64,000 nucleotides of DNA from Pedosphaera sp. (GTDB lineage Bacteria; Verrucomicrobiota; Verrucomicrobiia; Limisphaerales; SIBH01). The stretch is from positions 1 to 64,000 of the forward strand of contig JANOQV010000030.1 in assembly GCA_031414955.1 (NCBI GenBank), given 5' to 3'. The position numbers and the translations under genes are program-made. The notes under the pieces are model-generated. The model saw only the letters and a program-made list of their open reading frames with translations, was not told where the DNA came from and ran no database searches. Shown here in pieces: positions 1 to 64,000 of the stretch. The number at the start of each line of letters is the position of its first letter. Position 1 is the stretch's first letter.

Positions 1-165
1 GCGCTCGAAGAGAAGAAGATCAACACCAGCGTGCCGGTTGACACCGACCTGTATGGCAGCACGCTCTACATCCGCTCCAAGCCCGTCTGCCCGGCCGCCG
101 GCACCTACTCGGAGCTCTCGGTGATCACCAAGCCGACCTGCGACGTTCCCGGCCACACGCTCTAA
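1..165 (+). CDS. Type IV pilin paralog 1, C-terminal part (5' end outside the window)
   Basis: Not in the ORF track. Frame 1 reads ALEEKKINTSVPVDTDLYGSTLYIRSKPVCPAAGTYSELSVITKPTCDVPGHTL-TAA(163-165). This aligns without gaps to the C-terminal halves of the two downstream pilins (ALEQK...DLFG..YIREKP.CP..G.Y......KP.C....H). Confidence 0.9.
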   Translation, partial: ALEEKKINTSVPVDTDLYGSTLYIRSKPVCPAAGTYSELSVITKPTCDVPGHTL

Positions 166-200
166 GCGGTTGCCACGCTAAACAATTAGCGATTTTCAAT

Positions 201-237
201 GGCTCGGGGGCGTCCCCGGGCTTCTTTTTTTGTTTTT
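201..237 (+). terminator. Rho-independent terminator after pilin 1
   Basis: Hairpin GGCTCGGGG-gcgt-CCCCGGGCT followed by TCTTTTTTTGTTTTT. Confidence 0.75.
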
Positions 238-263
238 GTCATTCCGGCCCGGTCTGCTAGTTT
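236..263 (+). promoter_or_regulatory. Putative sigma70 promoter of pilin 2
   Basis: TTGTCA (236-241), 16-nt spacer, TAGTTT (258-263) with an extended -10 TG at 255-256. It lies 30 nt upstream of ATG 294. Confidence 0.4.
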
Positions 264-293
264 CCTGCACCAGAGCACGCGGAGACACAGACT

Positions 294-638
294 ATGCAAA
301 TAAAAATCAAACGGAGCGTGGGATTCACCCTCGTTGAAATCATGATCGTGGTGGCCATCATCGGCTTGTTGGCCGCCATCGCCATCCCCAACTTCATCAA
401 GGCCCGGCAGGCCAGCCAGCGCGCGGCTTGCGTGGCAAACCTCAAGACCATGGACGGGGCCAAGGCCACCTGGGCGCTCGAGCAGAAGAAGACCAACACC
501 GACAGTCCGACGGACGCGGATCTTTTCGGCAACACTTCCTACATCCGCGAGAAACCGAGCTGCCCGGCGGGCGGCAATTACACGCTGAATGACGTGCAGA
601 CCAAACCGGCCTGCACCATCCCGGAACATTCTTTCTGA
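294..638 (+). CDS. Type IV pilin (prepilin N-terminal cleavage/methylation domain), paralog 2, 114 aa
   Basis: Class III signal: basic leader MQIKIKRSVG|FTLVEIMIVVAIIGLLAAIAIPNF with G-1, F+1, E+5. Short globular head. Confidence 0.95.
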   Translation: MQIKIKRSVGFTLVEIMIVVAIIGLLAAIAIPNFIKARQASQRAACVANLKTMDGAKATWALEQKKTNTDSPTDADLFGNTSYIREKPSCPAGGNYTLNDVQTKPACTIPEHSF

Positions 639-660
639 GCGAACCTCTTTGAACACGCGC

Positions 661-695
661 GCGGCCCGGGAGTTCTCCCGGGCCGCTTTCTTTTT
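661..695 (+). terminator. Rho-independent terminator after pilin 2
   Basis: Perfect 11-bp stem GCGGCCCGGGA-gttc-TCCCGGGCCGC followed by TTTCTTTTT. Confidence 0.85.
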
Positions 696-767
696 ACCAC
701 GCAACTTCAAGGTCACGCCGCTGTTCCTTTCCTCGCGCCCATTACGGCGTGAAAAAAGGAAAACACT

Positions 768-1112
768 ATGCGTATTCATCGTTCCACACGGTCGGCCTTC
801 ACTCTGGTCGAAATCATGATCGTCGTCGCCATCATTGGCTTGCTCGCGGCCATCGCCATCCCCAACTTCATCAAGGCCCGCGAGGCCGCGCAGCGCACCG
901 CCTGCGCCCAAAACCTCCGCGCCATCGACGGGGTCAAATCCACCTGGGCCTTGGAGCAGAAACGATCCAGCAGTGACACTCCGGCGGATGGCGATCTATT
1001 CGGGACCGCGCTCTATCTGCGCGAGAAGCCCACCTGTCCGGCCAGCGGCACCTACTCGCTCAACCAGGTGGACGCGAAGCCGGCCTGCACCGTGGTGGCG
1101 CACACCCTCTGA
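768..1112 (+). CDS. Type IV pilin paralog 3, 114 aa
   Basis: MRIHRSTRSA|FTLVEIMIVVAIIGLLAAIAIPNF. AGGA Shine-Dalgarno upstream. Collinear with paralog 2. Confidence 0.95.
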   Translation: MRIHRSTRSAFTLVEIMIVVAIIGLLAAIAIPNFIKAREAAQRTACAQNLRAIDGVKSTWALEQKRSSSDTPADGDLFGTALYLREKPTCPASGTYSLNQVDAKPACTVVAHTL

Positions 1113-3421
1113 ATTCGTCCCTCGCGCTGGGCCGGGCCGGACCGCAACCAGACCAGCAGGCAGAGCAGCAGTGACGCGCCGGAAAGGCCCGCGCCCGCGC
1201 GGAACTTCGAGTCGCTGTAAACGAGCTGGACGCGATGTTTGCCGGCGGGAACCTGCAAGGCCTGGAAGGCATGGTTGGCGCGCAACAAGGCCACCGTTTC
1301 ACCATCGACGGTGGCCTTCCATTTCGGATCGTAGGATTGCGCGACCACGACCAGCGCGGGCGCGGGCGAGTCCACCTCCAGCGAAATCGACGCGTGGGCG
1401 AACGTGACGGGACCGAGCGTGGCGGGTGCGGCGTTCGAGACCGTGACCACGCGCCGGATCGAGTTGGGCAGCAGAACGGTCTGGCGCGGGTTGAAGGACT
1501 GGTTGGTCAACGCGGCCAGAATTCTTTCGTCCTCCAGGAAGACCGGCGCGGCTCCGGCCGTGACCAGGGGCAGGGCCGAAGCGCGGCGCGACCATTCCGA
1601 AGCCGAGTTCGGACTGGTGATGAAGCCAACCCCGAGAAAGTCGAGCAAGCCGGCGGGCAGACGATTGGTCAGGGAGTAAAGGGATTGTTCGACCTGGCGC
1701 TGCTCTTTGATTTGCAAGGTGGAGGAACCGTTCACCTTGGCCACGCCATCAAGCAGGTTGAGGTTCGACCATTCGGCGCGGCGTTTGAATTCCCAGACGC
1801 GCTGCGCATTCGTGCTGGAGAGCAGGGTGAGCCTGCCCTCCGCTTCCGGGGTGATCAGCACGCGCGGTTCGCCGGGGCGCGGCGGCGTCGATTCCTCTGT
1901 CCAGTAATGTTGAGTGAACAGCGCCGCCGGCAGGGTCGGATTCTGTCGCGGTGAATGGAGGCGCGCATCGGCCGCGATCAAGGCCAGCGCGCCCAGCGCA
2001 AGGACTGGGGCCAGTCGTTTGGCGGTGAGAGATTTCGCGAGCAAGACCAGCGTCGTGAGGAGCAATCCGCAGCGCACCGCGAGATTCATCAGACCATCGG
2101 GCAGAAGATTTCCCGGGGCGGTCTTGCTCCAGGTGTAAGCGGTGTTGGCCCGAAAATTTCCCGGCCAGCCGGAGTAATCCACCAAGCGTTGCCCTTGCGC
2201 GGCCCAGCCCACGGCCAACATGGTGGCGAGGACGAAGACTCCCGCCACGAACACGCCCGTACTGAGTCGCGACTTCACCACCGCCGCCAGGCCGCAGCCC
2301 GCGAGCAACGGCACCACGAAGGCCAGCACGAAGAGAAACTTCACCGGATAGCGCGCCAGTCCCACGAGCGGCACCGCGTCGCGCATGGCCCGGAAGACCG
2401 GCGTCTGATCGCCGAAGGCCATGACCAGGCTGAGGGCCGCCAATCCCAGCAGCACGGCCACGCGCAAATCCGGCCAGCGAAACAATCCGACCAGCGCGAA
2501 GGTCACGGCCACGCCGCCCAGATAAACGGAGGACAGGAAGCCTTGAGCATATTGGTAATACTGGCCGCCCGGCGTCTCGAAGGCGTTGTAGAGCGGCACG
2601 AGAAAATTGGCCCAGCCCCACAATGGCAACTGCCACTTGCCCGTGCCGAAGCCCGCCTCGCGATGGGAGAGTTGCAGCAGATCGAAGAACGGCACCAGTT
2701 GCGCCGCCGCCAGGCCCGCCGTGAGGGCGACCACGGCGAGCAACCGCTTGAACAAAGGCAGCGCCGATCCCGGCGCGCGGGCCGCATCACACAGCCAGAG
2801 CGCGCCGACGATGATCCAGGTGAACAGGATGACCTCGGGCGCGCCCGAGAGCATTTGCAGTCCCGCCGCCAGCGCCGCGCCCACGATCCAGCGTCCGCCT
2901 TCGCGCCCGGCGCGTTCCGCGAGCAGCACCACCCACGGCATCCAGCCGAGGGTGACGAGGTAATTGGGCCAGATGAAACTGGCGAACAGGACGCCGCTGA
3001 ACACATACGTCGTTCCCGCCAGCGCGCCGGCGGAATTCGTCTGGGTCCACTGCCGGGCCAGCGCGTGCATCCCCAGGCCGCCCAGCCAGACGTGCAGAAA
3101 ACAAAACAGGCTCAACGACCAGGGCAGCGGCAGCAGCAGGTAAATCAGCGAGCCGGGATACAACGACATCGTGCCCCACTGCGCGAGAAACGGCTGGCCG
3201 CAGTTGCTGTAGGGATTCCACATCGGCAATTCGCCGCGGGCAAAACACTCGCGTTGAAAGTGAATGTTCGGATAGCCGAGCACGCCGTAATCGCGGGAGA
3301 AGAACGACTCCAGTCCGGCCAGCACCTGCGGGTAACAGGCGAACAACGCCAGGGCGAGGAACAGTCCGAAGGGCAGGGGACGCAACCAGCGTTCCAGCGG
3401 GGAGTCGTTGTTGGCGTTCAT
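1052..3421 (-). CDS. YfhO-like multi-pass membrane protein (GT-C fold glycosyltransferase candidate), 789 aa
   Basis: N-terminal FSRD...YP...GELPMWNPYSNCGQPFLA...LYP motif and about 11-13 hydrophobic segments. Periplasmic C-domain with SYDPKWKATVDG...RANHAFQALQVPAGKHRVQLVY and a final TM helix, typical of YfhO-family proteins. Confidence 0.8.
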   Translation of the reverse strand: MNANNDSPLERWLRPLPFGLFLALALFACYPQVLAGLESFFSRDYGVLGYPNIHFQRECFARGELPMWNPYSNCGQPFLAQWGTMSLYPGSLIYLLLPLPWSLSLFCFLHVWLGGLGMHALARQWTQTNSAGALAGTTYVFSGVLFASFIWPNYLVTLGWMPWVVLLAERAGREGGRWIVGAALAAGLQMLSGAPEVILFTWIIVGALWLCDAARAPGSALPLFKRLLAVVALTAGLAAAQLVPFFDLLQLSHREAGFGTGKWQLPLWGWANFLVPLYNAFETPGGQYYQYAQGFLSSVYLGGVAVTFALVGLFRWPDLRVAVLLGLAALSLVMAFGDQTPVFRAMRDAVPLVGLARYPVKFLFVLAFVVPLLAGCGLAAVVKSRLSTGVFVAGVFVLATMLAVGWAAQGQRLVDYSGWPGNFRANTAYTWSKTAPGNLLPDGLMNLAVRCGLLLTTLVLLAKSLTAKRLAPVLALGALALIAADARLHSPRQNPTLPAALFTQHYWTEESTPPRPGEPRVLITPEAEGRLTLLSSTNAQRVWEFKRRAEWSNLNLLDGVAKVNGSSTLQIKEQRQVEQSLYSLTNRLPAGLLDFLGVGFITSPNSASEWSRRASALPLVTAGAAPVFLEDERILAALTNQSFNPRQTVLLPNSIRRVVTVSNAAPATLGPVTFAHASISLEVDSPAPALVVVAQSYDPKWKATVDGETVALLRANHAFQALQVPAGKHRVQLVYSDSKFRAGAGLSGASLLLCLLVWLRSGPAQREGRIQRVCATTVQAGFASTWLSE

Positions 3422-3449
3422 GGCCGTGCATTAAGCGCGACGCGGGCCG

Positions 3450-3639
3450 AAGCTCCAAGCACCAAGATGCCGCGGGGCAGGGCCGACGCATCTAAATGCA
3501 GACTGGAGCCAGGGTGAAAAGCACCAAGCCTCAAACCCCAAGCACCAGAGAAGCTCCAAACCCCAGGCACCAAACGGTGCTCACGGTTGCGGACGCGTCG
3601 GGCGGCCGACACGGGCTTGGGATTTGGTGCTTGGGGCTT
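3450..3639. repeat. Degenerate heptamer (AA[A/G]CxCC-type) tandem repeats with an inverted arm
   Basis: AAGCTCC AAGCACC (3450-3463); AAGCACC AAGCCTC AAACCCC AAGCACC agag AAGCTCC AAACCCC AGGCACC (3519-3571); complementary arm CGGGCTT GGGATTT GGTGCTT GGGGCTT (3612-3639). Confidence 0.75.
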
Positions 3640-3694
3640 CGGCTTCACCTTCCCAGGCTGATTTTGATGCGTCGGCTCTGTGCAGCGGGGCGGG

Positions 3695-5569
3695 TCAGCG
3701 CCGCGCGCGCGCGGTGGCCAGGGACTGTTGCGCCGCCTTCGCGTGCGGATCGTATTTCACCACCGCCTCGAACTGTTCCGCCGCTTCCCGGGCGCGACCC
3801 AGTTCCAGCAACAATCCGCCGTAGCTCATGCGAAAAGCCCGTTGCTGGGGCAACTGCTTCACTGCTTGTTCGTATTGTGCCGCCGCCGCCGGACCCTGGC
3901 CCATCTGCTTGAGCAGGTTGCCAAAGTTGAAACGGATCATCGGGTCGTCCGGTCGCGCCGCCACGGCCTGCTGATAAGTCATCAGCGCCTGGTTGAAGTC
4001 CGCCGTGGTGGCCCGCTGCGCCATGGCCTGCAACTCCCGCTCCGCCGCCGTCTGCCGCTCCGCGTGCTCCAGTTGATCGAGAAAGGGCGCGTGCCCGGTC
4101 AGGCGCACGATGGCGCTGCGCACGTTGTAATCATCAATGGTGGTGTAGGCCAGTTGCCGCGCGCATTGCTCGCGCGTCAGCACCGGGCGGTCGGCGGCGG
4201 GCAGCTTCAACACCGCCGCGACCTGCGGCAGCAGCGTCGCCGCCATCAGATGATCGCCGTCGAATTTGAAATGCACATGCTCTTGCAGAATCTCCGCGCC
4301 CACCACGCCCTGCCGGGCCAGCGGACTGGCCGCGAGTTGCCGCTCCTGATCGGCGAGATGCACGCGCGGGCCGCTGTTCGTGGCGAGCGTGCGCACCGTG
4401 TCGTTCAACCGGCGGTCGGTGCGGAATTGAATCGTGTCGCGGTCCCGGGCCAGCCCGTAATGGCGCCGGGCTTCGTTGGTTTGGCCCGCCGCCTCGTAGC
4501 CCCGCGCCAGGCGGAAGTTCAGTTCCGCAAAATGATCGTCGAGGCGCGCGGCCGCTTCGTAGCTGACCAGCGCGTTCGTGATCTCGCCCCGCGCTTCGGC
4601 CGCCGCCCCGGCCGCGACGAGTTGTTCCCACTGCTTGAGTTGATCCGCGCTCAAATCCCGGCGGTGCAACGAACCCAGCGGCGGCAGGTCGCGCAAATTC
4701 ACCGCCACCGTGCAGACCAGCGCCTGCGCCCCGGCGTCCGTGGCCGAGTCGCAGATGTCGCGCAGGTTCAACTCGAAGTTGCGATAGACCGGTTCACGTC
4801 GCGGATCATCCAGGGCCACCCGATGGCGGCGGAAGAGTTCCATGTCCTGCGCCGGGGCCGGGCGCTCCCGGCTCCACCGCCGCAGGAGCGATTCAAACAG
4901 TTGCGCCAGCTTCAAGCGCCGGACCGCGTGCTGGCCGCGCAGCCAGCGCACGTTCGAGCTGAATTGAAATTCATCCGGGTCGGGCGCGTGCCGTCCGATC
5001 ATCTCGTTGTTGCCCATGTAGATGAGGAACAAATCGGGCGCGAGCCCCGCGCACTCGGCGGCGATTTGCCGCACCATGTGCGAGTCGATGCCGCGCATGG
5101 CCGCGATGACGACCTCGAAGCGCTGGCTCGGATGCTGGTCGCGCAGCATCAGCTCCAGCATGCGCGCGAAGCCAAAGGCCGGGTCGGGCGTGCCAGCGGC
5201 GGCCGATTCACCGAGCACGAAAATGCGGAACGTGCCGGGCGCTTTTTCCTTGGGGAACAAAATGGGCGGAGGCGAAGTCGCCTTGCCCGGTGCGTAAAAC
5301 TGCCAGCCAAACTTCTGGTTCGTGGTCAGCGCCTTGCCGTCCGCCACCCGCTCAAAAAACTTCGTGGAGTAACCGAATCCGCCCAGGCGCAGGGCCAGTT
5401 CCAGCAGGACGAGCAACAGCACCGGCAGGAGGCTGGCCACGAGCCGCGCCCGCCCGCGATGCTTGACCCAGGTGCGGGGCGGGACGCGGCGAACCTTGGG
5501 TTCGGCCTCCGCCGCTGGCGTCCCGGATTGGTCGCGGTTCAGCCGCTTCTGTCTGGATTTTTGTCCCAT
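3695..5569 (-). CDS. Membrane-anchored SGNH/GDSL-like domain protein with TPR repeats
   Basis: Probable start MGQKSRQK at 5569, then TM LVASLLPVLLLVLLELAL. SGNH-like blocks VLGESAAAG, YMGNNE and EHVHF. TPR-like helices (AELNFRLARGYEAAGQ; PMIRFNFGNLLKQMGQ; YGGLLLELGRAREAAEQFEAVVKYDP). Confidence 0.8.
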   Translation of the reverse strand: MGQKSRQKRLNRDQSGTPAAEAEPKVRRVPPRTWVKHRGRARLVASLLPVLLLVLLELALRLGGFGYSTKFFERVADGKALTTNQKFGWQFYAPGKATSPPPILFPKEKAPGTFRIFVLGESAAAGTPDPAFGFARMLELMLRDQHPSQRFEVVIAAMRGIDSHMVRQIAAECAGLAPDLFLIYMGNNEMIGRHAPDPDEFQFSSNVRWLRGQHAVRRLKLAQLFESLLRRWSRERPAPAQDMELFRRHRVALDDPRREPVYRNFELNLRDICDSATDAGAQALVCTVAVNLRDLPPLGSLHRRDLSADQLKQWEQLVAAGAAAEARGEITNALVSYEAAARLDDHFAELNFRLARGYEAAGQTNEARRHYGLARDRDTIQFRTDRRLNDTVRTLATNSGPRVHLADQERQLAASPLARQGVVGAEILQEHVHFKFDGDHLMAATLLPQVAAVLKLPAADRPVLTREQCARQLAYTTIDDYNVRSAIVRLTGHAPFLDQLEHAERQTAAERELQAMAQRATTADFNQALMTYQQAVAARPDDPMIRFNFGNLLKQMGQGPAAAAQYEQAVKQLPQQRAFRMSYGGLLLELGRAREAAEQFEAVVKYDPHAKAAQQSLATARARR

Positions 5570-5714
5570 GCCCACGCCCAGACACCACAAGCTTCCCCGG
5601 CTTGGGTTGGTCAAAGGCGATGGGGAAAGGTCAGCAGAAGGTGCGGGCAGCGTCGAGAGATAATTGGCGGAACGCCGCCATCAGGGCGCAGCTTGCGGGC
5701 CTGTTACCCCAATC

Positions 5715-5826
5715 CCGGAGCGCGGGCTTTCCAGCCCGCAGCGATGTGGAACGACCCAACGCGCGGCGAGAGCGGAAGCGGTCAGCCCATGGAGCGTTGC
5801 TGCGGACTGGAAAGTCCGCGCTCCGG
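5715..5826. repeat. REP-like inverted doublet (REPIN-type)
   Basis: CCGGAGCGCGGGCTTTCCAGCCCGCAGC (5715-5742) and its inverted copy GCTGCGGACTGGAAAGTCCGCGCTCCGG (5799-5826), 26/28 identical. Each arm has an internal hairpin. Confidence 0.8.
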
Positions 5827-5862
5827 TGCTGGTGTCGAATCGCCCCCCGCACGCCTCCGCAG

Positions 5863-5883
5863 GCAATTTGGTGTTTGGTTTTT
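5863..5883. repeat. Short copy of the heptamer repeat (GCAATTT GGTGTTT GGTTTTT)
   Basis: Three degenerate GGxxTTT-like units resembling those at 3612-3639 and 63353-63391. Confidence 0.4.
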
Positions 5884-5913
5884 TGGGTGGAGTGTTTCTA
5901 CGCTCATCGCTTG

Positions 5914-6966
5914 ATGAAGAACAAAGCGCCGCTTCCAGTCACCGTGCTCACCGGCTATCTCGGTGCGGGCAAGACCACGCTCTTGAACCATCTGCTCACC
6001 CAGCCGCACGGCTACAAGTGCGCCATCGTCATCAATGAGTTCGGCCCCATCAGCATCGACAACCAGCTCGTGGTGGGCGCGGATGAGGAAATCGTGGAAC
6101 TCAACAACGGCTGCCTCTGCTGCCGGGTGCGGGGCGATTTGATCAAGAGCTTGAACGATTTGTTCCAGAAGAAGAAACGCTTCGACTACGTGCTCATCGA
6201 GACCACCGGCCTGGCCGACCCCAGCCCCATCGTCCACACCTTCATGGCCTCGGACCTCGCGGACAAGCTGCGCTTGGACGGCATCGTGACCGTGGTGGAC
6301 GCGCGGCATTTTGAAAATGAATTGGAACAAGGGCCGGAGCCGCGCGCGCAGATCGCCTTCGCCGATGTCATCCTGCTCAACAAGACGGACCTGGTTTCGC
6401 CCGCGGATGTGGAACGCCTCGAGTCGCGGCTGCGGAGCATGAATGCGCTGGCCAAAATTCATCGCACCCAGAAGTCGCAGATCGACATTGGCAAGCTGCT
6501 CAACATCAAGGCGCGCGAGCTGACCGCTCCCTTGGAATTGCCCAAGCCCACCAAGCTGACCCTGACGCCCGTCGAGACGCCGCACGACCACGCGCACTGC
6601 GACCACGACCATTGTGATCACGAGCACGAGCATCACCACGCTCCTGCGCCGCAGGGCCAGCACGACGAACTGGTGCGTTCCTTTTTCATCGAGGAAGAGC
6701 GCCCGCTCGATTTGCCCAAGCTCGAGAAGTGGCTGGGCGAATTGCTCAACAGTTCGGGCGAGAAGATTTACCGCTGCAAAGGCGTGCTCAACATCCAGGG
6801 CATTCCCAAGCGCGTGGTCGTGCAAGGCGTGCAGATGATGCTCGACTCCGCGCCGGATCGTTTCTGGAACGCCGGGGAAAAGCGCCTGAGCCAGTTCGTC
6901 TTCATCGGCCGCGAGTTGGACGAGCCGGCCATCCGCGCCGGTTTCCAATCCTGTCTGGCCGCGTGA
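5914..6966 (+). CDS. COG0523/CobW-family G3E GTPase (putative metallochaperone), about 350 aa
   Basis: Start MKNKAPLPVTVLTG at 5914. Walker A GYLGAGKTT, GCLCC metal motif, IETTG, NKTD, His-rich linker HDHAHCDHDHCDHEHEHHH, and CobW C-terminal IYRCKG...QGVQ...FVFIGR. Confidence 0.93.
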   Translation: MKNKAPLPVTVLTGYLGAGKTTLLNHLLTQPHGYKCAIVINEFGPISIDNQLVVGADEEIVELNNGCLCCRVRGDLIKSLNDLFQKKKRFDYVLIETTGLADPSPIVHTFMASDLADKLRLDGIVTVVDARHFENELEQGPEPRAQIAFADVILLNKTDLVSPADVERLESRLRSMNALAKIHRTQKSQIDIGKLLNIKARELTAPLELPKPTKLTLTPVETPHDHAHCDHDHCDHEHEHHHAPAPQGQHDELVRSFFIEEERPLDLPKLEKWLGELLNSSGEKIYRCKGVLNIQGIPKRVVVQGVQMMLDSAPDRFWNAGEKRLSQFVFIGRELDEPAIRAGFQSCLAA

Positions 6967-7012
6967 GGCTGAAGTGCGCGGACGAAGTCTCCCGCCGTCT
7001 GGCCCAGCCAAG

Positions 7013-7039
7013 GTAGGGCGACGCTGTCCCCAGCGCGCC
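7013..7039 (+). repeat. Single GTAG-type REP-like palindrome
   Basis: GTAG followed by the imperfect hairpin GGCG(A)CGCTG-tccc-CAGCGCGCC, just downstream of the COG0523 stop. Confidence 0.55.
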
Positions 7040-7230
7040 GGGCCACGAATGGAGGAGAGTTCCCGCAGTAACGAATCGACTCTTGGCCAGACGTGGGAAT
7101 TAGGAATCACCGAGAGTTGACTCTGGGCCATGCGCAGCCATTGTGGCCATCAAAACACTGGGTCCGCCGTGGTTTTCATACCGGCGACCCAACTTGAGGC
7201 TGGCCTCGGGCATCATCAGCCCAAGGGTTG

Positions 7231-7986
7231 CTACAGTGTCGTGTTCTCGTCCTCCGTGGCGGCGACCGGAAGCGGACGCAATAGGTCGGTCAGTCCCTGC
7301 GCCTGGGCCTGAAGTTTTCCGGTGCAGGCTTTCTTGTCCACGCCGCTCTTGGAAGCTTCGTGGCTTTTGATGACCCAATACGCACCGAAGACATAGATGC
7401 CGGCGAGTTCGACGAAGAAGACCACGGGGTTGGGAGGCGGCAGGTGGGAGAGCAAAGCCCACGCGAGCAGAGGACAGAGCACCATGGCCCAACCGAGTAT
7501 TTGATAGGTCCGAAGGTAGCGTTTTCGCAGGGCGGGATCTGGAATCAGGGGCAAGGTGTCGGCCGCGCGCCAAATGCAGACGTAGGCGATGCAGACAAAG
7601 AAAGAGACCGCGCAGATCCCATGCAGGGAAAACAAACCGCCCTCGGCGGGCTTGAAGGCGGTGGGGAAGACCGCGACGCCGAGCGCGAGGCCGCCGGCGA
7701 GATTCAGCGCGTAATCTTCCAGACGGGAGTAGCCTTGATAGACCAAAAGCAGGCCACCCACGAGGAAGAGGATGCCCACGAATTCGTTGCGCATCAGACC
7801 CAACCCGGCTTGGTGAGAGTTACCGGCGTGGTAATAGGCGCTCATGGAACTGGCCAGGGGCAGCTTGTCCTTGAGCAGGCCGCCGATGCACAGCACGAGC
7901 GGGAAGGCGAAGGCCAGCACCGCGATGCCCAGGCGGAGCATCTGGTAGGTGGTGGAGATTTGCTTGCTCAAGTCTTTCGGTTTCAT
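7231..7986 (-). CDS. Hypothetical integral membrane protein (about 6 TM; resembles DUF998-type proteins), about 251 aa
   Basis: Probable start MKPKDLSK at 7986 (alternative 8028). Hydrophobic segments and motifs SMSAYYH, MRNEFVG, LHGICAVSFF, FFVELAGIYVFGAYW. Confidence 0.7.
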   Translation of the reverse strand: MKPKDLSKQISTTYQMLRLGIAVLAFAFPLVLCIGGLLKDKLPLASSMSAYYHAGNSHQAGLGLMRNEFVGILFLVGGLLLVYQGYSRLEDYALNLAGGLALGVAVFPTAFKPAEGGLFSLHGICAVSFFVCIAYVCIWRAADTLPLIPDPALRKRYLRTYQILGWAMVLCPLLAWALLSHLPPPNPVVFFVELAGIYVFGAYWVIKSHEASKSGVDKKACTGKLQAQAQGLTDLLRPLPVAATEDENTTL

Positions 7987-8294
7987 GGTTGTTCTGGGTT
8001 TGGATTCATTTTGGGTCTCTACAGACATTATACGGAGCAAGGGACCGAATCTTTCACGAGGTGGTGCAGATTCTGCAAGAGAAGGCGGGCGGCTCCAAGC
8101 CGCTGCGGCACCACTGGACGGGCGGGAACGACCGGACGTTCGGAGGGTGAGGTGGAACTTGCGTCCTGAATGATGCGAACTGCGTGGAAAATGTTTTTCT
8201 GTTTGACCCCTCTCGCTCATTTCGCGTACTCACCGGGACTCTGTTACGCCCCGCCGCGCCATGACGCGGCGGTGTGTTTCGCGGACATGGTGCG

Positions 8295-10196
8295 ATGCTG
8301 AACGTAAAATCATTTCTGGCCGCTGACTTTGGGGCCGCGACTTTGAAGGTGGCCGAGTTCGAGCCGAACGAGGCGGGGGGACTGCGCCTCAAGCAGTACG
8401 GGTTTCGCGGACTGGGGCCGGAGGGTTTGCAGGAGAGCACCCGCGAGGCGGTGTTGCAGAAGACTCTTCAGGAAATTCTTTCCCAAGGCGGCTTCGAGTC
8501 CAAGCAGGTGAACATCTGCGCGCCTGGCTTCCACGTTTTTTCCAAGTTCGTCAAACTGCCGCCGGTTGATACTTCCAAGGTCACGCAGATCATTCAGTAC
8601 GAGGCGCAACAGAATGTGCCCTTCCCGCTGGAGGAAGTGGTCTGGGATTATCAAATCCTGGGCGCGGCCCCGAGCGGCGAGTTGGAAGTGCTGCTGGTCG
8701 CGATCAAGCAGGACATCGTGGAAGGGCTTTTTCGCACCAGTGAATCGGGCGGGGCCAAGCTGTCGCTGGTGGATGTTTCGCCGGCCGCGCTGGCCAATGC
8801 CTTTCGCTATAATTATGGCGACCTCGAAGGTTGCTCCATGCTCCTGGACATCGGGGCCAAGACGAGCAACCTGCTCTTCTTCGACAAGGAGGCAATTTAC
8901 GCGCGCGGCATCAACATCGGGGCGAATTCCATCACGGCGGATTTTGCCAAGGAGTCGAAGCTTTCCTGGGATGAAGCCGAGGCGGCCAAGATTGAGCACG
9001 GCTTTGTGAGTCTGGGCGGGGCCTACGAGGAGCCGGAGGATCCGCAGCAGCAGGCGATTTCCAAGATCGCCCGGCAGGTGATGACGCGCCTGCACATCCA
9101 GCTCAACCAGACCATTCAGTTTTATCGCGGCCAGCAGGGCGGGGCGGCTCCGGCGCGGCTCTTCCTGTCCGGCGGCGCTTCCACGCTGCCTTACACCGCT
9201 CAATTCTTCGCCGAGAAATTGAATCTGCCGGTCGAATATTTTAATCCGCTGCGCAATGTGCAGATTGATCCGGCGGTCAACATTGAGGAGTTGGCCAAGG
9301 TCGGGCATCAGATGGGTGAGTTGGTCGGGCTGGGGTTACGCAACCTGGCTCATTGCCCCATCGAACTGAACCTGATGCCGAAGAGTTCGCTGCAGGTGCA
9401 GCAGTTCAGCGCCAAGAAACCGTATCTCATCGCCACCATGGCCTGCTTGGTGGCGATTTTGTTTTCCTTTGGTTACTTCCACGACCGGATCGCCAAGATC
9501 AAGCAGGATGCGTTGGAGAATCTCCAGCCGCAGTTGACCGAGTTGAAGAGCAGGGACTCCAAAGTGGACGCCGAGGTGAAGAAACTCAAGGTGGCACAGG
9601 GGGAGGCGTTGCAGTTCTCCGAGTGGCTGGAGGCGCGCGGCTATTGGGCCAATGTGTTGAAAGAATTGCGCGCGGTGCTGATGCAGACCGAGCGCGACGG
9701 CAAGGAAGTTTGCAAGGCGGACACGGGATTTTGGATTGAGCGGTTTGCGCCTGATTGTGCGGGCGGCACGCTGACGGGCCAGGGGCCGGCTGCGGTCAAT
9801 CCCCAACCCGGGGGCGGGCCGGCCGGGCGCAACCCTCGTGGCGGTCCCGGGGGTGCTCCAGGTGGTGGTGGTCCCGGAGTCCGGGGCAATCGAGGCGGCC
9901 CTGGGGGCGGTGGGCCGGGCGGTTTTGGCGGGCGTGGGCCTGGCCTTCCGGGTGGTCGTGAAGAGGAGTGTTCCACCATCACTTTGCTTTGTCGCGGCGT
10001 GGACCTGACGCACATCGCGCCCACCAATAACACGGCCTTCATCTATGTGTTTGAGCGCAACCTTAAAGCCAATTCCATGTTCATGGCCACGAACTCTGAA
10101 CTGATTGGCAGCCTCACGCCAGATGAAGCCACGTTCAAGGCCAAGACCTTCCTCATTCAAGTCAAGGTCACACCCAAGCGCCCCCTGAAGCTTTAG
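8295..10196 (+). CDS. pilM: Type IV pilus assembly protein PilM fused to a PilN-like TM/periplasmic domain (Amuc_1101-like)
   Basis: Actin-like DFGAATLKVAE, IQYEAQQNVPFPLEEVVWDY, LLDIGAKTSN, LFLSGGAS, VGLGLR. Then the PilN signature IELNLMP, a TM helix and a coiled-coil periplasmic domain. Confidence 0.92.
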   Translation: MLNVKSFLAADFGAATLKVAEFEPNEAGGLRLKQYGFRGLGPEGLQESTREAVLQKTLQEILSQGGFESKQVNICAPGFHVFSKFVKLPPVDTSKVTQIIQYEAQQNVPFPLEEVVWDYQILGAAPSGELEVLLVAIKQDIVEGLFRTSESGGAKLSLVDVSPAALANAFRYNYGDLEGCSMLLDIGAKTSNLLFFDKEAIYARGINIGANSITADFAKESKLSWDEAEAAKIEHGFVSLGGAYEEPEDPQQQAISKIARQVMTRLHIQLNQTIQFYRGQQGGAAPARLFLSGGASTLPYTAQFFAEKLNLPVEYFNPLRNVQIDPAVNIEELAKVGHQMGELVGLGLRNLAHCPIELNLMPKSSLQVQQFSAKKPYLIATMACLVAILFSFGYFHDRIAKIKQDALENLQPQLTELKSRDSKVDAEVKKLKVAQGEALQFSEWLEARGYWANVLKELRAVLMQTERDGKEVCKADTGFWIERFAPDCAGGTLTGQGPAAVNPQPGGGPAGRNPRGGPGGAPGGGGPGVRGNRGGPGGGGPGGFGGRGPGLPGGREEECSTITLLCRGVDLTHIAPTNNTAFIYVFERNLKANSMFMATNSELIGSLTPDEATFKAKTFLIQVKVTPKRPLKL

Positions 10197-10197
10197 T

Positions 10198-11070
10198 ATG
10201 TCTTGGATCAAACGAAACCTTTCGCTGGTCATCAGCGGCGTCGTCGCCCTCGGGCTGCTTGGCTTGGGTGGCTGGTATCTTTATGCCGCCATCGACAAGA
10301 ACAAGACGGTGGACAATGAAATCAGCAGCACCAAGGCGGAGATAGATCGCTTGCTCAATGCCCCAGTGACGCCGAACGACGCCAACCTCAAGCTGGCCAA
10401 GCAGGAAGCCGCGAAAATCGCCGCCTTCATCGCCGACGCCAAGCGGCAGTTTCCTCCCACCCCGCCGCCGCCGGTGGCCTTGAACAATCAATCCTTCAAG
10501 GAACTGCTCCAGACCACCATTGATGGATTGACCAAGCAGGCGACGACGGTGGGCATCAGGGTTCCGACCAATTATTACTACAGCTTTGAGTCCCAGCGGG
10601 GCCCGGTGCGGTTTCCTCCGGGAAGTTTGCGTCCGTTGGCTGATCAATTGAACGAGATAGAACGCATGGTTTCCATTCTCTTCAAGTCACGCATCCACCG
10701 GCTCGAAGGCTTGCGCCGCGCGCTGGCTCCAGAAGAGGAGCAGGCTCCCAACACCGCCACCGACTATCTGACCGTGCCCGCGCGCGGTCACGCCGAGACC
10801 GGCATGGCGCTTTGGCCGTACGAAGTCACTTTTGATTGTTTCACGGCTGAACTTGGAGCAGTGCTGGAGGCTTTGGCCCGCGCGGAGAGTGGTTTCATCG
10901 TCAAGGCTCCGGTGGTGGAGGCGTTGCCGGATCTTTCGCAAGCTGCGCTTAAGCCGCCTGTTGGGCCACCGGGGCGTCCAGTCGCACCGGTTCAACCCCT
11001 CACCACCGTCATCAACGAGCGATTGCTGCGCGTGACGCTTCGCCTCGAAGTCATCAAGCCGGCCCGATAG
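10198..11070 (+). CDS. Amuc_1100-family / PilO-like inner-membrane pilus protein, 290 aa
   Basis: MSWIKRN plus a single N-terminal TM and coiled coil, then ferredoxin-like PYEVTFDCFTAELGAVLEAL...VTLRLEVI. Starts 1 nt after pilM, in the PilO position. Confidence 0.75.
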   Translation: MSWIKRNLSLVISGVVALGLLGLGGWYLYAAIDKNKTVDNEISSTKAEIDRLLNAPVTPNDANLKLAKQEAAKIAAFIADAKRQFPPTPPPPVALNNQSFKELLQTTIDGLTKQATTVGIRVPTNYYYSFESQRGPVRFPPGSLRPLADQLNEIERMVSILFKSRIHRLEGLRRALAPEEEQAPNTATDYLTVPARGHAETGMALWPYEVTFDCFTAELGAVLEALARAESGFIVKAPVVEALPDLSQAALKPPVGPPGRPVAPVQPLTTVINERLLRVTLRLEVIKPAR

Positions 11071-11072
11071 CC

Positions 11073-11891
11073 ATGAATTTTCTCCGCGACATTCCCGGTT
11101 TGATTAAACGCCACTATGAGAAGGCCATTCTCGCGTTGGCCTTGCTCGGTCTGATCGCGGCCGTCGTTTATCTGAACGACATGAAAAACGCCGAGAACGA
11201 AAAGATCGTGACCTATCAGAAAGGCATCCCGAAACGCAAATCGAACCCGGTTCCATCCATCGACAGCACCGCCCTTACCATCGCGCTCGACCACGCCAAA
11301 AATCCGCCCGCTCTGAGTTTCTCCCCGCCGCACAACTTGCTCAACCCGGTCAAGTGGCAGAGGCGCCCTGATGGCACCTTGGTCAAGGTCGAGACGGGCA
11401 AGGAAGTCGGCTCCGAAGCCTTGGAAGTGGTCAAGATCGCCCCGCTGAATCTGATCATCACCCTCGATCAGGCGGCGGGCAGCGGCTTCAACATGGGCGT
11501 CGTTCAGGAAGGCGCGACCAACCCCGCTTTACGCCGCAAGTTTGTCTCCTACGTGACCACTAATTCCCCGACGGATCGGATTCATAGCACCAAGGTTTTC
11601 AAATTGGTGGACGTGAACCGGGCGGCCACCCCCCCCGAGGTTTCCATCGAACTCGCCGATGGCAAGATCGTGACTGTGGCCGCCGACAAGCCTTTCTCTC
11701 ACGTTATGGGCTACAAGGTGGATTTGAATTACCCCCCGGAAAAACGAATGTTCGCCGACCGTCGGGCCGGCGATTCCATCACTCTGGGCGATGAAGTTTA
11801 CAATATCGTTGCCATCACTCTGAACGAGGTTGTAATCTCAGCCCGCTCAAACAACAGACGTACATTTATTCGGAACAATGCTACCCCATAG
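11073..11891 (+). CDS. Amuc_1099-like / PilP-position pilus system protein, 272 aa
   Basis: IKRHYEKAILALALL N-terminal anchor. C-terminal beta-rich GDSITLGDEVYNIVAITLNEVVI, typical of PilP/GspC-HR-like domains. Sits between the PilO-like gene and the secretin. Confidence 0.7.
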   Translation: MNFLRDIPGLIKRHYEKAILALALLGLIAAVVYLNDMKNAENEKIVTYQKGIPKRKSNPVPSIDSTALTIALDHAKNPPALSFSPPHNLLNPVKWQRRPDGTLVKVETGKEVGSEALEVVKIAPLNLIITLDQAAGSGFNMGVVQEGATNPALRRKFVSYVTTNSPTDRIHSTKVFKLVDVNRAATPPEVSIELADGKIVTVAADKPFSHVMGYKVDLNYPPEKRMFADRRAGDSITLGDEVYNIVAITLNEVVISARSNNRRTFIRNNATP

Positions 11892-11916
11892 GCTTTGACC
11901 TTCTGAAACGCGAACA

Positions 11917-14745
11917 ATGACGACTCACGCTGCCCTCTCGTCTCTCTGCCTGTCGGCCCTGCTGACGGCTTCCTTTGTCCACGCCCAAACTCCGGCCAAT
12001 GGCCAGGCTCCGGTCTCTCCCGGCGACACCGCTGCTGATGTGGCCGTGCGCATGCAGGCGGCCGTTATCGACGCGGGTGTCCTCCTTGGTGAGGCTCGCC
12101 TGCACGAGGCCCGGCAGGAAACGCTGGCTGCTTCGCAAAAATACAACAAGTCGTTGGAGCGTGTGCGCGGCATTGGATCCACCGCTGATGTCGTGCGCCA
12201 GGAATCCACCGACGGCCTGACGCGGACCACTCTTCGTCTGGCTGACCAGGCCATGACCCGGGGAGATTATGCCGACGCCACGCTGCAACTCGACCGCGTG
12301 CTCAAGGTTGATCCGGCCAACAAGACCGGGCTGCAATTGCGGGCTGAAAATGAGCGCATCAAGGCCGAGTTGGTGGACAAGATGCCAACCCAGAAGGCTC
12401 TCGACACCCTGGCCAACACCGAAACGAATCGCATCGCCACGGCCAAGATGGTGCAGGACGGGAAACTTTACTACGAGACCGGTCGCTACAAGGAGGCCAA
12501 GGAAGTTCTGCGCGACGCCTTGGTCAAGAACCCGGGCAATCCGGCCGCCGCCTATTACCTTGATTTGGTCAATGCCAGCATCTTTAAGGCTGACGCCCGG
12601 CTGCGCGAGGCGAACTCCAAGGAGATGATCATGGAGGTCGAGGGTTCTTGGATTCCCTCAAACAAGCAGAAATTGCTCCCGGTGCCCAATCCCTACGCCC
12701 GGAGCGAACTGGTCCACACCAGCGACAAACGGCAGAAACTTTACCTCAAACTCCGCAACATGACTCTGAACGAGTGGGGGCCGATTGATAACCTGCCGTT
12801 GAGCGAAGTCATTCGCAGCCTGAACGACGAAATCATTCGCCGCGACACGGGGGGGGATGGCCTTAACCTTTTCATCGCCCCCAACGCGGACTCGGCGGGC
12901 GGCGGGGCCGGAGCGGGACCAGCCTTGGATCCGGCCGGGCTTCCAATTCCTGCGGCCGGCGGTGGCACTGATTTGAACGGGGTCAGCATCCGTCTGGGGA
13001 CTAAACTCAAGAAGCTAACCATCGAAGAGATACTCAACATCCTCATGGTCATCTCCGAGACGAAAATTAAATACTCCGTCGAGGATTACGGAATCATCAT
13101 TTCGCCCAAAGCCAACGATCCGACGCCGCTTCACACGCGCTTTTTCCGGCTGGACCCCAATACCTTCCAGCAAGGCTTGCAAAACGTGACCTCTGACAAC
13201 TTTGGCCAGACGCAGGGTGGCGGTGGTGGTCAAGGTGGCGGCGGTGGCGGGGGTGGTCGTGGCGGGGGTGGTCGTGGCGGCGGCGGTGGTGGTGGACGTG
13301 GCGGCGGCAACCAGGGTGGCGGCAACCAAGGCGGCGGCAATCAGAATGGTGGTGGCGGCGGCGGTGGTGGTGGATCTTCTTATGCCACGGTCAGCATCGC
13401 GCCCGGTGGTGCCAACCGCCAGCAGGGCGGCGGCGCGGCCCAGCAACAGCGCCCGGCCGGACAGGCCGCCGGCCCCGGTGGTGCGGCTGCTGCCGGTGCG
13501 GGCGGTATCTCGTTTCTTACCGAAGTGACCCCCTCGGCCTCCGTCATCCCTGTGGTCACGGGATTTTTCACCGCTGCAGGTGTCGATTTGACCACGCCGG
13601 GCAAGGCCGTCTTCTACAATGATCGTCTGGGCGCGCTGATGGTGCGGGCGACGTTGCAGGATCTTGACACCATCGAGAAGGCGATTCAAATGCTCAACAT
13701 GTCGCCGCCGCAATTGACCATTCGGGCCAAGTTCATGGAGGTGACTCAGGATGACAGCCGTGCTTTGGGCTTCGACTGGTATCTCGGCAACATGCTGACC
13801 GGCGGCGGTGGTTCGACCAGTGTTCAAGGTGGTAGCGCTCCGAGTTTCGTCGTGCCTGGTTCCGGCAGCGCGGCCAATCCGAGTGGCATCTTCCCCGGCC
13901 CCAGCGGAGGACCTGGTGCTGTGCCAGCCAGCGCCACTGACAATCTAATCACTTCCGGCCTGCGAAATACCGCACCCTCTCTGGCCACCGTCACAGGCAT
14001 CCTCACAGATCCGCAGTTTCGCTTCGTGGTTCGCGCGCTCGAACAGCGCGGCGGCACGGATTTGCTGAGCGCACCGGAAGTCACCACCGAAAGCGCCCGT
14101 CAGGCTCAGATCAAGGTCGTGGACATCAAGTATATCGTGACCGATCTTGAACTCGACCAGAGCACGGCGGGGGGCAACGGTGCCGGTGGCGGCACCGTCA
14201 TTGGTAACACGGGAGGCACCGGCGTCGGCAGCCTGACTCAGCCCATTGCGGAGCCTTTTGAACTCGGGCCGGTGCTGGATGTGGTGCCCTACGTCAACGC
14301 GGATGGATACACCATTCAGCTTACCTTGATCCCGACTTTGAAGGAATTCCTAGGCTACGATGATCCGGGTTTGTTCGTGGCCCAGATTCAATCAGTCAGT
14401 GGCACGGGTGCAGCCGCTCCGTTGGTGACCCCCACGCCCCTGCCCAAGTTCCGTCTCCGCCAGGTCGCGACCTCGGTTACAGTCTGGGACGGCCAGACGG
14501 TGGTGTTGGGCGGGCTGATCGCCGAGAACGTCCAGAAAACCAAGGACAAGGTGCCGGTGCTCGGCGACCTGCCCTTGCTGGGTCGCTTCTTTCGCAGCGA
14601 GGCCAACGTCACGAGCAAGAAGAACCTGATGATCTTCGTCACGCCGACCATCATTGACCCGGCGGGCAATCGCATGCACTCGGAGGAGGAGATGCCCTTT
14701 GCCCAGCATCCGCTGCCCCTGGCACCGCGGGCGGCGGCTCAGTAA
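11917..14745 (+). CDS. pilQ: Outer-membrane secretin (PilQ/GspD type) with N-terminal TPR region and Gly-rich insert (Amuc_1098-like), 942 aa
   Basis: Signal peptide and TPR-like helices. N3-like LMVRATLQDLDTIEKAI. Secretin core PQLTIRAKFMEV, LLSAPEVTT, LGPVLDVVPYV, TSVTVWDGQTVVLGGL, KVPVLGDLPLLGRFFRS, NLMIFVTPTII. Confidence 0.92.
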   Translation: MTTHAALSSLCLSALLTASFVHAQTPANGQAPVSPGDTAADVAVRMQAAVIDAGVLLGEARLHEARQETLAASQKYNKSLERVRGIGSTADVVRQESTDGLTRTTLRLADQAMTRGDYADATLQLDRVLKVDPANKTGLQLRAENERIKAELVDKMPTQKALDTLANTETNRIATAKMVQDGKLYYETGRYKEAKEVLRDALVKNPGNPAAAYYLDLVNASIFKADARLREANSKEMIMEVEGSWIPSNKQKLLPVPNPYARSELVHTSDKRQKLYLKLRNMTLNEWGPIDNLPLSEVIRSLNDEIIRRDTGGDGLNLFIAPNADSAGGGAGAGPALDPAGLPIPAAGGGTDLNGVSIRLGTKLKKLTIEEILNILMVISETKIKYSVEDYGIIISPKANDPTPLHTRFFRLDPNTFQQGLQNVTSDNFGQTQGGGGGQGGGGGGGGRGGGGRGGGGGGGRGGGNQGGGNQGGGNQNGGGGGGGGGSSYATVSIAPGGANRQQGGGAAQQQRPAGQAAGPGGAAAAGAGGISFLTEVTPSASVIPVVTGFFTAAGVDLTTPGKAVFYNDRLGALMVRATLQDLDTIEKAIQMLNMSPPQLTIRAKFMEVTQDDSRALGFDWYLGNMLTGGGGSTSVQGGSAPSFVVPGSGSAANPSGIFPGPSGGPGAVPASATDNLITSGLRNTAPSLATVTGILTDPQFRFVVRALEQRGGTDLLSAPEVTTESARQAQIKVVDIKYIVTDLELDQSTAGGNGAGGGTVIGNTGGTGVGSLTQPIAEPFELGPVLDVVPYVNADGYTIQLTLIPTLKEFLGYDDPGLFVAQIQSVSGTGAAAPLVTPTPLPKFRLRQVATSVTVWDGQTVVLGGLIAENVQKTKDKVPVLGDLPLLGRFFRSEANVTSKKNLMIFVTPTIIDPAGNRMHSEEEMPFAQHPLPLAPRAAAQ
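13216..13374 (+). repeat. Gly-rich coding low-complexity tract including 3x GGGNQ (15-nt units at 13300-13344)
   Basis: GGT/GGC runs and GGCGGCGGCAACCAG GGTGGCGGCAACCAA GGCGGCGGCAATCAG. Confidence 0.8.
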
Positions 14746-14795
14746 ACAGAACGGCGCGGAGTCAGGAGGCTCTGCCTGAATCGCAATGCTTGCGC

Positions 14796-15695
14796 ATGGA
14801 ATCTCAGTCCACCTCGGCCCGGTTGTTGATCGTCGATGGTCACGCCTACGCCTATCGAGCCTTCCACGCCATCCGCAGCCTGAGTGCTCCTGATGGTGCG
14901 CCGACCAATGCGATATACGGGTTCATAAAGATGCTGACCAAGATGCAAAGCGCGCTCAAGCCAACGCACCAAAGTGTGGTGTGGGACGGCGGGCTTTGCG
15001 CGGAACGCATGAAGGCGCTGCCTGAGTACAAGAGTCAACGCCCGCCCATGCCGGACGAGTTGGACCGCCAGATGCCGGAAATCGAAACCTATCTCGCCGC
15101 CGCGAATGTTCCCTCGTTTGTCAACGAAGGGGTGGAGGCCGATGACTGGATCGCCAGCCAGGCACGGCGCGCGCAGGACGCCGGGGTCGAGGTCGTCATT
15201 GCCAGCGCGGACAAGGATTTTCTTCAACTGGTTTCTCCAGGCGTGGGCTTGCTCAATCCGAATGACAAGACCGAGAAGATCTGGCAGGCGGCCGAAGTGC
15301 GGGCCAAGACGGGCGTGGAACCCGGACAGATTGTGGACTGGCTCAGTCTGATTGGCGACACGGTGGACAACATTCGTGGCGTGCCCGGCGTCGGTCCCAA
15401 AACCGCCACTGATCTGCTTTTGCAGTTTGGCAGTATCGACCAGATCTATTTGCGGCTCGACGAGGTCAAGTCCGAGCGCATTCGCACCAGTCTGCGCCAG
15501 TCCGAAGCCGAGGTGCGGCGCAATCAGAAACTCATTCGTCTGCCCATTGATCTGCCGTGTGGATTCGATTTGAAACAATTGGCTGTCCGCCCTGCCAACC
15601 ATGATCAATTGGCGTCGCTCTACGAGCAGTGGGGTTTCAAAACCATGCTGGCGCAACTTCAGGGAGCGCGCGGCCTGCAAAAGGAATTGCTGTGA
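14796..15695 (+). CDS. Stand-alone 5'-3' exonuclease / flap endonuclease (PolA N-terminal domain-like), about 299 aa
   Basis: LLIVDGHAYAYRAFHA, PTNAIYGF, EYKSQRPPMPDEL, GVEADD, SADKDFLQL, and H3TH motif LIGDTVDNIRGVPGVGPKTA. The ORF stops with no polymerase domain. Confidence 0.93.
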   Translation: MESQSTSARLLIVDGHAYAYRAFHAIRSLSAPDGAPTNAIYGFIKMLTKMQSALKPTHQSVVWDGGLCAERMKALPEYKSQRPPMPDELDRQMPEIETYLAAANVPSFVNEGVEADDWIASQARRAQDAGVEVVIASADKDFLQLVSPGVGLLNPNDKTEKIWQAAEVRAKTGVEPGQIVDWLSLIGDTVDNIRGVPGVGPKTATDLLLQFGSIDQIYLRLDEVKSERIRTSLRQSEAEVRRNQKLIRLPIDLPCGFDLKQLAVRPANHDQLASLYEQWGFKTMLAQLQGARGLQKELL

Positions 15696-15805
15696 CCCGT
15701 CATTTTACAACGCTGCTTCCACCCTTGTTTTCCGCGGTCAAAGAGGCCTTGCGCGCGAACAATTCGTGGACAAAGAAACCCTCGATGGCTACTGTGCCCG
15801 GAATT

Positions 15806-17251
15806 ATGTCACCCGCTGTGCGCGCCCGAAAATGGATGATCCTGACGGGTTTGCTTTGTGCCTTTCCGTCCTTGCTTTGGAGCCAGACCAACGCGTTACA
15901 GGGGGGCGATGCGCCCTTCAGCGGTCCGCTCAGCGGAGATCAGGTTTTCCCCTCGGTCGCCTTTGGCGCGGGCGGGGGGTTTATGGTCTGGCACGACAAC
16001 GTGACGGATCCAAGCGGCTTCGGGGTCAGAGTTTTGCGACTGGATGGAGGTCTCAACCCGGTCGGCAGTCCGCAAGTGGTGAATCAAACCCTGGGCCGGG
16101 ATCAACAGCGGGCCCGGGTGGCGATGCTTGCTGACGGAGGCGGGGTGGTCGTCTTTCAAAACGGCAAACCGGGCATTCAAAATGTCTCCGCGCGGTTTAT
16201 CAGTCCGGCGGGCGAGTTCACGACCGGAGAACTTTTGGTCAATGATAAATTCACCGGAGTCGTGCATCGTTACCGGACCAATTGGACGCTCATTTACAAC
16301 AACCGGCCCCACAAGATTCGCTACTTGGTGCGCGAGGTGATCAAGGCCCGGCAAGAGTTCAACTCCAGTCCGGTCGTGACCACGCTCCACGATGGCAGCG
16401 TGGTCGTGGCTTATAGCAGCAGTCGCGTTTACACCACGAACACGGTTGGTCTCAGCGAACGGGTGCGTTGGAATGATCGTCGGGAGATTTTCATCACCAA
16501 CCGCACCCGCGTGCCCCTGAGTTTCAAAGCCGACGTCATGCAGGACGTTTACGTGCAGCGATTCTCTGGCACCGGAGCAAAGCTGGGCGCGGAATTTCGC
16601 GCCAACCAGTTCGCGGATTTTAACCAGCGGGATACGACCGTGGCCGCGCTTGAAAATGGCAGCTTCGTGGTGGCCTGGGCTTCGGAGCAGCAGCGTACCA
16701 ATTTTTATGCCGACACCTACCTGAACCCGGTCGATGTCTATGCGCGGATTTTCGATAACTTGGGCAACCCCTTGGGTGATGAGTTCCGCCTCAACACCAC
16801 CAACCGGGCCTCCGGCGGGCCGACGGTGGCCGCGACGGCGGGTGGCGCGTTCACCGTGGCTTGGACGCAGAAGTCCAATCAGCGCAGCAACGGACTCGAC
16901 ATTGTGGCGCGCACGTTCAACTCGGGCGGCACCGCTTCCAGCGATGTTTTTGCGGTCAACAGTTTCACCTACGGCGATCAGTACTCGCCCTCCCTCGCCT
17001 CGGTCGGGGTCCAGCAAGTGGTGGTGTGGTCGAGCATGGGGCAGGATGGATCTCGGGAAGGCGTGTTTGCCCAGGCCTTGGATGGCTCCACGCCGGTGGG
17101 CGCGGAGTTCCGGGTCAACGTCTCCACGCGCTTCAGCCAGTTTCATCCGCGGGTTGCGGGTGATAGCACGGGCCGGGCGCTGGTGTTGTGGTCGGGCTAC
17201 GCCTTGGACAGCGGGTTTGATTTGTTTGGCCGGAAATACCAGGCACCTTGA
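15806..17251 (+). CDS. Exported repeat protein (EFRVN...Q..P.VA...G.FVV.W repeats; probable beta-propeller)
   Basis: Signal-like KWMILTGLLCAFPSLLWS (start uncertain: 15785, 15806 or 15836). About 7 repeats such as GAEFRANQFADFNQRDTTVAALENGSFVVAW, GDEFRLNTT, GAEFRVNVSTRFSQFHPRVA. Confidence 0.8.
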   Translation: MSPAVRARKWMILTGLLCAFPSLLWSQTNALQGGDAPFSGPLSGDQVFPSVAFGAGGGFMVWHDNVTDPSGFGVRVLRLDGGLNPVGSPQVVNQTLGRDQQRARVAMLADGGGVVVFQNGKPGIQNVSARFISPAGEFTTGELLVNDKFTGVVHRYRTNWTLIYNNRPHKIRYLVREVIKARQEFNSSPVVTTLHDGSVVVAYSSSRVYTTNTVGLSERVRWNDRREIFITNRTRVPLSFKADVMQDVYVQRFSGTGAKLGAEFRANQFADFNQRDTTVAALENGSFVVAWASEQQRTNFYADTYLNPVDVYARIFDNLGNPLGDEFRLNTTNRASGGPTVAATAGGAFTVAWTQKSNQRSNGLDIVARTFNSGGTASSDVFAVNSFTYGDQYSPSLASVGVQQVVVWSSMGQDGSREGVFAQALDGSTPVGAEFRVNVSTRFSQFHPRVAGDSTGRALVLWSGYALDSGFDLFGRKYQAP

Positions 17252-17262
17252 GCACGAATTTT

Positions 17263-18681
17263 ATGTTGCGGATCTGCAAAACTCTTTTGACCGGGGCGGT
17301 GACGCTGGCGGCGACGCAGTTGGCCATGGGCTTCGTGCTGCTGGGGCCGGGCGGCGCGGAAGGCAATGCCGCCAAGGACTGGCAGTTGCCAGCCCAGAAT
17401 GACGGCTGGGAGATTGGTTACGGCTTGACCGGATCGATTGGCGCGCCCGTGTTTCCGTGGGAAGCCTACCGCTGCAATGTCCCGGTTCTCTACTACGCCT
17501 TCGACCAGGCCTTCATCGCTTACTTCGGCACGAACGGCATGAAGGCCGTGGACAATGCGATGCGCATTCTGAACGAACTGCCCTCGGTTAATACCATGTC
17601 CCGGAGCCTCTATGAGTTTCCGCTCTCGGCGCAGGGCGTTAATTATGAGGCGGCCGAGCTTGGGTTGGTGGATCTCAAATCGCAGGTGCTGCAAGCGATG
17701 CTTGAGCATTTGGGGGTGGAGGATTCGATCAACTGGGTTTACGGCATCCGCCAGCGGATCAATCTGCCCAACGATTATGGCGATTATACCGTCATCAAGT
17801 ACAACCTCGACCCCGTCACGCTCCTGACCTCCAGCTATGTGAACGGCACGCTTTGGACTTACAGCATCTTTGAAAACATCCCGACCCAGACTTCTGATGC
17901 GGTGGAAAATGTTCCGGCCGGACTCGAGAGTCAGCCCATTAACATCCCGGTGGGATCGCGTTCGTTCGCCCCGATTCCTGGCACGTTTTTCACCGGGTTG
18001 ACCCGGGACGATGCTGGTGCGCTGCGCTATTTGCTCCATCCTCGCAACATCGTTCCCGAGACGCTTCTGCCCGGCATTCTGCCTGGGGGAACCGAAGGGT
18101 GGCTGCCGTTCCTTGGGACCAACTTTGCCGCCACCAACTCGACCCTGACCAACTTTCCAACCGTGGGTCTGCGGGGCGGCATCGGCAAGGTCCGCTTCCA
18201 GAAAGTCTATTTCGATTCCATCATCGGAACCGGTTTTGTCACCTTCACCAACCGCTACAAGGATTACGTTATTGCCACCAATGCGGAGTGGACCAGCCAA
18301 TGGGTGCTGCGGCCGGTTCTTCAGCCGGACATCCTCTTCACGGCGGCGGATCTTGGGCCGGGACCTTACCTCAGCCGCACCACCTCGGCTGGCTGGATCA
18401 ATGACGATTTGATTGCCGGCAGTTCCACTTTGGGCGGACCTGGAGTGATCACCGGTCCGGTGACCATCACTTTTAACCAGTTGCTTCCCTTCTTGAACAA
18501 CATCACGCCGTCTTTCATCACCGAGCCGTTCCGCACCGACCCGCGCGCCCGCGGACTTTTAAGCCCGACTTGGGCGTCGTTTAACGGCACGACCAACGCG
18601 CCCATCATCTACCCGCGTTTGCAGAACATTTCCCTGAACTATATCCGCAGCCTGGCCAATGAAGCGCCGGTCAACCCATGA
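17263..18681 (+). CDS. Exported hypothetical protein with degenerate matrixin/metzincin-like motifs, about 472 aa
   Basis: Signal peptide MLRICKTLLTGAVTLAATQLAMG (alternative TTG start at 17248 overlaps the upstream stop). DLKSQVLQAMLEHLGVED and GLTRDDAGALRYL resemble matrixin motifs without the His ligands. Confidence 0.75.
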   Translation: MLRICKTLLTGAVTLAATQLAMGFVLLGPGGAEGNAAKDWQLPAQNDGWEIGYGLTGSIGAPVFPWEAYRCNVPVLYYAFDQAFIAYFGTNGMKAVDNAMRILNELPSVNTMSRSLYEFPLSAQGVNYEAAELGLVDLKSQVLQAMLEHLGVEDSINWVYGIRQRINLPNDYGDYTVIKYNLDPVTLLTSSYVNGTLWTYSIFENIPTQTSDAVENVPAGLESQPINIPVGSRSFAPIPGTFFTGLTRDDAGALRYLLHPRNIVPETLLPGILPGGTEGWLPFLGTNFAATNSTLTNFPTVGLRGGIGKVRFQKVYFDSIIGTGFVTFTNRYKDYVIATNAEWTSQWVLRPVLQPDILFTAADLGPGPYLSRTTSAGWINDDLIAGSSTLGGPGVITGPVTITFNQLLPFLNNITPSFITEPFRTDPRARGLLSPTWASFNGTTNAPIIYPRLQNISLNYIRSLANEAPVNP

Positions 18682-21600
18682 GCGCGACCCTCTCTCCCCT
18701 TGCCGTTATGAAGCGACTTAGCATCTTGTGGCTGGTGTTGTTCAGCGCCTTGGGAGTGTCGAAATCCTCGGGCGCGACCCCCGTGCCGCTCATCTTTGTG
18801 AACAACAATCCGGTCCAGCCGCCGGAACTGCCGCCGCAGATCGATGCCACGATTTTTTGGAATCGCGCCCTGTTCGTGGTTTCCAATGACTTCCTGTTTC
18901 CCGGCCTGTCCGTCCTGCCTTACTCGGGGAAGAGCGTGCGTTTTTGGACCAACAACAGCGTGATGCTCGGGTTGCCCGGCTTCGATTTCCAGTATGTGCC
19001 CAATCGGGTTCATCTTACTCAGGCGCAGCGACTGCGCCGGGGTGCGAATCTGCCGCAGCCTTCCCGGCTGTTCTTCAATGACGGCCAGATCACGGTGTCC
19101 GATTACCTGTCCATTCGCGCGGTGAACATTGTCAATCCCGGCGCGCTTATCGGCGATCTGCGTGCCCGGGTCAACCTCACCACCACGAACGGGCTGGCCG
19201 ACCTTTCACGCGGCGCGTTTCGTGTCGGAGAATTACCGCTCCCGGAATGTTCCACGGGGGGAGGATTTTTCTTCGATCCGCAGTTGCGCAACATTTACGC
19301 CAGCATCGGCACCAACGGTTCGGTGAACAGCAATCAGTTCTGGGCTCCCTTCACTTTGTCTTCTCTGGGTAACAGCTTCACGCCGATTGGTTCTGCCCCG
19401 CCACCCTTTCAGCGTATTCAGATCAACGCCATCTACCCCGGTGCCCCCGCGACCAACCGGAGCACGAACCTGATCTTTGGTCTCACGAACTGCGGTGATT
19501 ACGGTTCTTTCGTCCACGTTGTGACCAACTTGACTACGGTCGGCTTAATCCAAGTTACCAACTTGAACGTGAACATGGTCTTCGTTCCGACGAACGGATT
19601 CACCGAGGGCACGACCGTCGATGTGGGCTTCCCGTTCGGCGGCCTGGCGGCTCCCGTTGTGCAGTTTCGCACGCCGGATTTCGATGTCATCGGCCAGAAG
19701 TCGCTCACGAATTTTCTCAACTTCACGGACTCTGGCAATGGAGCCAGGATTTACCGGGGCCGCGACTGCTTCTTTGATACCTACCAGAAGTCCAACACGC
19801 CCTACGCGCCCGGGCTGTTCCACGATTTCCGGTTTGAGACCAACCGGCTTTACACCTACTCGGCGTCCCTGAATCAGATCGGCAACACCAACTCGTTTTA
19901 CCATACCAACCTGCTCTCCGCGCTGGTCTTCACGGAATTGGGCAAATCTCCGGCGGCGAGCGATCCGACCAATTACAACGGCCTGGTCCAGATCAAGGCA
20001 CTCCGTCTAAACCTGGCCCAGGCGCGCATCCGCGGAGAAAATGCCGTGGACATTTACACCAGCAACCTGGTGGACATGACCGACTCGGCCATCGACTCGC
20101 CCTTTATTAATTTCGATGTCAGCACGACTAACAATACCCTGGTGGTCTCCAACCTGTTCCGCCCGATCGTGAATCGTTTGCAAGCGACCTTGGAATCGTG
20201 GACGGCGGTGTGGACGTCCAGCGTCACCAACGGATTATCCACCAACGTGGTCAATGGCACGAATGTTGTGACGCCCATCCTTGCCACTTGGAATTATCGC
20301 GTGCTGGTGCTTGGAGCCTGCATCGCGACCGAGCAGCCGGCCATCATGCACAAATTTACGCTCCACGCGGACAACATGATCATCAGGGACAAGCTGGCGG
20401 TGAACAATGCGCTGCGTCTGGACGGGAAGACGCTGCACTTTGGGCCCGGTTCCGGCCTGTCGCTGCCTTTCAACACCAGCCTGGCTTTCACCAACCTGAT
20501 CGGCATCACCCGGCTGACCAACGAAGGAGTGCTCAACATTCCGCGGGCCGCGTTCTTCGGGTCGTTCGTGGATGGTTATGTGCAGCCTCCCAGGCGGAGG
20601 ACGGGTCGCGCGCCCCGGCCGCGCCTCGTCACTTACGAGAGCCTGGTCAACCGCAACACGATTTCCGCCGCCAGCTTTTCGACCCGCGCGAACTACGTGG
20701 AGATTGCCGGCCCTCAGTTCTTCCCCGCGCTGCTGGAGGCGAACAACGGTTTGATCGAGATCAACGGGGCCACGGTTGTGGTCAGCAACGCCGTGGTGCG
20801 GTCGCAGTCGGACATTCTAATTACCGCCGGCAATTTGCTCGCCACGAGTTCCACCTTGGTGGCCGGCACCAACGGCACGGTGGGCAATTACATTCCTGGT
20901 GCGCTGGTCATTGATGCCACGAACTCCATCACGGACGGTGGTCCCAACGCGGGCAACCGCTGGCTGGTCACGAGCGGGGCGCGGATTCTGCGTCGTCCGG
21001 CCAATGGTGGTGATCTGATGGGCACGCGCCTGGTTTCCAGGGCGAGCACCTTTGCCAAGTCCGTTATCAGTTGGGCCGGCTTGAACCTCGGCTCCAGTCC
21101 TTCCGGCTTCACCAATAATCTTGCGCTGGGCCGCCTGACCCTGGATGGCGCGGTGGGCACGAGCTTCCGTTTCAAGAGTGCCGGAACGGGTAACGCGATC
21201 TACATCGACTATCTGGAGATGATCAATTTCCCGACGAATTTCAGCCTCGCCAGCGTGCTGTCGGTGGATCCGGATTTCACCCTCTATTTTGCCGACTCGA
21301 ACATTCCAGCGGGCAACTTGACCAACAACTCAGGCGGACGCATCCGCTGGGTGAGCGACTTCGCCGGCCCGCAAAGCTCGACCAACATCACGTATCCGAA
21401 CGGCCTGACCTACACCTTCAACTCCGCTTTGGTGCGGAGCCGGGACTTGGATTCGGACGGAGACACCATTTTTAATGGCAATGATTGCACGCCGTTGGCC
21501 GTGCCCGGCTTTGACAGCACCCAGCCGTGCCCGCCCGCCCCGGATGTGGCCGGTGTTTCCGCGACGGCTTCGGCCGACCTTGGGTTGAGTATCTCGCTGG

Positions 21601-21809
21601 ATGGATCGGGCCAACAAGTCGTGCTGGACTGGACTGCGCCGGCTGCCTCCGCGAACACGGTCGAGTTCAGCGACTCGGTGACGACGGATGCGTGGCAGAC
21701 TTTGACGAATTTTATCAATGGTCCAGTGACAGCACGGGTGACGGTGAAGGATGCCGTAGGCGCTCCCCTGCGCGTTTACCGCGTCCGGGTGGACGCTGGC
21801 AAACCGTGA
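18678..21809 (+). CDS. Large exported beta-rich hypothetical protein with TSP3-like Ca-binding motif and conserved C-terminal domain, 1043 aa
   Basis: ATGA overlap with the upstream stop (alternative start 18708, MKRLSILW). Signal peptide; DLDSDGDTIFNGND motif; C-terminal VVLDW...W.TLTN...RVYRVRV. Confidence 0.85.
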   Translation: MSATLSPLAVMKRLSILWLVLFSALGVSKSSGATPVPLIFVNNNPVQPPELPPQIDATIFWNRALFVVSNDFLFPGLSVLPYSGKSVRFWTNNSVMLGLPGFDFQYVPNRVHLTQAQRLRRGANLPQPSRLFFNDGQITVSDYLSIRAVNIVNPGALIGDLRARVNLTTTNGLADLSRGAFRVGELPLPECSTGGGFFFDPQLRNIYASIGTNGSVNSNQFWAPFTLSSLGNSFTPIGSAPPPFQRIQINAIYPGAPATNRSTNLIFGLTNCGDYGSFVHVVTNLTTVGLIQVTNLNVNMVFVPTNGFTEGTTVDVGFPFGGLAAPVVQFRTPDFDVIGQKSLTNFLNFTDSGNGARIYRGRDCFFDTYQKSNTPYAPGLFHDFRFETNRLYTYSASLNQIGNTNSFYHTNLLSALVFTELGKSPAASDPTNYNGLVQIKALRLNLAQARIRGENAVDIYTSNLVDMTDSAIDSPFINFDVSTTNNTLVVSNLFRPIVNRLQATLESWTAVWTSSVTNGLSTNVVNGTNVVTPILATWNYRVLVLGACIATEQPAIMHKFTLHADNMIIRDKLAVNNALRLDGKTLHFGPGSGLSLPFNTSLAFTNLIGITRLTNEGVLNIPRAAFFGSFVDGYVQPPRRRTGRAPRPRLVTYESLVNRNTISAASFSTRANYVEIAGPQFFPALLEANNGLIEINGATVVVSNAVVRSQSDILITAGNLLATSSTLVAGTNGTVGNYIPGALVIDATNSITDGGPNAGNRWLVTSGARILRRPANGGDLMGTRLVSRASTFAKSVISWAGLNLGSSPSGFTNNLALGRLTLDGAVGTSFRFKSAGTGNAIYIDYLEMINFPTNFSLASVLSVDPDFTLYFADSNIPAGNLTNNSGGRIRWVSDFAGPQSSTNITYPNGLTYTFNSALVRSRDLDSDGDTIFNGNDCTPLAVPGFDSTQPCPPAPDVAGVSATASADLGLSISLDGSGQQVVLDWTAPAASANTVEFSDSVTTDAWQTLTNFINGPVTARVTVKDAVGAPLRVYRVRVDAGKP

Positions 21810-21943
21810 TGGGGCGAGTCTTGTGCCGGCTCGCCGTCTCATCCCGTGCGCTGGCTTCGGTAGAGAAAAAGTGTCGCAGCCTGCTGGGTGAACTCGGGTT
21901 CACGCCGGTGGGAGCGTCACCAAACAGTTAAGCGCGCAATCAC

Positions 21944-24900
21944 ATGAAGACGTTTCGTTGGCTCGCGGCAGGGGTGTTTCTAGCACTCCTCATCGCGCTG
22001 GTTTTCTGGCGAACCAGCGGGAGGGACGTGGTCGGGTCATTTTCTCCCATTCCGTCGGTTTCGCCGGCCTTGGTCTCCGTCGCGCCCGCGCTGGTCGCGC
22101 CCGCCGATGTTTCCGCTCCAGTGGCCTCGCCGGTTGCGCCCGCCACCGTGTCCGGCACGAATGCTCCTCTGGTTTCCTTCGAGAGTTGGGTGCGTGATTT
22201 CTTGGTCAGCGATGTCTCGGCCCGGCCCGCGCTGGCGGCGCAAGGCGCGCAACTCGTCTCCGCCCGGCAAGAGGAGATGGCCGCTCTCATTCGCACCAAT
22301 CCCGAGGAAGCCATCCGGCGGTCCTTGCCATATAGCGTGCGCAAACAACTGCCGCCGGAAATCGCCTCCCAAATCGAGCAACCGGTGAGCGGGCGTGGTT
22401 CCTTCCGTCCGCTCTATTACGTCCCGTTGCCCGGCCGGGAGAGCGAGGTGCCGCCGACCGGTTACGAAGTCACCATGAACGGCACGGATTACGAGACCCA
22501 CGCTTACGGGGATCGGCTTCATCATCCGGCCCGGGATGGTGCTTATCTGCACGGAGTGTCGGTGAAAGAGCGCGCAAAGACGAAACCGTTGCTCGCCTTG
22601 AGCGATGAGGCCCACCGGCTGATCACAGACCGGGGAGAGGCGCGGGATTTGGTGAGCACGGGGCAACTTCAGGCCGATGCTTTATGTGGTGTCACGAAAA
22701 AGCCTGCCTCGTCGGATCAGCCCGTGATTTCCCAATACGGCGAGCATTACTATGCCTTCTGCGAGCCGGCTCATGCGAAGCAACTGAATGCCACCTTGAA
22801 GCGGGCCAGTGCGGTGAGTTGGGCTTTGGGGGGCGCGGGCAAGGTTTCCGGTCCGAACGCCACCAATGTTCAATTCGAGGGCTTCAGCCGCACCCAAGGC
22901 CGCAAGAAGCTGCTCTACATCCGGGTGTTGTTCGCGGACGACATCAATCCACCGCAGACCGACGATCAGGCCCAGGCCACGGTGCTGGCGAACAATCGAT
23001 ACTTTCATGAAGGTTCCTACGGCACGGTCTGGTGGGAATCGACCGTCACGCCGCTGATCCGTCTGCCCCAGCGCAAGAATTATTACGGTGAGAATGAAGG
23101 CGCGCTGCTCGGAGATGCGCGCAACGGTGCCGCCGCTCTCGGTTATTTTCCCGGTGATTATTTTGGTCCCTCTTACGTGCTCTGCACCAGCATGCCCCAG
23201 TATCTCTATGGTGGTATTTCGAGCGGCGTCTTGAACGGTTCTCCCGGTGCGATCACGCATGAATTGGGCCATAACTTTAATCTGCCGCACGCGAATTTCT
23301 GGCAACCCGAAGGCTCCCTGCCGGGCCCGGTGCAACCGCAGAACCTGTCGCCTTGGCCCATCGACCCGGATGCGCTCAACGGCCACAACGACATCAACGC
23401 GCCCTACATCATTGGACTGGGTGGTGCCCAACCCTCGCAGGAGTACGGCAATCCTCGCGACGTGATGGGCAGCGGTCCCGGTCACTTCAGCGCCGTGGCC
23501 AAGCGATACATGGACTGGCTCCCGCAGGATTTCGTCAAGACCGTCACCGTCAGCACGACCAATCGCCTCTACGCCTTTGACACCCCGCGCATCGATCGCG
23601 GTCGGCTCTATGCCATGCAGATTCGCAAGGACGTGACCCGGGAATACTGGTTGAGCTACCGGCAGGGATTCGCGGCCAATCCATGGTTCTCCAATGGTCT
23701 CGAAGTGGAATGGAACCTCGGCGGTGAGAACGTGGACGAAACCTTCATCATGTTCGGCAACGAACTCATCGACACCACGCCGGACACGAGCTACGGGAAA
23801 GAGGATGCCGCGCTCATCGTGGGGCGCACTCTTTCCGACCCCGCTGCCAGTCTCCACATCACGCCCATCGCCCGCGGCGGCGGGCCGGTTTCCTCTGACA
23901 AATGGATCGATGTCGTGGTCATGAAGGGAAGCTTCCCCGGCAATCAGATTCCGACCATGACTCTGGAGGCCAGTGCGCTGACCGTGGCGCAGGGTGCGAT
24001 CGTGGATTTTACCGTGATCGCGCAGGACGCCGATGGTGATGCCCTGGCTTACAACTGGGACTTCGGCGACTGGACCTTCGGGACCAACGGGCCGGTGCAA
24101 AGCAAGACCTTCAACGCCAACGGCCAGTATGTGGTGCGTTGCGAGGTTTCCGACATGAAGGGTGGGCGGGCCAGCCGCCAACTCGTCCTCACCGTGGGTT
24201 CACCCACGACCTACACCATCAGCGGGCGCGTGCTCGACACCGAAGGCAATCCGGTCGAGGGCGTGCGCATCCATAACAACGGCGTGCGACCGGTCAATCC
24301 CCCCGCCGATCCTTATGCCCCTTACACGAACGCGCCGGTGGACGTCGGCACTTACCGCTACGGCTATACCGACACGGACGGCTTTTACGTGATCGGCAAT
24401 GTGCCCGACGGCACCTACGTGGTGCGAGCCTTCAAGTACGGTTACAGCACCATGCCCCTGGACTTCACCGACCCGGTGAATGTGAATGGCAACGCCTCCG
24501 GCCTCAACTTCACCGCCACCAAGCTGGCGCGGGTCAGCGTCGCCTGGACCGCCGACGCCACCGAGCCGGGGGACGAGTACGATCCGGCCGAGGACGGCGT
24601 GTTCACCATCACGCGCGAGGGCGGCGAATTTTCCCAGGACCTGCCGGTGGTGTTTACCATGAGCGGACGGGCGCTTTATGATTTCGACTACGGTCTGGCG
24701 GGCACGGACAACCTGGCCACCAATTGCGTGTACGAGACCAACGGCACGGTCATCACCACCAATTGCGTGGTCTTCACCACGCCGCGCGGGCAGTTAATCA
24801 TCCCCGCCTTCCAGTCCTCGATTGATGTGCATGTGATCCCCACCAACAATTTTCTTGGCGATGGGGCCAAGTCCGCGGTCATGACGCTCATCCTGCAAAC

Positions 24901-27900
24901 CAATTTCACCCGCGTGACCACGGTGCTGACCAACTTCCTCGTCACTAACCAGCCCGGCAACATTGTCGTCACCAATTCGCTCTTCGTGCAACGGACCAAC
25001 CAGTTCCGGGTGCCGGGCTGGGAATTGCGCCCCTTCGGCCCTTCCGGCACGCCGACCTGGTTCCAGACCGATCCGACCTACGTCCTCGACCAGGCCGAAG
25101 CGACCGTGAACATTCTGGATGACGACGAACCAGATCCCCCGACCGTGTCCGTCTTCACCCTGGATTTCGACGCGCACGAAGCGCGGGGGGACAGCGCCAT
25201 GATGGCGATCGTTCGGCAGGGCGCGCCGTTGGACCAAGATTTAGTGGTGCATTACGAGACGCCCGACGTGAGCGCGTTTTACAGTCCGGCGCTGAACGGA
25301 GAGGATGTGGCGCTGCTCTCGGGCACGATCACCATTCCGGCCGGACAGTCGTTTGCTCTCCTGCCCGTGGTGGCCATCAACGACCTGTTTGTCGAAGGCA
25401 ACGAGATTCTCTTCGTGAACATCCTCGAGAGTCCGGAATACTTCACCGGATTTGCGGACGGCATGATCGTGGTGGATGACGACCTGCCGCAGGTGAACAT
25501 CTTCACCTCGGTTTCGACCGTGGCGCGCAACGGTGGTTCGGCCCGGGTGACCCTCTCCCGCGTGGGCAGCGTGGATGAGGACTTGACCGTGAACTACCTC
25601 GTCACGGGCACGGCCGTCAGCGGCGTGGACTTCACCACGCTCTCCGGTTCCGTGGTCCTCCCGGCCGGCCAGTTGAGTGTGGACGTGAACATCAATCCGA
25701 TTCCCACCAGCACCAATCCGCTTCCCCGCACCGTGACCATCGTGATCTCCGATTCCACGACGTATAACATCTACCAGCAGAACTCGGCCACGGTGACGAT
25801 CATCGACCAGAACCTGCCCACCGTGACCCTCGCCCGATCAGGGGACACGATTTCTGAAAATGGTGGCACCTCCACCTTTACTGTCACGCGCACCGGAGCC
25901 ATCACCAACAACCTGAACGTCTTCTTCGACACCGGCGGGTCGGCCTGGGAAGGCTCGGATTACGCCAGCGTCGGCACGAACATCATCATCCCGGCCGGCT
26001 CGATCACGGCCGGCATCGTCATCACGGCCATCAACGACAGCGCCCGCGAGTTCGGCGACACCTGGGGGGACGACACCGTCATCGTACGACTGCGGGCTAA
26101 CACCAACTACACGCTCGGCGGTACCGTCAGCCAGACCATCCGTATCGTGGATGATGAAGGCGACACGGCCCTGCCCTCGGTGGGATTCATGCTCCAGCGT
26201 TCGAGCGTGTTCGAAAATGCCGGTCAGGCCCGGATTTTCGTGAAGGTCACGGCCAACCCGGCCACCAACCGGCCCATCGAAATCGAGTACCGGGTAACGG
26301 CCGGCAGCGCCACGCCCAACGTGAACTACGTGAATTCCTTCCCCGATCGCCGCGACCCCACTGGCCAGAGCGTTACTGGCATTCTCAACATCACGCACTA
26401 CTTTCCGCCCAACCCGCCGCCCCGGTTTTATGATCTGGAGAATGGCATTTACACCATCCCGGTGACGGTGCTCGACGACTTGGTCGCGTCCGGCGACAAG
26501 ACGGTGACCATCACGCTCTTCAACCCGACGGGCTACCAGACCAACCGCTCGCTCGTGACCAACGGTGGGATTATCTACACCAACTTCCTGATCACCCACC
26601 TTCCGACCAATGCGTTTCTCGGGCCGGCCAGTTCCCACACCCTGACCATCCAGGATTTGAAGACCAGCACTGTGACCCTCGCGGCCACGGCGGAGCGGAC
26701 CTATGAGGCCGGGCCGGTGCCGGGGCAGTTCATCTTCACGCGCGACGGTGCGACCAACGTGCCGTTGACGGTTTATTTTGCCCTGGAGGGCACGGCGGCC
26801 AGCGGCAGTGATTACGTGCCGGTCGGGACCAACATCACCATACCGGTCGGCACCAATTCCGTGGCGCTGACCCTGATGCCCATCGACGACCCCACCGAGG
26901 AAGTGGCCGAGACCATGATCATCCGGCTGCTGCCCAGGTCTGGTTATCATTCCGCCTTGGGAGCCGGGGCCGGGATGATCATTGTGTCCGATGACGGCAC
27001 GATTCAGTTTGGCGCGGCCGAATACAATTTCAGCGAGAACGCCGGCTTTGCGGTCGTGCCCGTGGTTCGCACGGGCGGCACCAATCTGGCCGGGACGGTC
27101 GATTACCTGATCACGGGCGGCACCGCCACCAACGGGGTGGATTACCTCGGCACGAACGGGACCCTCAGTTTCCTTCCCGGCGAAGACGTCAAATCCATCA
27201 TCCTCCCGCTCGTGAACGAAAGTCTGGTGGAGCCGGATGAAACCATTCTCCTCGTGTTGACCAATGCCACGGGCGGCGTGCCCCTGGGTGGCCAGCGCAC
27301 GACCACGGTCAACATCGTGAACGACGACACGGCCTTTGACTTTGCCGTGGCGGCGTTCCGGGCCAATGAGAATGCCGGACTGGGCACGGTCATCGTTACT
27401 CGCACCGGCGTGCTGACCAACACCGACACGGTGTGGGTCACGATCACGAACCTCATCCCGCCCACGGTCGGCATCGCCGGCCCACTGGACTTTGTCCCGG
27501 CCGCGCACTTGCTCACCTTCAATCCGGGCGAGACGAACCGGCCTGTGTCCTTGACCTTGCTTGATGATGAATTGTTTGAAGGGGACGAAAACATCAGTCT
27601 GCGGTTGAGCCAGCCCAGCGGCAGCCTCCAGTTGGGCGCATTGAGCAACGCGGTGCTGGTGATCGTGGACGATGAGTGCCGTCTCGACTTCGAGGTGACC
27701 GGCTACTCGGTGAAAGAGTACTCGAATTTCGTCACTCTGGTCGTGCGTCGCGTGGGCGGCACGGTCAACCCGGTCACGGCGCTTTACACCACGGGCGACG
27801 GCACGGCGACCAACGGCTTTGATTTTGCCGGCGTGACCAACACGGTTTCCTTCCTCGGCGATCAGTTGGTCGCGGACACGAACGGCTCGGGTCAGGTCAC

Positions 27901-30900
27901 GTTTGTGCCTGGCGAATCCTTCCGCACCATTAACATCACGATCCTCGACGACGTGATCGGCGAAGGGAACGAGAACTTCCACATCAGCTTGAGCGATCCG
28001 GCCAGTCCGTCCCCGGCGTCCCTGCCCGGGGCCACGCTGCTTGGGGTCAACCTCACCACCGAGGTGACGATTCTGGACAACGAAACTCCGGGCAACGTCG
28101 ATTACGAGTTTGTGGCCGGACCGAACGCGACGGTGAACTCCGTGGCCCTGGCCCCGGATCTCAAGGTGGCGATCGGCGGCGAGTTCACGCTCCTCGATGG
28201 GTTCTCCTTCAACCGCATCGCCCGGCTCCATGCCGACGGTGCGCGGGACGCAGGTTTCAATCCCGGCGCGGGCGCGAACAGCAACGTGCATGTGGTCGCC
28301 GTTCAGCCCGATGGCAAGGTTTTGGCCGGCGGCGAGTTCACCACCATGGATACCTCCAACCGGGTCCGACTCGCCCGGTTGAACGCCGACGGCAACGTGG
28401 ACTCTGGTTTCGTGGTGCCCACCAATGGCGTCAACGGCATCGTGCGCGCCATCGCGGTGCAGACCAACGGCCAGATCGTCATCGCCGGAGATTTCACCCA
28501 GGTCAGCGGCGTGGCGCGCAGCCACATCGCCAGGCTCAACGCCAACGGGACGCTGGACGGCTCGTTCAGTCCTTCACTGAGTGGGAACGGACTCGCGCTG
28601 GCGATTCAGGCCGATGGAAAAATTGTCGTGGGCGGAGCGTTCAGCGCCGTGAACGGCCTGCCCCAGAACAACCTCGCGCGACTGAACGCCGGGGGCAGTC
28701 TGGATGGCGCGTTCCTCATCGGGAGCGGTTGCAACGGGGCCGTGAACGGGCTCGCTGTCCAGGCCAACGGGCGGATTGTCGTGGCCGGTGCGTTCACCCT
28801 CGTGAACGGCGTGAACCGTGAATATCTCGTGCGGTTGGAGACGGGCGGAAATCTCGACGGGACGTTCCTCACCGGTGGCGGGCCGAACTCGGCGGTCAGC
28901 GCCGTGGCCGTGCATGGCAGCGGCAAAATTTTGATTGCGGGGGATTTCATCAGCTACGACGGCCGTCCGGCCAATCGTTTCGCGCGGCTCAAATCCAACG
29001 GCTCGTTTGATCCGGTCTTTGTCACTGGCACGGGCGCGAACGCCTTGGTGCGCTCCGTGGTGGTGCAGCCGGATTCGGCCGTGATCATTGGCGGTGAATT
29101 CACCGAAGTGAACGGGATCGCGCGCTCTTATGTGGCGCGCATCCACGGCGACGAACGCTCCAGCATTCCCACCGTGGATTTCGGCGCGGCCAACTTCACC
29201 GTGGACGAGACGGCGGTCAGCGCCGTCATTCCGGTGGTGCGCAGTGGTTCGACCAACCAGGCGTTTGTCATTCAGTACTGGTCCACCAATGGCACGGCCA
29301 CGGCGGGACAGGATTACACCGGGGTGACGAACACGCTGGTCTTCGCCGCCGGGCAATTGACCAACAGCTTTGCCATTCTGATTCAGGATGATCTGCTGAT
29401 CGAAGGCGACGAGACGGTGAACCTTTCGCTGACCAACGTGACGCCCAACGTGGATGTCAGCGGCCAGTCCACGGCCGTGCTGACGATTCTGGACAACGAG
29501 CGGTTCGTCCAGTTCAGCGCGACCAACTACGTGATCCGGGAAGACTCGAACACGGTTGCCATCACCCTCACGCGCACCGGCGGGTTGTCGGGCGTGATCA
29601 CGGTGCTGCTGACCACGAGCAACGGCACGGCGCTGGCCGGCAGCGATTATTTCTCTTTCTCGAACACTGTGACCTTCGCCGCCGGGCAGATCACGGCCAC
29701 GGCCTCCATCGCGCTGGTCAACGATCTGGTGGGGGAGGCGGCGGAGAGATTCCATCTGAGCCTCTCCACGCCCACGGGCGGTCTGCTGGGAACTCCGGCG
29801 TCGGCCACCGTGACCATTCTTGATGACGACATCAACTTCGGCACCTTCAATTACACGAACCCCAATGCCATCGTCATCCTGGATGCCGCCCCGGCCGCGC
29901 CCTATCCCTCTTCCATCTCGGTCTCGAATCTCACCGGCGTGGTGAGCCGGGTGGTGGTGTCGCTGGTCGGGTTCACCCACACTTTCCCCTCGGATGTGGA
30001 CGTGCTGCTGGTCGGGCCGCAAGGGCAGAAGACTTTGCTTATGTCCGACTCGGGCGGGAGCGGCGATGTTTTCGGCCTCAATCTGCGTTTCGAGGACTCG
30101 GCGGCCAGCTTGCTCTCCGATACCGCGCTGCTCGTCGCCAGCACCAACCATCCGACCGATTACGCGCCGGTGGATGGCTTCGCGGCTCCGGCTCCGGCCG
30201 GCCCGTATGCGACGGAACTGGCTGTCTTCAACGGCACGGTCGGCAACGGAACCTGGTCGCTCTATGTCGTGGATGATCGTGGCAACGACTCGGGCGTGAT
30301 CAGCAATGGCTGGCGCATGACCATCACCACGGTGGACGCGGCCTCGGCCAGCGATCTGGGTTTAACCATGACCGACGCGCCCGATCCCGTCGCTGCCGGG
30401 GACACCTTGATTTACGCGCTGTTCGTGACCAATCGCGGACCGCTCGGTGTGACCGGGGTGCAGTTGACCAATTACCTTTCGCCCAACGTGGAGTTCATCA
30501 GCGCCGTGGCCTTGCAGGGCACTTGCACCAACCTCAATGGCGTCGTGGCTTGTGGTCTTCTCGACCTGCCGGCGGGGGGCAGTGATTACGTTTGGATCAG
30601 CGTGCGGCCGCTGGTGCAGGGAACGGTGACGAATCGCGCCGTGGTCAGCGCCAACGAGCCGGATGTCATCACCACCAACAACAGCGCCACGGTGATCACG
30701 ACGGTGACGCCGGGCACGACGGCGGATTTGCGCGTGACCCTGACCGATGCGCCGGACCCGGTGTTCGCCGGCCAGAATGTCACGTATCATTTCACCGTCA
30801 CGAATCGCGGGCCGATCACAGCCACCGGGTTGCTCATCACGAACCGTTTTCCGGAGAACGGCAGCCTGGTTTCCGCCAGCTCGACCGCCGGATCGATCAT

Positions 30901-33391
30901 TAACTCGGGCACGGAGCTGATCATCAATGTTGGCACGCTGCTGAACGGCGCGGGTCTGATGGGCGATGTGGTGGTGTTGAGCCGCTTTGGCGGCACGATG
31001 ACCAATACCATTGCGGCGCGCGCCGCCCAGCCGGACTTCTCGCCGGCCAACACGGCGACGGAGATTACCGAGGTGATTCCAGCCGCCGATCTGGCCGTGT
31101 TCATGAGCGACTCGCGCGATCCGGTCGGGCCGGGCGCGAACGTGATTTACACCGTCACGGTGGTGAACAACGGACCGAACCACGCGCACAACGTGACCTT
31201 GTTCGATACGCTGCCGATCCCGTTCAACGTCGTCTCGTTCACGAATTCGCAGGGCACTAGTTACGATGCCGCCGGGGTGCTGGTCTTCGAGTTTGGCACC
31301 GTGAGCAACGGGGCCAGTGCCAGCGCCACCATCATCGTCCAGACCATCGCCACGGGCATTTACACCAACCTCGCCACGGCGGTGGCGCAGGAGGGCGATA
31401 TTTCCCCGGCCAACAACACGGCGGTGGAATCGACCACGGTGCAGGGCGGTGGTGGCACGGTGACGGCCTCCGGCATCATCGACAATGGCACCATCCAGCT
31501 CGGGGTGAATCCGGCGGCCGACTTGAACGTGCGCAACGGGCCGCCTTCCTTGGGCGGGACCACTTCGGTGGGTCTGCGCTATCTGCCGACCGGGGCGGAG
31601 AGCACGGCGCCTGGTTGCTTGTGCGAGGGTTGGGGTGTGGCCAACGGCTTGAGCGGTGCGGCGGGCGGGGCCAACGAAGCCTCGGACGGTGGGGCCTTTG
31701 GTCTGGTGGTGGAAAGTTTCGTGGCCGACGGGGTGACGGCGCGCTCGGTAGTGCGGGTGCATGGTTCGAGTGTCTTTGGCGGGGTGGACACGGGTACTCC
31801 GGCGACGTTCCGGGTGACGCACTACTATCATCCCTCGGCGGCGACGACCAACCTCTATCAGGTGGATGTGACGATTGAAAACATTTCGACCAACGTGGTG
31901 GAGGTGCTTTACCGCCGGGTCATGGACTGGGACATCGAGCCGACGCCTTTCAACGAGTATTCGACCATCATCAAGGGCGACTCGACGAATCTGGTCTTCA
32001 CCAGCGATAATGGATTTGCCAGCGGGAATCCGCAGGTGGGGCCGAGCCAGATTTTAGCGGTGGGTACTTTCATCGACAGCGGCCCGGCGGATCACGGCGC
32101 GCTGTTCGACTTTAACTTTGGCCAGTTGAATCCTGGCCAGAGCAAGTCGTTCGTCACTTACTACGGCGCCGCCGGGACGGAGCGTGATGCGGTGACGGCG
32201 ATTGCGCGGGTCGGCACGGAGGCTTACTCGTTCGGCCAGTCGAGCACGCCCGGGGGCAAGACCAATGGCACGCCCAACACCTTCATCTTTGGCTTTGGCG
32301 GTATCGGCGGGTCGGCGCTGGCCGGCTCGGATCTGGCGGTGGATGTGAGCACGCCGAGCGCGCTGGTCTCAGCGGGTTCCGTGTTCAACTATACGGTGGT
32401 GGTGACCAATCCCGGGCCGGACATCGCCACGGCGGTATTTCTTACCAACACTTTCCTCTCTCCAGCGGTGAATATCACTGCGGTCACGCCCAGCCAGGGC
32501 GTGCTCGCGCTCTCCAGCAACTCCCTGGTGCTCAACATTGGCGACATGCCGCCGCGCACCATCGTGACGCTCAACCTTTCTGTGATCGCCACCGCCGAGG
32601 GTTTCCTGACCAATCGCGCGGATGTGACCACGACGCAGATTGACTTCAACACCAGCAACAACACGGATGAAAACGTGGTGACGGTGGTTTCGCCGGGCAC
32701 TTATGCCAATCCCAACCCGATCACCATTTATGACGCCGGTCCCGCGCTGCCTTATCCCTCGATCATCCGGGTCTCGAACGCGCCGCCGCGGGTGACGGCG
32801 GTCACGGCCACTTTGCTCGATATCAACCATACTTATCCGGCTGATCTCGACGTGCTGCTGGTCGGGCCGCAAGGGCAGAAGGTGCTGCTGATGTCGGATG
32901 CGGGGGGCGGATATGATCTGAACGGGGTCACGCTCAAATTTGATGATGAGGCTGGTTTATTCTTGCCGGCGGCGGCGCAGATTGTGGCCGGGAGCTATAA
33001 GCCGAGCAATGTGGGCGGAGGAGATTTCTTCTTCAGCCCGGCGCCGCCTCCGCCGTATGCCGCGTTCATGTCCAGCTTCAATGGCACGGATCCGAATGGT
33101 GACTGGTCGCTTTATATTCTGGACGATCAAGGTTCGGACGTGGGCCTGGTGGGCAGCGGATGGCGGATGAGTTTTGTGTTCAACGTGGCCCTGCGCATTG
33201 AGCGCCTCGGTTCCAGTGTCGTGCTTTCCTGGCCGTCCTCGGAGACGGGTTACACGTTGGAGAGCGCGCCGGCCCCGACGGGTCCTTGGGGCGTGGTGAC
33301 GTCTGCTCCGCCGCTGGTCGGCGGGCGCTTCACGGTGATCGTGCCGGCGGGCGGGGCTAACCAGTTGTATTTCCGACTGCGGAAGCCGTAA
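21944..33391 (+). CDS. Giant exported zinc metalloprotease/adhesin: prodomain, M11(gametolysin)-like metzincin, PKD, Calx-beta array, delta-60 repeats, 2 P-domains, DUF11 repeats, C-terminal domain; 3815 aa
   Basis: N-terminal signal/anchor. HELGHNFNLPH (23258-23290) with EYGNPRDVMG Met-turn. YNWDFGD (PKD). Repeated GTA..G.DY...F..GE...I.DD...EG.E (Calx-beta). QPDGKVLAGGEF (delta-60). HTFPSDVDVLLVGPQGQK (P-domain). DL..T.TDAPDPV (DUF11). Confidence 0.9.
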   Translation: MKTFRWLAAGVFLALLIALVFWRTSGRDVVGSFSPIPSVSPALVSVAPALVAPADVSAPVASPVAPATVSGTNAPLVSFESWVRDFLVSDVSARPALAAQGAQLVSARQEEMAALIRTNPEEAIRRSLPYSVRKQLPPEIASQIEQPVSGRGSFRPLYYVPLPGRESEVPPTGYEVTMNGTDYETHAYGDRLHHPARDGAYLHGVSVKERAKTKPLLALSDEAHRLITDRGEARDLVSTGQLQADALCGVTKKPASSDQPVISQYGEHYYAFCEPAHAKQLNATLKRASAVSWALGGAGKVSGPNATNVQFEGFSRTQGRKKLLYIRVLFADDINPPQTDDQAQATVLANNRYFHEGSYGTVWWESTVTPLIRLPQRKNYYGENEGALLGDARNGAAALGYFPGDYFGPSYVLCTSMPQYLYGGISSGVLNGSPGAITHELGHNFNLPHANFWQPEGSLPGPVQPQNLSPWPIDPDALNGHNDINAPYIIGLGGAQPSQEYGNPRDVMGSGPGHFSAVAKRYMDWLPQDFVKTVTVSTTNRLYAFDTPRIDRGRLYAMQIRKDVTREYWLSYRQGFAANPWFSNGLEVEWNLGGENVDETFIMFGNELIDTTPDTSYGKEDAALIVGRTLSDPAASLHITPIARGGGPVSSDKWIDVVVMKGSFPGNQIPTMTLEASALTVAQGAIVDFTVIAQDADGDALAYNWDFGDWTFGTNGPVQSKTFNANGQYVVRCEVSDMKGGRASRQLVLTVGSPTTYTISGRVLDTEGNPVEGVRIHNNGVRPVNPPADPYAPYTNAPVDVGTYRYGYTDTDGFYVIGNVPDGTYVVRAFKYGYSTMPLDFTDPVNVNGNASGLNFTATKLARVSVAWTADATEPGDEYDPAEDGVFTITREGGEFSQDLPVVFTMSGRALYDFDYGLAGTDNLATNCVYETNGTVITTNCVVFTTPRGQLIIPAFQSSIDVHVIPTNNFLGDGAKSAVMTLILQTNFTRVTTVLTNFLVTNQPGNIVVTNSLFVQRTNQFRVPGWELRPFGPSGTPTWFQTDPTYVLDQAEATVNILDDDEPDPPTVSVFTLDFDAHEARGDSAMMAIVRQGAPLDQDLVVHYETPDVSAFYSPALNGEDVALLSGTITIPAGQSFALLPVVAINDLFVEGNEILFVNILESPEYFTGFADGMIVVDDDLPQVNIFTSVSTVARNGGSARVTLSRVGSVDEDLTVNYLVTGTAVSGVDFTTLSGSVVLPAGQLSVDVNINPIPTSTNPLPRTVTIVISDSTTYNIYQQNSATVTIIDQNLPTVTLARSGDTISENGGTSTFTVTRTGAITNNLNVFFDTGGSAWEGSDYASVGTNIIIPAGSITAGIVITAINDSAREFGDTWGDDTVIVRLRANTNYTLGGTVSQTIRIVDDEGDTALPSVGFMLQRSSVFENAGQARIFVKVTANPATNRPIEIEYRVTAGSATPNVNYVNSFPDRRDPTGQSVTGILNITHYFPPNPPPRFYDLENGIYTIPVTVLDDLVASGDKTVTITLFNPTGYQTNRSLVTNGGIIYTNFLITHLPTNAFLGPASSHTLTIQDLKTSTVTLAATAERTYEAGPVPGQFIFTRDGATNVPLTVYFALEGTAASGSDYVPVGTNITIPVGTNSVALTLMPIDDPTEEVAETMIIRLLPRSGYHSALGAGAGMIIVSDDGTIQFGAAEYNFSENAGFAVVPVVRTGGTNLAGTVDYLITGGTATNGVDYLGTNGTLSFLPGEDVKSIILPLVNESLVEPDETILLVLTNATGGVPLGGQRTTTVNIVNDDTAFDFAVAAFRANENAGLGTVIVTRTGVLTNTDTVWVTITNLIPPTVGIAGPLDFVPAAHLLTFNPGETNRPVSLTLLDDELFEGDENISLRLSQPSGSLQLGALSNAVLVIVDDECRLDFEVTGYSVKEYSNFVTLVVRRVGGTVNPVTALYTTGDGTATNGFDFAGVTNTVSFLGDQLVADTNGSGQVTFVPGESFRTINITILDDVIGEGNENFHISLSDPASPSPASLPGATLLGVNLTTEVTILDNETPGNVDYEFVAGPNATVNSVALAPDLKVAIGGEFTLLDGFSFNRIARLHADGARDAGFNPGAGANSNVHVVAVQPDGKVLAGGEFTTMDTSNRVRLARLNADGNVDSGFVVPTNGVNGIVRAIAVQTNGQIVIAGDFTQVSGVARSHIARLNANGTLDGSFSPSLSGNGLALAIQADGKIVVGGAFSAVNGLPQNNLARLNAGGSLDGAFLIGSGCNGAVNGLAVQANGRIVVAGAFTLVNGVNREYLVRLETGGNLDGTFLTGGGPNSAVSAVAVHGSGKILIAGDFISYDGRPANRFARLKSNGSFDPVFVTGTGANALVRSVVVQPDSAVIIGGEFTEVNGIARSYVARIHGDERSSIPTVDFGAANFTVDETAVSAVIPVVRSGSTNQAFVIQYWSTNGTATAGQDYTGVTNTLVFAAGQLTNSFAILIQDDLLIEGDETVNLSLTNVTPNVDVSGQSTAVLTILDNERFVQFSATNYVIREDSNTVAITLTRTGGLSGVITVLLTTSNGTALAGSDYFSFSNTVTFAAGQITATASIALVNDLVGEAAERFHLSLSTPTGGLLGTPASATVTILDDDINFGTFNYTNPNAIVILDAAPAAPYPSSISVSNLTGVVSRVVVSLVGFTHTFPSDVDVLLVGPQGQKTLLMSDSGGSGDVFGLNLRFEDSAASLLSDTALLVASTNHPTDYAPVDGFAAPAPAGPYATELAVFNGTVGNGTWSLYVVDDRGNDSGVISNGWRMTITTVDAASASDLGLTMTDAPDPVAAGDTLIYALFVTNRGPLGVTGVQLTNYLSPNVEFISAVALQGTCTNLNGVVACGLLDLPAGGSDYVWISVRPLVQGTVTNRAVVSANEPDVITTNNSATVITTVTPGTTADLRVTLTDAPDPVFAGQNVTYHFTVTNRGPITATGLLITNRFPENGSLVSASSTAGSIINSGTELIINVGTLLNGAGLMGDVVVLSRFGGTMTNTIAARAAQPDFSPANTATEITEVIPAADLAVFMSDSRDPVGPGANVIYTVTVVNNGPNHAHNVTLFDTLPIPFNVVSFTNSQGTSYDAAGVLVFEFGTVSNGASASATIIVQTIATGIYTNLATAVAQEGDISPANNTAVESTTVQGGGGTVTASGIIDNGTIQLGVNPAADLNVRNGPPSLGGTTSVGLRYLPTGAESTAPGCLCEGWGVANGLSGAAGGANEASDGGAFGLVVESFVADGVTARSVVRVHGSSVFGGVDTGTPATFRVTHYYHPSAATTNLYQVDVTIENISTNVVEVLYRRVMDWDIEPTPFNEYSTIIKGDSTNLVFTSDNGFASGNPQVGPSQILAVGTFIDSGPADHGALFDFNFGQLNPGQSKSFVTYYGAAGTERDAVTAIARVGTEAYSFGQSSTPGGKTNGTPNTFIFGFGGIGGSALAGSDLAVDVSTPSALVSAGSVFNYTVVVTNPGPDIATAVFLTNTFLSPAVNITAVTPSQGVLALSSNSLVLNIGDMPPRTIVTLNLSVIATAEGFLTNRADVTTTQIDFNTSNNTDENVVTVVSPGTYANPNPITIYDAGPALPYPSIIRVSNAPPRVTAVTATLLDINHTYPADLDVLLVGPQGQKVLLMSDAGGGYDLNGVTLKFDDEAGLFLPAAAQIVAGSYKPSNVGGGDFFFSPAPPPPYAAFMSSFNGTDPNGDWSLYILDDQGSDVGLVGSGWRMSFVFNVALRIERLGSSVVLSWPSSETGYTLESAPAPTGPWGVVTSAPPLVGGRFTVIVPAGGANQLYFRLRKP

Positions 33392-33491
33392 TCAACTTGC
33401 GCCTAGAATTATCTGTGTGCGAGAACTTGCGCCCTCCGAACGAAGCGAACGGCGCGGAGCGGGAATTCCGGGCATTTTAGAGTTTTTGAGT

Positions 33492-36400
33492 ATGCGAACA
33501 TTGCTATTTGCGGCTGCGGTGAAACGCGGTTTCGCCGGTTTTTTTGGACTTGTGATCCTGTGTCTGGCGGCCCCTGTCGCCACCGCGCAGACCATTGAGT
33601 TCCTGCCCGGTGCGCCGAGCGTTTACGAGAACGGCCTGGGGGGCGGAACCAACGTCACCATCATCGTCACGCGCTCGCCGGCGATTGGGATTTCGACGGT
33701 TGATTTCAGCACGGCGGACGGCTCGGCCACTTCGCCGGCTGATTACACCGGGGCGGCCTTTCAGCTCTCCTTCACCAATGGCGAATCCTTTAAGGTCATC
33801 TCGATCCTGGTGGTGGATGACCTCCTCCAGGAAGGGACGGAGACATTCTTCGTCCGGTTGGACAATGTGGTGGGTGGAACGCTTGGCGCGAGTAGCAACG
33901 TGACCGTGACTATTTTCGACAACGACAACTTCTTCCGCTTTATCCCCACCACCAACCAACTGGTGTTGGAAGATCAGACCAACGCAGTAATTCTGGTGGA
34001 GCGGGTCGGCGATCTAAACGGATCGGCCTCGGTGGACTTCTTTACCCGTGATGGGACGGCGGTGTCCGCGCCGCCGGCCTTGGCTGATTTCACCAGCCAG
34101 TCCGGCTCGCTGATTTTCACCAACGGACAGGGCACCAATGAGCTTTTGATCCCCATCACCGAAGACTGCCGCATTGAGCCGACGGAGTTTTTTCAGGTCG
34201 TGCTGACCAACGGCATCGGAGGCACGGTGGACCCGCTGGCCGACGTGATGACCGTGGGCATCGCGAACAACGATACGGCGGCCGGCACGGTTGAGTTCGG
34301 GGCGCTCAGCGTGGACGTCCTCCCGCTCGTCCTGGGCGACCCGGTCAACCCGCTCATCTATGAGCACCTCACTCGCGTCATCACCGTGCGAGTGGTGCGA
34401 CGCCAGGCCTGCGACGTCAACAACGTCCCGGTCGCGTTCGGCGGCGCCGCCACGGTTGATGTCAATGATTTGAACAACGGCCTTTTTGATTGTCCGGGCA
34501 CGGATCTAGCCCGTCGCGGAATCGACTACACCATTCCCGGCATGAACGGGAACGGAGTGCTCACCCTGAATTTGCCCAACGCCAACCCGGTCACCTTCAC
34601 CATCCTTGTCACCGAGGATTTGTTCGTGGAATTGGACGAGGCCATCCGGCTTCAGCTTTCCATTCCGAATCAAACCCCGCTGCCGGCCTTGGGCGATCGC
34701 CGGTCGCAGAACATCATCATCCGTTCCGACGAATTGCCCGCCGGCGGGGTCGTGCCGTACTACAATCCGTTGAGCATCCTCAACCCGACCCCGGGTGCGA
34801 ACAACGCGGTCTATGCCGTGGCGGTGGTTCCCTTCACCGTGCCCCAGAGCGGCGGCATGAGCTATCTGGGCGGCGATTTCACGGGCGTGGACGGCGTGGT
34901 GCGCAACCGCATCGCGCGGGTGAACAGTTTCGGGTTGGTGGATACGGGTTTCGATCCGGGCAGCGGCGCGGACGGCTTCGTGGAAACCATCGCGGTGCAG
35001 ACGGACGGGCGGGTGCTGATCGGCGGTGGTTTCACCTCCGTGAATAACGTGAGCCGCGCAGGCGTGGCCCGTTTGAACGAGGATGGTTCGCTCGACGCCG
35101 GATTCCTTCCGGGCAACGGCGTGCAGGGCATTGTGCATTCCATCGTCCTGCAACCGGATGGCATGATCCTTTTGGGCGGCGAATTCGACGCCTATAACGA
35201 CCAGCCGGTGCGAAACGTGGCGCGCCTTTTCCCGAACGGCTTGCTCGACATCTCGTTTGATCCCGGGGTGGGACCGGACGGAGCCGTTTGGTCGCTCGCC
35301 CTGAGCCCGTTCGGGCCGGAGGTTTACGCCGGGGGCGATTTTACCACCTTTGCCAACCAGACCCGCAATCACATCGTGCGTTTGACCGGCACCGGCGGCG
35401 TGGACGCAGGCTTCGTCCCGCTCTTCGGCGCGGATGACGCGATCTACTCGATCACCGTGACCGCCAACGGCCAGCCGATGGTAGCCGGTGCCTTCACCCA
35501 ATTCGACGGCCAGGCGCGTGCTGGCGTGGCTCGTCTTACGGCCAATGGTTTGCTCGACCCGACCTTTGATCCGGGAACCGGCGTGGAGGGAACAGTCTAT
35601 TCTCTCCAGCTCCAGGCCAACGGCCAGCCCATCATCGCGGGAGATTTTCTCAGTGTGAATGGCACGCCGCGCAAGTCCATTGCCCGTCTCAATCTGGACG
35701 GGACCGTGGACACCAGCTTCCTCGACGTTCACTACAATCAGACCCAGCCCGGAGTGGATGGGTTCATTAACGCCGTGGGCTTGGATTTCACCGGCAACCT
35801 GATGGTTGGTGGCACCTTTGCCACCGTGGGTGGCGGGCTGGATACCTTCGGCGGCATGGTGACCAACGCGGTCACGCCCAAGTTTAACTACGCGCAATTG
35901 ATGGGCGGGGCCAATCCCGAGGCCTTCAACATGCCGGGCAACGTGCAGTTCGTTTCCGCGCAATACTCCATTGATGAGAATGTGCTGGGCGGTTTTCTGA
36001 CCATCACCATGGTGCGAACCAATGGCCGTTACGGGCCGCTCACGGTCAACTGCCGCACCGAGGATGGCACCGCCGTGGCGGACGTGGATTATGTCGGTCA
36101 GTCCAACACCGTGACTTGGGCGGATTGCGAGTTTGGCATTCTAACCTTCACCATCCGCATTCTGGACAACGCGCTGATCGAGGGCAATCGCACCTTCAAG
36201 CTGGTGGTTTCCGACCCCATCAGTGTCGGCGGCGTCGCGCCGGCCTATCCCTCGCTCGCCGCGCGCTCGAAAGCCACCGTCACTATCATCGACAATGATT
36301 TTCCGCGCGGTGTGCTCGGCTTCAGCCAGCCGGTCTTCACGGCGGGCGAGGCGGATGGGAATGCGCTGGTCACGGTCACGCGGACCAACGGGAGCGTGGG

Positions 36401-39400
36401 CCAGGTGACGGTGGAGTACGCGACCTTCAACCAGACCGCGACCTCGGGCGTGGGCAACGATTACACCCTGAAGGCGGGGACGCTGACCTTCGCCTCCGGA
36501 GTGACGAACCAGACCATCAGCGTGACGATCAACAATGACACCGCCTCGGAGAATGAGGAGTGGTTCGGACTCCGGCTCACGAACGTAACCGGCGGCGCCT
36601 CGCTCTCCCTCAGCAATACCACCGTGCTCATCCTCGATAACGAGCCGAGCAGTCACGGCAGCGTCGGCTTCGCGTCCGGCGGGTTCTCGGTCAACGAGAG
36701 CAACGCCACGGCCACCATTGTCCTGCGTCGGACCAGCGGTGCGCTGGGGGCCATCAACGTATCCCTGGCCTCCTTTGATTTCCCGCCGGCCAACGGCAAC
36801 GCGCGCTCCAACGTGGACTATGTTGAGCTCACGACCAACGTGACCTTTGCCACGGGCGTGCTCACTCAGCTCGTGACGGTGCCGATTTTTAACGACCATT
36901 TCGTGGAGGGGAACGAGCAGCTCGGTCTCACCATCACCTCGGTTTCCGGTGGCACCCTGGGCTTCCGGAGTAACGCGGTCCTGACTGTTGTGGACGACGA
37001 CTCGTATGGCGTGCTCTCGCTCACCGAGGTCAATTACTTCGTCAACGAACTGGGCTCCAGTGTCCTGGTCAACGTCGTGCGCACGGCCGGCGATGCCGAG
37101 GAAGTGTCGGTGGACTTCGCCACCACGGCGCTCACCGCCACCGATGGCGCGGATTATCGGGGCACCAACGGCACGCTGATCTTTCCCGACGGCGTATTGA
37201 GCGCGAGCTTCACCATTGCGATCCTCAACGACCCGGACCTCGAATACAACGAGACGCTCGCCATCACGCTGACCAATTTTCAGAAGGCGGGACAGGGAGC
37301 GTTCACCAACGCGCTGCTGACCATCATCGACGACGAGGCGCTCGACGTGGACGCCGGATCGGTGGACACCGGTTTCGAGAGTCATCCGAACGGGTTCGTC
37401 AACGCGCTCGGGCTGCAATCAGACGGACGTCTCATCATCGGCGGCGACTTCACCACCGTGAGCGGTTTTCCGTTCAACCGCCTCGCGCGACTTACGGTCG
37501 CTGGCACGCTCGATCCCCTGTTTCATCCCGGCTCGGGCGCGAACGACAAGGTTCATGCCCTGGTCGTGCAGCCGGACAACAAGATCATCATCGGCGGGCG
37601 CTTTACCCAGTTCGACACCACCAACCGCGGACGGGTGGCCCGGCTTAAGGCCGACGGCACCCTCGATGCCTCCTTTAATCCGGGTGCGGGAGCGGACAAC
37701 CCGGTCTTCGCCCTGGCGCTCACACCGCAAGGCAAGGTCGTGCTGGGCGGCTCCTTTACCACGGTGAACGGCGTCACGCGTCCCAACGTCGCGTTGCTCG
37801 GCACCAACGGCACGCCGGACGTGGGCTTCAACACCGGCGCGGGCGTGAACGGAACCGTGTATGCGGTGGCCGTGCAGCCGGACGGGAAGATTCTCATCGG
37901 CGGAGATTTCACGACCGTGAACAACACCAACCGGGCCCGCATCGCGCGGCTCCACCCGAACGGTTCGTTGGATTTGAGTTTCAACGCGGGCAGCGGTCCG
38001 GACGCGGCCGTGCGCGCCCTCGCAGTGCAGGCGGACGGATTCATCGTCGTCGGCGGATCTTTCACCAACCTCAGCGGTGCCTCCGCCCGGCGCATTGCCC
38101 GGCTGACGCCTCTGGGCGCGATGGATTCCGGGTTCACGCCCGGTCAGGGCACGGATGGACCGGTGCTTGCGCTCACGGTGCTGCCGAACAACCAGATTAT
38201 CGCGGTGGGTGACTTTCACCTTTTCAACGGCGTCAGCCGCAACCGCATCACGCGCTTGAACGCGAATGGCACGGTCGATCCGACCATCAACTTCGGCACC
38301 GGGGCGAACAGTTTCATCTCGGCTGTGCTGGTGCAGCCCAACGAAGAGATCGTCGTGGGCGGAGGGTTCACCGAGTTTAACGGCACCCCGCGCGATTACG
38401 TGGCCCGTCTGGTCGGAGGGCAGAATCCCGGCGCCGGTGAGTTCGCCTTCCTCAGTTCCGTCTTTTCCGTGGATGAGAACGGCACCAATGTCGTCATCAC
38501 GGTGCGGCGGCTGGGCGGAACGACCGGATCGGCGCAAGTGCATTTTGCCACGTCCGACGGCGTGGATTTTCCGCCCTACGTCGGCGCGGTCGCGCCCGGC
38601 GATTACGCCGAGACGAACAGTGATCTTATTTTCCCGCAGGGCGAGACCCTGCAAACCTTCCTGGTGCGGGTGAACAATGATTCCGAGGTCGAAGGCGACA
38701 AACTCCTCTTCCTCTCCCTCAGCGCGGCGACGGCCGGGGCGGGGATCAATGCGGCCGGGGCCGATGCGGCGATGATCATTCGTGAGGATGATTCCTCGGT
38801 GGGCTTTATCACCGCCAGTTTCAGCGTGAACGAGGGGGCCGTGGCCGGCCACGCCAGCATCACTTTGCTGCGGACCGGTTCAACGAACTCGGCGGTGTCC
38901 GTCCTCTTCACGACGCTGCCGGGCACGGCCACGGCCGGGCCGGATTACACGCCCACCGCTGGACTGGTGCTGTTCGGCCCCGGCGAAACCGCGAAGGTCA
39001 CGACGGTGCCGGTCTCGGAAGATGCCATAGTCGAGGGGTCGGAGACGGTGGACCTGCTGTTGATCAGCCCGGTGGTGGTGAACCGGCCGGACTCGACGGC
39101 GGTGCTGGGCCTGAGCACGGCCACGCTGACGATCGTGGACAACGATTTCCTGCCCGGTGAATTCACCTTGGTCGTGGCGAGCAACTTCGTGAACGAAGGG
39201 GCCGGACTGGTGACGATCACCGTGCTGCGCACGAACGGCAGTTCCGGGATCGTCTCGGTTGATTATTCGCTGGTGGACGGGACGGCGGTGGCGGGCCAGG
39301 ACTATGTGAACACCAGCGCGACGCTTTCCTACGCCGACGGCGAAACGGTGAAGACCTTTCAGGTGCCGATTCTTAACGACGCTTTCCTGGAAGGAGACGA

Positions 39401-41444
39401 ATTCCTGAATCTGGTCCTCTCCAACCCGCAAGGGGACGCCACGCTGGGCGCGATGACCTCCTCGATCCTGAACATCCTGGACGACGATTACATTGGTTTC
39501 TCGACCAACATCTTTTCCGTGAATGAGTCCGACGGGGTGGCCACCATTACCGTGCTCCGGGCCGGCAACACCAACCTGGCCTTCTATGTCGATTTCACCA
39601 CCAGCAATGGCACGGCCCAGGCGACCTTCGATTACGCCGTCACCAACGGCCGGCTGTCGTTCGCCGCCGGGGAACTGAGCCGGACGTTTGACGTGCGCGT
39701 GTTTGACGACGCGCTGGTCGAGCCGGTGGAAACGGTGATCCTGCTGCTGACCAATGCCTCGCCCAATGTCGATCTGAGCGGCGTGGTTTCGGCCCAGTTG
39801 AACCTCATCGACAGCACCAAAGTGGTCTCGTTCAGCACCAATGCCTTCTCGATCGGGGAAGGGGAGACCAACGCCACGATCCAGGTGGTGCGGGCCGGGA
39901 ATCTGGCCGACGGACTCACGGTCACGTTGAGCACGCACGATCTCACCGCCGGCCACGGCTACGATTACACTGGCTTCACGAACTTGATCACCTTCACCAA
40001 TGGCGAAGTGGTCAAAACCGTGCTGGTGCCGATCTATGACGACACCCAGCCGGAGTTCACCGAGACGTTGGTTCTTTCGCTGGCCCCGCCCGGCTCGGGT
40101 TATGTCACGAGCCCGAGCAATGCGGCCTTGAGCATTGTGGACAATGATTTCGGGCCGGGCTTCCCGGACACCTCCTTCGATCCCGGCGCGGGCGCGAGCC
40201 GCTTTGTGCGCGCGCTGGCCTTGCAACCCGATGGCCGGCTGCTGGTCGGCGGAGCCTTCACCAACTTCGGGAACGTGAATTTGAACTACCTCGCGCGGCT
40301 GCTGACCAACGGAGTGGTGGACACGAACTTCACTCCGGGCACGGGACCCAATGCGCTCGTCTCCAGCTTCGGCCTGTCCTCGGGCGGCCACATTGCGGTG
40401 GGTGGTTCGTTCTCGACTTACAACGGTTCCAACTTCAACCGCGTGGTGCGCCTGACCAGCAACGGCCTGCCCGATGCCCTGTTCACTCAGCCGACTACTT
40501 TTGACGCCGCAGTCCATGCGCTCGTCTCGCAGGTGGACGGGAAGATCGTGGCCGGCGGTGCCTTCGCGCTGCCCCTTTCCCGTGTGGCCCGGGTGCGGGT
40601 TAATGGCACCCTCGACTTGCAGTATGATCCCGGCACGGGCGCGGATGGGACGGTGCATGCCCTGGCCCTCCAGCCCGACGGGCAGGTCGTGCTGGGTGGC
40701 ACCTTCACCAACGTGGCGGGGTTCACCTATCCTCGCCTGGCCCGGCTTGGTTCCAATGGTGTGGTGGACTCGACGCTGCTGCCCCTCACCATCACGAACG
40801 GAAACATCTTTGCCCTGGCCCTCACCCCAGGCGGAAAAATCCTGATTGGCGGCAACTTCCGATACGTGAACGGCGTGGCGCGCGGCGGGATTGCGCGCCT
40901 TCATGCCGACGGGTCGCTCGATACCGGCTTTGCGCCTTTCATCGGCGTCACCGGCACGGTGTATACGGTCAGTGCGCTGGCGGACGGCTCGGTCTTCATC
41001 GGCGGTGATTTTACTTCGGTGAACGGTCTGCCCCGGAATCGCTACGCGTTGTTGCAAGCGGGCGGGGCGGTGGAAACCACCTTCGACGCCAGCCTGGGCG
41101 CGGACAACACGGTCTATGCTTCCTTGGTCACCTCGGATCAGAAGATCGTCATCGGCGGTGATTTCACGACCGTGGGCGGGCTGACGCGGCGCGGTGTGGC
41201 GCGCTTGAATGTGGGCGATGCCACGGCCTTTTCGGTCTCGGGTCCGTACCTCTCGTTTAAGGCCGCGCGCATCCGGCTCAATGCCGTGCCGGGACGGGCC
41301 TACATTCTGGAAGGCAGCCTGGACCTGTCCACCTGGTCGGGGCTTTCGACCAACGTGGCCGCCGGCGTATTTTTGGATCTCACGGATCCCAATGCGGACA
41401 TCAACAGCCGTCGCTACTATCGGGCGCGGCGTTTTGGACCCTGA
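33492..41444 (+). CDS. Giant exported Calx-beta / delta-60 repeat protein (adhesin-like) with C-terminal domain, about 2650 aa
   Basis: Start MRTLLF at 33492, signal cleaved near ATA|QT. Calx-beta arrays alternate with three blocks of delta-60 repeats (QPDGKILIGGDFT...RIARL..DGSLD.SF.PG.G). Ends RRYYRARRFGP. Confidence 0.9.
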   Translation: MRTLLFAAAVKRGFAGFFGLVILCLAAPVATAQTIEFLPGAPSVYENGLGGGTNVTIIVTRSPAIGISTVDFSTADGSATSPADYTGAAFQLSFTNGESFKVISILVVDDLLQEGTETFFVRLDNVVGGTLGASSNVTVTIFDNDNFFRFIPTTNQLVLEDQTNAVILVERVGDLNGSASVDFFTRDGTAVSAPPALADFTSQSGSLIFTNGQGTNELLIPITEDCRIEPTEFFQVVLTNGIGGTVDPLADVMTVGIANNDTAAGTVEFGALSVDVLPLVLGDPVNPLIYEHLTRVITVRVVRRQACDVNNVPVAFGGAATVDVNDLNNGLFDCPGTDLARRGIDYTIPGMNGNGVLTLNLPNANPVTFTILVTEDLFVELDEAIRLQLSIPNQTPLPALGDRRSQNIIIRSDELPAGGVVPYYNPLSILNPTPGANNAVYAVAVVPFTVPQSGGMSYLGGDFTGVDGVVRNRIARVNSFGLVDTGFDPGSGADGFVETIAVQTDGRVLIGGGFTSVNNVSRAGVARLNEDGSLDAGFLPGNGVQGIVHSIVLQPDGMILLGGEFDAYNDQPVRNVARLFPNGLLDISFDPGVGPDGAVWSLALSPFGPEVYAGGDFTTFANQTRNHIVRLTGTGGVDAGFVPLFGADDAIYSITVTANGQPMVAGAFTQFDGQARAGVARLTANGLLDPTFDPGTGVEGTVYSLQLQANGQPIIAGDFLSVNGTPRKSIARLNLDGTVDTSFLDVHYNQTQPGVDGFINAVGLDFTGNLMVGGTFATVGGGLDTFGGMVTNAVTPKFNYAQLMGGANPEAFNMPGNVQFVSAQYSIDENVLGGFLTITMVRTNGRYGPLTVNCRTEDGTAVADVDYVGQSNTVTWADCEFGILTFTIRILDNALIEGNRTFKLVVSDPISVGGVAPAYPSLAARSKATVTIIDNDFPRGVLGFSQPVFTAGEADGNALVTVTRTNGSVGQVTVEYATFNQTATSGVGNDYTLKAGTLTFASGVTNQTISVTINNDTASENEEWFGLRLTNVTGGASLSLSNTTVLILDNEPSSHGSVGFASGGFSVNESNATATIVLRRTSGALGAINVSLASFDFPPANGNARSNVDYVELTTNVTFATGVLTQLVTVPIFNDHFVEGNEQLGLTITSVSGGTLGFRSNAVLTVVDDDSYGVLSLTEVNYFVNELGSSVLVNVVRTAGDAEEVSVDFATTALTATDGADYRGTNGTLIFPDGVLSASFTIAILNDPDLEYNETLAITLTNFQKAGQGAFTNALLTIIDDEALDVDAGSVDTGFESHPNGFVNALGLQSDGRLIIGGDFTTVSGFPFNRLARLTVAGTLDPLFHPGSGANDKVHALVVQPDNKIIIGGRFTQFDTTNRGRVARLKADGTLDASFNPGAGADNPVFALALTPQGKVVLGGSFTTVNGVTRPNVALLGTNGTPDVGFNTGAGVNGTVYAVAVQPDGKILIGGDFTTVNNTNRARIARLHPNGSLDLSFNAGSGPDAAVRALAVQADGFIVVGGSFTNLSGASARRIARLTPLGAMDSGFTPGQGTDGPVLALTVLPNNQIIAVGDFHLFNGVSRNRITRLNANGTVDPTINFGTGANSFISAVLVQPNEEIVVGGGFTEFNGTPRDYVARLVGGQNPGAGEFAFLSSVFSVDENGTNVVITVRRLGGTTGSAQVHFATSDGVDFPPYVGAVAPGDYAETNSDLIFPQGETLQTFLVRVNNDSEVEGDKLLFLSLSAATAGAGINAAGADAAMIIREDDSSVGFITASFSVNEGAVAGHASITLLRTGSTNSAVSVLFTTLPGTATAGPDYTPTAGLVLFGPGETAKVTTVPVSEDAIVEGSETVDLLLISPVVVNRPDSTAVLGLSTATLTIVDNDFLPGEFTLVVASNFVNEGAGLVTITVLRTNGSSGIVSVDYSLVDGTAVAGQDYVNTSATLSYADGETVKTFQVPILNDAFLEGDEFLNLVLSNPQGDATLGAMTSSILNILDDDYIGFSTNIFSVNESDGVATITVLRAGNTNLAFYVDFTTSNGTAQATFDYAVTNGRLSFAAGELSRTFDVRVFDDALVEPVETVILLLTNASPNVDLSGVVSAQLNLIDSTKVVSFSTNAFSIGEGETNATIQVVRAGNLADGLTVTLSTHDLTAGHGYDYTGFTNLITFTNGEVVKTVLVPIYDDTQPEFTETLVLSLAPPGSGYVTSPSNAALSIVDNDFGPGFPDTSFDPGAGASRFVRALALQPDGRLLVGGAFTNFGNVNLNYLARLLTNGVVDTNFTPGTGPNALVSSFGLSSGGHIAVGGSFSTYNGSNFNRVVRLTSNGLPDALFTQPTTFDAAVHALVSQVDGKIVAGGAFALPLSRVARVRVNGTLDLQYDPGTGADGTVHALALQPDGQVVLGGTFTNVAGFTYPRLARLGSNGVVDSTLLPLTITNGNIFALALTPGGKILIGGNFRYVNGVARGGIARLHADGSLDTGFAPFIGVTGTVYTVSALADGSVFIGGDFTSVNGLPRNRYALLQAGGAVETTFDASLGADNTVYASLVTSDQKIVIGGDFTTVGGLTRRGVARLNVGDATAFSVSGPYLSFKAARIRLNAVPGRAYILEGSLDLSTWSGLSTNVAAGVFLDLTDPNADINSRRYYRARRFGP

Positions 41445-41471
41445 CGGACAGCAGCAATTTTGCGAAGAACT

Positions 41472-44400
41472 ATGAAGAGTATTTTCGAGCGAGGCAGTGT
41501 GAATCAACGCCCCGGTCCGATCCGGGGCTGGGCCTGCAAAGTGTTTCTGCTGCTGATCGCGTTCGCTTCCAGCCTCGTCCCGCGACTCGCCGCGCAACAG
41601 CCGGTGAACGACAATTTCACCAATGCCACGGTCATCGCTGGTTTCGTCGGGAGCGCCCTCGGCATCACCACCGGAGCCACGGCCGAGCCGGGCGAGCCGA
41701 ACCACTGGCCAACCACGCTCACGGGCCGGTCGGTCTGGTATTCCTGGGTTGCGCCGGCGGACGGCACGGTCAGCATCGACACCCTGGGCAGTGCTTACGA
41801 TACGATCCTCGCGGTTTACACCGGATCGAACGTGGCCGCGCTCAACCTGATCGCCAATGACGACGACAGCGGATTTGGTCTGGAGAGCCAGGTGATTTTC
41901 TTCGGCGTGGCGGGTACGACCTACAACATCGCGGTGGATGGCTACAATTATAACGACGGGCTGGGGCCGCGCAATGGGCCGTTCCGTCTGAACTGGGCCT
42001 CGGCCACGAACTTTGTCGCGGCTCCGACCAATGAGATTCAATTCGCCGCGACCAACTTCACGGCGGCCGAGAATGCCCCCGGCTTCGCGGTCATCATCGT
42101 CAACTACGGCGGCGGGGCGGCGGGACCTGTTTCCATTGATTACGCCACGGCGGACGGCACCGCCCTGGTCGGAACCGATTACCTCAGGGTGACGAACACC
42201 CTGACTTTTCAAGTGGGCGAGTCGAACAAGAGTTTCACCGTGCCGATTCTGGACAACGCCGTGCAAAACAGTAACAAGACCGTGCTGCTCTCGCTGGCCA
42301 ATCCCACGGGCGGCGCGGTGCTCGGCGCGTTGAGCAACGCGGTGCTGACCATTCAGGATGATGAGACGCTGCCTGTCGTGAGCGCAGCCGGCGTGTTCAA
42401 CTTCTCCCTGCCCGCGTATGTAGTGACAGAGAATGAAACCTTCCGCGCCCCTTTCCCTGGAGCCTCCATCAATTTTCCCTCCCGGAGCCCGCTCGGAGCG
42501 CTGGTGATGGTGACGCGAACCGGTGGTGCCTCTGGCCGGGTGCTGGTGGACGTGGGCGTGGGTGTGGCCGTGGGTGGAGTGTTCCCCCTTACTCAGACCC
42601 TGGCTTTCGACGATCAACAGATGAGCGCGACCTTCGTGGTGGACATACCGCAGGTTGGCGCCGGGATCATCAACCTCACCCTGTTGAACCCGCGGGCGGA
42701 CCCGCTGGAGGATCCGCTCACCATCATTCCCACCATTGGCTTCCCTCTGTCCTCCATCCAGATCCTGGCGGTGAACACGCCGACACCCGCCAGCTACAGC
42801 ATTGAGCGCAGGACTTATCGCGTGGATGAGTACAATCCATTCGATCCGTTCAACTTCGGTCTGACCAACCTGCTTAATTTCATCGACATCGACATCATCA
42901 ACCCCAGCGGACTGGGAGGGTCAGTGGGGATCGAAACGCGGGCCAACGTCTATGGCTACTTGGTCCAGGATGGATCCGACTATCCCGAAGCACAGAACTT
43001 CATCTTTCCCGAGACGCCTTACACCGACGGCTTTGCTGGAATTACCAATTTCATCGATTACATCCCGTTCGATATCACGGTCAACTTTCCGAACGGAACC
43101 ACTCGCCGGACCATCCGGCTGGTGGTGACCAATGATGCCACGGTCGAGTTTAACGAGGATGTGCAGTTGCGGTTGCACGACCCGGACAACCAACATGTCC
43201 TGCGCAACGCCCTGGCCAACGTCACCATCATGTATGACGAGCAGCCGGCTGGGCAGGCCGACCGGGAATGGAATCCGGAAGGCGTCTCGTTCTCACAGCC
43301 ACCTTTCAACGCCACGCCGGGCGCGAACAACACCGTCTCCGCCGTGGCCGTGCAGGCGGATGGCCGGACCGTGCTGGTGGGCGATTTCACGGCGGTGAAC
43401 AGCGTCTCGCGCTTTCGGGTCGCGCGCATGAACGTGGATGGCTCGCTGGACTTGACCTTTAATCCCGGCTCGGGCGCGGATGGCTTCATCGAGGCGCTGG
43501 TCATTTATCCGCCCACTCTTGGGACCAACGGCAACAAGATTCTGATCGCGGGCGGTTTCAGCGCCGTGAACAACGTGAGCCGGCATGGTCTGGCGCGTTT
43601 GAACGTGAACGGCTCGCTGGACAACTCGTTCTTCGTGGGCAACGGGGCGGATGGCTTCGTGCATACCCTCACCCTTCAGTCTGACGGCAAGGTCTTGGTC
43701 TCGGGCGATTTCACCCATTGGAACGACGTGGCCGTGCCTGGCTTGATGCGCCTTAACCAGGACGGCTCGCTCGACCCCTCGTTCAATGCCGGCCTGGCTG
43801 CGAACAACACCATCTGGAGCGTGGCCGTGCGCGACACGCCCCAGTCCATCTTCGTGCCGCGCGATGCGGCCGGCACCCAGTTCGAAGACGTGAACGTGAT
43901 CGAGACTGGATCGACTGCGGGCACCATCACCATTACCTACGACTTTTATGGTATTCCCGACACCATCCGGGTGTTTTACCAAGGGGCCATGATCCTCGAT
44001 CTCACCACCAACCTGGCGGGGAGTTTGACCCTCGCCTACGGTCCCGGCCTGGCCACGGATTTCACCATCATCATGAACCAGGGCATCGGCCTGCCGGGCA
44101 CGGCCTGGGAATACAAAGTTTCGGTCCTGCCCGTCATCACCGCACGCACCATTTATCTCGGTGGTGACTTCACGGAATTCAACGGCCTGACCCGCAACGG
44201 CGTGGTCCGGTTGCTCGACAACGGCACGGTTGATCCGACGTTCGATCCGGGCCTGGGGGTGGACGGCAGCGTCTTCGCGGTGGCGGTGCAGCCGGACAAC
44301 AAGTTGCTGGTGGGCGGCGCGTTTCATCGGTTCCACACCAGCGAGCGCAACTCCATCGTGCGCCTGCGTAACACCGGTGCGCTGGATGCGGATTACAACG

Positions 44401-47400
44401 TGGGCACGGGTTTCAACGATTCAGTCTATTGCATCACCTTGCAGCCGGACAACAAGGCCCTCATCGGCGGCCTCTTCCAGGAGTTTGACGGAGTGCGGCG
44501 CATGGGGCTGACCCGTTTGTTTGTCGGCGGCTCGCTCGACACCAGCTTCATGGACACGGCTTACAACCAGTTTTCCGGCCTGCCCCGGACTTTCAGCTTC
44601 GATCCGCCGCGCTACGTGAATTCCATCGCCCTCCAGGCGGACGGCAATCTCATGATCGGCGGCTCCTTCACCAATCTGGGCGGCAACTACTCGATCTACC
44701 GGGCGATCCGTAACAACTACACGGTCTTCACCCGGGCGGACAAGACGACGCGCTTCAACATCGCGCGCGTCCTGGGAGGCTACACTCCGGGGCCGGGCAA
44801 CACGGAATTCGATCCGTCCGCCTTTCCCTTCACCATTGATGAAAACGGGCCCATCTTCTACGCCACCATGCGCCGGGTGGATGGCCGGTTGGGTACGGCC
44901 CAGGTCATCGCCACCAACTCCAACGTCACGGCCAACAGTCCCGGAGATTTTTTCAACCAGGGCGTTCCGCAAATCTGGCCCGAATTCGCCTACGCCGCGC
45001 CGGACAGCGTGGGTTACGTCGGGGTCAACTATTTCGCCATCCCGATTTTGGAGGATACGTTCCAGGAGGGCGATGAGACCTTCCATGTGGGCGCGGTGAT
45101 TCCCAGCGGCAGCATCACGCTGGGTGGCGAGTTCGTCCCGCTCGGGGCGGCGCGGGGCCGGTTCGACGCCTCGATGGTGACCATTGCCGACAACGACTTC
45201 TCGCCCGGCGAGTTCAACTTCAACCTTTCGGGCTACATCACCAACGAGGGAGCCAGCTTCGCCCTCATCACGGTCATCCGCACCAATGGCACCGCGGGCG
45301 GAGTGTCGGTGGATTATCTGACCCGGCCCGGCCCGGTGGCCGCCGCCACGACCAATGCGGACTTCTCGCCCGTGCGCGGCACGCTCAGTTTTTCCTCGGG
45401 CCAGGCGGTGCGAACCTTCCAGGTGCCGATCGTCAATGACGCGGTGGTCGAATTCGATGAGACCATCACGCTCGTGCTGACCAACGCAACCGGCGGAGCC
45501 AAGCTGCCCGGCGGCACGCCGACCTCCGTGGCCACGGCGACGCTGACCATTGTGGACAATGACTTCCTGCAAGGACGTTTGAACTTTGCCACCTCGGGTT
45601 TCACCAACAACGAGAATGAGACCGTGGCCACGATCATCGTGACCCGCACCGGCGGCAACGTCGGGGCCATGACCGTGCAGGTCAGGACGGCCAATGGCAC
45701 GGCCACTCATCCGGCGGACTACACCGGGGTGACCAACACTTTGAGCTGGGCGGACAGCGACAGTTCGGCCAAGTCGTTCACCATTCCGCTGGTCTTGGAT
45801 GGCCTGGTGGAAGGAACGGAAACCGTGAACCTGTTCCTCTACAACCCCGCCATCAACGGGGCGCTCGGGGCGCGGACCAACGCCGTGCTCGGCATCGCGG
45901 ACGCGGATAATTTCGGCGTGCTCAGTCTGAGCCAGCCTTTCTACGAAGTGGATGAGAACGGCTCCGCGCCGGTCATCACCGTGAATCGCAGCGGCGGCAT
46001 CGCGGGCACGGCCACGGTCAATTTTGCCACCGCCGTGCTCACCGCCACTCCGGGGGTCGATTACAACAATGTCTCCGGCACGCTGACCTTTTTGCCGGGC
46101 GAGACGAGCCACAATTTCGTCGTTCCCATTCTGGACGACCTGGTGCCGGATGGCGACAAAGCCATTCTGATCACGTTGCAGAACGCGACCAATGGCAGCG
46201 TGGGTTCGCTCTCGAATTCGGTTCTCACGTTCATCGACAATGAATCGTTCAACCTGCCGGCCGGTTCGCCCGATCCCAGCTTTCATTCCGTGGCCAACGA
46301 TGTGGTCTATGCTCTCGCCTTGCAGAACGACGGACGCATCCTGATGGCGGGCGAGTTTACCTTGGTCAACGATGTGCCCCGCAACCGGTTGGCGCGGGTC
46401 AAGCCCTCCGGAGTGCTGGACGAGACTTTCAACATCGGCCCTGGCGCCAACGGCTCGATTCGCACCCTGGCCTTGCAGCCGGATGGCAAGCTGCTGGTGG
46501 GCGGTCTTTTCACGGTCATCAACAGCACCAACCGGAATCATCTGGCCCGCCTTGGCACCGATGGCTCCATGGACGCGTTCTTCAATCCCGGTGCGGGCGC
46601 GGATAATCCGGTGTATGCCCTCGCCCTCCAGGGCGACGACAAGATCGTGGTCGGCGGCTCCTTCGCCACGTTCAATGGTTTCATTCGTCCCGGGGTCGTG
46701 CGGCTGAACACCAACGGTTCGGTGGACTTGAACTTCACGCCCGGGACCGGAGTGAACGGGACGGTCTATGCGCTGGCGGTGCAGAGTGACGGGAAGATTC
46801 TGGTGGGCGGCGATTTTACCTCCTTCAATGGCGTGGCCCGGACTAATTTGATTCGCCTCAACCTCAACGGAACGCTCGACAACACCTTTAATCCCGCGTT
46901 CTCCATCAACGGAGTGGTAAGTGCGCTGCTGGTGCAGCCCGACGGAAAGATTCTGCTCGGCGGATCATTCACCAACGTCAACGGAACGCTGCGGCGCGGG
47001 CTGGCGCGGCTTCTGTCCGGCGGTGGGCTGGATGGCTCGTTCCTCGCCGGATGGAGCGGGGCGGATGACGCCGTGTTTGACCTCAAGCAGCAGGTGGATG
47101 GTCGTTTGGTGGTGGCCGGGGCGTTCCGGACCTTCAACGGCGTGACCCGCCGGGGCGTGACCCGTCTGCTCGCAGACGGCGCGACCGATCCGGCGATCAA
47201 CTTCGGGAACGGGGCCAACGCCTTCGTGGCTGCGCTGCTCATTCAGCCCGATCGTCACATCGTTTTTGGCGGCGGCTTCACAGAGTACGATGACCAGGCG
47301 CACGCACACCTCGTTCGGATTTATGGTGGTTCCATCGCCGGCTCGGGCGCGCTGGAATTCAGCGCGCCGCTCTTTACCGCGAGCGAGTCCGGCAGCAATG

Positions 47401-50400
47401 CCGTCATCACCCTGCGCCGCCGTTATGGCACCTTTGGCGAAGTGCGGGTCGAGGCGTTCACGCAGGACGGCACGGCCGTGGCCGGGACTGATTATACCGG
47501 CGTCACCAACACGCTCATCTTTCCCCAAGGCGAAACGCGGGTGCAGTTGGTTGTGCCCGTCACGGCCAACGCCATCCCGAACGACGATCGCACGGTGTTG
47601 CTGGGACTGCGAAATTTCCTCGGAGCCGACACCGGCCCGCAGCCGGTGGCGACGCTGGTCATTCAGGATGACGATGCGTCGCTCAGTTTCAGCGGAGCCA
47701 ATTACGTGGTGAATGAGAATGCCGTCAGTGGCAACGCCACCATCCTGCTGACCCGCCAGGGCGGCACCAACCAGACGTTGACCGTGGACGTCGGCACGGT
47801 GGCCGGCGGCACGGCCACGGCGGGAGCAGACTACACTCCCACCACGGCTCCGCTTAGTTTTGGCCCCGGTGAGTTGAGCAAGCTCTTCACGGTGCCCATC
47901 GCCAATGACACTGTGCTGGAGGGGAATGAGACCATCCTGCTGGCCCTGTCCAATCCCGGCGCGGGCGTGACCCTGGGCCTCGCCAGCGCGGTGCTCAACG
48001 TGATTGACGACGAACTGCTCAACGGCCAGTTCCTCTTCCAGACCAATAATTTCATCGGCCAGGAAGGCGAGGGCGTGGCCCAGGTCGTGATTGTTCGCAC
48101 CAACGGCGCGGTGGGCATCGTCTCGGTGCGCCTGACCACCAGCAACCTTTCCGCCCTGGCCGGTTCCGATTATGTGAACACTAACATCTTGGTGACCTTT
48201 GACGACGGCGTGACCAACAAGGTCGTGCCCATCGTCTTGATCAACAATGCGGTGGCCGAACCGGACGAAGCCTTCCTGCTCACTCTCTCCCAGCCGACTG
48301 GCGGAGCCACCATCCTCCAGACCAATGCCACGGTCACCATTTACGACGATGAGATTTTGCCGGGCTTCCTCGGTTTCCAGACGAACGAATTCTTCGTCAA
48401 CGAGACGGCGGGATTTGCGACCATCAACGTGGTGCGGGCCAACAGCCGGCGCGGCGTGGTCTCGGTGGATTTCTCGGTCAGCAACGGCAGCGCCACGGCC
48501 GGGCTGGATTACACCACCAACAGCGGCACGCTGACCTTCGCCGATGGCGAGGATTTGAAATCATTTCTCATCCCGATCATCAACGACGTGGAAGGCGAGG
48601 GGAACGAGACGGTCCGGTTGAGCCTGACCAACCTGCAAGGGACGAACACGACCCTGACCCTGCCGACCGCGAACCTGAACATCGTGGACGACGACACGGC
48701 GCTGCGCTTCTCCTCCGCCACTTATTCGGCGGGTGAAACTCAGGGCGGAACGGTCATCACGGTGTTGCGCGGCGGCATCATCAACACCGCCGCCACCGTC
48801 GATTATCTCACCGTGCCCGGGGGCACGGCCGCGGGTGGGCTTGACTACACACCGGTGAGCGGCACGCTGGCCTGGTCGGCGGGCGACGCCACGCCCAAAA
48901 CCTTCCTCGTGCCGATCATCGACAACACCAGTTGGCAGGCGGATCGCACGGTGCTGTTGGTGCTGACCAACGCGGTCGGACTGGCGGTCTATGTCGGCAC
49001 TCCCTCCAACGCGGTGCTCACCATCATCAACGACGAAACGCAGAACCCGGTGGCCGGCCCCGTGGATCCGACCTTTAATGCGAACTTCGGAGCCGTCGGC
49101 TCCGTGCAGTCGATTTCTTACGACTCCGCATCCCGGCTTTACGTTGGCGGTGACTTCAGCCGCTTCCACGGCACGGCGGCCAATCGCCTGGTGCGCCTGC
49201 AGACGAACGGGGCGCTGGATCCGACCTTCAACCCCGGCAGCGGAGCCGACCAGATTGTTTACTCGGTGACGGCGTTGACCAATGGTGCGTACGTGGCCGG
49301 TGCCTTCACTAATGTGAACGGTGTGCCCGCCGGGCGCGTGGCGCGCTTGCTGGCCAACGGCAGCGTGGATGTCACATTCCTCTCGACGGTTGGTGCGAAC
49401 GGCCCCGTTCGGGCCGTGGCCTTGGCGGCGGCCGATCAGTTGGTCCTCGGCGGTGAGTTCCTGGCTTATGATGGCAACCCGGCCGCGCGTGTGGCGCGTT
49501 TGAATTCGAACGGCACTCTCGACACCTCATTCATCGTGGGCAGCGGCCCGAACAACACGGTGCGCGCCGTGGCCGTGCAGCCCAACGGGCAGGTTCTCAT
49601 TGGCGGCGACTTCACCAGCGTGAGCGGTTTCATCGTCTCGCATCTCGCCCGCCTCAATGTTGACGGTTCGCTCGACACTACCTTCGACACGGGATTGGGC
49701 GCGGATGGACCGGTGAACGCCCTTGCTCTCCAGGCGGACGGTAGGATTTTGGTGGGCGGCGAATTTGTGACCATCAACGGCGTGCCGCGCGACCGGCTGG
49801 CCCGGCTTAATGCCGGCGGTTCGGTGGACACGAGCTTCATCATTGGTGACGGAGCCGACGATGTGGTGCGGGCGGTGGCCTTGGATCTCGACGGCCATGT
49901 GTTGGTGGCCGGTGCTTTCAACACCTTCAACACGCACTTGCTGCGCGGGGTGGCCCGGCTCAATAGCGATGGCTCGCTCGATCCGGCCTTCAACGTGGGC
50001 TACGGCGCGGATGCTCCGGTGAACGCCCTCAGCGTGGTGAACCGGGCCTTGCCGCCGGCGGTGGCGGTGATGAATTTCAACGCCCTCATCGCCTCGAACT
50101 CGACGCCGTACACGACTCATACCGAAAACTTCATCACCTTTGGCAGTTTGGTCGGCGGAAGTTTCCTCGCCGTGAGCAACGGCAATCTGATTACCGGCGC
50201 GGAGCTGGGCTCATTTTCCTCGCCCTATGAAATCAGGCTGGCGGGTGGCTACAGCTTCACCTTGCAGAGCATCACCTTCTCCAACCTGACCGCGCCGGTG
50301 ACGATCACCTCGTCGCGGGGCGGAACGGTGGCGGTGGTGACGAGCGGTCCGTTCTTTTTCGATGCCAGCTTCGCCGGGGTGAGTTGGGTGCAACTCAGCG

Positions 50401-53400
50401 CGGCGGGCGTGGCCATCGTGGATGATCTCGTCGTCCTGCCGGGTGCGGATGCATTTGCCAGTCCGTCGTTTGCCCTCGGCGGCGACTTCGAGAAGTTCAA
50501 CCAAATCCAGCGCGGCGGGGTCGTGGTGCTGGGCAGCGGCGGTTCGGCCACGTTCGACTTTGACCCGCGGAACATTGCGGCGCGTTCGGTTTACGCGTCG
50601 GGCATTTACACGAACTCCGCGCAGCCGGGCACGCTTGGAAAAGTGGTGGTGGGCGGTGATTTCACCGCGCTCGTCGGTGTGGATCGGGTCAACCGTCTGG
50701 CCCGTTTGAACATTGATGGTACGCTCGACTCGAGCTTCGCCTCGGGCGTGGGTGCGGACGGCCCGGTGCGCGCGCTGGCCATTCAGCCCGATGGTCGCAC
50801 GGTCTTCGGTGGATATTTCACGACTTACGATTTCCTCACGCGCGCCTACCTGGCCCGGGTAAATGCCGATGGCACGCTGGACAACAGCTTCAACTTCGGG
50901 GCCGGTCTCGACAACGCGGTCCTGGCCCTCGCTCTCCAGGCGGACGGAAAAGTGGTGGTGGGCGGATTGTTCACCACGGTTTATGGCGTGCCGCGCCAGT
51001 CCATTGCGCGCATGAACACAAACGGCACGGTGGACGCGAGCTTCACCGTGGGGGCCGGCGCAGATGGCGCGGTGCGCGCGGTGGCCGTGCAGGCCGACGG
51101 CAAGATTTTGATCGGCGGCGATTTTCAGACCGTAAACGGCCTGCCCCGTGCCCACATCGCGCGGCTCAATGCCAACGGCACAGTGGACGGAACTTTCAAC
51201 CCCGGCCTGGGCGCGGATGGCCCGGTGAACGCGATTGCCCTCACCAGCACGGGCGGCATTCTCATTGGCGGTGCCTTCACCAATTACCACGGCGCTCCCG
51301 CTCCACGCCTCGTTCAACTCACCAGTGGCGGCGCACTCGACGGTTCGTTCAATCCCGGCTCGGGCGCGAACGACTTCGTCAGCTCCATCGTCCTCCAGCC
51401 GAACGGACTGGCCCTGGTCGGGGGCAGTTTCACCACTTTCAACGGTCAGATTCGCCATCGCCTCGTGCGGTTGACCACCACCGGCGCGCTGGATCCGACG
51501 ATCAATTTTGGCGCGGGAGCGAACGACCTGATCAACACCATCGCTCTTCAAAATTACGATGGGAAGATGGTCATTGGCGGACGGTTCACGGCAGTCGATG
51601 GCCTGACGCGCGTGGCCGTGGCCCGGCTGTTCGGGGGGACAAATGCTGGTGGCGGTGCCTTCCAATTCAGCACTCTGGCCTACTTCGTCAATGAGCACGG
51701 CGGCAGCGCGGTGCTGACCGTCCACCGCACCGGCGGCACGCTGGGCGCGGCCTCGGTGGCCTTTGCCACGGGCAATGGTTCCGCCACCTCGCCCACCGAC
51801 TACACGGCCACCATTGGCACGTTGAACTTTGCCGAGGCGGAGTCGGTGAAACAGATCACGGTGCCCATCATCGACAACTCGATCACCAACGTGGACCGGA
51901 CGTTTATCGTCACGCTCTCCAACCCGAGTCCCGGTTCCAGCCTCGGCTCGAACACCACGGCGTCAGTCATCATCCAGGACAACGACAGCGTGATTGGGTT
52001 CAGCGCCGCCTCCTATTTGGTCAACGAGAACGGCCTGGTGGCGCGGATCACGGTGCAGCGCACTGGCGGTGCGGCGGACGCCGTCGCGGTGGAATATGCG
52101 ACTGGCACCAACGGGACGGCCACGGCCGGATTGGATTTCACCCCGGCGGGCGGCATTCTGGTCTTTCCCTCCGGCGTTCGGTCCCAGACCTTCGACGTGC
52201 TGATCACGGATGATGTTTTCAATGAATTCCATGAAACCGTGCCGCTCACTTTGCTCAATCCGGCCGGCCCGGCTGTGCTCGGGCTGGCGGCGGCCACCCT
52301 CACCATCGTCGAGAACGACGCCGGGGCGGGCGTGATTACTTTCGGCACCAACTCCTACTTCGCCAGCGAAGAGGTGGGCCTGGCCTTTGTCGAAGTGCTG
52401 CGGACCAACGGCCACAGCGGCGCGGTGGCGGTGAATTTCCAGACCCTGACTGGTTCGGCCACGCCGGGAATCGACTTTGTGGTGACCAACGGCAGCGTGA
52501 GTTTTGGCGATGGAGTGACCAGCGCTTTTCTCGCCGTGCGCCTGCTCGACAATGTGGTGCAGGAGGGCGACGAGACGGTGCCCGTCCGGCTCTTCGGCCC
52601 AAGCGGCGGGGCGACCCTCGGACTGAACCTGGCGAATCTGACCATCGTGGACAACGACGCGCCCGGCACCTTCGTCTTCAGTTCGCCGCTCTACACCGTT
52701 TCCGAGGCCGGTGCCTTTGTCACCGTGACCATCCTCCGCACTAACGGCAACCAGGGCGCGGCCAGCGTGACCTTGGTGACCAGCGGTGGCACGGCCACGC
52801 CCACGGCGGATTACGCGCCCGTCTCGAATGTGCTGAACTTTGCCTCGGGCCAGTCGGTGGGTACGGTGAACATCGCCATCCTGCAGGATGGCCTGGTCGA
52901 GGGCACGGAGACGGTGGGCCTGCTGCTGGCCAACGCGGTCGGGGCCACCAATTCCCTCGGGACCGCCACGATTCAAATCCATGACGATGAAGTGGCGGTC
53001 GGTTTCAGCGCGGCCACCTACGATGTGACCGAGAGCACGACCAACGTGACCATCACGCTCCTGCGCACCGGCGACACGAACAGCCCGTTCTCCGCCCTGG
53101 TCAACACCAGCGACGGCACGGCCTTCGCGCCCGGCGATTATCTCGGCAACTCGGTGCTGATGAGTTTCGCCGCCGGCCAGACCAGCCGGACCTTCATCGT
53201 TACGGTGATCGACGACACGCTGGCGGAAGGGGACGAGTTCGTGAACCTGACGCTCTCCAATCCTTCCCCCGGACTTTCGCTCGGGCCGGTGGCCACCGCC
53301 CGGCTGAACATTTTGGACAATGACACGGTGGTGCAATTTAGCGCGCCGCTTTACGCGACCAACGAAGCCACCGTGGTCATGCTCATCCCGGTGATTCGCA

Positions 53401-55778
53401 GCGGCTTCCTCGGCGGAACCTCGCTGGTGGACTGCGCCGTTGCTCCCGGCGGCACCGCCACCGCCGGAGTTGATTTCTTCGGGGCCAACACGCCCTTGAC
53501 CTTCGCCGTGGGGCAGGCCCTCCAGCTTTTCCAGGTCACGCTGCTGGATGATTTCCTGGTCGAAGGGGATGAGACGATTTTCGTGAGCCTGAGCAATCCT
53601 CTGGGCACTCTGATCGGAGCGCAGTCCAGCTCCGTCATTAACATCGTGGACAACGACACCACGGTCGGATTCTCCCAGACTAATTATGTGGTGAACGAGA
53701 AGGTGACCAACGCCCTCATCACCATCGTGCGCAATGGCTCGCCGTTTCAGGCCATCTCCGTGCAGTTCCGCACCATCAACGGCAGCGCGAGCAACGGACT
53801 GGATTACGTGTTCACTTCGAACAACTTGAGTTGGGCGGCCAACGACATTTCGCCGCGCCTCGTGGCGGTGCCGGTGCTTGATGATGCCCTGGCCGAGGGA
53901 TCGGAATACGTTCAGCTCCAGTTGGTGAACCCGACCAATGCCCTGGCTGATCCGCTGACGGGCCTGGCCACGCTGACCATCGTGGATGATGCCGGTGCCA
54001 TTGCCTTCGCCGCCACGTCCTTCAGCGTGATCGAGGGCGCGACGAACGCCTTGATCCAGCTCGTTCGCACCGGAGGCTCCAATGGCACGGTGAGCGTGGC
54101 CTGGACTGTGACTGGCGGCACGGCCACCGCCGGCTCGGATTACACCGGCACCACCGGCACGGTGGTCTTCGCCGCCGGCGAAACCACCAAGCAAATCATC
54201 CTGCCCATCGCCGAAGATGCTCTCGTCGAAGGCATCGAGAACGTGATCCTGGCCCTGAGCAATGCCTCCAATGGCGCCCGCGTGGGCGGACCGTCGAGCG
54301 CGACCCTCTCCATTCTCGACAATGACACCGGCATCATCGTCGCGTCGGGCACGGCCCTGACCTTCGAGAGTTTGGTTCCGACCAACCGCGTGATCGAGCC
54401 GAACGAACGGGTCACGATTCAGTTCGGCCTGCGCAACGCCGGCCTGGTGGACGCCAACAATGTCTCGGCCACGATCGTTTACGCGAACGGCATCACTCAC
54501 ACCAACGCCCAGACCCAAAGCTACGGCGCGCTGCTTGCGAGCGGCCACACCGTGGCCCGGCCCTTTAACTTCACCGCGCTGGGCACCAACGGCACGCGCA
54601 TCACGGCCACGCTGCTCCTCACGAACAATGGGGTGTTCCTCGGCCCGGTCTCCTTCGACTTTGTCCTTGGGAGCCAGAGTTTGAACTTCCAGAACGCCAA
54701 TGCCATCGCGCTGAACGTCCTCGGTTCGGCCACGCCTTACCCGGCCGGAATCACGGTGGCTGGCCTGGCCGGCCCGGTGAACCGTGTGACGGTGGCCCTG
54801 CACAACATCACTCATCCTTTCCCTGACGATCTCGACATCCTGCTGGTGGCTCCAAACGGCGCGCGGGTCATGCTCATGTCGGATGCCGGCGGCGGCAACG
54901 CCTTGAACAATGTCACGCTCACGTTTGATGACGCGGCTGCGCTGGCCATTCCGGACAACACCGCCATTTCCGCCGGCACTTATCGTCCGGGCAACTATCT
55001 GATTCAGAACGATCCGTTCGCCGCGCCGGCTCCGGCTGCGCCTTACAGCAATACGCTCGCGGCCTTCAATGGGAGCGCCGCCAACGGTGTCTGGTCGCTC
55101 TACATCACGGATGATTCGGAGTTCTCGCTTGGGGCCATCGCCAACGGCTGGAGCTTGAACATTTCGACGGCGGACACGGTGGTCTCGGGCGCGGATCTGG
55201 CCGTGGTGGTCACCGATGCGCCCGATCCAGCGACCACCGGCGGCCCGGTGACTTACACCATCGCGATCACGAATTACGGTCCGGCCACGGCCACTTCGGT
55301 GGTGCTGACGAACCTGCTGCCGTCGGCGGCGAGTCTCCCGATCGTGAGTGGGCCGGGCACGCACACGCTGAACGGCAACGTGCTCTCCAGTGTCTTGGGC
55401 AGTCTGGCCCTCGGGTCCGGCACGGTGGTAACCGTGACCATGACCGCTCCGGCGACGAACGCCTTGCTGACTTTTGATTCGACGGTGGCCTCGTCCGAGG
55501 TTGATCCCAATCCAGGCAACAACCACGTTTCGATCAAGACGACGGTGGGAGCCGCCCCGGATGTGCCGCCGTTATTTGTGGCGCGCAAGAACAGCCAGTT
55601 GGTGCTCAGTTGGCAGGATGCCTCGACCAATGTGGTGTTGAGAACCGCCGCGACCATTGGCGTGGCCGCTGACTGGTCGGGGGTGCCGAATGCCCCGGTG
55701 ATCAGCAACGGCGTGAGCACCGTGACGATGCCCATGGACAGTGGGTTGAAGTTCTTCCGGTTGCAGCGAGTTCCTTAG
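41472..55778 (+). CDS. Giant exported protein: PPC-like N-domain, Calx-beta arrays, multiple delta-60 propellers, P-domain, DUF11, C-terminal domain; about 4768 aa
   Basis: Signal peptide ending RLAA|QQP. PVNDNF...SVWYSW...DTILAVYTG...YNIAVDG (PPC-like). Many Calx-beta and delta-60 repeats. HPFPDDLDILLVAPNG (P-domain). Ends KFFRLQRVP. Confidence 0.9.
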   Translation: MKSIFERGSVNQRPGPIRGWACKVFLLLIAFASSLVPRLAAQQPVNDNFTNATVIAGFVGSALGITTGATAEPGEPNHWPTTLTGRSVWYSWVAPADGTVSIDTLGSAYDTILAVYTGSNVAALNLIANDDDSGFGLESQVIFFGVAGTTYNIAVDGYNYNDGLGPRNGPFRLNWASATNFVAAPTNEIQFAATNFTAAENAPGFAVIIVNYGGGAAGPVSIDYATADGTALVGTDYLRVTNTLTFQVGESNKSFTVPILDNAVQNSNKTVLLSLANPTGGAVLGALSNAVLTIQDDETLPVVSAAGVFNFSLPAYVVTENETFRAPFPGASINFPSRSPLGALVMVTRTGGASGRVLVDVGVGVAVGGVFPLTQTLAFDDQQMSATFVVDIPQVGAGIINLTLLNPRADPLEDPLTIIPTIGFPLSSIQILAVNTPTPASYSIERRTYRVDEYNPFDPFNFGLTNLLNFIDIDIINPSGLGGSVGIETRANVYGYLVQDGSDYPEAQNFIFPETPYTDGFAGITNFIDYIPFDITVNFPNGTTRRTIRLVVTNDATVEFNEDVQLRLHDPDNQHVLRNALANVTIMYDEQPAGQADREWNPEGVSFSQPPFNATPGANNTVSAVAVQADGRTVLVGDFTAVNSVSRFRVARMNVDGSLDLTFNPGSGADGFIEALVIYPPTLGTNGNKILIAGGFSAVNNVSRHGLARLNVNGSLDNSFFVGNGADGFVHTLTLQSDGKVLVSGDFTHWNDVAVPGLMRLNQDGSLDPSFNAGLAANNTIWSVAVRDTPQSIFVPRDAAGTQFEDVNVIETGSTAGTITITYDFYGIPDTIRVFYQGAMILDLTTNLAGSLTLAYGPGLATDFTIIMNQGIGLPGTAWEYKVSVLPVITARTIYLGGDFTEFNGLTRNGVVRLLDNGTVDPTFDPGLGVDGSVFAVAVQPDNKLLVGGAFHRFHTSERNSIVRLRNTGALDADYNVGTGFNDSVYCITLQPDNKALIGGLFQEFDGVRRMGLTRLFVGGSLDTSFMDTAYNQFSGLPRTFSFDPPRYVNSIALQADGNLMIGGSFTNLGGNYSIYRAIRNNYTVFTRADKTTRFNIARVLGGYTPGPGNTEFDPSAFPFTIDENGPIFYATMRRVDGRLGTAQVIATNSNVTANSPGDFFNQGVPQIWPEFAYAAPDSVGYVGVNYFAIPILEDTFQEGDETFHVGAVIPSGSITLGGEFVPLGAARGRFDASMVTIADNDFSPGEFNFNLSGYITNEGASFALITVIRTNGTAGGVSVDYLTRPGPVAAATTNADFSPVRGTLSFSSGQAVRTFQVPIVNDAVVEFDETITLVLTNATGGAKLPGGTPTSVATATLTIVDNDFLQGRLNFATSGFTNNENETVATIIVTRTGGNVGAMTVQVRTANGTATHPADYTGVTNTLSWADSDSSAKSFTIPLVLDGLVEGTETVNLFLYNPAINGALGARTNAVLGIADADNFGVLSLSQPFYEVDENGSAPVITVNRSGGIAGTATVNFATAVLTATPGVDYNNVSGTLTFLPGETSHNFVVPILDDLVPDGDKAILITLQNATNGSVGSLSNSVLTFIDNESFNLPAGSPDPSFHSVANDVVYALALQNDGRILMAGEFTLVNDVPRNRLARVKPSGVLDETFNIGPGANGSIRTLALQPDGKLLVGGLFTVINSTNRNHLARLGTDGSMDAFFNPGAGADNPVYALALQGDDKIVVGGSFATFNGFIRPGVVRLNTNGSVDLNFTPGTGVNGTVYALAVQSDGKILVGGDFTSFNGVARTNLIRLNLNGTLDNTFNPAFSINGVVSALLVQPDGKILLGGSFTNVNGTLRRGLARLLSGGGLDGSFLAGWSGADDAVFDLKQQVDGRLVVAGAFRTFNGVTRRGVTRLLADGATDPAINFGNGANAFVAALLIQPDRHIVFGGGFTEYDDQAHAHLVRIYGGSIAGSGALEFSAPLFTASESGSNAVITLRRRYGTFGEVRVEAFTQDGTAVAGTDYTGVTNTLIFPQGETRVQLVVPVTANAIPNDDRTVLLGLRNFLGADTGPQPVATLVIQDDDASLSFSGANYVVNENAVSGNATILLTRQGGTNQTLTVDVGTVAGGTATAGADYTPTTAPLSFGPGELSKLFTVPIANDTVLEGNETILLALSNPGAGVTLGLASAVLNVIDDELLNGQFLFQTNNFIGQEGEGVAQVVIVRTNGAVGIVSVRLTTSNLSALAGSDYVNTNILVTFDDGVTNKVVPIVLINNAVAEPDEAFLLTLSQPTGGATILQTNATVTIYDDEILPGFLGFQTNEFFVNETAGFATINVVRANSRRGVVSVDFSVSNGSATAGLDYTTNSGTLTFADGEDLKSFLIPIINDVEGEGNETVRLSLTNLQGTNTTLTLPTANLNIVDDDTALRFSSATYSAGETQGGTVITVLRGGIINTAATVDYLTVPGGTAAGGLDYTPVSGTLAWSAGDATPKTFLVPIIDNTSWQADRTVLLVLTNAVGLAVYVGTPSNAVLTIINDETQNPVAGPVDPTFNANFGAVGSVQSISYDSASRLYVGGDFSRFHGTAANRLVRLQTNGALDPTFNPGSGADQIVYSVTALTNGAYVAGAFTNVNGVPAGRVARLLANGSVDVTFLSTVGANGPVRAVALAAADQLVLGGEFLAYDGNPAARVARLNSNGTLDTSFIVGSGPNNTVRAVAVQPNGQVLIGGDFTSVSGFIVSHLARLNVDGSLDTTFDTGLGADGPVNALALQADGRILVGGEFVTINGVPRDRLARLNAGGSVDTSFIIGDGADDVVRAVALDLDGHVLVAGAFNTFNTHLLRGVARLNSDGSLDPAFNVGYGADAPVNALSVVNRALPPAVAVMNFNALIASNSTPYTTHTENFITFGSLVGGSFLAVSNGNLITGAELGSFSSPYEIRLAGGYSFTLQSITFSNLTAPVTITSSRGGTVAVVTSGPFFFDASFAGVSWVQLSAAGVAIVDDLVVLPGADAFASPSFALGGDFEKFNQIQRGGVVVLGSGGSATFDFDPRNIAARSVYASGIYTNSAQPGTLGKVVVGGDFTALVGVDRVNRLARLNIDGTLDSSFASGVGADGPVRALAIQPDGRTVFGGYFTTYDFLTRAYLARVNADGTLDNSFNFGAGLDNAVLALALQADGKVVVGGLFTTVYGVPRQSIARMNTNGTVDASFTVGAGADGAVRAVAVQADGKILIGGDFQTVNGLPRAHIARLNANGTVDGTFNPGLGADGPVNAIALTSTGGILIGGAFTNYHGAPAPRLVQLTSGGALDGSFNPGSGANDFVSSIVLQPNGLALVGGSFTTFNGQIRHRLVRLTTTGALDPTINFGAGANDLINTIALQNYDGKMVIGGRFTAVDGLTRVAVARLFGGTNAGGGAFQFSTLAYFVNEHGGSAVLTVHRTGGTLGAASVAFATGNGSATSPTDYTATIGTLNFAEAESVKQITVPIIDNSITNVDRTFIVTLSNPSPGSSLGSNTTASVIIQDNDSVIGFSAASYLVNENGLVARITVQRTGGAADAVAVEYATGTNGTATAGLDFTPAGGILVFPSGVRSQTFDVLITDDVFNEFHETVPLTLLNPAGPAVLGLAAATLTIVENDAGAGVITFGTNSYFASEEVGLAFVEVLRTNGHSGAVAVNFQTLTGSATPGIDFVVTNGSVSFGDGVTSAFLAVRLLDNVVQEGDETVPVRLFGPSGGATLGLNLANLTIVDNDAPGTFVFSSPLYTVSEAGAFVTVTILRTNGNQGAASVTLVTSGGTATPTADYAPVSNVLNFASGQSVGTVNIAILQDGLVEGTETVGLLLANAVGATNSLGTATIQIHDDEVAVGFSAATYDVTESTTNVTITLLRTGDTNSPFSALVNTSDGTAFAPGDYLGNSVLMSFAAGQTSRTFIVTVIDDTLAEGDEFVNLTLSNPSPGLSLGPVATARLNILDNDTVVQFSAPLYATNEATVVMLIPVIRSGFLGGTSLVDCAVAPGGTATAGVDFFGANTPLTFAVGQALQLFQVTLLDDFLVEGDETIFVSLSNPLGTLIGAQSSSVINIVDNDTTVGFSQTNYVVNEKVTNALITIVRNGSPFQAISVQFRTINGSASNGLDYVFTSNNLSWAANDISPRLVAVPVLDDALAEGSEYVQLQLVNPTNALADPLTGLATLTIVDDAGAIAFAATSFSVIEGATNALIQLVRTGGSNGTVSVAWTVTGGTATAGSDYTGTTGTVVFAAGETTKQIILPIAEDALVEGIENVILALSNASNGARVGGPSSATLSILDNDTGIIVASGTALTFESLVPTNRVIEPNERVTIQFGLRNAGLVDANNVSATIVYANGITHTNAQTQSYGALLASGHTVARPFNFTALGTNGTRITATLLLTNNGVFLGPVSFDFVLGSQSLNFQNANAIALNVLGSATPYPAGITVAGLAGPVNRVTVALHNITHPFPDDLDILLVAPNGARVMLMSDAGGGNALNNVTLTFDDAAALAIPDNTAISAGTYRPGNYLIQNDPFAAPAPAAPYSNTLAAFNGSAANGVWSLYITDDSEFSLGAIANGWSLNISTADTVVSGADLAVVVTDAPDPATTGGPVTYTIAITNYGPATATSVVLTNLLPSAASLPIVSGPGTHTLNGNVLSSVLGSLALGSGTVVTVTMTAPATNALLTFDSTVASSEVDPNPGNNHVSIKTTVGAAPDVPPLFVARKNSQLVLSWQDASTNVVLRTAATIGVAADWSGVPNAPVISNGVSTVTMPMDSGLKFFRLQRVP

Positions 55779-55826
55779 CGAATGGAATGAAGTTAGGTGG
55801 CGCGAAGAGCGCTTGAATTTATCGCC

Positions 55827-55868
55827 GGACGCAGGCGGGACGTTTCCGCCCGCGTTCGCGCGTTTTTT
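55827..55868 (+). terminator. Possible intrinsic terminator between the 4768-aa gene and the M36 gene
   Basis: Imperfect stem GGACGCAGGCGGGA-cgt-TTCCGCCCGCGTTC, then GCGCG and TTTTTT. The U-tract is offset from the stem. Confidence 0.35.
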
Positions 55869-55883
55869 GGATGGTTAAGTGAT

Positions 55884-58800
55884 ATGAAACGCACTCTTGT
55901 TGCTGTGTCGGCCCTGTTGGCGGTCTCCGCCCTGGCGGTTCTCCCTCCCGGGAGAGCACCGCTGCCCAACCTCGATCGGCGTGCCTCGCGGGCCGCGAAC
56001 CTGCCCAACGAAGTGGCGCCCGAGCAGGCGGTCGCCGTGTCGGCCTTGCGCTCCCGCGTGCCGGGCCTGAAGGTCACGCGCAGCGTGGTGCTGGGATCGC
56101 CGGTCTTTTTCTCCTCGACCGACGCGCTGCTCACCGGGCCGGACGCGCAGGGTCTGGGCGTGCTGCCGGCCACGGCCCAAGGCATCCCATCCAACGATCC
56201 GCATCGCGCGGTCAAAGCCTTTCTCAACGAACACGCCGGATTGATCGGATACAACGCCAGTGCCCTGACGGGTGCCCGCGTGAGCCGCGACTACGTGGCC
56301 ACGCACAACGGGATGCGGACCGTGGTCTGGCAGCAGGAGTTGAACGGGCTGCCGGTCTTCGAGGCCATCACCATGGGGCACATCACTTCCCAGGGCGAAC
56401 TGGTGAACCTCTATTCGCATTTTCTGCCCGACGCCAGCACGGCGGCGGCGCGCGGTTTGAAGGGGCGGGCTACGGTCGCGGCGGCGGCGGGTGCGGTTCA
56501 AATCTCGGTGCTGACGGCCATGTCCGTTGCGGCCGGCAATCTCGGGGATGTGGTTGCTCCTGGATCGTTGACCAGCCTCGGCGCGGCCCAGGGTCCGGCG
56601 CTCAAGCAGACGTTTCGTGGCTCGGGCGCGCTCAATGGCGACCAATACGGCGAACTGGTCTGGCTGCCTATGAACTCCGGCCTGGCCCGGCTCTGCTGGC
56701 AGGTCATCATCACCAGCAAGGCGCGCGGTGAAATGTTCCTGCTCCTGGTCGATGCCGAGACCGGCGAGGTTTTGCTGCGGCGCAATCTGACCAGTTACAT
56801 CACCAACTCGACCTACAACGTGTGGACCAGCGACAGCCCTTCTCCCTTCTCGCCCGGTTATCCCACGCCCGGAAATCCGGCCCAGCCGGCGGTCATCGCC
56901 CGGACTCTCGTGACCATCCCGGCTTTGAACACCAACGCCTCGCCGCTCGGCTGGATCGCCGAGACCGTGAACGAGACGCTGGGCAACAACGTCGATGCGC
57001 ACACCGACCACAACGACAACAACCAAGCCGACCTCCCGCGGCCGACGGGCAATCCGTTCCACGTTTTTGATTTTCCGATCGATTTGGCCAAGTCGCCGAC
57101 CAATTACAGCACGGGCGCGGTGGTGCAGCTCTTCTACTGGAACAATTTCGTGCATGACAAATTGTGGGAGATGGGTTTCACCGAGGCGGCGGGCAATTTT
57201 CAGACGACGAATTTTGGGCGTGGTGGCCTGGGCAATGATGCGGTGCAGGCCGATGCCCAGGATGGTGGAACCCTGAACGACGGGTTTCATGTCAACAACG
57301 CCAACATGTTCACGCCGCCCGACGGTTTTCCGGCGCGGATGCAAATGTATCTGTTCGATGGCACGGATCCCGACCGGGATGGCGATTTCGACGCGGAGAT
57401 CATCATCCACGAATACATGCATGGCCTGAGCAATCGCCGGGTTGGAGGCGGCATCGGGATTAGCACCCTGCAAGCGGCGGGCATGGGGGAAGGGTGGGGG
57501 GATTTTTACGGCTTGAGCATGCTCAGTGAATCCAACGACCCCATCAACGGCGAATGGGCCATGGGCGGTTATGCCACACTCAATTTTGCCGGCCTCAACC
57601 TGACGGATAATTACTACTTCGGCATCCGCCATTTTCCGTACTCCACGAATCTTTTGAAGAACCCGTTCACCTTCAAGGACATCGACCCGACTCAGATCAG
57701 TCCTCATGCTGGGATTCCCCGCAGTCCGCTGTACCTTCCGTACACTCCCTTCGAGGCCGATGAGGTTCACCATCAGGGCGAAGTGTGGTGCGTAACCTTG
57801 TTCGAGATGCGGGCCAATCTCATTGCGAAGTACGGCTTCGCGGGCAACCGGGTCGCGCTCCAACTCGTGACCGATGCCATGGCCTTGTGCCCGCCCAACC
57901 CTAACTTCCTCCAATCGCGCGATGCCATTCTGCAGGCCGACGTGGTCAACAACACCAACGCCAATTACGCCGAGATTTGGAAAGCATTTGCCAAGCGTGG
58001 CATGGGGAGCAGCGCGACCTCGCCGAACAGCACGACCACCGTGGGCGTCCATGAGTCCTTTGACTTCCCGGGCCTGGCGGTTACGACGGTCGCGGTGAAT
58101 GACGTCTTCTCCGGCAATGGCAACGGGGCCATCGATTTCAATGAATGCGTCGAGATTTCGGTGGGGTTGCGCAATAACTCCGTCACCACGGCCCGCTCGG
58201 TGTCCGGCACCCTGCGGACTACGACTCCGGGGGTGACCATCGCCCAGTCCAACGCCGTCTATGCGGATCTGGCGCCGGGTGCCTCGGGGTTGAACCTCAC
58301 GCCTTACCGTGTTTATACCGATCCGACCTTTGTTTGCGGCACCCCTATTCAGTTCGCGCTCGTGGCTTCGGCCATCACCACCACGCAGTCCGTGACCACG
58401 AATTTGTTTCAGTTGCGCAGTGGCTTCGTGAGCCTCAACCCCACGTTGATCAACAACAGCACGCCGGCCAGCATCCCGGACGGCAGCACCAACGGGGTGG
58501 AGTCGTTGATCAATGTTTCTGGTCTCGCGGCCGCCGTGGGCAAGATCACAGTTTCTCTCCATCTTACCCACACCTACGCCAGCGACCTTCTCCTCCAGTT
58601 GATCGGCCCGGATGGCACCACGGTGGACCTCTCCCAAAATCAAGGCGGGGCCGGGCAGAATTTTGGGGCGAGCTGCAGCCCGACGACCTTGCGCACCACT
58701 TTTGATGACAACGCGCCCCAGGCGCTGAGTTCCGCAGTCGCACCCTTCATCGGCACGTTCCGTCCGGATGAAACTTTGACCGCCTTCGCGGGTAAATCCG

Positions 58801-61800
58801 GCGCGGCTTTGAACGGCACCTGGCGTCTGCGGATCGTGGACGGCTTCCCGCAGGATGCCGGGACGTTGCAGTGCTGGACCTTGGCGCTTTATCCCACGCT
58901 CTGCACCAATGGCGGAGGCACCTGCGTTTCCGACGTGGCGCTGAACGCCACCGCCGCGCCCGACCCGGCTGTGGCGGGCTTTGATCTGACCTATCAACTT
59001 GCCGTGACCAACAGCCGCCCGATCCCGGCCTCCGCTGTGGTGCTCACCCATGTCCTTTCCTCGAACGCCACCTTCGTTTCCGCCCTCTCCAGCCAGGCGG
59101 CTTGTGCGTTCAACAACGGCACCGTGACATGCGTGTTCGGCACCTTGCCGGTTGGGGCCAATGCCAGTGCCACCATCGTGATCCGGCCGCTCGCCGTGGG
59201 CCTCATCAGCAGCGTCTTCTCCGCTGGCTCCTCCACGCCGGACTCCAACCTTTCCAACAATGTCGTCACGCTGAACTCGGTCGTAATCGGGCCGGCTCCG
59301 GCCTTTGCTGCCGCCGGCGCGCAGGTCGTCGCCGAGAGCATCGCGCCGCCAACCGGTGGCATTGAGGCCGGAGAGACGGTGTCCGTGAACCTGGGCCTGC
59401 GTAACGTCGGGCCGATTGCCTCGGGGAACCTCGTGGCCACTCTCATCGAGGGCAACGGAGTAATCGCTCCTGGTGCCGCCCAGAGTTACGGCGCGATTGC
59501 TTCGGGCGGCGTGGGGACGCAGTTGTTTTCCTTCTCGGCTCCGGGCGCGCCCGGCACCTCCATCGACGCCGTGTTGCAACTTCAGGATGGGGTGCAAAAC
59601 CTGGGTGTTGTTACCTTCCACTTCACCGTCGGTGGCGAGGTCACGTTCGAGAACAACGCCCCCATCGTGATCAACCAGTTTGGGGCCTCGACGCCGTATC
59701 CGTCCGTGATCAACGCCGGCGGCGTGGTCGGCTCGCTGGCCGGGGTGCGGGCCACGTTCACCAAGCTCACCCACAGCTTTCCCGATGACATCGACGCTTT
59801 GCTGGTCAGCCCGCAGGGGCAGAGGCTACTGCTCATGTCAGACGCGGGAGGCAACGTCGCGATCACCAACCGTACGCTTACTTTCGACGATGCGGCGGCC
59901 GGCCCGTTGCCCAACGAGACGGGCCTGGTGGCGGGCAGCTTCCGTCCCTCAAATTTCGATTCCGGCACCGAGCCGGGCGGAGACATCTTTCCCGCGCCCG
60001 CGCCCGTCGGTTCACTCATCACTTCCCTGGCGGGCTTTGCCGGCAGCGATCCGAACGGGCCTTGGTCGCTGTTCATTCACGACGATGGCGGTGGGGATGC
60101 CGGCTCGGTTTCCGGTGGTTGGTCGCTGACTTTGAACACGGTTTATCCGGTCAATCCCTTGGCCGATCTCGCCGTGACGGCCGTGGCGGTTCCCGCTGCG
60201 CCCATCCTTGATGAGCCGCTCACCCTGATCCTGACTGTGACCAATCTTGGCCCTAGCAATGCGCCTTCCGTGGTCCTGACCGACGTTCTCCCGGCCGGCA
60301 GTTCCTTCGTGAACGGTTCCGCCAGCCAAGGCGGGGGAGTGAGTTTCGCTGCTGGAGTCGTGACGGCGAATCTTGGCTCGATGAACGTCGGCTCCAGCGC
60401 CACGGTCACGATTCAATTGACACCCACAGCCCTCGGCCTGGCCGTCAACAGCGCCACCGTCTCGGGTGCTTTGACTGATCTGGTGCCCGTCAACAACACC
60501 GCTATCACGGCGCTCACGGTGGGCAGTCCCGTGGGTGATGTGTCGCTGTCGGTCGTCGCTTCGGCCCAGCCGGTGTTCCTCTCCAGCAATGTCGTCTTCA
60601 CCGTGCTCATCACCAATCGCGGTCCGAACCACGCCGCCCATGTGCAGGCCGGCACTTTCATGGCCTCCGTGCTGAGCGTGGTCTCCGCTGTCACGACGCA
60701 GGGTGGATGTGTTTTCGCCAGTGGCCAGGCGCTCTGCGACCTCGGCGATCTTCCGGCCAACGGCAGCGCGGTCGTGACCATTACCGCCGTGGCTTCGTCC
60801 ATCGGTTCGGCCCCGGCCAATTTCGCCGTGAGTTCCGACCCGACCGACCCCGTGCCGGCCAACAACTCGACCAACCTGCTTTGCACGGTCATTCCGACCT
60901 CGCCGGTGATTGTTCCGGCTGGCTCCGCGCTGCTCAACGAAGCCCTTCCGGCCAACGGCTCCATTGAATCAGGCGAGACCGTGACCTTGAGCTTCGGCCT
61001 GCGTAACGTCGGCAACGCCGACGCCGCGGACCTCATCGCCACGCTCCTTCCAACCGGTGGCGTCACTGGCCCGGGCGGACCGTTCCATTTCGGTGCGCTG
61101 CTCGCGAACGGTCCCACCGTCTCGAAGCCTTACAGTTTCACCGCGGGCGGCGCTCCGGGCAGCGCGCTCACGGCCACATTCCAGTTGTCGGACAACGGGC
61201 AAAGCCTCGGCACGGCGGTGTTCGCCTTTACCTTGAGCGCGAGTCGCTCCTTCACGAACAGCAACCTGATCATCATTCCCAACCAGGGACAGGCCACGAA
61301 TTATCCTTCAACGCTCAACGTCTCCGGCATTGCCGGCGCGGCCAGCCGGGTGACCGTGAATATCAAACAGTTGACTCACACCTTCCCCGAAGACATCGAC
61401 CTGCTCCTCGTTGGTCCCGCCGGGCAGAAAGTGCTGCTCATGTCCGACGCGGGCGCGGGCAATGCCGTCAGCGGCGTCAACCTGACTTTCGACGACGCGG
61501 CCACGGCGCTGCCGTTTAGTTCTATTATTTCCAGTGGCACCTATCATGGGACGGATTATCCGCCTGGCGACACGTTCCCGGCTCCCGCTCCGGCTGGGCC
61601 TTACGGCACCAATCTCGCCGTGTTCAACGGGATCAATCCCAACGGCACCTGGTCGCTCTACATCTTTGATGACGCCGTCGGCGACGCGGGCCGTGTCGAT
61701 GGTGGTTGGACCCTGAACATCCAGACCGCCGCTCCCATCGTCTCCGCTGCGGATGTCGCGGTGACGGCGATCGCCCCGACGGTCGTCGAATCTGGCACGC

Positions 61801-62309
61801 CTTTCAGCTACGTGCTGACGGTGGCAAATTTCGGACCGGCACCCGCCACTGGCGTCACTTTGAGTGATTCGTTGCCGGCGGGTTTCATCCTCAGTGGCGT
61901 CACGGTCAGTCAGGGCAGCTACAGCACTGGTCCTGGCACCATCACGGCAAACCTTGGAGCGCTCGCCCTTGGTGCCACCGCCACCGTCACCGTGAATGGT
62001 GCCGCCGTCGGGCCGATCACTCTCGTGAATCTCGTCTCCGTCAGCGCGGTTCAGGCCGATCCCAATCCGGCCAACAATCTCCTCGCGCCGGCGACGACGG
62101 TGAACGCGCTTGCCCTCACCATCCAGCGCAGCGATGGCAACGTAATCATCACCTGGCCGTTCCCGGCCCCGGGCTACGTCCTGCAATCCGCCGCCACCAT
62201 CGAGGGGCCGTTTACCAACTCGGGCCTTTCCGTCACGACGGTCAACGGTCGGAACCAGGTCGTCGCGCCCGCCACCGGATCGACCTACTACCGCCTCCAG
62301 AAACCGTAA
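55884..62309 (+). CDS. Exported M36 (fungalysin-family) zinc metalloprotease with FTP/PepSY-like propeptide, 3 P-domains, DUF11 repeats and C-terminal domain; about 2141 aa
   Basis: Signal MKRTLVAVSALLAVSALA and propeptide with LVDAETGEVL. TLGNNVDA, GFTEAAGNFQ, NNANMFTPPDG..ARMQMYLF, HEYMHGLSNR (57408-), GMGEGWGD, EVHHQGEVW, FLQSRDAILQAD, FAKRGMG. Confidence 0.93.
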   Translation: MKRTLVAVSALLAVSALAVLPPGRAPLPNLDRRASRAANLPNEVAPEQAVAVSALRSRVPGLKVTRSVVLGSPVFFSSTDALLTGPDAQGLGVLPATAQGIPSNDPHRAVKAFLNEHAGLIGYNASALTGARVSRDYVATHNGMRTVVWQQELNGLPVFEAITMGHITSQGELVNLYSHFLPDASTAAARGLKGRATVAAAAGAVQISVLTAMSVAAGNLGDVVAPGSLTSLGAAQGPALKQTFRGSGALNGDQYGELVWLPMNSGLARLCWQVIITSKARGEMFLLLVDAETGEVLLRRNLTSYITNSTYNVWTSDSPSPFSPGYPTPGNPAQPAVIARTLVTIPALNTNASPLGWIAETVNETLGNNVDAHTDHNDNNQADLPRPTGNPFHVFDFPIDLAKSPTNYSTGAVVQLFYWNNFVHDKLWEMGFTEAAGNFQTTNFGRGGLGNDAVQADAQDGGTLNDGFHVNNANMFTPPDGFPARMQMYLFDGTDPDRDGDFDAEIIIHEYMHGLSNRRVGGGIGISTLQAAGMGEGWGDFYGLSMLSESNDPINGEWAMGGYATLNFAGLNLTDNYYFGIRHFPYSTNLLKNPFTFKDIDPTQISPHAGIPRSPLYLPYTPFEADEVHHQGEVWCVTLFEMRANLIAKYGFAGNRVALQLVTDAMALCPPNPNFLQSRDAILQADVVNNTNANYAEIWKAFAKRGMGSSATSPNSTTTVGVHESFDFPGLAVTTVAVNDVFSGNGNGAIDFNECVEISVGLRNNSVTTARSVSGTLRTTTPGVTIAQSNAVYADLAPGASGLNLTPYRVYTDPTFVCGTPIQFALVASAITTTQSVTTNLFQLRSGFVSLNPTLINNSTPASIPDGSTNGVESLINVSGLAAAVGKITVSLHLTHTYASDLLLQLIGPDGTTVDLSQNQGGAGQNFGASCSPTTLRTTFDDNAPQALSSAVAPFIGTFRPDETLTAFAGKSGAALNGTWRLRIVDGFPQDAGTLQCWTLALYPTLCTNGGGTCVSDVALNATAAPDPAVAGFDLTYQLAVTNSRPIPASAVVLTHVLSSNATFVSALSSQAACAFNNGTVTCVFGTLPVGANASATIVIRPLAVGLISSVFSAGSSTPDSNLSNNVVTLNSVVIGPAPAFAAAGAQVVAESIAPPTGGIEAGETVSVNLGLRNVGPIASGNLVATLIEGNGVIAPGAAQSYGAIASGGVGTQLFSFSAPGAPGTSIDAVLQLQDGVQNLGVVTFHFTVGGEVTFENNAPIVINQFGASTPYPSVINAGGVVGSLAGVRATFTKLTHSFPDDIDALLVSPQGQRLLLMSDAGGNVAITNRTLTFDDAAAGPLPNETGLVAGSFRPSNFDSGTEPGGDIFPAPAPVGSLITSLAGFAGSDPNGPWSLFIHDDGGGDAGSVSGGWSLTLNTVYPVNPLADLAVTAVAVPAAPILDEPLTLILTVTNLGPSNAPSVVLTDVLPAGSSFVNGSASQGGGVSFAAGVVTANLGSMNVGSSATVTIQLTPTALGLAVNSATVSGALTDLVPVNNTAITALTVGSPVGDVSLSVVASAQPVFLSSNVVFTVLITNRGPNHAAHVQAGTFMASVLSVVSAVTTQGGCVFASGQALCDLGDLPANGSAVVTITAVASSIGSAPANFAVSSDPTDPVPANNSTNLLCTVIPTSPVIVPAGSALLNEALPANGSIESGETVTLSFGLRNVGNADAADLIATLLPTGGVTGPGGPFHFGALLANGPTVSKPYSFTAGGAPGSALTATFQLSDNGQSLGTAVFAFTLSASRSFTNSNLIIIPNQGQATNYPSTLNVSGIAGAASRVTVNIKQLTHTFPEDIDLLLVGPAGQKVLLMSDAGAGNAVSGVNLTFDDAATALPFSSIISSGTYHGTDYPPGDTFPAPAPAGPYGTNLAVFNGINPNGTWSLYIFDDAVGDAGRVDGGWTLNIQTAAPIVSAADVAVTAIAPTVVESGTPFSYVLTVANFGPAPATGVTLSDSLPAGFILSGVTVSQGSYSTGPGTITANLGALALGATATVTVNGAAVGPITLVNLVSVSAVQADPNPANNLLAPATTVNALALTIQRSDGNVIITWPFPAPGYVLQSAATIEGPFTNSGLSVTTVNGRNQVVAPATGSTYYRLQKP

Positions 62310-62330
62310 TCGTCCTCCGGCGTCGCACGG

Positions 62331-62927
62331 ATGAAACTCTTCGGGCTGACCGGCGGGATCGGGATGGGCAAATCCACCTCGGCCGGCCTGCTCTCCCTCG
62401 GCGGGATTCCTGTCCTCGACACCGACGTCATCGCGCGGGAAATCGTCGAGCCGGGGCAGTCAGCCCTCACTGAGATCGCTGCGGCGTTTGGGGTTGAACT
62501 GATTGATGCCGAAGGGAAACTCCGCCGCGCCGCGCTCGCTGAGATTGTCTTTTCCTCGCCGGAGAAATTGAAGGAACTCGAAGCCATCCTGCATCCTCTC
62601 ATCCGCGAACGCTGGCGCGGCCAGGCGGCGCTCTGGCGGCGGGAAGGCCGGTTGGCCGGCGTGGTCATCATTCCTCTTTTGTTCGAGACCGGTTCTCAGT
62701 CGTACTTCGATTCGATCCTTTGCACCGTCTGCTCACCGCGCACCCAGCAGGAACGATTGGTCGCGCGGGGTTGGCCAGAACACCAGATCCAGCAGCGCCT
62801 GGCTGCGCAATGGCCGGTGGAAAAAAAGGTGGCCGCCTCGAATTTTGTGATCTGGACCGAGGGCGTGATGGAAATCCATCTCCTCCAGTTGCGGCGTATC
62901 CTCGGCGATTACCTGCCCCCACGCTGA
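62331..62927 (+). CDS. coaE: Dephospho-CoA kinase
   Basis: GLTGGIGMGKST P-loop, DTDVIAREIVEPG, LEAILHPLI, IPLLFE, QERLVARG. Confidence 0.95.
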   Translation: MKLFGLTGGIGMGKSTSAGLLSLGGIPVLDTDVIAREIVEPGQSALTEIAAAFGVELIDAEGKLRRAALAEIVFSSPEKLKELEAILHPLIRERWRGQAALWRREGRLAGVVIIPLLFETGSQSYFDSILCTVCSPRTQQERLVARGWPEHQIQQRLAAQWPVEKKVAASNFVIWTEGVMEIHLLQLRRILGDYLPPR

Positions 62928-63313
62928 TTCCAACTCGACAGACCGGAGAGCACGAGCACGAGCGTGCCGAAGATCGTCCCGCTGATGGGGGTGGGAATGC
63001 CCGCCAGGACTCCTCCGAGCAAGCCTTTGAGCAAAGCGCCGCCGAAGCTGTCGCCGTTGCGCCGGCGCTGGATCCAGAATACACCCGCCGTGGTGATGAG
63101 GAAGGCCAGGGGCGCGGTGATGATGGCGGCGGCTTCGGCGGTCACGGCTTCCGGTGCGAAGAAGAACCAATCGACCGCGAGAATGAGCAGACCGCTCGTG
63201 GGGTGAAGCCAGAACCTGGTGCGTGGCCGTGGGGTTGGGCCGGCATCCTCGTATCTCTGGAGGCGCACGGGGATTTGCGGTGGCACCACGGCCGGCTTTT
63301 CCTGCTCGTTCAC
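62909..63313 (-). CDS. Small hypothetical membrane protein, 134 aa
   Basis: GTG start and 3-4 hydrophobic segments (LHPTSGLLILAVDWFFF; GVLAGIPTPISGT). Fills the gap between coaE and glgB. Confidence 0.65.
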   Translation of the reverse strand: MNEQEKPAVVPPQIPVRLQRYEDAGPTPRPRTRFWLHPTSGLLILAVDWFFFAPEAVTAEAAAIITAPLAFLITTAGVFWIQRRRNGDSFGGALLKGLLGGVLAGIPTPISGTIFGTLVLVLSGLSSWNQRGGR

Positions 63314-63352
63314 GCGGCCACCCTAAGCCAGGCCGGGCGTGATTGGAACATC

Positions 63353-63391
63353 GAGATTTGGAGCTTCGTTGGAATTTGGAATTTGGTGTTT
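63353..63391. repeat. Another copy of the heptamer repeat element
   Basis: GAGATTT GGAGCTT cgtt GGAATTT GGAATTT GGTGTTT. The reverse complement has the same 7-7-(4 nt)-AAGCTCC-7 layout as 3533-3564. Confidence 0.7.
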
Positions 63392-63416
63392 CCCGCGGGT
63401 CTGGCATCCTCCGGCC

Positions 63417-64000
63417 ATGATTCTGTCACCCGCGGAACTCGAGACCCTCATCCAGGTCAGGCATCGCTCACCCCACACGCTGCTCGGCATGCACCCGCTC
63501 GGGGACGGTTCGGGCGTCGTGGTGCGCGCGTATGCGCCGGGCGCGGCCAGCGTCGCCATCGAGCCGACCCACGAGAAGAAGAAGCCTTCCATCAAGCTGC
63601 AGCGCATTCACGAGAGCGGTCTGTTCGAGGGCATGAGCAAGGAGGCCGGCCACGTTTATGCCTACGACCTGGTGGTGACGGACGCGGCGGGCAAGCCGTG
63701 GCGGATGCGTGACGCTTATTCTTTCCTGCCCACGCTGGGTGAGCAGGACCTGTATCTCTTCGGCAAGGGCGACGAGAGGAAAATTTTCGACAAGCTGGGC
63801 GCGCACCTGCGGGTCATCGACGGCGTGCATGGCACAAGCTTCGCCGTGTGGGCTCCGAACGCCCAGCGCGTCAGCGTGGTCGGCGACTTTAACAACTGGG
63901 ATGGTCGCGTTTACCCGATGCGGAGTCTGGGCGCCTCGGGCGTGTGGGAGATTTTCATTCCCGGCGTGGGCGAGGGTGCGCTCTACAAATTTGAGATCCT
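63417..64000 (+). CDS. glgB: 1,4-alpha-glucan branching enzyme GlgB, 5' part (runs off the window)
   Basis: Not in the ORF track because it has no stop in the window. ATG 63417 reads MILSPAELETLIQVRHRSPHTLLGMHP...DAYSFLPTLGEQDLYLFGKG...KLGAH...GTSFAVWAPNAQRVSVVGDFNNWDGRVYPMRSLGASGVWEIFIPGVGEGALYKFEI. Confidence 0.95.
   Translation, partial: MILSPAELETLIQVRHRSPHTLLGMHPLGDGSGVVVRAYAPGAASVAIEPTHEKKKPSIKLQRIHESGLFEGMSKEAGHVYAYDLVVTDAAGKPWRMRDAYSFLPTLGEQDLYLFGKGDERKIFDKLGAHLRVIDGVHGTSFAVWAPNAQRVSVVGDFNNWDGRVYPMRSLGASGVWEIFIPGVGEGALYKFEI

Follow-up and report, generated by a model that had tools for sequence, protein, structure and literature searches.

The analysed window is a stretch of 64,000 nt (positions 1-64,000) of the genome of Pedosphaera sp. 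(Verrucomicrobiota; Limisphaerales; genome G000, 95.9% complete), whose order is abundant and barely cultured. In-house scripts were used to call genes and signal peptides, and the expected numbers of the Thr-Asn (TN) dipeptide are composition-based, ratios being given as observed/expected. The features of the window, with their TN and Asn-Thr (NT) counts, are the following.

1052-3421, minus strand: YfhO-like GT-C membrane protein, 4 TN
3695-5575, minus strand: SGNH-TPR membrane-anchored protein, 4 TN past the membrane anchor, 0 NT
5914-6966: COG0523 GTPase, 0 TN
8295-10196, plus strand: single ORF for a putative PilM and PilN (names from an earlier reading), 0 TN before and 2 after a membrane segment near residue 376
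10198-11891, plus strand: Amuc_1100-like protein (NF038287, below the cut-off), then a membrane-anchored protein, 1 and 2 TN
11917-14745, plus strand: secretin (PilQ-like), an exception with 1 TN, 4 NT, 3.3 TN expected
14796-15695: exonuclease, 1 TN
15836-17251, plus strand: exported protein outside any Pfam family, 6 TN, 6/6 fitting the extended motif described below
17248-18681, plus strand: exported protein outside any Pfam family, 8 TN vs 3.0 expected
18678-21809, plus strand: 1043-aa beta-rich exported protein without a known family, 27 TN, the first at residue 91 (nt 18948)
21944-33391, plus strand: 3815-aa Calx-beta / DUF5122 (delta-60) / DUF11 / PKD surface protein, 64 TN, 13 NT, 24.5 TN expected
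33417-41444, plus strand: 2675-aa Calx-beta / DUF5122 protein, 38 TN, 7 NT, 18.0 TN expected; the query of the cross-phylum control
41460-55778, plus strand: 4772-aa Calx-beta / DUF5122 / DUF11 protein, 65 TN, 24 NT, 36.0 TN expected
55797-62309, plus strand: M36 (fungalysin-type) peptidase with DUF11 and P-domains, 18 TN, 4 NT, 13.1 TN expected (1.38, a weak excess)
62331-62927, plus strand: CoaE, a cytoplasmic control, 0 TN

The seven exported proteins between 15836 and 62309 together contain 226 TN, with 104.5 expected (2.16), and 57 NT. In the 1043-aa protein our count of 27 TN and 6 NT, 9 of the 27 TN being also N-x-S/T, equals an earlier hand count; 8.1 TN are expected from composition, and none of 20,000 shuffles reaches 27 (maximum 20). 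Both dense TN patches pointed out before belong to the 3815-aa protein (24713-24766 and 24896-25003, plus strand, residues from 924 and from 985). The list also agrees with the original prediction in that TN is present in the exported parts of PilN, the Amuc_1100-like protein and the next gene, the YfhO-like and the SGNH-TPR proteins, while it is missing from the COG0523 GTPase, CoaE and the PilM part and occurs once in the exonuclease. Two results qualify this picture: the exported secretin PilQ, encoded in the same operon, has a single TN where 3.3 are expected, and the M36 protein has only a weak excess.

The 27 homologues of the 1043-aa protein contain 22-31 TN each, against 6-9.5 expected, and the Thr of TN is retained in 72% of cases vs 30% for other Thr. 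Its structure model (pLDDT 76.6) has no PDB match at E<=0.001 in the fold search, and the Atlas search with this protein returned only unnamed Verrucomicrobiota clusters. The TN sites had been expected in exposed loops, but the 27 sites of the model show no loop preference (11 strand-strand, 9 loop-loop).

On the genome scale, TN is strongly overrepresented in signal-peptide proteins (n=1169; 4161/1966 = 2.12) and only slightly in cytoplasmic ones (n=1666; 832/711 = 1.17). Other pairs in exported proteins yield 0.86 for NT, 1.03 for SN, 0.91 for TD and 0.71 for TQ. A ratio near 1 after composition correction would have spoken against selection; TN stays at 2.0-2.1 under per-protein, 100-aa-window and 20-aa-shuffle corrections. 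At least one motif is carried by 847 of the 1339 noncytoplasmic proteins, compared with 612 after shuffling. If modified, the approximately 3,000 surplus TN sites would imply a heavily modified envelope.

It seems very improbable that this excess stems from a bias at the level of DNA or codon pairs, or from faulty gene and signal-peptide calling. Both callers are in-house scripts, and a simple DNA proxy applied across genomes (TN-x-V/I/M codons over NT-x-V/I/M codons) produced false highs in G300, G048, G192, G250 and G005, which fell to 0.8-1.06 by the double ratio; in G194, G248 and G062 a high proxy goes along with no TN excess in 40-60 kb of protein. Nevertheless, enrichment in exported genes extends to each of the six ACA/ACC/ACG-AAY codon pairs (1.8-2.6) and is far lower in cytoplasmic genes (1.0-1.4), and the excess begins inside single genes, at the membrane segment. 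Misclassification would weaken the contrast rather than produce it.

Alternatively, TN could be favoured at turns and at the ends of strands in beta-rich surface domains, boosted by expanded repeat families and with no modification. Consistent with this, about half of all TN is background, the TN-rich giants contribute many counts, the excess is missing from some periplasmic sets, and many sites are conserved in position, of which some may be structural. However, when eight homologues with the same Calx-beta/delta-60 domains were taken from four other phyla, a check that the original prediction had called for, their aligned segments had 29 TN where 54 were expected (0.53-0.61), compared with 125/62 (2.01) in the window segments; in the aligned window segments TD, which usually stands for TN in turns, is rare (0.24). 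The excess is equal in unique segments (2.06 in those lacking a paralogue), higher in disordered Ala/Pro-rich linkers (2.70) and present in helix-rich exported proteins (2.32), and close relatives such as G327 lack it. A purely structural preference is thus largely refuted by these sequence comparisons, and we consider it unlikely.

The signal exceeds the dipeptide and has the form (T>S)-N-x-Φ, i.e. T-N-x(not P)-uncharged, which fits 23 of the 27 TN of the 1043-aa protein. In exported proteins, TN-x-[VILTFM] reaches 3.14, SN-x-[VILTFM] 1.54 and TD-x-[VILTFM] 0.77, while a charge two positions after Asn abolishes the excess (TN-x-[KRDE] 0.84, the background being 0.84). Pro directly after Asn is excluded: TNP yields 200/156 = 1.28 vs 1.13 for other x-N-P and 2.21 for TN[^P]. 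The best residues in position Asn+2 include Thr, Val and Ile (3.0-3.3), Pro is also favoured there (3.0), and Ser is among the weaker ones. The best context before Thr is Gly (G-T-N, 3.06). Asp and Gln do not replace Asn (see the TD and TQ ratios above), and the canonical sequon is not enriched in exported proteins, with 1.01 for [^T]-N-x-T and 0.92 for [^T]-N-x-S.

Several of these features could be explained by N-linked transfer to Asn at T-N-x(not P)-Φ by a non-STT3 GT-C enzyme (TMEM260-like, YfhO-like or an unrecognised one), where Thr in position -1 would replace the usual Ser/Thr in +2 and a hydrophobic pocket would take Val, Ile, Leu or Thr in +2. Pro is barred exactly at Asn+1, as in N-X-S/T, neither Asp nor Gln can substitute Asn, and the best +2 residues include Thr and its look-alikes Val and Ile. 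Where sites are conserved, loss of Asn alone (12 cases) is rarer than that of Thr (45, 21 of them to Ser), but as Asn outside TN is also better kept than Thr (48% vs 30%), this asymmetry says little. Against Asn as the acceptor stand the lack of enrichment of N-x-S/T without the preceding Thr, the favoured Pro and weak Ser in Asn+2, and the enzyme inventory: STT3/PglB (PF02516) has no matches in the Pedosphaera genome, and among 80 relatives exceeds the cut-off in one (G334) and matches eight at E<=0.01, while GT41 (PF13844, one profile) has no matches in this incomplete genome and matched 2 of the 14 control genomes. We regard an Asn acceptor as a minor possibility, about one chance in a handful.

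The motif is limited to Sec-translocated segments. Sec substrates (n=1314) have 5637 TN against 2605 expected, whereas Tat substrates (n=76, mostly a few conserved enzyme families) have 54/62.4 = 0.87. In the same 37 chains of Ser/Thr kinases, the kinase part contains 10/14.2 TN (0.70) and the periplasmic part 108/47.1 (2.29), and the cytoplasmic domains of 74 membrane proteins have 38/42.0. Topology assigned by the positive-inside rule and by 'signal plus one TM' was uninformative: two crude splits gave no inside/outside difference (2.11 vs 2.34, and 1.85 vs 1.91), and in the latter split the top contributors resemble periplasmic domains put on the inside. No excess was seen in MacB-like periplasmic loops (7/6.2), and no clear one in outer-membrane barrels. 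Hence the original prediction was right about an excess in exported proteins, but too broad, as Tat substrates and, less clearly, outer-membrane barrels do not share it. Its reading of T-N as a recognition motif stands in that the motif looks like a selected, export-linked signal, which the sequence data support well, but this signal extends beyond the dipeptide and is bound to the Sec route.

The TN excess is strong in many Limisphaerales and in some genomes of other classes, and absent in others. TN-poor genomes include G327, a close relative (37/49.4 over 220 kb), G330 (25/26.3), G308 (11/18.4) and G341 (9/9.7), while six other-class genomes pooled have 44/48. In 63 pairs of homologues the ratio is 1.88 here, against 0.69 in the partners from TN-poor Verrucomicrobiota.

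The main candidate enzyme is the TMEM260-like protein L004 (G000:C241:30017-33610), with a PF11028 score of 100.9 bits (cut-off 24.2). In the sequence search of PDB, human TMEM260 (9RQL) was its only match at E<=0.01 (E 2e-13), and D52, H67, R264 and Y267 align to the donor-binding residues D19, H34, R357 and Y360 of TMEM260, the second stretch being weak (8 bits); their counterparts are invariant in 52 sequences. The L004 model comprises a core with a GT-C fold (Z 19-23 to ALG12, ArnT, Pmt1/2 and STT3B), a periplasmic Rossmann-like (alpha/beta) domain and a TPR lobe. The model is as close to STT3B, AglB and PglB (Z 19.5-21.3) as to Pmt1/2 (Z 22.0), a point in favour of the Asn acceptor. An invariant G-G-T-D632-P-G-R-F follows the first periplasmic strand, and its D632 is a possible counterpart of D441, the catalytic base in the Rossmann-like domain of human TMEM260; alignment did not show this match, since the luminal part of L004 did not align to 9RQL, which is absent among the fold-search matches listed.

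PF11028 is present in 25 of 25 genomes of the order and in all 22 with the highest motif proxy, and among the 14 controls only in Bacteroides thetaiotaomicron. The proxy exceeds 1.2 in 32 of 52 genomes with PF11028 and in 2 of 28 without it, a comparison confounded by kinship and panel choice. The gene, with the same catalytic motifs, is also present in the TN-poor G327, G330, G308 and G341 and in six other-class genomes, and G104 and G290 carry it with no TN excess; being intact in TN-poor genomes, it is at best necessary for the motif. The protein tree (disregarding rows G149, G153 and G007, which are wrong-strand ORFs) does not split TN-rich from TN-poor genomes.

In total, 11 GT-C-type candidates were searched by protein or family, and none follows the motif by presence/absence. 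Tracking relied on single-protein queries in a limited number of TN-rich and TN-poor genomes, so that a miss means not found with that query; L001, L006, L007 and L018 were left out of it. The YfhO-like protein of the window is full-length in two of five genomes, G328 and the TN-poor G327, and another YfhO-like protein, L002, was found in four of five including both TN-poor ones, but not in G257. L003, a second TMEM260-like paralogue, occurs in 10/10 genomes of the order, and L012 (Wzy_C-TPR) in 4/5, both in TN-rich and TN-poor genomes alike. L013 is full-length only in the TN-poor G327, TMTC-like L005 does not track the motif, and L016 was found in 1/16 genomes, L014 in 0/16, and Agl23-like L008, L010 and L011 in 0/5 each. 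L009, in 44 of 80, was not found in G314 and G257 and is present in TN-poor genomes. The L009 gene lies upstream of an apparent polysaccharide-export operon.

The failure of all 11 candidates to track the motif is compatible with a reader of unfolded Sec substrates that attaches no sugar, be it another modification (phosphoglycerol, phosphoethanolamine, acyl, hydroxyl) or a chaperone or quality-control site for a TPR protein. All sequence-level results would fit any reader of extended chains, and the TMEM260-like gene lies near grpE-dnaJ and, at 53 of the 80 loci, downstream of an ECF sigma factor, a quality-control setting. However, glycosylation sequons typically show what is seen here, namely a strict hydroxyl residue with T preferred to S, the exclusion of Pro and thousands of sites kept in linkers and domains of the mature proteins, as in the Bacteroidota precedent. 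Chaperones usually bind hydrophobic patches rather than a polar dipeptide, and no alternative enzyme was found. We give a non-sugar reader about the same minor chance as an Asn acceptor.

Glycosylation of one or the other residue of the motif appears probable from the sequence patterns. More specifically, and only tentatively, at somewhat short of even chances, the motif may be the sequon of a general periplasmic glycosylation that many Limisphaerales share with some Verrucomicrobiota outside the order, with the sugar O-linked to Thr by the TMEM260-like enzyme. This membrane GT-C enzyme would meet the still-extended chain past the Sec translocon and transfer the sugar from a polyprenyl-phosphate donor, for which the Dpm1/Ppm1-sized GT2 at G000:C254:6484-7224 is a candidate. 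The Thr hydroxyl would be a likelier acceptor than Asn, since no STT3/PglB was found in the genome whereas a conserved TMEM260-like enzyme is encoded there. The motif would have doubled through selection for what the glycan does for folding, protection from proteases or hydration of the surface, and Tat substrates may never have gathered it because they are exported folded while the enzyme would read extended chains.

Among the papers listed by the literature search, which covered few subscription journals, none describes a Thr-Asn motif or a Limisphaerales glycoproteome. A general code absent from the literature searched, in which T-N-x-Φ is glycosylated by a GT-C enzyme of the TMEM260 family on hundreds of Sec-exiting proteins, in its boldest form with the sugar on Asn, read by the preceding Thr with no STT3-family enzyme, and with the Bacteroidota transferase as a sister case, is a speculative possibility that we would not expect to hold. 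If the TMEM260-like enzyme is responsible, a widespread bacterial family with a human disease gene among its relations would gain a function, and bacterial TMEM260 homologues would be tied to general glycosylation directed by a motif; for glycoengineering, too, a sequon of four residues would be of use.

Among known systems, STT3/AglB/PglB resemble the one proposed here in the exclusion of Pro after Asn, described as a hallmark of N-linked transfer in PMC8342417, in the preference of Thr over Ser and in acting beyond the membrane. They differ in that the hydroxyl residue here precedes Asn instead of following it by two positions, N-x-S/T is not enriched, and no STT3-family gene is seen in the Pedosphaera genome or, above the cut-off, in 79 of 80 relatives. 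The O-glycosylation of anammox Planctomycetes, also of the PVC group, has the motif G-T/S according to bioRxiv 10.1101/2020.12.03.409086, and Gly likewise precedes the hydroxyl residue in the best context here; that motif, as given there, concerns surface-layer proteins and has no Asn requirement, and the Gly preference here is modest.

Human TMEM260 is an O-mannosyltransferase of IPT domains (PDB 9RQL/9RQM/9RQN; PF11028) and acts on extended chains (bioRxiv 10.64898/2026.03.17.711096), which matches the Sec-only pattern. L004 shares with it the GT-C core, the alpha/beta domain, the TPRs and counterparts of the four residues, but the human signature is long (P-x5-P-x3-G-P-x2-G/A-G-G-x2-T/S), has no T-N and marks one domain family, while the motif here has four residues and occurs in hundreds of unrelated proteins. 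The bacterial enzyme, at least 1197 aa vs about 707 in human, would have the donor and acceptor proposed above.

The closest parallel comes from Bacteroidota, whose motif, the one sequence motif reported for bacterial O-glycosylation, has an undiscovered transferase (PMC12871550); D-(S/T)-(A/I/L/V/M/T) is enriched in noncytoplasmic proteins according to its Fig. 2A. The pairs D-T and D-S are not enriched in the exported proteins here (DT 1639/2067 = 0.79), the full three-residue motif being outside this count. The motif here, known from sequence alone and from another phylum, has Asn after the hydroxyl residue, a hydrophobic residue three after it and Pro barred two after it. Both motifs are short, have an invariant polar residue beside the hydroxyl one and a hydrophobic residue further downstream, are overrepresented in noncytoplasmic proteins, occur in approximately half of these or more (here 847/1339) and are patchy across species. 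A second motif, with a four-position grammar that can be read off genome sequences and on or off among close relatives, would offer a direct route to the modified residue, the enzyme and the Sec limit.

The 1043-aa protein (18678-21809) contains 27 Thr-Asn (TN) dipeptides, nine of them also N-x-S/T, and 6 NT, exactly as counted by hand in the original prediction. Its composition yields 8.1 expected TN, and 27 was reached in none of 20,000 shuffles, with the shuffle maximum of 20. A PDB fold search with the model of this protein gave no match at E<=0.001, only weak beta-helix look-alikes. It lies in the following region:

15836-62309 (+): 46 kb of seven back-to-back genes for exported proteins, three without a Pfam family

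Together the seven proteins have 226 TN (104.5 expected) and 57 NT, and the proteins listed earlier as having few TN match their description on recount. Two exported proteins of the window fit the claimed enrichment poorly, the secretin (1 TN vs. 3.3 expected) and, from among the seven, the M36 protein (ratio only 1.38).

The genome of the same organism (G000; 6.55 Mb in 313 contigs, completeness 95.9%, contamination 5.8%) was analyzed using 4516 genes called by a custom dicodon model, with protein classes assigned by a hydrophobicity heuristic. In 1169 signal-peptide proteins TN is observed 4161 times vs. 1966 expected (2.12), being second among 400 dipeptides, behind CH of cytochrome motifs, while 1666 cytoplasmic proteins have 832 vs. 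711 (1.17; 1.10 in a stricter set). Other dipeptides are not raised (NT 0.86, SN 1.03, TD 0.91, TQ 0.71). The excess survives correction for composition: shuffling inside 20-residue windows gives 2785 +/- 44 TN vs. 5673 observed, so local composition does not explain it. Nor is it a DNA motif, since each of the six ACA/ACC/ACG-AAY codon pairs is enriched in genes for exported proteins, or a repeat-family effect: segments without any genomic paralogue reach 2.06, with TN ranking first among dipeptides there, Ala/Pro-rich linkers 2.70, and exported proteins rich in helix 2.32.

A purely structural preference should be shared by homologs from unrelated phyla. With a 2675-aa Calx-beta/delta-60 protein as the query, eight controls were taken, for spread, from the 30 matches listed of 118 plasmid records (two Hymenobacter, Flagellatimonas, Nostoc, Gloeothece, Cereibacter, Methylobacterium, Deinococcus). 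They contain 57 TN vs. 93 expected (0.61); in mutually aligned segments the ratio is 0.53 (29/54, observed/expected) for the controls vs. 2.01 (125/62) for the window proteins, where TD is 0.24. Paired with homologs from TN-poor Verrucomicrobiota, proteins of our genome show 1.88, the homologs themselves 0.69 across 63 pairs or 1.04 across 45 pairs inside the order Limisphaerales. For the 1043-aa protein, 28 of 32 matches were aligned and 27 used, four distant ones (33-35 TN each) being left out. In these 27 homologs, conservation of Thr is 72% in TN vs. 30% elsewhere, and that of Asn 75% vs. 48%. The commonest replacement is SN, and both residues are lost jointly 50 times vs. 8.8 expected, a figure inflated by divergent sequences. 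The sites had been expected in exposed loops, but the AlphaFold model places them in strands and loops alike. By these comparisons the excess is lineage-specific, not structural, and we consider structure or an artefact a very improbable source of it.

The excess follows the Sec route. It is found in Sec-type proteins (n=1314; 2.16, or 1.94 in a subset of comparable size and similarly low Asn content) vs. 54 TN with 62.4 expected (0.87) in proteins with twin-arginine (Tat) signals (n=76), a control weakened by the few enzyme families that dominate the Tat set. The contrast also runs inside the single chains of 37 Ser/Thr kinases, with 10/14.2 on the cytoplasmic and 108/47.1 on the periplasmic side. 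In 74 membrane proteins the cytoplasmic domains give 38/42.0. RND-like proteins are enriched in their large periplasmic loops (18/10.5); no excess is seen in MacB-like loops (7/6.2), and no clear one in barrel-like proteins (17/17.2, or 112/91.8 in a looser set including non-barrels). Two crude topology splits give no contrast (2.11 vs. 2.34, and 1.85 vs. 1.91); in the latter, periplasmic domains placed inside appear to be the top contributors.

Neighboring residues modulate the signal in exported proteins. Pro directly after Asn abolishes the excess (TNP 1.28, other x-N-P 1.13), as does Lys, Arg, Asp or Glu two residues past Asn (0.84, background 0.84). The strongest residues in the latter position are Val, Ile, Leu, Thr, Phe, Met (3.14 as a group) and Pro (3.02), and Gly (3.06) and Pro (2.78) are favored before Thr. 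Ser is a weak stand-in for Thr (SN-x-[VILTFM] 1.54), Asp is none for Asn (TD-x-[VILTFM] 0.77), and N-x-T and N-x-S lacking a preceding Thr stay at background. The signal therefore reads (T>S)-N-x(not P)-uncharged. It occurs at least once in 847 of 1339 Sec proteins vs. 612 after shuffling, with 4619 vs. 1676 sites in total. These counts show a four-position motif under selection on Sec-translocated segments. It is probably a glycosylation signal, with either residue modified; another modification, or a chaperone site, seems unlikely.

The range of the trait was assessed by a codon-pattern proxy (TN-x-V/I/M codons over NT-x-V/I/M codons). It exceeds 1.2 in 48 of 61 genomes of the order (ours included; median 1.37), 8 of 100 from the rest of the class (0.91) and 32 of 200 outside the class (0.91). 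As the proxy gives false highs, proteins were checked in sampled DNA. G313 (47/17.2) and G328 (72/31.0) are TN-rich, as are the 80 pooled loci (310/194) and, in another class, G149 with G257 (151/70, identical grammar). Intermediate are G065 (1.72), G074 (1.47) and G007 (1.35), with 1.9-2.2 for TN followed two residues on by a hydrophobic one. No excess is present in G327 (37/49.4 over 220 kb), G330 (25/26.3), G308 and G341, or in the pools from other orders and other classes (0.87-0.91). G194, G248 and G062 combine a high proxy with no excess in 40-60 kb of sampled protein sequence. Hence the trait is patchy even inside the order. Among Limisphaerales-type matches of 44-62% identity, several (L068, L110, L131, L082, L095, L057) bear the titles Akkermansia muciniphila, Bifidobacteriaceae, Haliangiales or Acidoferrum, and may be mislabelled bins.

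Among candidate enzymes, neither STT3 nor GT41 has a match in our genome, and a single STT3 match above the cut-off was found in 80 relatives. This PglB/STT3-like protein, from a genome of the order, lies in a 1628-aa open frame (G334:C36 from about 67000) and carries the motifs D-S-Y, R-T-M-A-G-Y-F-D-T-D and T-I-Q-E. From 127 proteins with at least seven predicted membrane segments, 20 non-transporters were chosen by eye and profile-scanned, and two proved TMEM260-like (PF11028). The loci considered are:

G000:C241:30017-33610, L004, TMEM260-like lead candidate, aligned to human TMEM260
G000:C14:50536-53424, L003, the other TMEM260-like paralogue, with a match in 10 of 10 genomes of the order
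G000:C184:18848-20635, L009, 595-aa GT-C protein outside any named family, encoded once and conserved across 44 of 80 Verrucomicrobiota
G000:C254:6484-7224, 246-aa GT2 of the polyprenyl-phosphate sugar synthase type

L004 keeps, invariant, the counterparts of D52, H67, R264 and Y267, essential according to the TMEM260 structure preprint (bioRxiv 10.64898/2026.03.17.711096), and its predicted model combines a GT-C fold, a periplasmic alpha/beta domain and TPRs. PF11028 matches 53 of 80 panel genomes (25/25 in the order, 4/22 in other orders, 24/33 in other classes), including all 22 with the highest double-ratio proxy. The latter exceeds 1.2 in 32 of 52 genomes with PF11028 vs. 2 of 28 without it (the weak match in G006 counted as absent), in a panel selected on the first proxy and containing related, non-independent genomes. 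What speaks against L004 as the motif enzyme is that TN-poor genomes also have it, intact and with unchanged motifs; they may retain it for a small number of clients, have another specificity, or miss a component not found here. In L003 the D52 and H67 counterparts are apparently missing (distant alignment), and the most divergent of its orthologues (27-33% vs. 38-55%) come from TN-poor G327, G308 and G341. No other candidate searched did better than L004. The GT2, with best matches AglJ and PpgS below the cut-off, could supply the donor.

In 53 of 80 loci the L004-type gene stands behind an ECF sigma factor; grpE is present in 24 loci and dnaJ in 23 (both named from sequence). In most loci (G000:C241:33749-34604 and L057-L136) the genes preceding it encode the ECF factor and a small membrane protein, and grpE-dnaJ-rsmE-like genes are often near. 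L009 is flanked by a response regulator and, on the other side, an apparent polysaccharide-export operon. The window itself has pilus-like genes:

294-638 and 768-1112 (+): two short genes for type IV pilin-like proteins, nearly identical (starting with GFTLVE/AFTLVE)
8295-10196 (+): one 633-aa ORF uniting the PilM-like and PilN-like parts described originally and containing a membrane segment around residue 376; downstream are an Amuc_1100-like protein, a second anchored protein and the secretin

The short pilin-like genes are tail to tail with a YfhO-like GT-C gene, whose C-terminal part weakly matches streptococcal PgfM1/M2; they are possibly a pilin-glycosylation pair.

A periplasm-facing enzyme would read the extended chain after translocation and attach a sugar from a lipid donor. 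Extended chains are the substrate of human TMEM260, as stated in the preprint (bioRxiv 10.64898/2026.03.17.711096), which fits the Tat exclusion. Thr-linked glycosylation by the TMEM260-like enzyme is given slightly less than an even chance. Asn linkage by a non-STT3 enzyme is favored by the Pro rule (PMC8342417), but the enzyme inventory and the preference of Thr over Ser favor Thr, and we regard Asn linkage as rather doubtful.

Overall, the TN signal is real and strong, is specific to lineage and export route, and has sequon-like rules and a candidate enzyme. No description of a Thr-Asn motif was found in the literature searched. The closest system is O-glycosylation in Bacteroidota, whose short motif, enriched in noncytoplasmic proteins, is described in PMC12871550 as the only bacterial O-glycosylation motif, its transferase being undiscovered. 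Among 14 control genomes, PF11028 matches in Bacteroides thetaiotaomicron alone, a member of this phylum. The TN motif works similarly to that of Bacteroidota, but, as the motif differs, the TN system is not a member of theirs.
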